From the NCBI GenBank assembly GCA_951406725.2, contig OX597839.1:17422001-17486000 (forward strand): a DNA stretch of 64,000 bases, in the 5' to 3' direction. Numbering within the stretch: position 1 is the first letter of the stretch; every line of letters starts with the position of its first letter. A program made the translations under genes and the position numbers. Positions 1 to 64,000 of this stretch are shown here, in pieces. The notes beneath the pieces were generated by a model. The model was not told the origin of the DNA and did not search any database. It saw only the letters and a list, made by a program, of their open reading frames with translations. This stretch comes from Octopus vulgaris. Its lineage: Eukaryota.

Positions 1-160
1 GGAAAACTTGTCCTGCTGTGAGGAAATATTACTGTGCTTGAAAATAGGTGAGGATTGGCAAGGGGAAGGGAATCCACCTGTAGGAAATCTCCCTCAACAA
101 ATTCCATCTGACTTACACAAGCATGGGAAAGTGGACATTAAATGATAACAATGACGTTAT
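1..160 (+). mobile_element. SINE 3' portion (family C, (GAT)n-like tail)
   Basis: Matches dispersed copies at ~32430-32560, 38410-38500 and 40140-40250 (gaaatattact..gaaacaggtgagggttggc..ggacattaaatgat). Confidence 0.55.
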
Positions 161-309
161 AGAGCATTAAATCCTGTGATTAGGAAAAAACGCTAATGGT
201 TAACTAACTTTATTTTCTGATCAAGCAACCTAAATATGAAAGTATAGCTCTAACTTTATGTTGGACAGATTTCAGCCGGTATAAATGCAAAATTATTAAT
301 TGAAGAGAC

Positions 310-620
310 ATCATTAGCATTTAATGTCCATCTTCCTTGTTGGCACAGGTTGGATGGTTTGACCAGAACTGGCCAGGTAGAAGACTACACCAGGCTACTG
401 TGTCTGTTTTGGCATGGTTTTTATGGCTGGATACCCTTTCTAACATCAACCACCCTGTAGAGTGGACTGAGTGCTTTTTACATGGCACCAGCACAGGTGA
501 GGTCAGTTTTGGTATTGTTTTTATAGCTGGATGCCCTTCCAAATATCAACCACTTCAGAGTTTTGACTGGATGCTTTTTACATGGCACCAGCACTGACAA
601 GGTTACCAAGTAACTTGCAA
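310..620 (-). mobile_element. SINE family C with internal sub-repeats
   Basis: Reverse complement of the ttggcgttaggaagggcatccagc...ccaacccatgc...ggacgttaaatgatgat motif seen at 11157-11329. Confidence 0.6.
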
Positions 621-744
621 GACAAGGACTTTTTTGAGAGGAGGGGGATTTAGAGGAGGTGATCTTGTAACAGATGATGAAAGATTAAAGAGACAGGCAG
701 AAACTCATGTCTTGTTATAGAGGAGGTACATAGTTACCTGGCCA

Positions 745-778
<34 letters not shown>

Positions 779-1039
779 GGAGAGATATACAATTGAAAAG
801 CTTCACCTATTCTTTGGCTGTAGACATAAATCTTTCTCTCCATTTAACATCAATGGCACCTGGCCATTTAGTAATCATGCAAGCACATAAACCAAATCTC
901 TGATTGCAAGATACTATGATCTCAACTTGCCCTGCTTCCTACTCATTTTATTTTCTTCAATTTTTCGTACACTCTATGACTCATAAGACAAGTTATTTGG
1001 TTTCCTTGATGTATAAGTAACCAAAATTACAACTTTCCC

Positions 1040-1270
1040 ATGAACAGGATACTGACTGTAGCAGGGTTCAAATCCAACAATTTTAAAGTAAAGGAACAAA
1101 TTGATTATATCCACCCCAATGCTTGGCTGGTACTTTATGTTATCAACCCCAAAGGAATGAATGGTAAAGTTCACTTTGGTGGAATTTATACTCAGAATTG
1201 AAGGAGCTAAAAGAAAAGGCACGAAGCATTTTGCCTGACATGCTAACAATTCGGCCAAATCACCAGCTTG
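1040..1270 (-). mobile_element. tRNA-derived SINE family B (degenerate)
   Basis: Similar to 42860-43092, 55930-56156 and 63217-63428 (ctggtacttta..cgaccccgaaaggatgaaaggcaaagtcgacc). Confidence 0.65.
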
Positions 1271-1894
1271 CTTTCTAAATTGTAATCTGTACTTTCTAAA
1301 AAGTAATCTTTTTAAACCCTCCCTCACCTTCACTATCATTCTTGGAAAATTAGCAAAGTTCATGAGCACTATCTGCTCTTCTCAAAGACATGAAAAATCA
1401 AAAGGTATTCTATATGTGGAATATTCAACCAATTGACCAGAATTAATCATTAAGATAATTATTTTCTCCTCATCACTACAGGTATAATTTTAATTAAACT
1501 TTCTGGTGCCATTGCATTATATCTATTATTAACAACTTTACTAAACTTATTAAACCTATTTGATCCTAGGAAGATAATTCTTTTCAAAAGTAAAAAAATC
1601 ATTAATTATGTAAGTGATTGCTTTCTTCAGTAGTGTTAACAATTTAACTTTTATGTGTGTTATGGAAATTTTCCATCATTAGTCTTGTCTATTTTGTGTC
1701 GGGAATACTTTGCATGTATGTGTGTTCATTCCAAAAAGGTGAACAAGTTATGTATGCATGTGCTTCTAATTTTTTTTTGTTTTTGTTTTTTCTCTACCAA
1801 CATTCATGAATAAACCATGCCACTACTACAACCACTACTGTCAATATCATGTGAATAAAAACATCTTAGTGAAGTGGTTGATATTTTATCTTTT

Positions 1895-2120
1895 ACATCT
1901 TACTTGTTTCAGTCATTGGACTACAGCCATGCTTGAGCACTTGAAGGCTCTAGCTGAAAAAATTGACCTCAGTGCTTTTTAAAATTTTTTTTCAAAACCT
2001 GGCATTATTCTATTGGTTGCTTTTGCCAAACTGCTAAGTTATGGCAATGTAAACACACCAACACTGGTTGTAAAGTGGTGGTGGGGGATAAATACACGGA
2101 CATGTTTATATGTGTGTGTG

Positions 2121-2166
<46 letters not shown>

Positions 2167-2372
2167 TCATGACTGACACAAGTAAAAGATATAAGATATG
2201 TATATATATATATGACAGGTTTCTTTTAGTTTCTATCTACCAAACCTACACACAAAGCTTTGGTTAGCCTGAAGCTTTAGCAGAAAAAACTTGTCGAAGG
2301 TGCCACACAATGGGACTGAACCATCTGGTTGGGAAGCAAGTTTCTTACCACATAGTTACGTCTGTGCCTATC
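1895..2372 (-). mobile_element. tRNA-derived SINE family A with internal (TA)n
   Basis: Reverse complement of the family A copy at 23273-23712. Confidence 0.7.
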
Positions 2373-2379
2373 ATGTATG

Positions 2380-2419
<40 letters not shown>

Positions 2420-2422
<3 letters not shown>

Positions 2423-3650
2423 AGTCATCCCATAAGTTCTGTCTGATTTTACCTTTTTTAAAATTGAATGAAATTTAATAGTATTTTAGAATGTCTAATG
2501 GAATTACAAATTATTTTTATGCATTTGTGTGCATTTAAACTAATTAAATATTATTTTACAGAATAATAGAATTAAAATATCTTTGATTAAAATCCTTTCT
2601 AACATGGAAGTATCCAAAGAGCATTTGAGGCACATAATGCTTTATGAGTACAAAAAAGGAAACTCTGTATGGGAAAGAATGCTTGAATGAAAGAACTTGC
2701 AGAAGATGGTTTGCAAAATTCAGAAGTGGAGATTTCAGCTTTGAAGATGAAGATCAAACAGGGTGTCCAGTTGAGTTTGATGATAAGCTCCTTGAGGCAT
2801 TACTTGAAGAAAATTCTGCATTATTAGTTGAAGAATTGGCAATAAAGTTTAGTTCAAACCATACAACTGTTCATCGTCATCTTCAACAACTTGGAAAGGT
2901 TCATCATGAATTGTTTGAAAGCAACCGCAAATCCCGAGTTGACATCTGCTCTTCTCTCTATTCTCATAAACTTATTTCACCCTTTTTGGATAGACATGTG
3001 ACTGGTGATGAAAAATGGATCTTCTATTGAAATGTTAAATGTCATAAATAGTGGCTTGGTAAAAGGGAAAAATCTCAACCACAACCAAAAAGGGAACTTC
3101 ATGGGAAAAAGGTTCTTCTCTCTATCTGGTGGGATTGCAAAGGAGTAGTTCACTTTGAATTGTTACCACCTAATGCAAAAATCAATGCTCAAGTCTACTG
3201 TCAGCAATTAGAGCATTTGAACCAAGTTTTGAAGAAAAAAAGACTCGTTTTAATGAATTGAAAAGGAGTGATGTTTCATCAGGACAATGCGCAACCACAC
3301 ACTGCAAAGATCACATCACAGAAGATCGAAGAGCTTGGTTGGGAAAAAATTCCTCATCCATCTTATTCTCCCAACCTTGCTCTTTCAGACTACCATTTGT
3401 TTTGTAGTTTACAGAATCATTTGGAGGACATGACTTTTGCAAGCCAGGAGGAGGTCAAAACTGACATTTCAGAGTTCTTCATTTTGAAACCAAAAGAATT
3501 TTACAACGATGGGATCAAAAAGCTTGTAAAAAGGTGGAAGGAAGTCATGGATAATCAGGGAAAGTACATTGATGATTAAATTTCAATTAAATATAACATT
3601 TGATCACTTGTTTTCTGTATTCAAAATTTGGACAGAACTTATGGGATGAC

Positions 3651-3654
<4 letters not shown>
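2420..3654 (+). mobile_element. Full-length mariner DNA transposon (defective)
   Basis: TIRs tcaagtcatcccataagttctgtc (2420-2443) and gacagaacttatgggatgacctga (3631-3654); TA on both sides inside a (TA)n tract; ~1.24 kb. Confidence 0.95.
2604..3579 (+). pseudogene. Mariner DD34D transposase pseudogene
   Basis: Starts MEVSKEHLRHIMLYEYKKG; HTH region RRWFAKFRSGDF; catalytic motifs VTGDEKW, FHQDNAQPH and HPSYSPNLALSDYHLF. Carries a frameshift near 2660, loss of the WVP motif, and in-frame stops (e.g. 3028). Confidence 0.93.
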
Positions 3655-3687
<33 letters not shown>

Positions 3688-4629
3688 GCACACACAAATA
3701 CACACAACTGGTTTCTGTCTACCAAATTCACTCACTAAGCATTGGTTTGCACACGGCTACAGTAGAAGGCATTTGCCTGTAGTGCTGCACTGTAGGATGG
3801 AAAATGAAGCCATGTGATTCCTGCATTGCCATATTCTAATGACTGAAACAAATAAAATGATGTAATTCATTAGAAATATAGTTATGAAATGTTAAAACAT
3901 TGACCTTGTACTTGGTTAAAGCATATTTAAAATTCAAATTAAATGATAACAAATAATATTTAGTTTAGATATAAATCTTTGAAATGGTGGTGGAGGGGCA
4001 AAGAAATAATATTTAAATAAGAAATAATTTAGAATTTGATTTTTATTTAATAGCAAAGTAAAGTCTATCTTGTTAAAATGTGTTTATTATTTTTCAATGG
4101 TAATATTTTGCAAACAACAAAATCCTCATGGCTGTTTCTCATAAAACTAAGGGTTTGAAATTTGGAATAGATTTCTGAAACTATTAGAAATGATTGACTT
4201 GAAAATTTAAAAGTAGAAATGAGGAATATTTAAAAGTTAAATTTAAGAAACACATACAAAATTCCAAAAAGAAAAAAAGAAAAGAAAAAGAAGAGAAGTT
4301 TTGAAATTAAAATAATGAATGAAATTCATCTTGAATTGATTCTGAATTTTCTTATCTTTTCTAAATCTATATGAAGAAAATATTCGAAGAAAGCAATTAT
4401 AGAAATTAGCCAAATAAATTTTTCTTGGTACCAAATTATGGTAAGCAGAAAGACTTCGTATTCTGATTTAATTTTCTGAAGCTGTATTCTGCCTCAGGAA
4501 ATATACAAATCAAGAAATTAAGAAGTATTATTCATCTCTATATATTTATACATGCGTGTGTTTTGGTACATATATATATAATTTTGGAGGTAGGTAGGTG
4601 AGCAGGTATCTATATTTAGATGTATCTCT

Positions 4630-6033
<1,404 letters not shown>

Positions 6034-6204
6034 GATGAAAAAAAGAGAAAAATGAATAAAAGAAAGGTAAGAGCAAGAGAGCAGAGAGAGAGTGAAAAAA
6101 AAAAAAGAGAAGAAATAAAAGAAAAAGAGTATAAAGAGACGAGAGAAGAAGAGAGAGACACACAGAGCAAGGAGAAAACAAAAGAAGGAAGAGAGAAAGA
6201 AAAT

Positions 6205-6990
6205 GACTTGGCCTGACACCCAACATGGTTTCCGACCAGGAAGAAGCTGCTTAACTCAGCTCCTACAACACTATGACTGGGTGCTGAAACGACTGCTCAA
6301 CCACTCAAATAAATGATATATCTCGACTTTGCAAAGGCCTTTGATAAAGTCGATCATGGAATGATATGTCACAAACTGCGTGATCTTTAGCAGTTGGAAA
6401 AAAAGAATGACTTACATAAATATAGATAGAAGTTATAGTACAACATTCCATTAACAAAATAGTGTATGTTATATTTTTGGGACCACTGCTGTTCATATAT
6501 GGAGACATGCCCTCAGCCACGCAGAGAGCCACAATCACAAGTTATGCAGATGATACAAAAGTTTCACAGGCAATACAGAACCCTGAGGACACTAAACGCC
6601 TGCAATGTGAGCTGGACAAAATATACAAGTGGGCTGAAAAGAATAGCATGCAGTTCAAAAGAAAAGATATATACTATCAGCATGCAAAGCTAAATAATAG
6701 AATGAATATACACCCGGAGGAACAATCCCAGAGGCACAATCAACACACCATGAGTGATGACGCAACCTTTCGTGTACACACAATTGGCAATGAAATGTAG
6801 ACGACTGGCCGGATGGATTCTCAGAACCTTTAGAACAAGAGAACAAGAAACCATGATGGTCCTCTGGAGGACACTTGTCCTAAGCCACTTTGACTATTGC
6901 TCTCAGCTACACCATCCAGTGTCAAGTTGATCACAGAACTTGAGGCGATCCAACGTAGCTACACGAAGAAGATAGAGTGTGCAGAATAAG
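6205..6990 (+). mobile_element. CR1/L2-group LINE reverse transcriptase fragment
   Basis: [54 protein letters not shown] and LEAIQRSYTKKI, read across frameshifts. Confidence 0.85.
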
Positions 6991-7815
6991 GGGGAAAGAG
7001 AAGAGATTAAAAAGGAGCGAGGCGAGAAAGAGATATAATAAAGGAGAAAGAGGAGGGAGAGAGAGAAGAGAGAGAATATAGAGAGAGGGAGAATCAATCA
7101 AGGACAAAAGAGAGAGAGGAGAAGGGAAGAGAAGAAGAAGAGAGAGAGGGGGAAGAGAGATAGAGAAAAAAGAAAAGAAGAAAGTCAGAGAGGAAGGGCA
7201 GAGAGGTGAGATGAAGAGAGAGAAGAGAGAAAATATGAGAAAAAAGAGAAAAAAGAAGTAAAGCACCAGAGAAACGGGGTTGGAGGAGAGAGAAAAGAGA
7301 AAAAATCAAAAATCAAAAAGATAAGATGAGATAGAGAAAGAATTTTACGTTTCGAGAACAGAAATGAGACACAGAAAAAAAAAAAGAAAAACAAGAGAGA
7401 GAAGAGAGAGAGAGAGAAGAGAGAGAGAAAAAAGAAGAGGAGGAGAAGGAAGGAGAGAAGGAGGGGGAGAGAACAAAGAAACAAAGACAGAAGAGAAGAG
7501 AGAGAAGTGTGTGAGAAGTATGTGGTGGAGAGTGTGCGGTGTGAGAGGTGGAGCGTGTGAGAGAGAGATGGTGTGTGTGTGTGGGAGGGTGTGATGTGTG
7601 GTGTGGTGTGTGGTGTAATGTGATGTGTTGGGATGGGTGGGGAGGTGAGTTGGGGTGGGAGAGAGGGGTGTGGGTGGGAGGGAGGGGGGGGGGGAGGGGG
7701 GGAGAGGGTGTGGGGGAGGGGGGGTGGGGAGAGTGGAGAGTGAGGGATAGGAGGAGGAGAGGGAGGGAAGGGGGAGAGGAGAGAGAGGGGGGTGGGGGGA
7801 GGGAGGGGGGTGGGT

Positions 7816-7852
<37 letters not shown>

Positions 7853-7885
7853 AAGAGAGAAGAGAGAGAGAGGGTGAAAGAGAGA

Positions 7886-7953
<68 letters not shown>

Positions 7954-8037
7954 GAGAGAGAAAAGAAAGATGTAGAGAGTGAAGAGAAGAGGAGTCCGGG
8001 CAGAGAGAAGAGAGTGGGTGAGAAGAGAGTAGGGAGG

Positions 8038-8068
<31 letters not shown>

Positions 8069-8093
8069 GAGAGAGAGAGAGAGAAGAGAGAGA

Positions 8094-8124
<31 letters not shown>

Positions 8125-8302
8125 AGAGAAAGAGGAAAGAAGAGAAGAGGTGAAGAGAAGAGGAGTAGAGAGAGAGAGAGAGAGAGGAGAGTTGGGGGGA
8201 GGGGAGAGGGAGGAGAGGAGAGAGAGAGGGAGAGGAGGGGATGAAGAGGGGAGGAGAGTTGAGCTCAAATGGCGTAAAGGAGCGAGAGAGAGAATATATA
8301 TA
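6990..8302. repeat. Noisy (GA)n/G-rich low-complexity tract, probably low-quality consensus
   Basis: Irregular purine-rich repeat running up to the assembly gap. Confidence 0.75.
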
Positions 8303-8402
8303 NNNNNNNNNNNNNNNNNNNNNNNNNNNNNNNNNNNNNNNNNNNNNNNNNNNNNNNNNNNNNNNNNNNNNNNNNNNNNNNNNNNNNNNNNNNNNNNNNN
8401 NN
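8303..8402. other. Assembly gap (100 N)
   Basis: Run of N. Confidence 1.
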
Positions 8403-8433
8403 TGTGTGTGCGTGTGCGTGAGTGTGTGACAGG

Positions 8434-9114
8434 AAAGTTTTTTAGGACGAATATAAGACCTATATTCAAGTAGCAGAAAGATCGCCCGAAAGTGTATATA
8501 GATATTTAAATGTATTTATATATTCATCTATACACAGATGTATGTATAATGTGTGTGTATATATTTCCATAGAGGTAACCTTTCACTCCATACAAAGTTT
8601 TTTAGGACGAATATAAGATCTAAAGTATATACAAGTAGCAGAAAGATCGCCCAAAAGTGTATATAGATATTTAAATGTATTTATATATTCATCTATACAC
8701 AGATGTATGTATAATGTGTGTGTGTATATATTTCCATACACGTAACCATTCACTCCGCACAAAGTTTTTTAGGACGAAAATAAGATCTAAAGTTATCTCT
8801 AAGTAGCAGAAAGATCGCCCAAAAGTGTATATAGATATATAAATGTATTTATATATTCATCTACGCACACATGTATGTATAACGTGTGTGTATATATTTC
8901 CATAGAGGTAACCATTCACTCCATACAAAGTATTTTAGGACGAAAATAAGATCTAAAGTTATCTCTAAGAAACAGAAAGATCGCCCAAAAGTGTATATAG
9001 ATATTTAAATGTATTTATATATTCATCTATACACACATGTATGTATAATGTGCGTGTATATATTTCCATAGAGGTAACCATTCAATCCATACAAAGTTTT
9101 TTAGGACGAAAATA
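8434..9114. repeat. Tandem satellite, ~166-bp unit, ~4.1 copies
   Basis: aaagttttttaggacgaa recurs at 8434, 8594, 8761, 8927 and 9093; each unit has gcagaaagatcgccc.aaagtgtatatagat. Confidence 0.92.
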
Positions 9115-9957
9115 TTTATATATAAAAGAAAGGTTGTGTGTCTGTCTACTCCGATTTAGATTCCTAACTACTCCCACATTTTGCGATGCAGTTTAACCAA
9201 AACTGGGTATCTTATAGTCGTGATTCATATCGCGCCCTTCTGGGTATTAGGGCACGTCTATGATGAGTCTATGATTTTACAAATAATTTACCATCATTTT
9301 TTCCATTTTAATGCATATTTTTTTTAATAAAGGGAAGTAACTCTCAAACTTCACACCAATATGCGTGCTCATATGCGACATAATATCACATCAGCAGCAT
9401 TTCCTCACACCCTCCTTGCACTTGGCGAAGGCAAAATACCAGGGGATGAAAATGGTAATATTGCCATCGATTCCATTTGTACCATTGTTAAGACGCCTTC
9501 TGATCTCAGAGATGCAGTGTTCCCAGATCTACAAGCTAATTATCAGAATATGGATTGGATTGGCAAAAAGGCTATACTGGTCCCGAAGAATAAAACTGTT
9601 CACCATATTAATGATGAAATGCTAAAACTCATTCCTGGGGAAGTCTATGTATATCAGTCTATCGATACAACTCCTGACCCAGAGGACGTCATCAACTATC
9701 CAATAGAGGTACTCAATTCCTTTGAGCACCCGGACTACCACCACACTTTCTCAAACTTAAAGTTGGTGCCCCTATAATGCTCATCAGAAATTTGGTTCCC
9801 CCAAAACAATGCAATGGCGAACGTTTGATCGTTAAGTCCTTATCTCCCACCGTAAACTTATATCAATATTTGCCTGAATAATCATCATAATTCAGTGCAA
9901 TCATTAACAGTACTTTCAAGCAATTCAGTCCCGAGCAACGCCGGGCAATTCTGCTAG
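9115..9957 (+). mobile_element. Non-autonomous Helitron
   Basis: 5' end a|tttatatataaaag (TC-like start, reading TT here); 3' GC hairpin cccgagcaacgccggg (9930-9945) followed by CTAG|t at 9954-9957; internal helicase fragment. Confidence 0.85.
9340..9855 (+). pseudogene. Helitron Pif1-like (RepHel) helicase fragment
   Basis: LKLHTNMRA, LLALGEGK, KAILVPKNKTVHHIN, SID..NYPIEVLNS, then a frameshift into [27 protein letters not shown]. Confidence 0.9.
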
Positions 9958-10229
9958 TATATATATATATTATATATATATATAATATATATATATATAT
10001 ATTATATATAATATATATATATATATTATATATATATATATATATGTATTCATTCTTTGAAATATATAACCACTGAGGGATGCAGTGTATTTGTTTTAGG
10101 TACTAGATATAGCGGCAAAATCTCCATCAAATATGACCCTAGGTACAGTATGATTAACCCATTGCTGACCAAATCCATTTTGTGTTATATTTTGTATTTT
10201 CTTTGGCACCAGTTGTCCAATTCTCTTAT

Positions 10230-10655
10230 CCTTTACTTGTTTCAGTCTTTACTGCAGCCATGCTGGGGCACAGCGTTGAAGAATTTTAGTCAAATAAATT
10301 GACTCAAGTACTTATTTCTTTTAAGCCTGGTACTTATTCTATCAATCTCTATTGCTGAACTGCTAATTTATGGCGATGCAGTTGTCAAGCTGTGGTGGGA
10401 GACAAAAAAAACACACAAAGGGAGAGACACAAACACACACATACACACACACACACGCGTGCACACACATGCATACACATACACACATATACACAAATAT
10501 GATGGGCCTCTTTTCAGTTTCTATCTACCAAATCTACCTATTAGACTTTGGTCAACCCGAGGCAACAGTAGAAGACACTTGCTCAAGATGCCATGCAGTG
10601 GGACTGAACCTGAAACTATGTGATTGGGAAACAAGCTTACTGGCACACAGCCACA
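10230..10655 (-). mobile_element. SINE family A
   Basis: Reverse complement of the family A head (gtgggactgaacc, cacacagcca) and tail (tttacttgtttcagtc). Confidence 0.7.
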
Positions 10656-11156
10656 TTCTCTATGTATTGTGTTAATGGATAGTTTTTCACATTTAAAATT
10701 TTATTGAAATTGCACTATATTCCAGTAATACATTACAATTGTACTGTAATAAAACCCAGAAAGTGGCATTGTTTTATATATCAACAAAATTTTTTTACCA
10801 GATTCTATCTCAACTTCAATTGATTCAAATTGAAAACAATCCAAGAAATACAAAGCAACATGTTTTACAAATTTCCTGAAATTGAAATAATGTAGTTCAA
10901 ACTAGATCATTCGCATTGCAATGTAATGTACTACTTATTCATACTTGCAGTGACATTTATCAGGGGTGGGTTGAGCTGGCTCTGACCAGTGAGTTCATGT
11001 TTGGAGTTTCAATGGGAATACAAGAGGCTTCATAAAAAAATAAGCATCACCATCAGGAGTCCCTGTTGACTCACATGGTATATTATGAATAGTGTGGACA
11101 GTCAATGGTGACTCCCATGGTAAACAAAGCTTCAAAAATTTTTTTATGAAAGACAC

Positions 11157-11298
11157 TACACTCTCGGAGTGGTTGGCGTTAGGAAGGGCATCCAGCTGTA
11201 GAAACACTGCCAGATCTGACTGGACTGGTGCAGCTTTCGGGCTCCCCAGACCCCAGTTGAACCGTCCAACCCATGCTAGCATGGAAAGCGGACGTTAA

Positions 11299-11329
<31 letters not shown>
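11157..11329 (+). mobile_element. SINE family C with (GAT)n tail
   Basis: ctcggagtggttggcgttaggaagggcatccagc...ggacgttaaatgatgatg; other copies at ~19250-19500(-), 21720-22110, 39651-39840(-), 40871-41021 and 47480-47582. Confidence 0.75.
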
Positions 11330-11612
11330 CAACATGGTTGTAGCAGGAATACTTTTCTACCATTGGTCTGCTTACTTAGACCTGACTCAGTGCTAAGTAA
11401 TAACACATAAAAATCTCTAATGAGTTTCCATATATGTAGTCATTCTCGTAACTTTGTGGTCAAGAAGATCAGGGTTCTGGGTTCAATCCCACAGCACATC
11501 ACCTTTAACAAGTAAGTTTTACTGAAGCCCCAGAGGTGAGTGAGTGGAATTTGGTCAAAGAAAACTGCAAAAGCATATATATATATACATATATACATCA
11601 TTATCATTTTAG

Positions 11613-11827
11613 CCCTTTAGCATTTAAACTGGCCATATCCTACCAAGTTATTCTTCCTGCTTTATGTTCAAACTGGCTACATCTGGTCTCTCACACCAAC
11701 TATATAATGTCATCCTAAAAATAGCAATCATAAAAATTTTGAAGCTACAAAACAATTTTTGATTAATTCAAAACAATGCAGATAAATAAGCACCATATTT
11801 GACGGAATAATATGTATAATAATAGGT
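11613..11827 (+). mobile_element. piggyBac-type MITE, degenerate copy of 18814-19029
   Basis: ccctttagcatttaaactggccatatc start; internal similarity to 18814-19029. Confidence 0.6.
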
Positions 11828-11884
11828 TTATTTTCATTTTCTCATGCTTGTATGGTTTGTATAAATTGTGTTGAGGTGGATTTT

Positions 11885-12250
11885 TCTTCATCATCATCAT
11901 CATTGTTCGTCCGTGGTTGAGACAATGGAATTTACTATGCTGCGCCAGACTTCACGGTCCATCATAGCATTACAGAGGTCCTGTTGCTGGATGCCTGTAT
12001 CCCTGGAGATTACATCAGGGTAGGAGAGTGTGCACCCTCTGGTATTGCGAGTAGATGGCTTCCAGAGGAGAAGAGTAGAAATTGCCTTGTTTTCAGCTCT
12101 ACAACAATGTCCAGCAAACTGGACTCTCCTACCTTTCACAAGAGATGACACATGTGGTAGTTTCTCATATATTTGCATTTTGGTTGGATGACGCTTCCAC
12201 GAGAGATTTTGAGCTCTCATAAGGAGGCAAGTGTAGGTTCCATCCAACCA
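11885..12250 (-). mobile_element. RTE-clade LINE 3' end (5'-truncated)
   Basis: ORF with LMRAQNLSWKRH, RRVQFAGHCCR and AMMDREVWR, then a stop and a (TGA)n tail. Confidence 0.8.
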
Positions 12251-12631
12251 TCAAGATTTTTCTACAGATGGATACCTTTCCTGTCACCAATCCTCTTCTG
12301 TCTCCAAATAAGGTAATATTTCTCCATGATCTGACATGTTTACAAGGAAGATGAGAGACAACGGACACTACTTGTGTGACGGTGATGCTTGTTTACAACA
12401 ATCACATGATGTCAAGACAAGGAGACTCCAAATCACATACACAAATACACACACACACATATATATATATACAAACACAGGTAAAGGACTTCTATCAGCT
12501 TCCAACTACCACATCCAGCCACAAGGCTTAAGTTAGCCTGTGGCTATAGAAGATAACACTTGAACAAGGTGTTATGCGGTGATACTGAACCTAGAACCAA
12601 GTATATATAAATACATGTGTGTATGTGTGTG

Positions 12632-12960
12632 ATGATGATAATGGCTTCCCACTTGTGACTGAGGAAGACTATCAGTGATTGTTGCCCATGCAAAATGCAA
12701 GTAGTGCCCATGCATGAGGTTATTGCACTAGCAGTTATGTTCACCCAGGTTTGCATTCACACCTTCCATGTTCACCGTGGCACCCTCCTACTTGACTGGG
12801 CATCAGATAGTCACTTTGCCAATGATTGCACAATCTTTAATTTTTGGCCATAAAAGGCTTGCCCAACACTTCACTGAACCTGTCCACCCATTTGACAAGC
12901 CAGAGCAAGATATCAGTTGCAAATATGAGTTACAGACTCAGAATTGTGCGAGTGCCGTGA
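12632..12960 (-). mobile_element. RTE LINE 3' remnant
   Basis: Minus-strand end gtcttcctcagtcacaagtgggaagccat resembles the 3' end of the RTE at 28675-28704. Confidence 0.5.
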
Positions 12961-13969
12961 TCTCATGCTCAGGCAAAAGATCCCCAATATGTTCATATAT
13001 ATATATATATATATATATATAAGGATGTGGGGGAGGCTAGAAGTAACAGTAGCCAGTTCAGAGCACAAATTTAAGTGCTCACATGCTCTGAAGAAATTTT
13101 TAAACCATGGAAGGCTGATCAAAGCTATGTTGTTTATTTGCATAAGTAAGTGAGATAGGAACAGAGTATTGCTTGTCTTTACACATTTGCCTATGTTGAT
13201 TCAGGCATATGAAAATATGTAAAGTTTTTGTAAGTTTTATTACTTTCATGACATTTAGTATCATTTACCAAATGGTCTGTTATGACTTGAGAGCTTTTGT
13301 GTGATCTCATGTGGCTAATTAGCCCTGCCTTTCATCATCATCCATTTTCTGTGATGTTAGAGTTGTCAAGTAATTTCATATGAATATATGTGCATTGTTT
13401 AGAGAGTGGGATTAGCCCTATGCAAGGCCTTTCTGCATTTTAAAAAAGCTTCATGTACAAGCACCACTTCATTCTTTTAAAAAGATAAAAGAAAGACTAA
13501 AAAACGTAGTTCCAAAACAAGATCTTTCTATGAGGAATGTGAAGAGTAAGATTTTCAAGCTAAAATATATAGGAAGTTGTGATGTTCATGTATTTTCCCC
13601 AGGAACCAAAAAAAACAATGTGACTGAAATGAAAGTAGTCAAAATATGAATATTCGTCAATGGCGTATTGTATTCATGTGTGTGTATAGCTAGCCACAGT
13701 TGCTACATCAGACATACATGTGTGCATGCCTACCTAGTCACTGTTACTATGTCAGTACCAGGAGTTGTCATTGAAAAACCTTTTTAAAGAAGTTAATGCG
13801 ATATAAAGCAATATTATTTATTTTTTATAAAAAAATAAATCAAGACCATATTATTGTATCCCAGGTTAAATTATTCATGCACCTCATGTATGGAAGGAAT
13901 TCATACAGCTGTTTTTGTATGAAAAGCAAGCATACACACACATGTCTGTTTTATATATAAGATAAATAA

Positions 13970-14287
13970 TAACAGATGGAAAATGGTTTATTCACTACAG
14001 CTGTTTCAAACCAGTTTTTTTATTGATGAATAGTGTAATTACATCATGCAAAAGAAAAACACCATTTTCATCAGGTGAATATACACAAATTAAGCATTTT
14101 AGAAATAAAACATTTCAAGAATCAACATCATGTGCCACTTCATGATTCCTGGCTGAAACTAATTTGTGTATATTCCACCTGATGAAAATGCGTTTTTTTT
14201 TTCTTGCATGATGTAACCACACTATTCATCAATAAAAAAACTCATTTGAAACAGTTATAGTGAATGAACCACTCTCCATCTATTGCT
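13970..14287. repeat. Inverted repeat (~125-bp arms), PLE pLTR-like, each arm holding an HHR motif
   Basis: Arms 13970-14092 and 14160-14287 are reverse complements with scattered mismatches. Confidence 0.85.
13989..14081 (-). ncRNA. Type-I hammerhead ribozyme motif
   Basis: UAUUCAC-CUGAUGA-(stem II plus long loop)-GAAA-CAGCUG-UA-GUGAAUA: 7-bp stem I, palindromic stem III (ACAGCUGU), GUA cleavage triplet. Confidence 0.7.
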
Positions 14288-15499
14288 ATGTGTTTATTAT
14301 TCACCTTACTTGGAACCTGCAATTGGTGTGGATCTGCAATCTATTAAGCACAGTACAATTGGTACAGTGTGTGTTCCTATATAAAGCCTTGAGATTCGTA
14401 GTATATTCAATTGAGCACTCGTGATTGCATATGCAACTGGAATATATATCTGTCTGTACTTCAGTATGTACATATATGTTCCTCTAATTTTGCTTTGTAC
14501 ACAATTGCTATTTCTTTGATCCAAACTCCATGCTTTACTATTTAGGTACTTGATTCATTTGAATCCTGAACTCTTATATACACACATACATACACATATA
14601 TGTATACACATACATCATTTTGAAGTGTTCAAAGATGATTGTTCAGTTAATTCATCATTAAAATCACCAAATCATTTATCAGTCTACTTACATAATTGTC
14701 AATATAAAATTATTCATTTAAGCTCCTTCTTCAAAATTTTTTCTATCGATCTTACTGTTTTTCTACACACACACACACACTCTCTCTCTCTCTCCCCACA
14801 CACACATACACATACACACACAGGGTGCGGTAGAAGTAATACCCTTTATGCATTTAATAACTTTTGTAGTATAAATATGTTATTAAGTAATTTTTTATTG
14901 AACACAAATTTATTGCATTACTTAAAAAAGCAAATAATAAACTAATGAAAAAAATCACGAAGAGTAAATATGTAATGTGAGTTGATGTAAAATAGAGAGC
15001 ACTTTTTATTTCTGCTGCAGACACTCACTCTAGTCCTATCTATACTGTAAAGTCATTGGTGAGAGGTGAGTTATCCAGCTGTAAAATAGAACCATGTCAA
15101 AATGTAGAAAAGGACAAATGGGAGAGACATAGAGCAGTAAATAATACAATGTAGAGGAGACATTTTATTCCTGTTGCAGATAATTTTTTTTAGTGACTGT
15201 AGTATGGTAACATGTACCAATCCATTTTGTAAGGTTTGGTAATAGGGATGACAGGAAGCTGTCAAAAATCTATTCTAAAAGCAACAGAGACTGGCAACTA
15301 TCTTTGTTGCTAGGTTTGTGAGATGATAGGCCATTGGAACAGGACTGGGGATGTTGTAAGACCTAACCCATACAACCCATGTAAGCATAAATTGATGACA
15401 AAAATGATGATTGCAATAACAATGACAAGAAGTTGAGTCTAATTGCTTATGAACTGAGTAAGATGGAACAGAAAACTAAAAATATAAAAACTTTCTTAA

Positions 15500-16089
15500 C
15501 ACTTGACCTACCAACCCCATTTTGCACCATATTTTCTTTTGCACCAGCACTCAATTTCATTATAAGTTTTTCATTTATAACATTTTTCAACCATATATAC
15601 CTTCTAGTTTACTATATTAATTACCATATTGACTTATAAGCATGGGTCCCAGCAGTGACTCCTGTAACACAAAACAAATATTATAGTTAGTCTATACCAC
15701 AGGGTTTACTGTTAAAACATGTTAATATGCCTATTATAGCTCCATTTATGGACTTTTTTCATTTATTTATAGTTTTTTGCTACAGATTATATTTTAGATT
15801 ATATAAGCTTTAAAGGCTTCTTTTGCACAAAAATTATTTTATGGAAGGCAGCACTCCGATGATAGTGATGACAGTAACTTTCATCTTTCTGATATCAAAC
15901 CTAATCCTTCTAAGAGATACAAAGAAACAAGTGTTCTGTACATCTTCTAAAATTCAAATAATTTAGTTTGAACCACAGTAATGTGAGATTCCATAAAAAA
16001 CATCACCATTGAGAATCATCTGTGATTCCCATGGTACATTAAGATTGTAGCATGGGGAGTCAACAGTAATTCCCATGGTAGGCAAAGTG
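15500..16089 (+). mobile_element. piggyBac-like non-autonomous element
   Basis: TTAA|cacttgacctacca ... tggtaggcaaagtg|TTAA; subterminal attcccatggta repeats; acidic SDDSDDS-like remnant at ~15855; related end fragment at ~11055-11130. Confidence 0.7.
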
Positions 16090-16434
16090 TTAAAAGAAAC
16101 ATTAAAACAATTGTGTTATCATGAGACAATGAACAGACTGGTAAAATTTTGCCTCAAACTATGAACGTTCCGTCATCACTGTCATTGCTAATTTGATATA
16201 TACAAGCTGATGAAATAATAAACTCAGTAGAGTGACAATTAAATGACTTGTGGTATTTATTACATACCTTTACTTTCTGAATTTAAATCCTGCTAGAGCA
16301 GTCTGCCTTTCAGTTTTCAACTAATAAAATTAAGTACCAGTCAAGTATTGAGATTGGTATAATTGCTTACCATTCACCCTAAATTTGTGGTCAAGTGGTG
16401 TCAGAAATATACATACATGCTTATGTACTGTCTA

Positions 16435-16596
16435 GCAGTATATTCCTGATTATGATATAACTGGTCAGAAAGTTACCAACGTTTTCACAACAGCTATTAT
16501 CTGAGGAGTCATCAATATTTCCATATACAATACTTGGTGCAAAACCATTGGTCAATTTCTAGCCAGTTATATGCCATAACAAGGAATATAGTGCTC
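16435..16596. repeat. Imperfect inverted repeat (~55-bp arms)
   Basis: agcagtatattcctgattatgatataactgg.. versus ..ccagttatatgccataacaaggaatatagtgct. Confidence 0.6.
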
Positions 16597-16909
16597 AACA
16601 AGATAAGAGCATAATTACTTGTACTCTTTTTATAACTTATGAACAACTAACCAGTAATAGGTAAACACACACACACATTGTAATTTGTATGGGGAATTCC
16701 ATTAATTTCAGTTTTTGTCTGTAAAAATTGCTATGCATTATTTTCAAACTGATGCTTGGTATTTTATACTGAAATCATTCTTGTCAGTTAATTGGAAGAA
16801 ATATATTCTGTATAGGAAAACTTATTTAGTTTTGTAAAATAATTTTTGGCTGAAATAAGACTTCAACTCTTAGATTTACAATCTCTCTCTCTCTCAATAT
16901 ATATATATA

Positions 16910-17487
16910 TTTATCTCTACAGATTTTCTATAGAATTTGGAGCCAGCACTGAGGGTTACAACATTTCATATATGAATACATCTATGTAAACAATTCAATC
17001 GAAGATAGAAAAATATGCAAAGGGTGTATATACATAATTCAAGAGTTATTGCTTCTTCAGTACCATTAACTATTCACAAAAACATTGCTTAAAAAAACCT
17101 CTAAGTTTAGTGGTGTAACACTATTAAATAAACCAATTTACATCTTCAACACATTCCTGGTAACTGGTACATATATATGAATTGCTGGTAGGGACACAGT
17201 ATTTTGTTTTGCTACCATAATTGTTATGTGTGTACCAGTTGCTAGGAATGTATTTAGTATGTGAATTGCTCCATCCAGTAGTGTTACACTGCTAAACTTA
17301 GTAGCTATTTAAGCAATGTATTTGAGGATGTAGTGCTGAAGAAGGAGCAATAACTTCTGAAATATGCATATACACCTATTGCTTATTTTTCTGTCTTTGA
17401 TCTCATTGTTTATATAGACATTTATATATGAAATGTCATAACTTTCATTGCTGGCTCTAAATTCTATAGAAAATTTGTAGAAATAAA
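16910..17487. repeat. Large imperfect palindrome (~280-bp arms, ~20-nt loop), PLE pLTR-like
   Basis: tttatctctacagattttctatagaatttggagccagc ... gctggctctaaattctatagaaaatttgtagaaataaa; centre at ~17192-17211; the centre is copied again, inverted, at ~17560-17592. Confidence 0.85.
17330..17378 (+). ncRNA. Minimal hammerhead ribozyme motif
   Basis: gtagtg-CTGAAGA-aggag caataa cttct-GAAA-tatgcata-TA-cacc; palindromic stem III (ATATGCATAT); short stem I. Confidence 0.55.
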
Positions 17488-18813
17488 CTGAAAACAATGC
17501 ACCACTAACACAGAAGAAAGCAGTATTGACTTACAAACCTTTAATATACCTTGTAGTATATTATGGTTGCAAAACAAAATACTGTCTCCTACAAGAATAT
17601 ATCTATAGCGGGGTTGATTGGTACAGAATCTTGCCCCAGTGCTTATCCCTTATTTTTTTGTGAGATTTCTAAGTTGTTTAACTTTGTTCCATTATAGTTA
17701 TGTAGACAAATGAACATTCTAATATAGCAGTAAATGTTCATGGAGGACTTTGGGATTATATCTCTCAACCTAGACATTTCAAAATGTCTTACTTCCAGCA
17801 TATGTATGTCTCAGCTGTAATCAAGCAGTATTCTGCTGCTGTAATTCAATGTAAGCAAAACTGCATATTTCATCATCTTTTGCTGTAATACCAGTTATAA
17901 GTGATGACTTATAACAGCATTGAGAATGAATAAAACCAGCTCAACCCACCCCAGGTGAATGCTGTCTCAAGACAAGACAAGAAGAATGCCAGTTATCTTT
18001 CTCACCACTCTGAACTTCTTCACCTGACATCCATACCTCATTCTAAATATCGTCCACATTTTACATTGATCAGAGAGTGCTACCAAATTATCTCCCCTTT
18101 TCCACCATCATACGTCTCACTCTTCTCCACATGCACAACTTGTCTTCCCCCTCACATTCTTACAACTTACTCACCCACATCTTATCTGTCTTTTCTCCTA
18201 TCCTTTTCTTATCTACTATATCATTATTACTGTTCTACTGCTCTTTGTCTCTTTCTGTACTGTCAGTCATCACTTATTCTCCCCTATTTTCCCTACAACT
18301 TCTATGTATCAGCAATCACCCATTACCTTGCCCACCATTTTCTACAGCTACGCCTCAACCCTACCCAATCTCTACAATCATCACTTACTCTGCCCTACCT
18401 TTTGCCCAATATGTATTTATCATTGAGCACTCTTCAATTGTTATTTTACATTCATTATATTCATCCCTCACCCATTGTATAGACCTTTGCACTCCCTATA
18501 CAGTATTGTTATTTTTACTCACCTACAAAACTATTGATTATATTGACTTTTGAGATTGTTTAACCCATAGATTTATATAACAATATAAAGTGTCAAATTA
18601 TTGATGCTGTTGTACATTTAAGCCATATTTTCCAACTATAATTTATATATTTCAGTGGCATATCTGAAAATGGAAAATCAGTTCCTATGATCCTTTTAAA
18701 CATGTTTGTTACTGGTGGGAGGGAAAGATGATGTTACCCTCAGATTGGAGGCCTTGAACTTGTAACTAAGTGAATTCTGTTGAAATCACCCAGGAGTCAA
18801 GTATTGGTTTTAA

Positions 18814-19029
18814 CCCTTTAGCATTTAAACCAGCCATATCTGGTCCAAATACTTCACATGATTTATGTTCAAACCTGCCAGATCCAACCTGTCACACCTC
18901 CCCTACAATGTCATTCTAACAAACATTACATCGTTGAAATTTCAAAGCTATGATATAATACATGATTAATTCTAAACAATGTGAATAAATAAGCATTACA
19001 TTTGAGAGAGTCATCTGAATGCTAAAGGG
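18814..19029 (+). mobile_element. piggyBac-type MITE (216 bp)
   Basis: TTAA|ccctttagcatt ... aatgctaaaggg|TTAA. Confidence 0.85.
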
Positions 19030-20029
19030 TTAAACTAGGCAATGGATTAAGTCTACAGCTCAAGAGCAGGCAGGAGTTGATTGATTGCAGCTGTTTGGAT
19101 GCTGACGATGGGATACAGCTGACTGAACATTCAGCCTGTTTTGGTAACAGTACATTTTGGTGTTGGAGGCAAACACATATGCACAAAAATTTACATATAC
19201 AGATAGAAATTGTGAGAGACATTACTATTTGTTAATTGAACTCTCCTCATTCACATCATCAACATCATTTAACATCCATTCTCCGTGTTGGCATGGATAG
19301 GACAGTTTGACCAAAGCTGACAAGTAGGAGAGCTGCACCTGGTTCCTGTCTGATTTAGCTTGGTTTCTACAGCTGGATGCCCTTCCTAATAGCAACCACT
19401 TTACAGAGTGTGCTGGGGGATTTTTTATATGGCACAAGCATGGGAGATTTTTACATGGCACTAGCACAGGTGATTTTACATAGCGCTAGCACAGGGCTCT
19501 TGGAGGCCAGTCTTCTGCAGCAGAGGAACAGCATAAATAATTCTACTGTGGAGAACTGGTCTTCTTGCGTATAGAGGAGAAATATACTTACACACATAGA
19601 CTGAAAGAAAGAGAGAGAGGGGGGAGAAGGTGGGAAAAGAAGGAGGAATAGAAAAACATTAAAATATCTGATGTCAAAATAAGTCATTTCATCAATGATG
19701 CCAAACAGCTGTACCAAAATGTCTCATCATCCTTAGGGCATGAGATTTCACTGTGACAGGTTTCTCTCTAATGAATTTCACCTACAAATCTTTCATTGAC
19801 CTGAGGATTGGATAGATGACCCTTGCTCAAGGTACCACATAGTGGGAGCAAACTCAAAACCATGCTGTCACAAAGCTGATTTCTTAACCACCAAGCCATG
19901 TAGCATACTTAATGTAGCAAGCCTCAGAAATCTTAATAGAAAATTTATGCAGTGATGAAAACCACTGCATTATTTTACTCATTTTAGTTCATACAATAGA
20001 CAACTACAAGTATGTTTCAATCTCTTTAA

Positions 20030-20290
20030 ACCTTCTCAGCAATCTTTTTAACCATTGCTGTTAGTCATAAGTCCTTTTATTCTTATAGCTTCTTTCCTCA
20101 AACTGCCGCTCTTTGGAATTTACTACCCTCATCTTGTTTTCATGTGGTCTATGATATTCAGTCCTTAAATTTTTCTGTCATTCAGCATCCTTTGAGTTTG
20201 TAGATCTGTTCTTTACCTTCTCTGTAGTCCCTTACACTACAGTGACACCAAGCCTTATTTGGGACAGAATTGTGTATAAAAGAAAAAAAT
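20030..20290 (+). mobile_element. LINE (CR1/Jockey-like) 3' remnant
   Basis: FFPQTAALWNLLPSSCF-like C-terminal motif, followed by a UTR and an A-rich end. Confidence 0.45.
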
Positions 20291-22542
20291 CCACTTTATC
20301 AACTGCATAAGCCGCAATGAGATTTGAACCCAGAAAGTAAAGAACCAGAATAAATATTGATTTCAAATTTTGGCATAAGGCCAGAGAGTCAATTAGATCA
20401 ACCCCAGTTCTCAACTGGTACTTATACTATTGGCTTTGAAAGAATGAAAGGCAAAATTGATCTTGGTGGAATTTGTACTCTAAATGTGAAGACTGACAAA
20501 ATGCCACTAAGAGTTTTGCTTGGCATACTACTTCACTGCTTAAGTATGGTAAGACCAAACTTACAAAATTGCAGCAATGAGAGAATTATTATGTAGATAT
20601 ACAATACTGTATACAAATAGGCATGCCTATATTGTCTTTTATTGATGGTTAAATGTAGGTTTATTACAGTTAGAAATATATTTTGCATTTCAAGAGAAAA
20701 ATCTTAGCAACTTTGAAAATATATATTTGAAAGTGTTTTTTTTATTTTTGCTTATATTTTGAAAATTATATTAACTGAGAGTGAAATTATAATAGTCAAT
20801 TTTCAAAATGATTCTAGACATAACAAATACAAGTTTGTCTGACCTAGAGTAAGGAATTTTCTGGTTATCCAAATATTGTTTTAGTGTGGTGTATGAGTGA
20901 TTGATCAGTTGATTGATCTATTGCTTAAGGTTCATATTTAATGCAACACCAAGACTTTTGGCCTCATCAAAAATAGGAATGCTGGTGCCATTTAGACAGA
21001 TGTTTTCAATAATAAATTAATCATATTTTTTCAGCGATGGGAAAGAACTTATTATTTCAGATATTTTGGCATTTCTTTGAAACATTGACCATTCATCCAT
21101 TTATTGATATTTTATTAATAATGGCCAAAATATCATTTTTGAGAGTTTTCTATGAGAAGTGGTGGAATGGTAGGGGAGATCTGGGACACGTGAAGGGTTC
21201 AGTGATCACCTGGGTAACCATAGACTACGAAAACAAGACCTTTTAGTTAAGGTATGAAAATTGTAAATGTAAATATTGATTTTTTTCCCCTCTATTTACT
21301 TATTTTTTATTATTGTTATTTTTTATTATTGGCATGACGCCTCAGACTTATAGGTGAGTGGAGATAATAAAATTGTTCAATGTTGATGTCTTTCTCAAGA
21401 GTATTAACAATGCAAGTAAGCTGAAATAGATAGACTCAATTACTGAAACCAGAGCATAACAAGATCTCTATAAAACAGAAAAGAAAATAAGAAAAACAAA
21501 AAATAAAAGGAAAAGAAGTGACTGTAATAATATTTTTTTATTAGGGTAAAAATTATATTTATTTCACCCAATTTCAAATTGATTTTTTTCTGTTAAGGTG
21601 TCGGACCACATACTGACCAGATTGCCAACGTTACTACTACAGATATTGCGTGTGCTTTGTCTGAATATTAATATAATTCTGCTACTTGCTCCAGCTGACC
21701 TGATTGACATAAAACAGGTCCTAGGGAAGCAGATATGGCTATGTGGTTAAGGAGTTTAGTTCACAACCATGTGGCTTCAAAGTTCCAATTTTGATTACAT
21801 TAAGGACCGAGATATCTGGTACACTGCTGTACTCAAGAAGACTTGTCTTCCACAGTAGCATTGATGCTGGTGCTTGTGCCACATAAGAAGTACTTTCGCT
21901 GGTGCCACTTAAAAAGCACTGGTACTTGTGCCACATTAAAAGTACTGGTTCCACATAAAAATCATTCAGTATACTCTGTGGAGTAGTTGGCATTAGGAAG
22001 GGCATCCAGCCATAGAAACCATGCTAGAGCAGACAATGTAGCCTGGTGCAACCCCTGGTCTTACCAACCCCAGTCAAATTGAAAAATGGACGTTAAATGA
22101 TGATGATGATTATGTGTCTCTATGGATAGGGCACTTCTTCTGTAGTCTTGGTTCGCTAATATTTTGTGAGTAGGAATTTGTAGACTGAAACTGTATGGTT
22201 GCACATTGTGTATATATTTGTGTGTAGGAGATGGGGAGTACTAACAGATGGACAAAAAGCTAGATAGATGTATGTGGATGTGTTCATATATGCATATCTA
22301 TATGAAAGAATACAGAAGAAAGAGATGAACAGACAGACACACAGATAGATGTGTGCATGTGTTTTTGTACATATACTTGTATAACTAGCTTAAATTGGTA
22401 AATTGAGCTTAGTGATATTTATGTCCCTAAAAGATGTCACACAAATATAGGTGAACTTAGATACTTAGCTTGGCGTTGACCAATACATCGTTAGTGAAAT
22501 TTGGTAGGCACACACATCTATCTATCTCTATAACTGTTTGTA

Positions 22543-22587
<45 letters not shown>

Positions 22588-23272
22588 TTGTTCAAGTCAT
22601 CACACAATCATGGAAATTTGAATACAGAATATTAAAAAGAAAATTATATACATTATTATTATGATTACTAATTCCTGAATCCCTGACTATGCTTGTAAAG
22701 GAGTTTACATCTGACAGACATTGTTATGCATTTAAGAAGTTTGCTTTAATGACATGGTTTTGGATTTAGCCCAACTGTACAGCACGTTGGGCAAGTGTCA
22801 ACCAAATCTTTGTGAGTGCATGGAAGTCTTTCAGCTTTTACTAGTTTCACTCATTGGACTGTGGCTATGATGAAGCAAATTGACCCCACCAATCTTAGTA
22901 AGTCCAGTATTTACTCTATCAGTCTCTTACTCAACTGCTAAGTTATGGTGACATGAACAATCCAACTTTCTGCACTGCTGACGATTGGGTCATACCTGAT
23001 GTGTTCAAATTACGAATGCCAGGAACTCAGTTCCAGTTGATTTTTATATCCATAACCACCATGAGATGCATGTGCATTTCGGTTTGCATGACAATTGTTT
23101 GTGACTGTCACCCATGGCATTCAGTACAGCTGCATTTTGGCACTTCATTTCAGGGAAAGTTGAAATGATACCTGCAATTTGGGTCTCATCCCCAAATTAA
23201 ATTTTCAGAATTTACCATATAAAAATGACATTTGAAAAAAACGTGTGTTTATTTTTTTTTCATGTTTTGCAT

Positions 23273-23438
23273 AAGCGCAGGAGTGGGTGTGTGGTAAGTA
23301 GCTTGCTTACCAACCACATGGTTCCGGGTTCAGTCCCACTGCGTGGCATCTTGGGCAACTGTCTTCTGCTATAGCCCTGGGCCGACCAATGCCTTGTGAG
23401 TGGATTTGGTTGACGGAAACTGAAAGAAGCCTGTCGTA

Positions 23439-23483
<45 letters not shown>

Positions 23484-23712
23484 GTATGTATGTGTGTATA
23501 TGTTTGTGTGTCTGTGTTTGTCCCCCTAGCATTGCTTGACAACCGATGGTGGTGTGTTTACGTCCCTGTAACTTACCTGTTCGGCAAAAGAGACCGATAG
23601 AATAAGTACTGGGCTTACAAAGAATAAGTCCCAGGGTCGATTTGCTCGACTAAAGGCGGTGCTCCAGCATGGTCACAGTCAAATGACTGAAACAAGTAAA
23701 AGAGTAAAGAGT
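23273..23712 (+). mobile_element. tRNA-derived SINE family A, young full-length copy
   Basis: A-box-like gtgtgtggtaag, B-box gggttcagtccc, central (TA)/(TG) tract and gtaaaagag tail; near-identical copies at 30041-30443 and 37720-38119. Confidence 0.85.
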
Positions 23713-24245
23713 ATATATATATATATATACTCTTTACTCTTTATATACAGAGAGAATATATGTACTATGTGTTGTAAAGCATAACATGTAATCAAAGTTC
23801 TGCTAAACACAGAGGAAATAAATTAAAAGATAATATAATGTTTCAACAAACAATTATGTAATCCTGGCAGTTAATTTGTCAAAATATGTTTATGTTTTAT
23901 AAAGCATAAAATACTATATCACCATGAGAAGCAATCTATTTCTTGTCTTTCAAAGCTTCTTAGTTTGTGTGGTATAAACAACACTGGTTGTGTTTCAGTT
24001 AATTTTGGAAGCATAATGTGGTAACATAACTTTGTTGTTATGACACTGGTATTTGGAACATCAAATTAACATCAAATCTTGATTGAAGGTTTTAATTGAG
24101 TGTATTTAAGTACAGGAAATCTTTACCATGGACCTAGTGACAGTATCAGGCAAGCTGGTATCAGAAGACTCAAAACAATGTTTAAAGTGTGTGTATTTAC
24201 ATTATTTACATTTGATGGATATTTGTCCTCATCTTGTTTGTTGTT

Positions 24246-24291
24246 AACACAATGTTTCAGCTGATATATACTCCAGCCTTCATCAGGTGTC
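24246..24291 (-). ncRNA. Minimal hammerhead ribozyme in PLE pLTR
   Basis: GACAC-CUGAUGA-aggcug gaguauauau cagcu-GAAA-C(A)UU-GUGUU; stem III appears to have a CG>CA change. Confidence 0.7.
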
Positions 24292-24356
24292 TTGAAGAAA
24301 TTTTGATCTTGGGTTCTCATTCCTAAGGTATTTTTCAATGTTATTATTATTATTCG

Positions 24357-24429
24357 GGTCACTGCCTGGAATCAAACTGGAAATCTTGGGGTTAGTAGCC
24401 CATGCTCTTAACCACTACGCCATATGCCC
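24357..24429 (-). other. tRNA-like module (73 nt; Pol III A/B boxes) inside the PLE 3' region
   Basis: gggcatatggcgtagtggttaagagcatgggctactaaccccaagatttccagtttgattccaggcagtgacc; acceptor and T stems pair poorly, so it is not a functional tRNA. Confidence 0.6.
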
Positions 24430-24436
24430 ATGGACA

Positions 24437-25675
24437 ATTATGAAGTGAATTTTAGGGCTTTTAAATCTAATATTTTCCTATCCTTCCTTAATACTGGTTC
24501 CCATATGCTATTCATATCTACACTCAGTCTGCTTGGGAGGTTGTTATGTCCTAGCATATGTGCTGCTTCTTTTAGTTTTCATATTTTCCTGTAGTGTTCT
24601 CTGTCTATTATTTTAACTTCATTCAACAGGGGGAGGTGGTCTCCATTCATCTATACAAGATCAGCTATACTTGATTTATCAATATCTCCTTGTGTCACAG
24701 CTTTGCTATGTTCCTCTACCCTTATTTTGAGGTGGTGGCATGTTTCGCCTTTGTATAACCTACCATAGCTGCATGGGATAGAGTACATGCAGTTTTTGGT
24801 CATATTCTCTTTTATTGTTGATTTTACCCGAAGGACATATTTGTGAAGTGTTGTATTACTCTTGAATACTGTCCTGATGTCATATGGGCCACATATCTTT
24901 TGTATCTTTTCAGAGAGCCCTTTCAGATAGGGTAGACAGACTATAGACACTTTATTGGTTTCATCCTCTCTTTTCTTCATAATTGGAGTAGACAGTATGT
25001 TTTGGGGTAGTTGTTGCTTAATAGATTGTTACTTGAACTTGATCATTTCTTTGTGGTGGGTATCACAATCACTACTTATATTCTTTGCTCGATGTTTTAG
25101 GCACTGAGCAATTCCTCTCTTTACACTGTATGGATGGTGGGAATTGAAGTTTAAGTATCATCCAGTGAAGGTCGGCTTGCAGTATATGGATGTCCTGAAT
25201 CCATACTTGGTGTGTGTTATTAATACGTCCAGGAATGCTAGCTGATTGTCTTTTTCCTTCTCCATTGTCAACTGTGTGGATGGCTTTACTGAGTTCACAT
25301 GATCTAACAGCACTTGGACATCTTCCTGGTGGGACCAGAGAATAAAGGTGTCATCAATATATCGCAGCCTTAGGGCTGGCTTTAGTGGTGTTGATCCTAA
25401 ACCCAAATTCTCAAAGTATTCCATGTATATATTGGCTATTATCGGTGATGAGTGCAAACCCATAGCTAAACCCTCTTCTTGCCAATATATATTAGTGTCC
25501 ATACTGAAATAGGTACTTTCTACACAGAAGGTCCAAGGTTCCATCAAGTTTCTTATTGGTATACTCGTGTGTTCTTTTAGATGGGTGTGTGTCACTAGTT
25601 TTTCTTGAATCACCAATAGTGCTTCACCAGTTGGGATTTTGGTGAACAGACTTATCACATCTACAACAAACAAGA
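24437..25675 (-). pseudogene. PLE RT/GIY-YIG ORF, disrupted
   Basis: ORFs 25158-25673 and 24651-24980 plus read-through segments containing stops and frameshifts. Confidence 0.88.
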
Positions 25676-26976
25676 TGAGGACAATTAGTCGTCAAATGTA
25701 AATAATGTAAATAATTCGTCATCTCTTAAATATAGACCTGTATTATTATTTACATGGTTGTAAAGGTGCATGGCCTAATGGTTAGGATCTTAAATTCACA
25801 ATCACAAGATCATAATTTCAATTCCAAACTAGGCAGTGTGTTATGTTTTGGAGCAAAGCACTTCATTTCACTTTGCTCCAGTTCATTCACCTATAAATGA
25901 GTAACCTCGCATTCAACTGGTATCCAGTTTCAAATAGTACTTTTTTTACTATGTTACTATATAATCTTCAGTCATCACCAGATACTTTATTTTTGGATGT
26001 GTACATACTATTAAATTAAACCCAAACTGGAAAACTTCATTTCTAAAATTCCTTGTAAAGTTTATAGTAATATTCTTAAGTTAGAGCTAAAGGTTCTCTA
26101 GTTTAAATTCAATAAGAGATTGTAAAAACACCCAGGAATAAGACACTTGAGAGCAATGTCAGACCAAAGTGATGGAAACATAGTAGAGATGTAAATATTG
26201 AAATATATCTCATCCATTTATGTATTGTGCTTAATGTAAATACATTGTGACATGTGAAATTTACTGTGGTATTGGATTTCATCTAAGCATTGCTGGCTGT
26301 GAGTATATGTTATTGATAACACCCAATGAGGTGGGAAAACATCTCAGTTGGGGTGAGTTCCTATCATCCTCCACTATGCACATATTGTGTTTCTAAACAC
26401 AATGCATCTATTGGAGATATTATCTCTGGAGGAAAATTTTACTTAATGTATGTACATTGAATATGATACAGAAATGGCTATTTTAATCTTATACTGCTTC
26501 TGTTGCACATAACATTTTTCATAATTTCCAAAGACATCATTAATAGTTGTAAAAATTTGATTATGAACAATCTCAAATATTAAGATCTGTGGTTCACTCT
26601 AGGTCAATCAAAAAAATTTACTAGAATTCTTTGCACTGAAAGTTTTACAAAATATTTTAAAGTAAAAAATTTAGAAAAAATATATATAGAAAATTATTGG
26701 CTGGTTTTATTAATCATACTTAAATGTAAAATAATGAATAAATTTTTTTTTCTTTCTCTCAGATATCTAAATATTAATATGGATTTGCTCTTCTAAAGAA
26801 CAAAATTACATTTTTTTAAAAATTTGTAGCACACCATTTAAGAAACACTGGATTAGACATTTGATAAAAAAGATTTAATTTGATTAAGAATATACCATGT
26901 AATCCAACTTTAATCACGTTTTATTATGAATTTTTAACATCACAAGAGTACATATGTATGTAATATATGTATGTAT

Positions 26977-28704
26977 GTGCTACTGGTAACATAAAATCCA
27001 GTACAACCTGTTGCATGGTCAGGTTATTGGTGACTAAACCAGCACCCCCACCCTGCTATCCTGGCAAAGAGAGTTGCTAGAAACGCAGCAAGATTAAAAA
27101 TAAGACCTGTTGAAAGGTCGGACGAACCTAGTGCAGGCTCAACAGCTATCTAGCCAGAATAATGTGTGGTAACTACAGGGGTATTGCTCTATCAGCTGCT
27201 GGCAAGGTTCTAGCAAACATTCTTCTTACCTGCCTGAATGGGTGTCTTGTAAATAATATTCTAGCTGAATCTCAATGTAGCTTCCATTCTGATAGAGGGA
27301 CAATGGATATGATATTCACAGCAAGACAGATGCAAGAGAAGTGCTATGTGCAGAATGTGGATCTTGTCCAGGTATTCCTTGATTTAACCAAGGCCTTTGA
27401 TACTGTGAATAGGGCCTTGTTATGGAAAATACTTGGCAAACTTGAATGTCTGAATCACTTTGTATATATAATTAAATCATTTCATGATGGGATGGAGGCT
27501 TGGATCAATGCTGGTGGTGGCATGGCGGGACTCATTCCTGTAGAGAATGGTGTCAAGCAGAGTGACATCCTTGCCCCAACTCTTTTTACTTTGTACTTTG
27601 CCGCTTTTACTCATGCTTTTGCTAAGGTTAACTCTTTGGGAATATATGTCAGGTATTGATCTTCTGGCCACCTCTTTAATCTGCACTGATTTGCTACCAA
27701 TTCAAAAGTTTTCAAGTCTCTTACTTGTGACCTCCTTTATGCAGATGACTGATTTTGTCATTCATACAGTGGATGACATACAAATACTTATGAATTGTAT
27801 TTCTGCTTCCTGCAAGGCATTTGGACTCAGCTTTAGCCTGGACAAGACTGTTGTAATGTTCCAGCCTGCACCAGGAAATCCATATGCGAAACCAGCTATC
27901 TTGGTTGAAGGAACAATACTGAAAGTGGTAGACAAGTTTGTCTACCTGGGCAGCACACTCAGCTGTTCTTGCTCCCTGGACAATGAAATATCTTTCAGGC
28001 TGCAGAGAGCAACCAATTCCTTCTGGTCTTTTCAGTCTCATGTCTGGTCCCAGCATGGCATCACATGGCAAACAAAAATTGTTGTGTGCTGTGAATGTGT
28101 ACTGACATCACTCCTTTATTCATGGGAAATATGGACTCTTTACAAACATCATGTAAGTACTTGAGCACTTTCATCAGATATGTCTGAAACACATTCTGAA
28201 TGTTGGCTGGACCTTAAAAACCCCAGACACAAGTCCTGAAGAAAGCTGATATCTTGAGTATTGAGGCAATAATTCACAAGCACCACTTACATTGGAGTGG
28301 ACACTTTATTAGAATGAAGGATAGCAGGATCCCTAAACAGAAACCAAGGCAGATATAAGGTCTGTGTCAAGTCCTCATTAAAGGCCTGTGATATGCAGGA
28401 GACTGACTGGGAGTGCAATGCCTGTCATCACCACACATGGAGGAAGCAGTTTAAGGAGGGGGTTGACACCTTTGAGAGAGCACGTATTCTGCATGAAGAA
28501 TTTAAGCATGCTGCTCAAAAGTGCACTGCTAGTGTAGTGAATGGGGAAAGCTTGGTTTGCAATGTTTGCACTCATGTATGCTTGTCAAGAGCAGGGCTCA
28601 TTAGCCACCAATGGAGCCACAAAGGCAAAATATGTTAGTCCTAAAGTGCACAATATTTGTAAAGGTCAGCAATGGTCTTCCTCAGTCATGAGTGGATGGC
28701 CATC
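26977..28704 (+). mobile_element. RTE (BovB-like) LINE, degenerate, lacking the endonuclease region
   Basis: CGNYRGIAL, ESQCSF..RGTMDMIF, FLDLTKAFDTVNR, GVKQSDILAPTLF, LLYADD, FVYLGSTLS, and a C-terminal CNVC..C.SRAGLISH zinc knuckle. Confidence 0.9.
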
Positions 28705-29029
28705 ATGTATGCATGCATGCATGTGAGTGGACTCTGCCAAATTCAAAATATTATCAAAATTGTGGTCATATTTGGTCAATAACTAATAAATGTGTGTGTG
28801 TGTGTGTGTGTGTTCTTTTGTGTGTGTTTTTCCTGTTATTCCCTCTGCTCCTTTATTGTCCTCTGTGCCAGATTTTAATTATTAATGTATAGATAAATAG
28901 ACATATAGATAAAAGGAAAACCATACATGCATGTAAACATTTGATATATATAAAGTTTTGATTAAAACTGAAGTATTAATATCATATCTATGTATGTATC
29001 CTTCTCTCTCTCTCTCTCTTCATATATAT

Positions 29030-29067
29030 GTATCTAATTTTCTCGTTATTTTATTTTTCAGGTGAGT
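29030..29067 (+). promoter_or_regulatory. Candidate recursive splice site (3'SS abutting 5'SS)
   Basis: ctaat branch-like motif at 29034, then a polypyrimidine tract and tttttcAG|GTGAGT; no other AG for >80 nt upstream. Confidence 0.45.
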
Positions 29068-29444
29068 AACATTGATATTTTTCCATCTGCCTTCTATGCC
29101 TGCTTTTACAAGGTTTGGACTTTATTTGTTTTTTTTATATTAAAGGGTATAAAAACCTGCTTCATTCATAAATCTCTCTCTCCCCCACTACGATAATATT
29201 GTGTTATTGTTTGTATGTGTGCATGTGTGTGTGCAAGAATATAGAAGAACCTTTATGTATATATCATATGCTTTAACATGTGTTAATTTTAATTTTTGTA
29301 ATGCATATTTGATCTTAGCCATTCAACTAGTATCTTTTCAAATTTCAGCTCGGTCCATAAGCTAAATTCTCAATCCGTTTAAAGGTTCTGAAAATGTTAA
29401 ATGAAAATAACAATAATAATATTTATTTATCTCTTTGTGAGTGA

Positions 29445-29485
<41 letters not shown>

Positions 29486-29678
29486 GTATTTGATTGCATA
29501 CAAAATGCAAAAGCAGGACATGCCCTAATTTCAGCAGTGCATATTTAATAAGATTTTTTTTTTGAGCATTAAAGCATGTAATGTAGGCTTAACTTTGCAT
29601 ATAGAACCTGTTTTTTTTTTTTAACATTTCTTTGGAATAAAAAGTGCATCTTATACATGCTGTATTTGATGGTATGTG

Positions 29679-29720
<42 letters not shown>

Positions 29721-29783
29721 GAATAAATAAATGGAGTTTAACGCAGGTGTAAGTCAAATATTTTTACTTTCGACACATGTTTT

Positions 29784-29835
<52 letters not shown>

Positions 29836-29850
29836 AAAATCAAGCACACA

Positions 29851-29999
29851 TAGGTGCAGGAGGGGTTTTGTGGTAAGAAGCTTGCTTCTGGGTTCAGTCC
29901 CACTGCATGGGACCTTGAGAAAGTGTCTTCTACTATAGTCTCTGGCTGAACAAGGCCTGGTGAGTGGTTTTGGTAGACAGAAATTGAAAGAAGTCTGTC

Positions 30000-30042
<43 letters not shown>

Positions 30043-30660
30043 GGTGCAGGAGTGGCTGTGTGGTAAGTAGCTTGCTAACCAACCACATGGTTCAGTCCCA
30101 CTACGTGGCATCTTGGGCAAGTGTCTTCTGCTATAGCCCCGAGCCGACCAATGCCTTGTGAGTGGATTTGGTAGATGGAAACTGAAAGAAGTCTGTCGTA
30201 TATATATGTATATGTATGTATGTATGTATGTGTTTGTGTGTCTGTGTTTGTACCACTAGCATTGCTTGACAACTGATGCTGATGTGTTTACGTCCCTGTC
30301 ACTTAGCGGTTTGGCAAAAGAGACCGATAGAATAAGTACTGGGCTTACAAAGAATAAGTCCTGGGGTCGAGTTGCTCGACTAAAGGCGGTGCTCCAGCGT
30401 GGCCACAGTCAAATGACTGAAACATGTAAAAGAGTAAAGAGAGTATATATATATGTTTGTATTTATGTATTTGTGTGTCTGTGTTTGTCTCCCCACCATC
30501 GCTTGACAACCGATGTTGGTGTGTTTACATCCCCATAACTTAGCAGTTCAGCTAAGTTACAGCTAAAAGAGACTGATAGAATAAGTACTAGGCTTGCAAA
30601 GAATAAGTCCTGCTGTCGATTTGTTTGACTAAAGGTGATGTTCCAGCATGGCCATGTGTG
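29851..30660 (+). mobile_element. Cluster of SINE family A copies (partial, full-length, partial)
   Basis: Heads at 29851 and 30041; tail at ~30443; extra 3' half at 30470-30655. Confidence 0.8.
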
Positions 30661-31639
30661 CTTTTAGTTCGTGGATGGGTTGTGGTTTTTAGGCAGAAGA
30701 GAATACATTGTCTTGCACCTAAAATCCACAGTCGACCCATGAACAAACAACACACACACCTTGTGTATGTGTGTTTGATTTTGTTTATACACCTCAAGCT
30801 GCTTCTAATTCATATTTGAATTTATATATATGTAGCAAGAGAGAGAGAGATGCACTTGCGCATATACTTATGTATATATCTATATGTGAGTTTTTCGGTC
30901 TATGTGTATGTTTCTGCAATTCAATGCTACCCGCTCACATACTTTGGACATCTCTCTATGTGTTTCTTTTTGTTTTCATAAGAAATATTCTCAAGGTTGT
31001 ATTCATACCTTTAAGTATTCATTCTTAGAGCACATTTCTGTATTGAATTCTGAATATAATTATGCCCGCATTTGGATATCGGCTATCTTCTCTTCTATCT
31101 GTATTCTGTGTTCTGTATCAAATGGACAGTATGATCTCCAGGTTCAGGGAATGTCAAAATGTAGGAATACACATACACACACACACACAATGCAATTTAA
31201 AAATAAAATGGTGGCTAAACATTACAATATTACTAGAAGTTCACAATCTACATGCTAATGACTCCTACTATTATACTGACTTGTTCTCATACTGTTGCAT
31301 TTACTTAGCAGATATTTCTGACTAAGTAAGCCAGGGTCAATCATCTGTACAGTATATATATATTGTTCAATATATTGGAGCAGATAGCTGTATTATTAAG
31401 AAGTTATAGGTACAGTAATGGTCGTGCGGTTAAGAAGTTTGCTTTTCAACTTCATGGTTTTGAGTTCAGTCCCACTGCATAGTACCTGTAGGCAAGTGTC
31501 TTCTACTATAGCCTCAGGCTGTACAATGCCTTGTCATTGAATTTGGTAGATGGAAACTGCATGGAAGACTCTCTCTCATCTTTATATATGTGTGGTAAGA
31601 AGTTTGCTTCCCCAAACACATGATTCTGAATTCAGCCTT

Positions 31640-31700
31640 GTGACTGGTGATGAAAAATGGACCTTCTATTGAAATGGTAAACGTCGTAAACAGTGGATTT
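31640..31700 (+). mobile_element. Short mariner transposase fragment
   Basis: VTGDEKWTFY*NGKRRKQW, closely similar to 2998-3055. Confidence 0.7.
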
Positions 31701-31714
31701 CCAAGATATAGCCC

Positions 31715-32020
31715 CCTGCCGATCACCACAGATCCTCCTCCATGTTTAACTGTTAGAAGAAGGCAGTCTGAGTCAAATGCTTCTTTTGGCTGTCTCCAGA
31801 TATATACTCAGCCAGTGGTCTGAAATAAGGTAAAGGATGACTCGTCTGAGAAAATAATATTCTTCCACTGCTCTAGGGACCAATTCTGTAGGTTTTTACT
31901 CCACAAAAACGTTTGTTTTTGAAAGTATTGGTTTTCTGATTGCAGCCCTCCCATGAAATCCAGCTTTATGCAGCTCCTGGCAAACAGTTTTTGTGGAAAC
32001 TGGGTTCTTGAGGTGGTCAT
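31715..32020 (-). mobile_element. Tc1-like transposase fragment
   Basis: WSLEQWKNIIFSDESSF..VYIWRQPKEAFDSDCLLLTVKHGGGSVVI. Confidence 0.85.
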
Positions 32021-32267
32021 ATATGTGTGTGTGTGTCCTTCATTTACATTTTATAGACAGTAGGTGCAAATATGTCAATAGGTACAACATTGCAATAGGC
32101 ACAATCATAGCTGTGTGGTTGAGAAGTTTGCTTCCTAGTCATCTGATCTCTCTGTACAGTACCTTAAGCAAGTGTTTTCTATTATAACTCTGGGCTGACC
32201 AAAGTTTTTTGAGTGAGTTTTGTAGACAGAAAATGAACAAAGCCTGTTGCATACATATGTACTTTTA

Positions 32268-32344
<77 letters not shown>

Positions 32345-34150
32345 ACTTTTGTCTTGACATCTGTGATAGCTGTAAATGAGCATTGTTGTCATACAAGTTA
32401 AGTTGTTTGCTTCTAGTATTCAGCGTAAAACATGACTGGGGAAATATTATCAGGTGAGGGTTGGCAGCAGGAATTATATATCTGACTGTACAAAATCTGC
32501 TTGAACAAATTCCTTCTGATCTATGCAAACAAAAAAAGGGGACATTAAATATTGATAATGATGGGTGTGATTTTGATAATGATAGGGTGTGATTTTAGGG
32601 AGATTTACCTACAATTTTTAGCGGGTTGTGCTACTACATACATAAGAGGACTTCAACTTTTTAAAAAATTTTACTGCAGATAATTAAAGACATTACTATT
32701 GACCATAATTTAAATAACTGTGATCATACTTCTCTCAATTTAGTTTTCTAATTATCAAAATTATGGAAATTAGTTTATACGCTTAACATTGCTTTCTAAT
32801 TTAATAGATCTGTTGCAATTAGCAACTTTTGCATCTGATGATATTAATTTTGATTCAAACAGTTTTTTTTTTTGTTTTTTCAACTTTAAGTGTTTGTTCA
32901 TTTTAGATTAATTTTTAAGTTGTAGTTTCAAACCACCTGCATCCAAGCCTATATGATTCAACTATCTCATACCTCCTCTAGTCATATTTATTGCCTTCCC
33001 CCATTTCCCTGGCCCTTATCTCTACACTAACTGCTATTGCCAACTCTTTGGTATTCTATTCCATTTTTGGCGATAATTTTTAGTTCTAGACATCAGCTCA
33101 CAGACATTCCAACAGAAGAGATCAGTCATGTGGTTAAGAAGCTTGCTTTGCACTCATATAGTTTAGGGTCCAGCCTCACTGCATGACACTTTGGCCAAAC
33201 GTCATCTGCTATAGCCTTCGGTTATCAGTGATTCGTTAGTGAATTTGTCGACAGAGACCATGTGGAAACCCATCATATATATGTGTGTGTGTGTATCTTT
33301 GATCCTCTGTGTCCCTTTGTCCACTTGACAATCAATGTTGGTTTGTCTATGTCACCATATTGTAGAGGTTTAGCTAAAGAGACCAATAGAATAACTACCA
33401 AATATCAAAAACATTAAAAAGTTCTGGGGTCAATCTTTTAGACTAAAACCCTTCAAGGCAGTGCCTCAGCATGGCCACAGTCTAATGATTGAAGCAGGTA
33501 AAAGAAAGAAAAAGCTACCACTTAGTCAGGAAGGTTAGCACCCCTCTCCTACCAATGACTCCTATTCTTTCAGAGCCTTCAAAACTGGTAGAAAAACAGG
33601 AAGAGGTTATCCTCATGTTGAAGACCTGGTCTGAATACTTGCACAGATTGCAACTAAAGAGCTGAAGGGTCTGGTTAAACTGAACAATGGATTAAGTTTA
33701 TCATCCAAGAACTCAGAAGGCAGATACACTGGTTCCACAGTGTATCTTGTCCAAAGTTCTGACAACTCCATCCAACTTCTCTCATAGAATGATAGTTTAT
33801 TTTATTGATAACTCCCTGCCACCTCCTTCCTCCCACACATCACACAAAGAGGAAATAAAGTTGACCTCTGCAGTTTTAGAAGTTAGAGCATTCTAATCCC
33901 AACATGCTCATTTCTCTTCATCTTATCACCCATATTAGGAAGAAGATAGTCCTTTTCTATCCCATCCACATGTTCCACATTCATCACATTAATACCAGAT
34001 CTTTCCTTCTCTGGATGTCAGTCTTCCTGGAATCAGAGGATTGGATTCTTTTGTTTGGGCCCTGGGGATTTGGTATAGTTTGACTGGACATGGAGCCTGT
34101 TTTGGCAACAGTATGTTTTGGTACTGGAGGCAAATGCATGTGCACACACA

Positions 34151-34229
<79 letters not shown>

Positions 34230-34944
34230 ATACACACACCTGTGTGTGAACACAGGCATAAATATACACATACTGTGGTAAGAAAGTCTCAAGACAGTTT
34301 ATTAGCAGAAAGTCTTCCTTCAGAGAAGAAACTCCTGCCTCAAGCCAATGTTTTGGACCTTAATTTCTTACACTCTAAGGGCCAGACCACATCCAACTCA
34401 TGACTCCCGGGTGACTTTCATTCTTTACCATGTTTCATTCTTTACCATGTGTCTATAAATATAGAAATATATAGATAAATACACAAAATAATGGGCAAAA
34501 TGATGATGCAAAAATAAAACAGATATACATAAAGTTAGATAAGCAAAACATGTGTCACTAAAATGCATTTACATATGAAGCAAAATAAAAGCAATGGTAG
34601 AATGTGTACAATGAAAATAAATACTCTAATGGAAGAGACAAGCCATAATGATTTAGGTAATAATCTTTATGAAAAAAAAAGGTAAGTAGTGAGAGGAGTA
34701 AAAGCAAAAGAAAGAAAAGTAATGGTACAAAATGTATGAGATTAGTTTACATGGCAGGTTTAGTACCAATACATGCTATATATATGTGTGTATGTGTATA
34801 CTTGTGTGTGTGTGTATATACTTGTGTGTGTGTGTGTGTGTATATGTATATGTATATATGCGTATATACATATATATGTATATATATATATATATGTATA
34901 TATATATGTGTATATATATATATGTGTATATATATGTATATATA

Positions 34945-35019
<75 letters not shown>

Positions 35020-35170
35020 GTATATATATATATGTAGATGTGTATATATATATGTATATATATGTATATATTTATATGTAGATGTATATATATATATATT
35101 ATATATGATATATATATATGTATATATGTATATATACATACAAATATATACATATATATGTATGTATATT

Positions 35171-35201
<31 letters not shown>

Positions 35202-36090
35202 ATTCCATTCTTAGCGACAAATAAATAGCCCTCAAAGCCAAATCCGTTATGTGCTTGAGTAGAGGCCTATCAACTGAAATAATACAATAGTTTGTGATTA
35301 CAAGTATTGTTTCTAAGAAAGAGGCAATGTAATGAAGCTAAGAAAAATATTTTCCACTTTCATTATCATCATGGTTATTACTACTACTATTATTATTATT
35401 GAAATCTAATTTGATGATTTTCTTATTTCCCTTTTGTTTTGTTTTGTTATTATGATTTTTGTTTTGTGTTTTTTGCCAGTTTTTTTTCTCTTGTTTTACA
35501 TTGTTTTTGAATTGATTTTGTGTCATCTGTCATTGAATCGGATGAATGCGTCTTATTTATTTTTATTAACTTAGCTTAGGTTATTTATTGTATAAAACAT
35601 TTTTATTAAGGTGAAACCTTTATTTTATTTCATATATGTTTTTTTTAGTTTATAATTTATTTTTGAAATTTATTATTTTTTTTTAATTTTTCATACACTT
35701 TTATTTTATTTTATTGTTTTGCTTTTCTTCTTCATAAATTTAGAAAGCACTAAACTTTTGTTCATATGTAATTTATATGGACAGTATAATGCAATTTCCT
35801 CCGTTAAATGAATTAGTACCATCGAAAAAATATATAACAACAATAACATACAAAAAAAATGTTTTCAAAAATAATAAATATTCTAAGAATATTATTCTCT
35901 TGTACTTGATATTCATTCAAACTTAGTATGTTAATAATATAACATTGCAGCTATATAACAGTTCTGAAATGAATGACGAATGTACACAGTTCGTTTTGGT
36001 TGTTGTTGTTTCATATATTAATAAATTGATACAAGATGTATGTATGTGTGTGTGCATATGTATGTGGTTGAGTGTGTGTGTACATATATA

Positions 36091-36136
<46 letters not shown>

Positions 36137-36150
36137 TAGATGTATATAGC

Positions 36151-36232
<82 letters not shown>

Positions 36233-36516
36233 GTGTGTGTGTGTATGTATGTATGTATGTATATATTTTACACACACTCACACTTCAGTATTACTTTCCC
36301 TTTTTTCTTCCACTTTTTTCATGCCATTATCATTTCAACTCATCATAAATGAACAGTTGAATGATATGATGATAATAATAATAGTAATAATTATGGCAAT
36401 GATAATAATAATAATGCTTTAATAACAGCAATAATAATGAGAATAACTATATAATGTTTCCTATTTCTTCATATCAAACCTGATTTTCAGTTTATAATAA
36501 TATTTAAGCTTAAAAT

Positions 36517-36576
<60 letters not shown>

Positions 36577-36734
36577 TAATATAGTTTTTAAATGAAAATA
36601 CTTTTTCTTTTTCAATTTTACTTTTCAACTTACAGGTATTGACCTCTTTATCTTCCATTGCCTCCAATATATATATAAAATATACATATAATAATACTTG
36701 AATAGTTTGAGTTTTCCAGTCTACTAACTAGATA

Positions 36735-37025
36735 TGACTGTAATCAACTAGTTTGTTTTGCTGCCATGCAGCTCCAGGTTCTATCCCATTGATAGCATCT
36801 CTGGCTCCTACAAAAGTCCACTCAGCTGGCAAAAATGAGTAGTACCTGTATTTCAAAGGGTTAGCCTTGTCACATTTTGTATCACACTGAATCTCCCTGA
36901 GAACAGCATGAAAGGTATATGTGTCTGTGGAGCACTCAGCCACTTGCATGTTAATTTCAAAAGCAGGTTGTTTCATTGATTGGATCAACTGGAACCTTCA
37001 TTGTCATAACTGACAGAATGCAAGT
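36735..37025 (+). mobile_element. Old SINE with a core-like domain (family D)
   Basis: B-box-like ggttctatccc followed by gtccactcagctggcaaaaatgagtagtacctg. Confidence 0.45.
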
Positions 37026-37719
37026 TTTTACCACATTCTTATAAGCCAAGAAATGGCTTCTTTATGATATTTCAAGAAAAAAAATGGAATGGCACTTTGT
37101 AACACTATATTGTATTATAGGACTATAACATGGCTGTATCGTTAAGAAGCTTGCTTTGCAGCCATTTGGTTTGGGGTTCAGTGCCATTGTGTAGCACTTT
37201 GGGCAGGTCTCTTCTGCTCTCACTCTGAGTGCCTTAAGTGTGAATTTGGTAGCAAATACATACATACATACATACATACATACATACATAAATAAATATA
37301 AGAGGGATGACAACTAAGTGGACATCCATTATGTTAGAAGTAGACCCCCTATGGTCTTACCATTTATTTTTATTATCATTATCAGCGCATTTGCTCGACT
37401 AAAAGGTGGTGCTCCAGCATGGCCACAGTCAAATGACTGAAACGAGTAAAAGAGTAAAGAGAGCATTGAGGACGGTTAGATTGGCAGAGTCGTTAAAGCG
37501 TTGAGCAGAATACCTTGTGGTATTGGTTCTGGTTCACTACATTCATGCTGGGGTAAACTTTACTTTTCATCTGTCTGAAGCTCACGAAATAAAGTACCAG
37601 TCATGTACTAGGGCTCAGTGTAACTGAGCAACACCCCACTCTTCTAGATGGTTAGCTTTGTCCCTAACTTGAAGTAATTTGTAATTTGAAGATGGTGAGC
37701 CAGTAGAATCATTAGCATG

Positions 37720-37889
37720 AGGTGCAAGAGTGGCTGTGTGGTAAGTAGCTTGCTTACCAACCACATGGTTCCGGGTTCCGTCCCACTGCGTGGCACCTTT
37801 GGCAAGTGTCTTCTACTATAGCCTCGGGCCGATCAAAGCCCTGTGAGTGGATTTGGTAGACGGAAACTGAAAAGAAGCCCGTCGTATAT

Positions 37890-37920
<31 letters not shown>

Positions 37921-38119
37921 GAATGTGTGTGTCTGCGTTTGTCCCCCTCGCATTGCTTGACAACCGATGCTGGTGTGTTTGCAGTTCGGCAAAAGAGACC
38001 GATAGAATAAGTACTGGGCTTACAAAAGAATAAGTCCCGGGGTCGAGTTGCTTGATTAAAGGTGGTGCTCCAGCATGGCCGCAGTCAAATGACTGAAGCA
38101 AGTAAAAGAGAGAAAAGAG
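37720..38119 (+). mobile_element. SINE family A, full length
   Basis: Near-identical to 23273-23712. Confidence 0.85.
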
Positions 38120-38331
38120 ATATATATATATATATATGTACATATGTGTCTTTGCCTTTGTGTATGTTACGCCCCACTACTTGGCAACCAATGTTGGTTT
38201 GTTTACGTCCCTGTAACTTAGGAAGAGACCAATAAAATAAAACTAAACTTAAAATACATACTGGTATCAATTCATTTGAGTAAACCATTCAAGGCAGTGC
38301 CCATGCATGACCACAGTCCAATGATGAAACA

Positions 38332-38373
<42 letters not shown>

Positions 38374-38651
38374 CTCCCTTCCAGTCTTCCATGGAAACAT
38401 ATCCAACTATGGGGAAATATTACTTGCTTGGAAACAGGTGAGGGTTGGTGACAGGAAAGGCATCTTGGTACAGGATATCTGCCTCAAATTCTCTCTGACT
38501 CGTGTGTTATAGAATTTTCTTTGTCTTATTTTTATTGTATATATATATAATTGTCATCATCATCTAATGTCCACCTTGAAAACTGGCATTGGTGGTTTGA
38601 CAAGAGCTGGCCAGGCAGAAGCCTGCACCAGATTTCTATAACTGTTTTATA

Positions 38652-38685
<34 letters not shown>

Positions 38686-40632
38686 GTTAGGAAGTGCATT
38701 CAGCTGTTGAAACCAAGCCAAGTCAGATTGGAACCTGATGCAGCTCTTTGATTTGCTTGCTCTGGTCAAGCCATCCAACCCATGCCAGTGTCAAAAACAG
38801 ATGTTAAAGGATGATATATATATATATATATATATATATAGCAAGCATGATGTAATCTCAGATACTTCAACAATGTCTTTGATGATGGGGCTACTCAATA
38901 CAGGGCTCACTTAGGGCTAAACAACAATAATGCCGTTAGCTGTAACCATTAACTTCAAGTTGAACTATGCTTTATGAGTGCAATTTAGTTGAAACTGTTC
39001 AGAAATACACACATATGGATGCGTGTGCGTGCGTGTGTGCATTTGTATTTGTCATATAATGCAGTATATAAGCAGAAATTGTTAATAACCTGGTGCTTCA
39101 GAAAAAATCCTTGTGCTCTTTGTTCTGCCCAAGTATGCAGGCAATCATTTGTCAGTGTAATGTTTGGCCTGCTGAAAACTGCATCCTATTAAAATTTACA
39201 AAATTTACCAATAAAAGATTATGGGGAAAATGATAAGCTAAATAATCTCATATTTTGGGATACCTTTTTCTGTTTTCTATGCTCTATGGTTAAAAACCTT
39301 ACTTCTCAACCATGTGGTCTTAGATTCAGTCTGAGCAAGCTGCATTTTGGGTAAGCATCTTCTATCACTCTGGGTCAGCCAAAGCCTTGTAAATGGATTT
39401 GGTGTGTGTATATTTGTGTGTGTGTGTGTGTGTGTATCCTAGTCTTCACATGATGTAATGGTTGTAAATGAGCATCACATACAAGCAATGTTGTTCATTA
39501 CTAGTCTTTGAAAAAATTTCTACTTGGAAACAGTGTACCAGCCCAGTCAAACTGTCCAACCCATGCCAGCATGGACAACAGACGTTAAATGATGATGTTG
39601 ATGATAATACATATTTTTAATACATGCTATATTTGATTAATATAATATAATCATCATCATCATCATCATCATCATCGTTTAGCATCCACTTTCCATGCTA
39701 GCATGGGTTGGACAGTTCAACTGGGGTCTGGGAAGCCAGAAGGCTGCACCAGGCCCAATTTGATCTGGCAATGTTTCTACGACTGGATGCCCCTCCTAAC
39801 GCCAACCACTCCATGAGTGTAGTGGGTGCTTTTTACGTGCCATATATATATATATATAGATATATACACACACTTATATATATAGATATAGATATATACA
39901 CGCACTTATATATATAAATGTTTTCTACCATACCCTTGGGCCAAGTAAGGTCTTGTGAGTTGATTTTACTGACACAAACTGAATAAAGCTTGTCATGTAT
40001 GCATGTGTGAGAGAGAGAAAGAGAGAAAGAGAGAGTGTGTTTCCTAATCTTCACATTGTGCGATATTGGTAAAAGGGATTTCACTATCACACAAGCAGTG
40101 TCATTCTCTTGCAGTCCTCCATGAAAACATATCCAGCCATGGGGAAATATTACTTGCTTGGAAACAGACGAGGGTTGGTCACAGAAAGAGCATCTTGGTA
40201 TAGGATACCTCAAATTGTGTCTGACTCGTGGTAGCATTGAATAAATGGGCATCACTTTAACATTTCATCATCACTTTAAGTGATGATGAAATGTTAAAGT
40301 GATGATGAAAACAATATTGGCATACAGGAATATATGCAGTGTGTGTGTGTGTTTATATATGTATGTATAATGTATAGTGTATGAGCAGATATATATAATG
40401 TTTATATCTAATGTGTATATAATGGCGATAGATGTATATAGATAAGTGTACTGTATGCTTGTGTGTATATTTAATTCTTTAAAATGTTTCAGCTTCAAAG
40501 CTGCAGTCACGCTGGGGCACCACAGTTATATTATTTTTAATTGGAAAGTTACAAATGTGACATAAGAAACGAGAGTTTTGTGAATGGCACTTAACAAAGT
40601 TATTTTTATCTGTGTATGCACATACACACATT

Positions 40633-40849
40633 TGAGTCCATGCTGAAAAGTTCCTGGCTTTGAATAAAAGAAAATACAGAAGGACCAGTTAATTATGATT
40701 TTATTGGATATATTCCCCTCTCAGATTCACATACTTATTGCAACAGTCCTTTAGCTAATCTCAGCCCTGTAAAAGAACTCGGAATGTTGGGCTGCCAACT
40801 AGGCCTTTTGCAATACCATTAAAGCCAGAAAATTTTCATCATTCACTCA
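40633..40849 (+). mobile_element. Mariner-derived MITE (~215 bp)
   Basis: TIR tgctgaaaagttcctggcttt / aaagccagaaaattttca; sibling copies at 52803-53020 and 56455-56671. Confidence 0.75.
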
Positions 40850-41019
40850 TATACATATATATATATATATTGGCGTCAGGAAGGGCATCCAGCTATAGAA
40901 ACTCTGCCAGATCAAGATTGAAGCCTGGTGCAGCCATCTGGTTCGCCAGCCCTCAGTCATATGCCCAACCCATGCTAGCATGGAAAGCAAATGTTAAACG
41001 ATGATGATGATGATGATGA

Positions 41020-41077
<58 letters not shown>

Positions 41078-42156
41078 GTGTGTGCATATGTGTATTTATA
41101 TTTTCATTTATGATTATTTTGTATGTGTGTGTGTGTGTGTATGGAATATGTTTCCATCATGGAGAAGCCATAGTGCATTTTTTTCTTTCAAGTTCATTTT
41201 GCAGATATATACCAGCTGTAGAACACTAATATGCAGATGTACAGATGTGAAAAATTTCACAAATAATCCTATCTTACCCAATGTTAGCAGTGAAAAAAAT
41301 AAATTTAATATGGCAATTTGCACATGCACACACAAGCATTCAAACACACACACTTTCTTTCTCTCTCTCTCTCTCTCTCACACACATATCACACACATAT
41401 ATGTACATACATACAATTGAAAAATATGAAAAATTGTATGATTTTTACCTTACCTATGAACGTTAAGGGTTAATAAGGTTTCTTATCAAAGAGTGGGAGG
41501 ATGAGCAAAGATGCAATTTCTGATGCAAACGAAGTTATTTCATAAACTACAATTCTCTCTCTCTTAATGTATATGCACATATATATATATAATGTATGTG
41601 TTTGTGTATATATGAGTGTAAATATATATTTGCAAATATATTTATACAGAGAGAGATGTATGTATATAAGTGTATACATGTACACATACAAACATATTTG
41701 ATATTATATACACAGATGTGTTTTTGTGTGAGTTTGGGAAATGAGAGATAAAATACCAAGTAAAAATAAATCAAAGAATTTTTTGCTAGTTTTTATTTAG
41801 TTTTGTTTTTGTTTTTGTAGTCGGCATAAATTACAGTGAAATGCTTCTTGATATATTTGAAATAGCAAAAATTATCTAAATTCGTTTTTCAGAGACTTTT
41901 TGATCTGTGTGTAATAAATCAGTAGATAATATGATACAAAGAATATATTTGGGTCTGAATAATTTTCTTCTAAACACTCACGATGATAACGAAACAACGA
42001 TAGAAAGAAAAAAAGAAGAAAAAAATGATAGCAAAAAAAAGAGAAAGAAAGAAAGGAAGAAAGACAATAACGTCTTAGTCACTAGATTATGATTTCTGAA
42101 TGTAATATTGCACTTAATTCCATTTTCATGCCTACAGTTATTTTTATTTCTTCTTT

Positions 42157-42197
<41 letters not shown>

Positions 42198-42859
42198 AAT
42201 AATGATAATAATAACGATAAAAAATAATAAAAAGATGTTTCTTTGGAATATAAAAAATAAATTCTTTGGAGAAATTATTAACGAATTAAGTTTTCTCAAA
42301 ACAATTATTTAAAATTTTTAGTGTTTTCTTTCATTTTTTTTTTTAGATTAGTTCTTATTTTTATTTTTTTCTCAAAAAAGTAGATGAATTTGAAAATGAG
42401 ACAGATATTAATAAATAGAAATAAAACAAAGAGAGATGTATTAGAAAATTAAACCATTTACCCACCATGCATTCCCACCCCTAAGTTAACTTGTTGAGCT
42501 ACAATAACTTTAAATAATAAAAACACTAAAGTTAATTACTTTATAACTATATTACTATTTTGGTATTACAGAGTATATCTGTAAATTTTCAATTGTCACT
42601 GTATCTAGTTGACAGATATAAACACCTTGTCTTTTAGAAACCATAAAATTTTTGCTATGCTGTACTAACTATATATATTGCATGGCACCTCAGGCCAACC
42701 AAAGCCTTGTGAGTGGATTTGGAAGACTAAAATTGAAAGAAACCTTTCGTATAAATGTGTGTGTTCCTCACCGCTGCTATGCAACTGGTGTTGGTGTGTT
42801 TATGTCCCCATAACTTAGTTGTTGGGCAAAAAAACCCGATAGAATAAGTACCAGGTTTT

Positions 42860-43092
42860 TATTAGGTGAGCTGGCAGAAATGTTAGCATGCCGGGCGAAA
42901 TGCTTAGTGGTATTTCGTCTGCCACTTCGTTCTGAGTTCAAATTCTGCCGAGGTTGACTTTGCCTTTCATCCTTTCAGAGTCAATTAAATAAGTACCAGT
43001 TACGCACTGGGGTTGACATAATCGACTTAATCCGTTTGTCTGTCCTTGTTTGTCCCCTCTGTGTATAGCCCCTTGTGGGCAGTAAAGAAATA
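42860..43092 (+). mobile_element. SINE family B nested in a SINE family A copy (42680-43210), 19-bp TSD
   Basis: agaataagtaccaggtttt at 42841-42859 and 43093-43111; B-box gagttcaaatt. Confidence 0.85.
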
Positions 43093-43708
43093 AGAATAAG
43101 TACCAGGTTTTACTAAAATTTATAAGTATGAGGTCAATTTGTTTGACTAAAATTCTTCAAGGCGGTACCCCAACATTGCCACAGTCTAATGACTGAAACA
43201 AGTAAAAGATATGTGTGTGCGTGTAAAGCAATTGAGAAGGGATCAGATAATCCAGGTGTTTACCTCTGGCAGCATTCCCATGAGTGCTAGCTATATGAAG
43301 TTGTATAAACAAGAATTTCTCCTGTAGTACTGTAGATTTCAATCAATCATAAAATCCAGGTTTATTTCTGTTGCAGAGTATAAATAATAAGTGAAGAATG
43401 GAGTAACTACTATTACATGTATTCCAAAGTTTTACAATTGATTATATTCATTTGTTTGGTTATGATTAAATGACTGTGGAGGTTTTATGTAATATACAAG
43501 AATATATCATTGTTCTTATCAGTGTCTAAACACACAATGTTTGATTTGTCATCCACACTTTATTAAGACAGTTCTATAATATAGAATAAATGCAATGTCA
43601 ACTACTCAATGCTTCACCTATTATGTATGTGTGTGTGTGTGTATATACATACATACATATATATATATTATATAAACCAAGTTTATCGAGTGCGGTACTT
43701 TTTGAAAA

Positions 43709-43813
43709 GTCACCTGATGAAGCATTTCTGTACTGAAGGATGCACCGCAATTAGTTGCATAGTATTTCATCTGCAAGTGACAATGCAAAATGTGTCAAAA
43801 CGATCGTTGTGAT
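43709..43813 (+). ncRNA. Degenerate hammerhead ribozyme motif
   Basis: tcac-CTGATGA-agcattt...aaatgtgtc-(A)AAA-cgatcg-TT-gtga; G12 mutated to A; palindromic stem III (ACGATCGT). Confidence 0.5.
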
Positions 43814-44749
43814 TATTCAATAATCTCATGAATTCCATTTTCTTTCTCTCATCTGTCTGTGTATGTGTGTGTGTGTTTGTGTATACACACACGGACACAA
43901 ATATGATAGCCACAGGCATATATGTTTCAGAATTTTGCTTCACAACCACAAGGTTTCAAGTTTAGTCCCACTGTGCAACACCTTGAGCAAGTGTCATCTA
44001 CTATAGGCCATCCAAAGCCTTGTGAATGTGTTTGGTACATGGGAAACAAAAAAAAGCCCATTATATGTATCTTTATATATATCTATGCATACATGTGTGT
44101 ATGTATGCATACATGTGTGTATGTATGCATGTATGTGTGAGTGCATGCATGTGTCTCAGTGTGTTTGCTGCCATTTATACGTCTAAAATAATTGAGTTAC
44201 AAGAGTTGATGCTATTGTCATATGCTCTATCAAGGAATAATTCACTGTCTCCATGAATGATGTGTAGAGTAAGAAGCCCCTTATTTATAAAGCAGTTTAT
44301 GATTAAAGAACAGGGAATGTATATAGCTATAAAACATTGTCTTAATAATCTTTTTTACTAAAAGCTTAATAAGTGAAGAATGGAGTTACTTATGTAACTA
44401 ACATCAAAAGGATGAAAGGCGAAGACAACCTTGGTAGAACTTAAACTTAGAATATAAAGTCAGAAGAAATACTGCTAAGCATTTTATCTGGCTTGCTAAT
44501 GATTTTATTAGCAACCAACACTAACGTATAAATGACCACAAAAATAAACAAATGAATGAACACAATATATCTATAGACTTTAATATGTCTGTAGATTTTA
44601 GCCAACAGTGTATGTAAGAGACAGATGTAAATCTCTTACCTTTACACACAGTATCTTTGTGGGCAAATAAAATTGCAGTCATCTTGAGTAGATTCAACTC
44701 CATATTTGGATTTCAGTCTAGTGTTGGGATTTCATCAGTGACTAAGAAC

Positions 44750-44908
44750 CACTAGTGTAGCTAGAGTGTGTACTGTCCAGGGCAGCCCTTCCATTTGCCA
44801 CCCCCAGACCCTACAGAAAACATATATTGCCTACAGCAGACCCAAAGTGGTGCCCCTTTAAAAGTACCACCTGGGGCAGACTGCCCTCCCCCTTTAGCTA
44901 CACTAGTG
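44750..44908. mobile_element. MITE (159 bp) with 14-bp perfect TIR and 8-bp TSD
   Basis: ctaagaac|cactagtgtagcta ... tagctacactagtg|ctaagaac. Confidence 0.85.
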
Positions 44909-45139
44909 CTAAGAACCCTCTTTACCTCTCCATAGAGATTTTTTGGTGTTCCTACCAGAATGGCTATATGGTTAAGAAGTTTGTTCCTCAATTTGCAGCC
45001 ATGAGTTTTTTGGGTTCAGTCTAACTGAACGACTGAACGAGCAGCGTCTTGAGCAATTACTTTCAACAAAAACCTCAGGTTGAAATGCCTTGAGAGAAAT
45101 AACAGAATTTGTGTGGGAGCCTATCATATATATATATAT

Positions 45140-46215
45140 ATCTCAAAAGCCTTCATCCAGGACTCTACACAATCCTTAAACTGTAGTGTTGGTTTCTGCT
45201 AGGGTCACTTTCCCCAAACATGTCCACCATATAGCATTGATTGTGTAGAGTCCTTGATGAAGGCATGTAAGATATGGAAGGTCAGTTGGGAAAGCAATGT
45301 TTGCCATTGTCACTAGTGGAGGAAACAAATAAAGGCAGGCATGGGTATTTTTGAAGAAACACCCATTTTTCCTGCTGAACTTAAGCAAGTTGTTTGAAAA
45401 CGCACTGCCAGTGTAGTGAATAGGGGAAATTTACCTGGTCTAGTGTAGATAGTGCGCAACCATACAAGAGCTGGTGCTTCAAATCAAAGATGCAGTGTGA
45501 CCTTTGTTTGAGTGAAGAATTGAGAATTTTGACTCAAGGCAGTTATAGTTTGAACAAAAGAACTGAGCTGTTAAGCCTTGTATGCATGTGGCTAAGTATC
45601 TTCTATGCAAATACGAACCACCTTGAATTTCATTCTTGTTCAGGAAAAAAAAACATTCATTTCAAAATATTTGATCAATAGGCTTTATTGATGTATATTT
45701 TAATATGTCTGGGTGCATGTCAATATGTGCATATGTATATGCATGTGTTTGCTCAGGTTCATGTAAAATAAGCACCCATATACACATACATTGTTTTTAA
45801 AATACATTAATTAAAAGTATTACTTCAAAGTATTACTTTGACACATTGCTTAAACAGCAACACAATTTCATGACTTCACTTGTATGGAGTTTAAGACATT
45901 TCTGATAATATTATCACGAGAACCAGAAATGAAATCAAAAGCATGAGCTCGAAGCAGCTGTTTTTGCACATGCCATTCACAAAGGTTTTCAAACAGAAGA
46001 ACCGAAGGATAAGCATTTTTTTCAAACTTTTATTTCAAAAAATATGCAGACAGTGCATATTTCAAAAGAAAACCAGGGCTGATTTACCAGCTGATGATCA
46101 GAAATAAATTACTCTGGGTACTAGAAATCAGAGCCTTTCAGTTATGATGTATTAAAGAATACCATACATTTGTATTAAGTCTTATAATTTATTGCTTCTG
46201 GTGAGTAAATCAACA
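45140..46215 (+). mobile_element. Penelope-like element 3' remnant (second PLE family)
   Basis: CDLCLSEELRIL..SLNKRTELL..CMH..KYLL resembles a PLE endonuclease C-terminus; weak HHR-like ttaccag-CTGATGA...ctggtga at 46084-46204; flanked by (TA)n. Confidence 0.6.
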
Positions 46216-46218
46216 CAT

Positions 46219-46274
<56 letters not shown>

Positions 46275-46697
46275 AAGACACAATATTTATACGCTTACAT
46301 ATTCCCATTTCTTGTTTTTATCCAACATTAACATAGTATATACACTTCACCAATGAACATATTTTTAACAGACACCACACACCCTCTACTTAACCCTCCA
46401 TTCCCAGTCGGATTCTACCACAATTTCTGTTTCTCTGTGACCTAAGACCCTCCGAACTAATCACTTCTTATTACATATACAGACTACTGAAATTGATTTA
46501 TTACATGTCATCACAAAAACCCCATTTATTTTTTTATTTATTTATTGCATTATATAATTCATTTTAATAGGCACAAGCCTGGATATGTGATAAAAAGTTT
46601 GCTTCCCAACCACATGGTCTTGAGTTCAGTCCCACTGTGTGACACCAGGCCAACCAAATCCTTGTCAGTGGATTTAGTGTATGGAAACTGAAAGAAG

Positions 46698-46746
<49 letters not shown>

Positions 46747-46756
46747 TATATATATA

Positions 46757-47050
46757 TCAAAATAAGCAACAGGATATAAAGAAGTAATGCAGTACAGATG
46801 ATTCAAGTGGCTCCATTTGGTAGCTTCTAACTTGAAGGGAAAACAGCATGGACTTTGTCTGTCTTCTTACACTCTTAGGGGATTTAAGTAAAATTATACA
46901 AATGTGTCCAGCTGATTGAATTAATTCTATTTCGTCATTTAGGATAGCTCTGCATTTAAATTGATGTAATGATTACAGTGTTCAATGAATTGGAGCCACT
47001 TTAAACGGTTTTACCTCATCACCTCTGGATATCCTGTTGTATATTTTGCT
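46757..47050. repeat. Imperfect terminal inverted repeat module next to (TA)n
   Basis: aaaataagcaacaggatat..aagtggctcca versus tggagccactt..atatcctgttgtatatttt. Confidence 0.55.
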
Positions 47051-47136
47051 TTTATTCACCTTATTTTGAAATTGTATGGATAATACCACACAAATTTTTG
47101 GTACCTCAAGTACCTAATTCCTCTGAATCTCTGAGA

Positions 47137-47178
<42 letters not shown>

Positions 47179-47366
47179 TATTATAAATAGATGAGTGTAT
47201 TTTTACCTTGTTAACAATTAACATGGAAAAAATAAATAAATAGTTACCTGGGCAGCAATAATCTCACAAGTAAAAGTGTTGTATCAGTGGAATTTTCGAA
47301 ACATGTGTCGAAAGTAAAAATATTTTATTACATTTGCGTTAAACTCCATTTATTTATTCATATATT

Positions 47367-47413
<47 letters not shown>

Positions 47414-48034
47414 GTATATATGTGTATATATGTATATATGTATATATGTATATATATATATATATGTATATATATATGATTTGACTGGGCCTGATGAAGC
47501 CTTCTGGCTTCACAGACCCCAGTAGAACCGTCCAACCCATGCTAGCATGGAAAACGGACGCTAAACGATGATGATGATGATGATATATGTATATATGTAT
47601 ATATATATGTATATGTGTATATATATATATGTATATGTATATATGTATATGTATATATATATGTATATGTATATATATGCATATGTATATATATGTATAT
47701 GTATATATATATGTATATATAATGTATATATGTATGTATATGTATATATGTATGTATATGTATGTATATATATGTATATATGTATGTATATATGTATGTA
47801 TATGTATGTGTATATATGTATGTATATGTATATATATATATATATGTATGTATATATATGTGTATATATACACATAAACACACACACACACATATATATA
47901 TACATATATACATACATACATACATATATACATACATATATCTAAATTAAATAATAAGGGTAGAAATTGATGTTAATCAATTAAAACCAGTGGCTTAGCA
48001 TATTTAAAAATCTGAAGATTAAAAATTGTGTTAC

Positions 48035-48557
48035 AAAATTAAGAGGAATGAGCACTAAAGTGGACACCCTATATGCTAAACATAGACGTCAAATCACCAT
48101 TACCACGAAGAATGTGTTCTCAAGAAAAAAAATCTCAGCAAAACACCAAAATGTAAAAATGAGCTAGACAAATGAAAACATACGAAATAAAAATGATTAC
48201 CTACGTACCATTGGTTTCACTTGTTAATATCTATGTATATAAACATGAACATATCTGCAAGGTCATCAGCGTAATTTGTCACTTACAAAACACAATTTCC
48301 AGAACTAGATAAAGAATGCTCAACTAAAATTGATCATATATAAAGTTCTGCAAATTATATTTGGGTATATTCTTTCAAATACCTTCACTTTGGCATGCTG
48401 AGGCCGGAAATTACTCTGCAGTTAATAAATTTCAGCAGCCAATTTATCAGTTAGAGAACATTTTTTTCTTGAGAACACATTCTTCATGGGTAATGGCGAT
48501 TTGACCTCTATGTTTAGCATATGGGTGTCCACTTTAGTGGTCATTCCTCATAATTTT
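48035..48557. repeat. Inverted repeat (~98-bp arms) enclosing an HHR; PLE pLTR-like
   Basis: 48035-48132 is the reverse complement of 48461-48557; a related fragment lies at ~37310-37345. Confidence 0.85.
48201..48274 (-). ncRNA. Type-I hammerhead ribozyme motif with intact core
   Basis: UUACG-CUGAUGA-ccuug...caagu-GAAA-CCAAUGG-UA-CGUAG. Confidence 0.7.
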
Positions 48558-48626
48558 ATATGTATATATATGCATATATATATGCATATATATATATATA
48601 TATGCATATATATATATATATATATA

Positions 48627-48681
<55 letters not shown>

Positions 48682-48726
48682 TCATCATCATCATCATCAT
48701 CGTTTAGCGTCCGTTGATGATGATGA

Positions 48727-48774
<48 letters not shown>

Positions 48775-48839
48775 ACAATCAAGGAACGGCCATAATAGGC
48801 CATTCACCCACTAGAAATAACAGCCAAAGCTATATATAT

Positions 48840-48896
<57 letters not shown>

Positions 48897-49752
48897 GTAT
48901 GTATGTATATATATGTATGTATATTTATGTATATATATATGTATGTATATGTATGTATATATATATGTATATATATATATATGTATATGTATATATATAT
49001 GTATATATATGTATGTGTATATGTATATATATGTATATATATGTATGTGTATATGTATATATATATGAATATATATATTATATATATATGTATATACTGT
49101 GAAAATACAGACCCATGCATATGTATTTATGTATACAAACATGCTGTATGTATATATATGTCTTAATGCATTTTGTTCTGCACTCTTGAAATAATTGAAA
49201 TTCCAAAGTTCAAAGAAATGTGCAAAGAAAGACCCATTAAAACAACCAAAAAGGAAAAAAATTCACAAAATGAAGTTTAAAAAATTCAATTTTTCCAAAG
49301 AATAAAGTTTAATATTGGTTTCCTCAATAACAACAACCACAATAATGGTTTAAAAATAGGAAAAATTGTGAATTCTTTTGACAATGAGGCTTAAAAGCAA
49401 AGCAAGTCACAAAAGTATATTGTTACACAATCACCAATTGTAGATTTATTTAATAGATCTATCTGCATAACTAACGAACTAATAGCATCAGAATGAAGTT
49501 ATTAAGTCAACCATTGTTTATACAGTTATGATTAGGTGTTTTTACCTTTAATTATAACATTGAAAGCTGATATTAAATTAATGGCCATTTTAAATATTTT
49601 TATTGTTTTGTTGTTTCACTGTCTAATTACCTGCCTGGCCATGAAAATGAAGAATGAATTATTGAAAAAGATGTGTGTAGTGCAGCATCTTATTAAGAAA
49701 TGTGTATGTGTGTGTGTGCATATAGATGATGTGTATGTGGATAGTGAGTACT

Positions 49753-49795
<43 letters not shown>

Positions 49796-49844
49796 GCACA
49801 CATATATGTATAGATAACATCTGCATATCTATATCTACATATGC

Positions 49845-49909
<65 letters not shown>

Positions 49910-49946
49910 CACACATATATATATATATATACACATACACACACAC

Positions 49947-50014
<68 letters not shown>

Positions 50015-50022
50015 ATATATAT

Positions 50023-50085
<63 letters not shown>

Positions 50086-50173
50086 TATACACATATGTAT
50101 ATATATATACATATATACACATATGTATATATATACATATATATATATACACATATGTATATATACACACATA

Positions 50174-50204
<31 letters not shown>

Positions 50205-52802
50205 GTATGTGGTTGTGTGGCAGGGTGTGTTCATATATATGTGGTTGTGCACTGGGTGTGTGTGTGTGTATGTATGTGAAAACTCATTTCAGGAAGCTGA
50301 ATCTCACAAAAATGACAACACAGGACTGTGAAAAGTAGTGAGCTGCTATGTTGTAGAAGACATATCCAACCCATGCATGCATGGGAAATCTCAGATGAAA
50401 TTGATAAAGTTGATTATGCTCACATGAAATATACATTAACAAATCATATGCATGTGTGTGTGTGTAAGTATTTGTATGTATGCATATGTCTATATGTATG
50501 CATGTTTTGTTCAGTTTTTGATTATTTAAAGTCTTCCAGTAAAGCAGGAGCTCTTTTCAGGTATATACATGTGTGCACATATGCGTGTGTATTGTCATCA
50601 TTTGAACATCACATTTTTCATTGGTTGAACGAAGTTTACAGAGGTAGATTTTTCTTCTGTAGGATGCCCTTCTTGCTGTCAAACCTTACCCTGTCTCTTA
50701 GCAAGGTAATATTTCCCTATGGCTAGACATGTTTCCACTACATATTGGAATTGTATGACGTTGCTTGTATGAGAGTGACACTCATTTACAACTACTATGC
50801 TATGTCGATATAAGGAGGCACAAAAATATGTGTATTCTCACACTTTCTCTCTCCCACACACACGCACACACATACATACATATATACAACGGAATTTCTT
50901 CAGTTTTCAGCCTCAGTCAACCAAATCCACTCACCAGGTTTTGGTTGATCCCAGGTAAGAGTAGAAGACACTTGACCAAGGTGCCATGCAGTGAGATTGA
51001 ACATGAAACCATATGGCTGCAAAGCAATCAGCTTAAGCTTACTGCCATGCCCGTGTCACATCTGCATATGTGTGCATATATATATTTATATGTATGTGTG
51101 TGTGCATATATATATGTATGTATTTGCATGTGTATATATATATATATATACACATGCAAATACATACATATATATATATATATGTGTATGGGTATGTATA
51201 TGTATGTGTGTGTGTATATATGTGTGTGTGTATATATGTATGTGTGTGTATATATGTATATGTGTGTGTATATATGTATATGTGTGTGTATATATATATA
51301 TGTGTGTGTGTGTGTATATATATGTGTATATGCAAATATATATATATATATGTTAATATATATATATATATATATATATATTAAAGCTTCATTGTTCTCT
51401 TTGAAGGTAATATTAGGTTAATTGATAGATTATTAGATGATTAATTGCTAAGATTGTAAAATGAAATTATTAGTCGATTATAATGCACGATGCTATTAAC
51501 CAGCTTATTCTTATGTCAAAATTAATATTCCTGCAATGGGATTTTAGCTTTTGGAATATCATCAAACAATACAAACTGTACAATAGTTCAGATTGCCAAG
51601 GCACCAGTCTTTATTGAGAAAAACAGTTGTAAATATATAGACATATTAAATTTGGCTTAATATAGAAACTTAGAAGCAATTAACTTCCTCTGTGACTCTT
51701 CCTCTCCCTGCCTCTCTCTTTCTCCCTCTGTATCTCTTTTAATTTGTTAACAGAGACTACAAACACACAAGTACATAAGTATATGCATTTGTGTGTATGC
51801 ATGCACTTATGGGTGTATGTGTGTGTATGTGGAAGTATATATATATATATATATATATATACATACATACACATACATACACATGCATGACTGTGAGTTT
51901 AAGATGCTCATTTTACACCTATATGGTTCTGAGTTCAATTCTTTATATGGCACCTTGAGCAACTGCATTCTACTAAAGCCTTAGGGTGATCAAAACTCTG
52001 TGAATTGATTTAGGATATGGAACCTGAAAGAAGCTCATTATGTGTGTGAAACGCGGAGTTGATGAAACAGAGGCAGCTGAAGAAGGGGAATTTTCCTTGT
52101 GTTGTATGTCTTGTACTCTATTTTTTCGTTGTTTAAGAAAAATGTCCATTTCCTTGGTTTTGTGTTTATGTTTTCGTTTCTCATTGTGTTTGACGTTTTT
52201 TTGGTGTCATGTACCCATATATGCATGTATATATACATGTAAATGTAGGTACGTACATATATGTATGTATATATGCATATGTTTTATTTATTAATTTGTT
52301 ATTATATGACGGAACGCACGCATCCATTTCTAAGTAAGTTTTATCTTAATATATATATATATATATATATTATATAATTAGGGCTTAGTAAAATAAATTA
52401 CTTTGCCACATACTGAACTTAGTAGAAATAGCAGCCAAAAAAAATTTTCTTAGCATTTCTACAACTTAAAGAAAATTTCTCTCAGATAATGTTTACACAC
52501 ACACACATACTCACACACACACACATAGATTTGTCACTGTTTAGTTAGATATTTAAGAGTCGTTGTAATTTACCTATTGAATTTATTTATCAATACAGTT
52601 GTACATAGGGTAAATTTGTTTGAAAGTTGTGGTATCTTTGGTGCGTTTGTTCCCAAACAGCACTTATTTTAGTGGTTGACTCCTCTGGATTGAATGGTAC
52701 TGCCCAAAACCATAATGATATCCATGGGGCAGCTGATGATGGAGGTATATTGGATTGTTGGTATGGCTGTGGAATAGTATTATAACACATCCTTTTGATA
52801 TA

Positions 52803-53020
52803 CAGAAGAGTGTGATGAAAAGTTCCAGGCTTTGGGTAAAAGAAAATACAAAAGAATCAATTAATTATGATTCTATTCACCATATTCCCCTCTCAGATTC
52901 ACATTCTTATTGCAATGATCATTCAGATTTTCTAAGCCCTGTAAAAGAAATCAGAAGGTTGAGCCTCCAACCAGTCATTTTGTGATACTCTTAAAACCAG
53001 AACTTTTCAGCACCCCATCG
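52803..53020 (+). mobile_element. Mariner-derived MITE
   Basis: Same TIR and internal sequence as 40633-40849. Confidence 0.75.
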
Positions 53021-53447
53021 TGTATATATATATAAATATTATATGCACAGGCATTGTTGTGTTGTTAAGAAGCATGCTTTGCAACCAGAGGTTTCTGGTT
53101 CAGCTCCACTGTGTTGTACCTTGGGTAAGTGTCTTCTATGCCCCCAAGCTGGTCAATGCATTATGAGTGAATTTGGTGGACACAAACTGTGTGGAAGTCC
53201 ATTGCTTGGGGGCATAGAAGACACTGAAAAAAGCCCATCGTGTATATATATATACATATCAATGTGTGTGTATTTGTATTTGTCCTCCATCACCAGTTAA
53301 GCATAAGAGACCATAGAATAAGTGCTTAACTTAAAACGTTTTGGGCTATACTGTTCAAGGTGATACCTCAGCATAGCCACAGTCCAATGACTGATACAGG
53401 TAAATGATATATATATATATAATAGAGAGATGGGTGGATAGATAGAT

Positions 53448-53482
<35 letters not shown>

Positions 53483-53960
53483 TGTACATACACACACACA
53501 GATATCTATATATAAAGCTGAAAACCCTTTCTTAACACAAGTGGAAGGGTGTGGTGAAATATCTACCCACCACCTCTTCACATTGATATTACATGTATTG
53601 ATCAGATTATATTGTTTGCTCCCTTTGAATGCTTCAGTCACTCAACCCTTCCCCACAACCACTTTAAGCTTTCTGTTCTCTTTTTTTCCTTCTACCACTT
53701 CTTCCCATTACTTACTCCCCCCCTTTCCTTTTCCCTTTCTTTTCTTTTCCCCCTCTTTCCTTACTATTTCCTTTTCCTCTTTTTTTTCTGTTTCTCTCTT
53801 TCTCCAAATACATACACACACACATATATATATATATGTATATGATATATATATATATGTGTATATGTATGTATATGTATGTATGTATATGTATGTATAT
53901 ATATGTATGTATATGTATGTATATATATGTATGTATATGTATATATATGTATATATATAT

Positions 53961-54013
<53 letters not shown>

Positions 54014-54855
54014 CATCCATAACCATGATCTATATTTTATAAGCAGTCACTTTTCACATCTTGATGGTCATTCGGACTGATCAGGCTGGCGCCAATTTCG
54101 TTAAATGCTAGCCAGCCACATCTGGAAAATCCTGAGTGAGTGGACAATTGCTGCATGATGGCTAAATACCATTACAGAACTGCTGCCATTTTTCCACTGC
54201 CATCATCAACACCACTGACCACTACCACCAACCTCCACAGCCACCACCCACCTACACCATCACAATCACCACCAACATCATCACCATGGACCACTAGCAA
54301 TAACCATCACCACCACAATCATCATCACCACTACCACAACAACCATCACTACCAACCACTACGTCTTCTGCTATGAGCCAACCAGCACCAGCACCACCTC
54401 TACCAACCACAATACTGCCAGCATTTTGCTGAGCTGGTGGATGGCATATTGAAACAGTTATAAATATTACTAAATAATGTCTATATTTACTATAAAAATA
54501 TCTTATTCTCTATAGGATTGCTTACTCAAAAGCCTTATTCAATTAATCTCCTATAAATCTTAGAGAAATACACCAAGTTTTTCTGTTTGTTTTCTTGTTT
54601 CATAAAACCTCTTTCAGGCTCTCCTCATCTTCTTACATTTTTCCTTCAGCTTCTTTCTGAATGATTTTTATATTTTGTTTCTTATTACACTTTTTATTTA
54701 TTTATTTTTAAAAATTCTTTTATTCCTTATGCTGGTTGGCTTCAGTTATTGGACTGAGGCCATGCTGGGGCAACCACTTTGAAGGATTTTTTTTTTAGTT
54801 TTGATCGTATCAGCTCTAGTAATTATTTTAGTCTGGTACTTACTTTATTGATCTC

Positions 54856-54911
<56 letters not shown>

Positions 54912-54922
54912 CACACACACAG

Positions 54923-54962
<40 letters not shown>

Positions 54963-55463
54963 TACAAATATACAAACGTTTACTCTGTTTTATTATAAAG
55001 GGCCATAATTCAACACACCAATTATTTATATCTGTATACATGCATGCGTGTGCATACACTCTCACTTTCTTTCTCTCTCTGCACACAGTTTTAAAAGGAG
55101 TGCTTTTATATTTATAAAAACACCAGCATTAACTGAATAAAAGAGGCTCAGTATAAGCATAGTGTTTGATATTTCTAATAATTTTATTGATAGTGATTTT
55201 GAAGTTTGGCTGAGTGATTGCTTTAGTCAGATAGTGTGCAAAAGCAAGTTTTGTTTCCCATCATATTGTTCAATGTGAGGCTAGAATAGAGGACACTTGC
55301 TTGTAATGGTTGACACTGGGGTTGAACTAAAAGCTATGAGTATAGCAAGCAATCATCTTGACTGCTCTGCTATTTTTATTTTAGTTGTAATTTAGAAAAT
55401 GACTGCCAGTATCACCCAAGGGTTGTATGCATTCTACCAATAGTGTTTATGCAGAATGCTCAA

Positions 55464-55746
55464 CAGTGATTCCCAATGTGGGGCCTGGGAAAATTGTGGT
55501 GGGGCATGGTACCATAGTTGTCAGGTACAAGGTTCTTATTAAAGTGTGTCACTTTTTTCTTAGTCAATAATGTACTCTTTTTATACTCAGTACTTAATAA
55601 AAGAGTTACTGGTAGATTCTTTTCTATTAAATAATCGTGATTAAAATCATAAAAGTAAAGTTGGTTTTTCCTACCACTGGTGGGGGCCTACATTTTTCTA
55701 GAAAGTTATAGAAAGGCCTGAAGGGAAAATAGGTTGGGAAACACTG
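55464..55746. mobile_element. hAT-like MITE
   Basis: TIR cagtgattcccaa / ttgggaaacactg; no TSD preserved. Confidence 0.55.
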
Positions 55747-55929
55747 ATCTACAGGGACAGGCATAAACTCTGAAGTCCTGAAAAGAGCCAGTCTGCATGG
55801 CCTTGGCCTGCAGGAGATTGTGGTGTGGAGAAGAGTAAGAGTTTTCCAACTACCATAAGAACAAATATCCAAAAAAGATACCCAAGAAGAAATGGCATGT
55901 TACCTTCAAAGAAGATCCAATGCAACTTA

Positions 55930-56156
55930 TTTCTTTACTGCCTGCAAGGGGTTACACACAGAGGGGACAAACAAAGACAGACAAATGGATTAAGTCAATT
56001 ATCTCAACCCCAGTGCGTAACTGGTACTTATTTAATCGACCACGAGAGGAGGAAAGGCAAAGTCGACCTTGGCAGAATTTAAACTGGGAACGTAGCGGCG
56101 GACGAAATACCACTAAGCATTTCGCCCGGTGTGCTAATGTTTCTGCCAGCTCACTG
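55930..56156 (-). mobile_element. SINE family B
   Basis: Reverse complement of 42860-43092. Confidence 0.8.
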
Positions 56157-56454
56157 CTGTTTTTCAGATGGTGCTAAGTTGCATCAGAAAATTGCAGGCA
56201 ACTCTGCTCAGAACAGAGATGATGGAAATGTCTTCCTGTCCAATGTACAGGCTAACTGTAAGGGTGGGACTAAGACTGAAACCAACCATAGACTCGTCCT
56301 CATACTGAGTATTTAAAGTGTATTATTATTATTATTGTTGTTATTGATGTTGCTGCGATCCAAAGTAACCCTGATTACATAGGCCTGCAGTCAAAGATTT
56401 TCCATCTGTAACTACCATGTCTTAGGTTGTTTAGATATGATCTATGTAGGATTA

Positions 56455-56671
56455 CGAGGGTATGCTGAAAAGTTCCTGGCTTTAAGGGTATCGCGAAAGG
56501 CTTGGTTGGAGGCCCAACCTTCTGAGTTCTTTTACAGGGCTTAGGAAATCTGAAGGACCACTGCAATAAGTGTGTGAATCTGAGAGGCGAATATGACGTA
56601 TAAAATCATAATTAACTGATCCTCCTGTATTTTATTTGACCCAAAGCCAGGAACTTTTCAGTATCCCCTTT
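56455..56671 (-). mobile_element. Mariner-derived MITE, best-preserved copy
   Basis: TA|cgagggtatgctgaaaagttcctggcttt ... aaagccaggaacttttcagtatccc. Confidence 0.8.
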
Positions 56672-57467
56672 TACATTAATCCAGTTTGATCTTCCTTTTT
56701 TTTTTGGTTTTTTACTTCAACTAGTTGCATTCTTGTTTGATGGAGATTTGACTGCTATTTTTTGCAGGTTAAGTGATCACATAAATCCTCATTTTTGTCT
56801 TATTTAAGGTGTGTAGGTCAGTATCTGTGATTGGTTTGGATAGTCATGGGAATGGTGTGTGGGCATAATTCAACATCTGTATGATTCATATGCATTTTGA
56901 TAAGCTGCTACATGTTAACAATTGAGATAGTGGGAGTTATAATGCATGTAGCAATTTAAGGGATCAGGTTTAAAATATACAGGCATACATCAACTTAGTT
57001 CATAATTGGTTTCAAGACACGCAACTTAACTTGAAAAAGTGTAATAAGAGAAAACGTTTTAAAAATTAATTAGTTTTATATCTGTTTTATAAATGGTTTG
57101 TACATATTTTCACATGTATCTTATTTGATTTTCCACTTCGATATTGGTTGTTGTTGGTGTATTTAAAAAAAATTTTTATGCTTTTAAATATATTTGCAGA
57201 GACCACTGTAAAGTCAGATAAATCAACTGGAGTTAAGGTTTATTTTTGCAATTAATTTCTTAAAACAAGCAACCAAGTCAAAAACAATGTGCCTTTATTT
57301 AGCAATTCAGAGGATAAGAGTTGAAATATCATTATCAGTTAAGTTGATGACACTTTCAATTGTCATCATCATCTCATTTTAACTTTCATTTTCAATGCTG
57401 GCATGAGTCAGACAGTTTGACAATAGCTGACAAGCCAAAGGACTAGACCAAACTCCAATGTCTTTAG

Positions 57468-57680
57468 CTCTTTCGTTACCAAATTTCTTTTGAAAGACTG
57501 CTTTTGTTTTAATTAATTTTGAAAATGATGAAGTGTTTAGTAAAATAACTTAGTCATTGTTAAGATGGAGTCTAAAACAACATTGAATTTTGACGGGAAG
57601 TTTGAATTTGAGTCATTTTAAAGCAGCCAGTTAGCATCATGGAACAAAGGGCAGTCTTGGACAGGTTGGTACTAAAGCAA
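57468..57680. mobile_element. Old TTAA-type MITE
   Basis: ttag|ctctttcgttacca ... tggtactaaagcaa|ttaa. Confidence 0.4.
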
Positions 57681-57819
57681 TTAATGTAATTAGAAATTCA
57701 TGGGACAAGATTTGTAATGTAGATATTAATTCTAACAATAAGAGTAATGAACATATTAATTAATTGCTGAACATATTAGATATAATGATTTATATATATA
57801 TGTTATAATGCACTTATTG

Positions 57820-58720
57820 TTTAAAGTGCTCAGGTGCACTATAACTCAACAGAAAAATGTAGCCAAAAGTGTGTGAACAGTACATAGAATAATGCACAGG
57901 AAGTGAACAGTGAATGAGTCATTACAAAAATGTGTGGTGGGGGCATCAGGTGTACTTGTTGGCAAATTTCAGGAAGTATGGAAGTTTTGAAGGATATGGT
58001 ATCCTGACAGCTAACAACTGATGAAGGTAGTTTATTCCATGCTTCAGCTATTCTTAGCATCAAAAAATGTTTCTGAAAGTCATGGGTGTTGTGTTGTTTT
58101 TTGATTTGTAAGCATGTCCACCAGTGTTAGACATGGAATTCAAAAGGTACCCAAGGTTGTTATTGGAAAGATGATGGATAATCTTGTGGGGGTCTACCAA
58201 GTTAGTTGCCAGATGTCAGAGCTTTAATGTATCTATGCCCAGGGAAGCAAGACATTCAGTGTATGGTAGATGCCTGTGATGGTGGGTATTCATAATAATA
58301 GTAATAATGAAATTATTGTAAACAGTGCTCAGGTGCACCACAACTTGTCAGAAAGTGCGTATAAAGTATATGCAGTAATGTACAAATGTCTGGAAAGCAA
58401 ACAATGTATGAGTCAGATACATGCTTGTGTGTGTGTGGAGGGGAGAAAATCAGGTGAAAATCTGGTTGCATGTTTCTGAACAGTTTCCAGGAGATTGATA
58501 TACTGAGCAAGATAGGGGATTCATACAGGTGATGCAAACTCAGTGGACATACCATAACCATACACAGTTTTAAATAAATAGCTGAAGAGACAAAAGTCTT
58601 ACAAATTTAGAGATCTGGTTTGTCCAACTCAAATCGCTGTTGACATTTCCTTATATATACAGTGTACTAAACTGAGTTTCGAATTTCTCCATGGAGAAGA
58701 TGCTGAGAAGTAGATATTTG
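57820..58720 (-). mobile_element. CR1-type LINE 3' part with a nested short copy of its own 3' UTR
   Basis: EFASPV*IPYLAQYINLLETVQKHATR | 3' UTR copy with (TAT)n tail | HLPYTECLASLG..LRIAEAWNKLP. Confidence 0.8.
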
Positions 58721-59454
58721 GTATATTTTTTCCTCTCCCACAAATCTCATTGCAAAATATGACATTTACTCAAGGTTGCCTTAACCTTATCATATCTCAC
58801 CAATCTCTGTGTGTTTTCACTCTATCTCATGTGTTTTCTATCTCTATATGTGTTCACTCTATCTCATGTTTATATCTATTTGAACTTAGCACCTTCATAT
58901 AACAACTGGAAAGGCTTTTCAACTTGATATTTTTTTCCCTACTTGTGTTGAAGTTTATTGTTGATGAAAGGTAGCATAGTTGTTACTATGATGTGTTTTG
59001 CTAAACACAATTTCATATTTACATTTTACAATTCTTTTCCATTTCTATCTTATTTTTTTGTTATAAGTATGTCTTTTTTATTTTTATTTTTATTTTATTT
59101 TAAATTACTACATTTATATTTTAATTTTTTTTAATATTTTACTCCAGCAAAAATTTTTCATATAATTTCAGAAATTTTATTTCAAAATTGTTTGAACCAT
59201 TTCAATTTCTTAGACACGATTCAAAAGATTTTCACATAACACTGGAAGAAACGAAATAAATAAATAAATAACCCTGAAATATTCAACATCATACTTTATG
59301 TATTTACTTGTCTGTATATGTATACATTGTGTGTAGATATTATGTATGAGGGAGGTATATATTATATATACAGACACAAATATATACACACATACATGTA
59401 TATATATTTGAATATGTATATAAATGTATACATATACATAATTGTACATATGAA

Positions 59455-59537
<83 letters not shown>

Positions 59538-60192
59538 ATGTGTATACACATATAATTGTAATATATATGTTTATAAATAATCTTTCTTTCTCTGTGTGTG
59601 TATATATATTTTTATGTATGTTTACATATATATAGAGAGAGATTTATATATTATGTATATGTTTGTAAATGTGTTTTTGTGTGTATGGTTAAATGTATGC
59701 ATATGTATGTGCTCTTTGTGTATATATCTTTGTGTGAATTTATTGTTTTTTTTAATCTATTTTAGGAATTCACAAATTGAAAATATTAATCTTATTGAAT
59801 CTATCAAAGAAATCAAATTATTTTACGTATAGCTATTACTGTTTTAGTGAGTGAGGATGTGGTGGTGTTAAAGCCTTACCATTGTTACAAGTATCAGATT
59901 GGAGTAGTTGCAACATTAGTATTGCTGCATCAATTATCAGGGAGGTGTTACATCCTTATCTTTGTTACACCAATTAGAGGAATGTCTTATAGCTATATCA
60001 TTGTTACAACTAACATCAGGGTGGTTTCACAAATTTTAAGCATTCTAATGGTCGTGTTATTTAGAGGTTTGCTTTGCAACTGCATTTTTTTTTATGGGTG
60101 TGGGAGTGTTTAGTCCCACTCCATGATACCCTGGGCAAATTTCTTTAAACTTCTGCTATGGCCATGGGCTGACCAATGCCTTGCGAGTGACA

Positions 60193-60232
<40 letters not shown>

Positions 60233-60411
60233 TTTCTCATTTTTTTTCTACTTGCCACTCCATCATCATATGTCTGAAAAGTGATGGAATTTATTCAAGT
60301 TTCAGAAATGGTAAACAAAAGTTGTATATGAAAAATAGAGCTACAAAAAAAATACCTATAAAACATTATGATAAAAATATTTTTTGTGTTAATTCAAATG
60401 AAGGGGAAAAA

Positions 60412-60713
60412 ACAAATTTATCTGTCAGACAACTCAGGACACACACACTCACACACACATATATATATATGCATGAGTGAGTGGACAAATGAAAGAAAAG
60501 GACACTCAACACATTTAGTAGGAGTTACATGTATTATTTAAAACAGCTTGATTCGGTTCCGTGTGGCTTGAAGTTTTGCAGGCTCCTATGGGAACGTTTC
60601 TCTTTCAGATTCCTAACATTAAGCAATCCAAAACCTGAAAGTGATGGGCTCCTGTTAGGGGCCTGTGAAACTTGAAGTTGCACAAAACTGAATCAAACTG
60701 TTTTAGATTTTAT

Positions 60714-60744
<31 letters not shown>

Positions 60745-60872
60745 ACGGGAAAGTTTACGAAAATAAACAAAAGACAAAGGCAGGTGGAGTACAAACAAAC
60801 AAATGTTAATACATTTGTTTGTTTGTACTCCACCTGCCTTTGTCTTTTGTTTATTTTCGTAAACTTTCCCGT

Positions 60873-60905
<33 letters not shown>

Positions 60906-61039
60906 ATAAAATCTAAAACAGTTTGATTCAGTTTTGTGCCAAGCCACACGGAACCGAATCAAGCTGTTTTAAATAATACATGTAACTCCTACTAAATGTG
61001 TTGAGTGTCCTTTTCTTTCATTTGTCCACTCACTCATGC

Positions 61040-61072
<33 letters not shown>

Positions 61073-61124
61073 AGTGTGTGTGTGTGAGTGTGTGTGTCCT
61101 GAGTTGTCTGACAGATAAATTTGT
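60412..61124. repeat. Near-perfect fold-back (inverted) duplication
   Basis: Left arm 60412-60806, spacer taat, right arm 60811-61124; the right arm lacks 60571-60679. Confidence 0.95.
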
Positions 61125-61153
61125 ATAGCGCTCAGGAATAGAAATAGAAAAAG

Positions 61154-61191
61154 TCTTTTACGTTTCGAGCCTACGCTCTTCGACAGAAAGA
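61154..61191 (-). ncRNA. Hammerhead-like motif with a non-canonical core (CUGUCGA)
   Basis: UCUUU-CUGUCGA-aGAGC guag GCUC-GAAA-CG-UA-AAAGA. Confidence 0.5.
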
Positions 61192-61216
61192 TACACAGGA
61201 AAAAACAAGGACATAC

Positions 61217-61259
<43 letters not shown>

Positions 61260-61276
61260 TATGTATATACATACAT

Positions 61277-61653
61277 ATATATACATATATACATACAGGA
61301 GTGGCTGTGTGGTAAGTAGCTTGCTAACCAACCACATGGTTCTGGGTTCAGTCCCACTGCGTGGCATCTTGGGCAAGTGTCTTCTGCTATAGCCTCGGGC
61401 CGACCATATATATGTATGTGTGTGTATATGTTTGTGTGTCTGTGTTTGTCCCCCTAGCATTGCTTGACAACCGATGCTGGTGTGTTTACGTCCCCGTCAC
61501 TTAGCTGTTTGGCAAAAGTGATCAATAGAATAGGTACTAGACTTTAAAAAAAATAATAAGCACTGGGGTCAAATTTGTTTGACGAAACCCTTCTAGATGG
61601 TCACCCAGTATGACTGCAATCCAGTTATAAGAGTAAAGAGAAAGAGTATATAC

Positions 61654-61684
<31 letters not shown>

Positions 61685-61735
61685 CATATATACATATATA
61701 CATATATATACACTTACATATATATATATACATAC

Positions 61736-61766
<31 letters not shown>

Positions 61767-61960
61767 CCCCCTCCCCATTTGGAAAACCAGTGCTTATTTG
61801 TTTATGTCCTTATAACTTAGCTGTTTGGCAAAAGTGATCAATAGAATAGGTACTAGACTTTAAAAAAAATAATAAGCACTGGGGTCGAATTGTTTGATGA
61901 AACCCTTCTAGATGGTAACCCAGTATGACTGCAATCCAGTGGTTAAAACATGTAAAACAT
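61277..61960 (+). mobile_element. SINE family A plus a tandem duplicate of its 3' part
   Basis: 61499-61625 is nearly identical to 61815-61940. Confidence 0.8.
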
Positions 61961-63216
61961 AAGAGATATATTCCAAGTACCAGGGTAGCATTACAACTTT
62001 GAAAAGTCTTACACCAAAAATATCTACATTTTCATAGATAACAATCTATCATTGATGTAGTTATGGCTTTAAAGATATTGATTTTTATGTTGTTTAATGT
62101 TTTAGTTTTTAATTATAGCCAGAATTAGTAGTATTCCAGACTCTGTCTCTTCTATAACTACTACAGTGACCTCAGAGCTGATTGATCTCGTACTGTTCCT
62201 ACTCACTCCTCATCTCTCATAACCTATATTTTGTCCACCCCACCAGCTTTGGAGCAGCTATTTTGGCTATAGTCATTCCTTCCCACCAGAATATCAACCC
62301 TCTAAAATTCCCTTCCTACAACCATCAACTTTCACTTCTTCTATAGAAACATTAACCATATCAATATCATCAATGTTTGGATGGTTTGCAAAGGTCATGG
62401 GGAATGGTTGTGTGTTTAAGAGGATTTGCTTTGAAACTTGGAGGTTGTTCCAACTGCACAGCTTCTTGAGAAATAACTCCTACCACAACATCAGATCAAC
62501 CAAATTCTTGTGGGTGAAATTAGAAAGACAGAAACTGTTCAGAAACACCACCACCAAATATTTGGATGCCTTTAGCAGAGTTCCATCTACTGCAGGCATT
62601 TAGGAAAGATCTCCTGTCTAAAGATAATACCCATCCTTCATTCTAACAGTCATGGAGGAACTTGAAAAATAGATATAATGCAGGACTTCTTCCTCAGAGT
62701 AAACAATTAAAAAGGAATTTTGATATCATTAATTATTATTGTAACCTTTTGCCTCTCCTTTGCATCACATGTTATACACAGGACATATTTCCTTTGCATC
62801 CATGCATCAAATATTATTTATTCACAATTTTTTTCAACCACCAGAGTAACTTAGGACTTATGGAAGGAAAGCTGTATATTACTCAGAATGTATGAAACAA
62901 GAGCTAACTAAAAGTCTAGAGACAAGCATAAATGTTTAGGACAAACTATGAAAATACTTTGGACAGGCAAAGGGTTAGAAAGAATAAGTAGCAGATGAGT
63001 GCTGGAGTTGATGTAATCAGCTTCCACCTCCCCACAGAAATGCTGGCCTCATTTCAAAATTAGAAAGGATTATTTTGAAAAGAACAGTGAAGCATCAGAC
63101 ACAGTGACACATTGTCCTGTTGTTGTAATCATCTTGGTACAATCTGGTGTAATCAATGTTCAATCCACATCAGAGAAATTTTGTTGAAATAAACTGTTCA
63201 AAGACTTGTGTAATAT

Positions 63217-63428
63217 ATTTCTTTACTACCCACTAGGGGCTAAACATAGAGGGGATAAACAAAGGGATTAAGTCGATTACATCGACCCAGTGCAAAACTG
63301 GTACTTTATTTATCGACCCCGAGAGGATGAAAAGCAAAGTCGACCTTGGTGGAATTTGAACTCAGAGCGTAACAACAGACGAAATACCGCTAAGCATTTC
63401 GCCCGGCGTGCTAACGTTTCTGCCAGTC
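63217..63428 (-). mobile_element. SINE family B, young copy
   Basis: CpG-rich reverse complement of 42860-43092. Confidence 0.8.
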
Positions 63429-64000
63429 AGGCTTGAGGCTGTGGATGACCTAACAGATTGGGTAGATGATTTTCAACCAAGCGATCAATAGTTTATGTCA
63501 TGTCTGCAGTCCTAGGTTGTATCAGTGGCTTTGATACTTAACTCTCTAAATCACACTGACCACCTAGAGAGATAAACAAGTAGTGAGTTCAGTCACACCT
63601 GTAGGAAAATAAACTGGAACTCAAGAAGGAGCCATGATGATCTACCTCTATAATGAACTGAGGAGTTTCATGGCTGTCATTTTGACATCTTTTAGACAGT
63701 CATGAGAAGTCAGATTTGACTTGATGTTTCCATTCACCCAATAGAATAAGTATCAAACTTAAAAACAGGTACTGAGATTGATTTATTTGACTGAAGATCC
63801 TTCAAGGCACTACCCCAGCATGGCTGTAGTCCGATAGCTGAAATAAAGAATAAATAAAAGGCACACATATGCACACATGCACAAACGCACAAACACACAT
63901 GTATGTATATCACTGTATCAACCAGGCTCTCGGATGTTGTTATACACTGCTTGTCAAAATGCGCTTCCTCACACTGTTGTAGCTAGGTGGTGGATCTTTT

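Follow-up and report, generated by a model that had tools for sequence, protein, structure and literature searches.

Six hammerhead motifs in the window (the whole stretch of 64,000 nt from Octopus vulgaris contig OX597839.1) are real, and each marks a separate genome-wide repeat family. The likely explanation, and the one we favour, is that they are six decayed Penelope-type (PLE) insertions with a hammerhead near the 3' end: three families are linked to coding elements, two are ORF-less units of 531 and 407 nt that a PLE protein would copy in trans, and for one (F4) no parent is assigned. The families are labelled by their copies in the window, as F1 (13989/14171), F2 (17330), F3 (24246), F4 (43709), F5 (48201), F6 (61154) and F7 (46084), and the features are as follows.

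13961–14575, unstranded: F1 head-to-head module; the minus arm stops at the main 3' end, the plus arm has a long tail.
13989–14081, minus strand: minimal type-I hammerhead of F1, with its core intact and ACAGCUGU as stem III; it belongs to the 3' end of a coding, Hydra-like PLE that has decayed.
14171–14266, plus strand: F1 mirror hammerhead, decayed, with a stem I bulge and a broken stem III.
16910–17590, unstranded: F2 head-to-head module of a ~407-nt unit; the minus arm stops at +117 (main end), the plus arm enters the tail.
Near 17020–17066, minus strand: decayed F2 mirror copy, opposite 17330–17378 (plus).
17330–17378, plus strand: F2 hammerhead, intact core, stem III AUAUGCAUAU.
24246–24291, minus strand: minimal hammerhead of F3 with an intact core; its stem III has decayed to ACAU.
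24355–24434, minus strand: F3 tRNA-like head, the pLTR start, with an A-box match at 24422–24412 and a B-box match at 24377–24369.
24447–25691, minus strand: F3 ORF, 5'-truncated and Penelope/Poseidon-like, with RT, thumb and GIY-YIG-like parts and several in-frame stops (RVT_1, E 3.7e-08).
25663–25740, plus strand: F3 inverted arm at the truncated 5' end, with a ~30-nt tail; the direct arm has no tail.
43673–43856, plus strand: F4 solo 3' end between microsatellites, with hammerhead 43709–43813 (G12A decay).
45962–46215, plus strand: repeat end of F7; CUGAUGA and GAAA lie at 46091–46130, without a type-I fold.
47944–48470, minus strand: F5 direct arm, nearly the whole 531-nt unit, from −261 to +264 relative to the predicted cut; stops at the tail end.
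48201–48274, minus strand: F5 hammerhead, intact core, stem III ACCAAUGGU.
48462–48564, plus strand: F5 inverted arm, abutting (TA)n where it stops, at the main 3' end (+176).
60412–61124, unstranded: near-perfect fold-back duplication; it contains the F6 3' end (60728–60908) plus about 335 nt of flanking sequence, and it interrupts the F6 copy.
61111–61211, minus strand: F6 pLTR piece with hammerhead 61154–61191, whose CUGUCGA core is shared across the family; it belongs to the 3' end of a coding, Neptune-like PLE.

The sequence-only reading had proposed these motifs as PLE-type minimal type-I hammerheads with unrelated flanks; all the hammerhead-shaped motifs are present where that reading placed them, that identity is upheld, and the families are independent, with no sequence common to F1–F6. 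A strict descriptor (type I, exact core, stem I of at least 5 bp, stem II of at least 4 bp) gives exact-core matches at three sites, 13989–14081, 24246–24291 and 48201–48274 (all minus strand), as against a mean of 0.035 and a maximum of 1 in 431 block-wise dinucleotide shuffles. The copies at 17330 and 14171 are absent from this set because stem I is bulged in both; the majority sequences of their families (F2 and F1) fold properly. Both 43709 and 61154, said to carry one core change each, are recovered when one change is allowed; however, the F4 family majority is the unchanged core (CGAAA), and G12A at 43709 is decay of the window copy. In F6 the change, A6U, characterises the whole family (of 55 readable copies, 53 have T and not one has A), and in F1–F5 the family majority has CUGANGA, stem II, GAAA and UH closed by stem I. 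The claim of a self-complementary stem III is generally correct, the stem-III strings forming self-duplexes and no monomer hairpin, but fails for the 24246 copy, where ACAT is not a palindrome; ACGT occurs in 4 of 28 parsed F3 copies. The weak hammerhead suspected at 46084 has to be abandoned: CUGAUGA and GAAA are conserved in F7, but UH and stem I are missing after GAAA. Self-cleavage of the hammerheads is predicted. A chance origin of the motifs in AT-rich DNA can be dismissed. It is true that monomer folding is unremarkable (no monomer beats its shuffles significantly, z −1.8 to +0.6), that the matches listed in an Rfam scan of the window (150 of 320) include no hammerhead model, and that a relaxed-descriptor match at 19097 is probably accidental. 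But the observed count of 3 was reached in 0 of 431 shuffles, cores and stems are the family majority, and the stems of F5 covary.

Most copies had been assigned to inverted-repeat modules. Masked self-BLAST, used for inverted arms in the window as microsatellites swamped the plain repeat search, supports true head-to-head modules for four of the six (13961–14575, 16910–17590, 24194–25740 and 47944–48564), but 43709 lacks an inverted arm, and the palindrome beside 61154 is another, downstream fold-back (60412–61124), which may be real or may be an assembly error. The four modules all follow one pattern of 5' truncation, inverted 5' arm and one-end tail. Head-to-head arms are in the minority in five families (3/29 to 12/28) and present in 25/29 copies in F3. 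Among 50 such modules of F5, both ends were classifiable in 35, with 32 combining main end and tail, 3 having two main ends and none two tails (P 1.7e-7); eight F2 modules gave six classifiable cases, five with the tail on one arm only. A tail restricted to one arm in F5 modules is a mark of the PLE reverse transcriptase, and the inverted modules are the known head-to-head insertion by-product of PLEs. As the two ribozymes of a palindrome lie on opposite strands, they cannot pair in one transcript.

It is very unlikely that all six families are non-coding, non-autonomous derivatives, as was first supposed. Most copies in every family are short and ORF-less, and 21 of 29 F3 copies have one common start point, but F3, F6 and F1 lead upstream into PLE coding sequence, which already contradicts this reading for F3 and F6, and the ragged 5' ends of F1, F4 and F6 are those expected from truncation. 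Because three of the six families run upstream into PLE coding sequence, 5' truncation mostly accounts for the lack of an ORF next to a copy; F5 and F2 do retain the description of ORF-less derivatives. An ORF with RT plus GIY-YIG lies upstream of the pLTR in F3 and F6, F1 has an endonuclease remnant at two loci, and F2 and F5 are without either. The clade names (Poseidon-, Neptune- and Hydra-like) come from linker motifs compared with those given in PMC8557442, not from a tree.

In the Hydra-like F1, the two loci run collinearly from endonuclease remnant through UTR to hammerhead, and it counts against the favoured explanation that its coding linkage consists of these two decayed loci only. 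Intact F1 relatives have a CNCRxxxxC linker; a protein search for database relatives of the remnants found none. In the Neptune-like F6, 6 of 30 upstream-selected loci reach the endonuclease ORF, and a 356-aa frame contains a CPCCRTC linker and a GIY-YIG-like motif, although Pfam did not recognise the protein. Three walks along family F4 led to neither an ORF nor closure. PLE ORFs joined to F4 sequence at two loci (L336 and L337) were rejected as its parent, because these ORFs are those of other families, whose 3' ends differ.

F5 and F2 are circularly permuted: the sequence 3' of the ribozyme recurs upstream, with a period of 531 nt in F5 and ~407 nt in F2. Their longest sense stop-free frames have 41 and 45 codons, respectively, and an F5 antisense frame of 106 codons is without support. 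Sampled copies span 0.3–1.7 units, with 16/29 in F5 and 6/28 in F2 longer than one unit. In 2 of 29 F5 loci there are two ribozymes, spaced 530 and 534 nt; two whole units in tandem were not found in the F5 and F2 loci sampled. There are two fixed 3' ends in F5, at about +173 and at +255 to +270. It counts against the favoured explanation that no autonomous partner was found for F5 or F2: their loci contain no same-strand upstream PLE ORF, and neither has sequence in common with any other of the families.

The stems of F5 covary. Its subfamilies differ in stem II by C-G to A-T, with both sides changed, and the stem-III centre changes from AATT to GATC (pair 4–7 is G-C in 26, A-T in 13 and other in 6; n=45), the palindrome being kept through double changes. 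This covariation, including that of the palindrome, is consistent with selection for dimer cleavage. Two points weigh against the favoured explanation here, as the stem-I covariation could be CpG decay and the subfamily changes represent few independent events.

A further possibility, in our view a rather unlikely one, is that F5 and F2 are true retrozymes, in which tandem transcripts would self-cleave, the monomers would ligate into circles and a PLE reverse transcriptase would copy the circle. Circular permutation, copies above one unit and covarying ribozyme stems in a protein-less element are consistent with this, as is the start of 83/87 F5 arms upstream of position −2, reading through the predicted cut as a ligated circle would give. 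However, an uncut tandem linear transcript would leave an identical DNA pattern, the main PLE substrate in vitro is uncut RNA (PMC11167929), and the sampled F5 arms are all below two units, the longest being about 915 nt. A first sample, in which 3/29 F5 copies start within 2 nt of the predicted cut, also pointed to retrozymes, but no pile-up was seen in 87 arms (4/87 vs about 2.6 expected, P 0.26), and it was rejected as evidence. An apparent accumulation of F5 5' ends at −25 to −33 was set aside as well, being partly subfamily divergence in loop II. The F5 unit is covered piecemeal by contigs from four presumed RNA runs, which are silent on strand, ends and circles.

The Poseidon-like F3 shows matches to the Pol III A and B boxes in its family majority, at the 5' end of short copies; the window copy has one change in the B-box match (24377–24369). 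It is quite possible, if not what we expect, that the short copies represent, beyond truncation products, a SINE-like subfamily that arose from Pol III transcription via the tRNA-type boxes of the pLTR. Besides the boxes themselves, 21/29 hammerhead-selected copies begin within 25 nt of the head start and only 2 reach farther upstream. Yet the head is not separate from the autonomous element, as 27/29 ORF-bearing copies continue into it (and 25/29 into the hammerhead), neither ARAGORN nor Rfam calls a tRNA there, and a short palindrome at the head start could halt reverse transcription or seed inversion. The F3 endonuclease was not recognised by Pfam. A literature search on tRNA-type boxes at a pLTR start, or a tRNA-headed pLTR, retrieved no paper. 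The A/B boxes opening the Poseidon-like pLTR and the U at core position 6 in the Neptune-like family are both oddities.

For the explanation that we favour, six decayed PLE insertions, a likely mechanism can be outlined from PLE biochemistry (PMC11167929). The PLE protein would cut AT-rich DNA, and reverse transcription would start at one of two fixed internal RNA sites. Most cDNAs would stop early, leaving only the ribozyme-bearing end; where both DNA ends prime, one per start site, the cDNAs would join head to head and yield a palindrome with a tail on one arm. Cleavage by the ribozymes is predicted to require dimers formed through the stem-III palindrome, in tandem transcripts made from the source element; the inserted template would be mostly uncut or re-ligated RNA. 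The window copies are probably inert. A bolder account, which we regard as unlikely, takes the 531- and 407-nt families to be circular hammerhead RNAs that borrow the Penelope machinery for their copying, which would begin at two fixed start sites, each serving one DNA end, while selection for dimer cleavage continues to act, together with a coding Penelope family that would have captured a tRNA-type promoter and spread its end repeat as a ribozyme-carrying SINE.

Most of these features belong to PLE anatomy already described. What is useful is that the ORF-less F5 combines PLE insertion marks, directly visible (two fixed ends, one-arm tail), with covarying ribozyme stems. This supports the link, proposed but as yet unproven, between the retrozymes of animals and the PLE machinery, and it offers the existing in vitro PLE system natural substrates of small size.

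A literature search for a study of octopus PLE hammerheads found none; the kind of element is already in print (PMC4209133, PMC7229834, bioRxiv 2026.07.22.740005). Animal PLE pLTRs carry minimal type-I hammerheads with weak, dimer-dependent cleavage (Cervera and de la Pena 2014, PMC4209133). Our families resemble those in that survey in that many unrelated families occur per genome, mostly as solo motifs attributed there to truncated PLEs, and in the opposite-strand pairs 100–700 bp apart, the palindromic stem III and the extra base before stem II. They differ in the 8–10-nt palindromes of F1, F2, F4 and F5, in the long stem-II inserts of F1 and F4, and in the family-wide A6U core of F6, which is not among the variants in the parts of the survey drawn on here. 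EN+ PLEs (Penelope/Poseidon, Neptune, Hydra) share the 5' truncation, inverted 5' arm and one-end tail, and also two internal RT start sites and, in Neptune and Hydra, a (TA)n bias (PMC8557442, PMC3846280, PMC11167929). The tails are longer here, about 90 nt (F5), 120 nt (F2) and over 200 nt (F1) vs 30–40 bp in the EN+ PLEs described in these sources, and the F3 pLTR, unlike theirs, opens with tRNA-type boxes. F5 and F2 are like the non-autonomous Chlamys PLEs such as MRC1 (PMC8557442), which are short and form pLTRs and head-to-tail copies, although in those the 3' end is similar to that of an autonomous family, and no such partner was found for F5 and F2. Animal non-LTR retrozymes, proposed to be non-autonomous PLE derivatives, are ORF-less and low in GC, a few hundred bases long and equipped with a type-I hammerhead; the units reported span 51–972 bp, many copies being monomer-only (PMC7229834; Li, Clavereau and Pollet 2026, 10.64898/2026.07.22.740005). 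F5 and F2 match them in being non-coding and low in GC, in unit size and in the type-I hammerhead, but differ in having no long arrays among the sampled copies, in their PLE-type dimer ribozymes and in PLE insertion marks that are directly visible.

The hammerhead finding in the window is real. Every hammerhead-like motif claimed by the sequence-only reading was found at its site, and a strict type-I descriptor gave three matches in the window, whereas 431 shuffles averaged 0.035 and never exceeded 1. The window has 34% GC and abundant (TA)n and (CA)n, in a genome of 2.8 Gb. Each motif seeded a separate repeat family in genome searches, and a cross-comparison of the six families found no sequence shared between them. 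As 40 candidates were scored and 30 loci fetched per search, the candidate counts listed here are not copy numbers.

Hammerhead families: window seed, first-look candidates, loci with an inverted arm
F1: seed 13989; 780 candidates; inverted arm at 7/28 loci
F2: seed 17330; 1560 candidates; 4/27
F3: seed 24246; 2977 candidates; 25/29
F4: seed 43709; 481 candidates; 6/29
F5: seed 48201; 1409 candidates; 12/28
F6: seed 61154; 191 candidates; 3/29

The majority sequences of these families have a full core and paired stems, and decay in the window copies is partial: F4 has G12A, F3 reads ACAU instead of ACGU, and stem III is broken in the F1 mirror copy. At core position 6 of F6, 53 of 55 readable copies have T and none has A. 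The weak hammerhead suggested at 46084 did not hold up: 45962-46215 belongs to a seventh repeat family (270 first-look candidates). CUGAUGA and GAAA are conserved in it and four of its segments are complementary to one another, but it lacks the standard hammerhead order and a type-I fold. It is possibly a rearranged hammerhead form. A CUGAUGA at 47491 (+) was rejected, as it lies within a very common unrelated repeat, lacks stems and fails the hammerhead descriptor.

Other features of the window
2638-3579 (+): mariner-type transposase, broken (Pfam HTH_48)
8434-9114: tandem repeat, 166 bp x 4.1 copies, adjoining an assembly gap
9331-9777 (+): frame without a Pfam match, which we take to resemble a Helitron/PIF1 helicase fragment
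27132-28638 (+): LINE-type reverse transcriptase, broken (Pfam RVT_1, E 3e-14)
60412-61124: fold-back duplication of the F6 3' end and flank that interrupts the F6 copy; its arms match exactly over three blocks of 38, 95 and 31 bp, and one arm has a 109-bp deletion; the product of recent template switching or else of misassembly

The proposal that these are non-coding derivatives of Penelope-like elements (PLEs) was half right: it applies to F5 and F2, which are ORF-less units, while F3, F6 and, at two loci, F1 lead into PLE coding sequence. In F5 and F2 the sequence following the ribozyme recurs ahead of it, giving closed units of 531 nt and ~407 nt with longest sense frames of at most 41 and 45 codons, respectively. 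Copies longer than one unit made up 16/29 (F5) and 6/28 (F2) of sets selected with long queries; a full unit lay upstream in just 2 of 87 pattern-selected F5 arms, and two full units in none of the F5 arms sampled. A 24-letter F5 pattern, with one mismatch allowed, occurs at 243 places (2 for the control). Stem covariation was seen among F5 subfamilies, which differ at both partners of pairs in stem II and in the stem-III palindrome, whose centre goes from AATT to GATC. Because this centre is a loop in the monomer and a helix in the dimer, the paired changes, which have few independent events behind them, fit selection for dimers.

The ribozyme does not detectably set the ends of F5 copies. 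In one sample 3/29 started within 2 nt of the predicted cut, and in a larger one 4/87 lay at the cut versus ~2.6 expected. From this lack of excess we infer that most templates were probably uncut tandem RNA or circles that had been re-ligated, both of which would leave the same DNA pattern; uncut RNA is the main substrate of an anole PLE (PMC11167929).

Among the coding families, the F3 hammerhead of the window lies behind a broken reverse transcriptase (RT) and GIY-YIG-like frame, and in other ORF-bearing copies the ORF leads to the same head of the pLTR (the PLE end repeat) in 27/29 and to the hammerhead in 25/29. This pLTR runs from A- and B-box matches through (AAT)n and the hammerhead to a tail. 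The tRNA-like head belongs to the coding element, so it does not form a SINE of its own. Of 29 hammerhead-selected copies, 21 begin no more than 25 nt from the pLTR start; Pol III use of the boxes is a guess, and the starts may instead be due to a palindrome found at this site. Upstream of F6 lies a pyrimidine-rich UTR of ~700 nt and then, reached in 6/30 upstream-selected loci, a frame with a GIY-YIG-like motif and a CPCCRTC linker, whose sequence fits Neptune/Nematis as defined in PMC8557442. F1 has a long AT-rich UTR, and an endonuclease remnant is collinear with its hammerhead at two loci; intact relatives in the genome carry a Hydra-clade CxCx5C linker and similar hammerheads. F4, walked ~560 nt upstream, showed neither an ORF nor closure; in its ACGAUCGU palindrome and the great length of its stem II it is similar to the Hydra-like relatives.

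Elsewhere in the genome, one head-to-head F1 insertion of ~6.8 kb (L299:1319-8151) is centred on a Hydra-like endonuclease remnant, and Hydra-like PLEs at loci L443-L466 have long asparagine-rich ORF inserts and hammerheads with 8-nt stem-III palindromes. A young PLE family (L417-L441; 97% identity, 2496 candidates) yielded no hammerhead of its own to a type-I scan within the loci.

The palindromic arrangement stood for four of the six families in the window, as head-to-head modules, and less so genome-wide, where inverted arms occur at only 3/29 to 12/28 loci outside F3. F5 has two alternative 3' ends, main (~+173 from the predicted cut) and tail (+255 to +270). Of 50 head-to-head F5 modules, 15 with an eroded end were excluded; the other 35 comprised 32 main+tail, three main+main and no tail+tail (P 1.7e-7). 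The rule of one main and one tail end is obeyed by 5/6 F2 modules and by all four in the window. The 5' ends of F5 bunch at -245 to -274 (9 of 26 arms at risk), several being inverted junctions at T-run/A-run microhomology, as is the window copy.

An opposite-strand ribozyme pair cannot dimerise inside one transcript, and read-through would be predicted to give a long hairpin RNA. Such pairs, 100-700 bp apart, were described in 2014 (PMC4209133), and an inverted 5' arm and a single-end tail are PLE features on record in PMC8557442 and PMC3846280; the tail is as long as the stretch between two internal sites at which RT starts in vitro (PMC11167929). The kind of system is already known: PMC4209133, PMC7229834, PMC8557442 and bioRxiv 2026.07.22.740005 cover minimal PLE hammerheads, truncated pLTRs, inverted arms and non-autonomous PLE-derived retrozymes.
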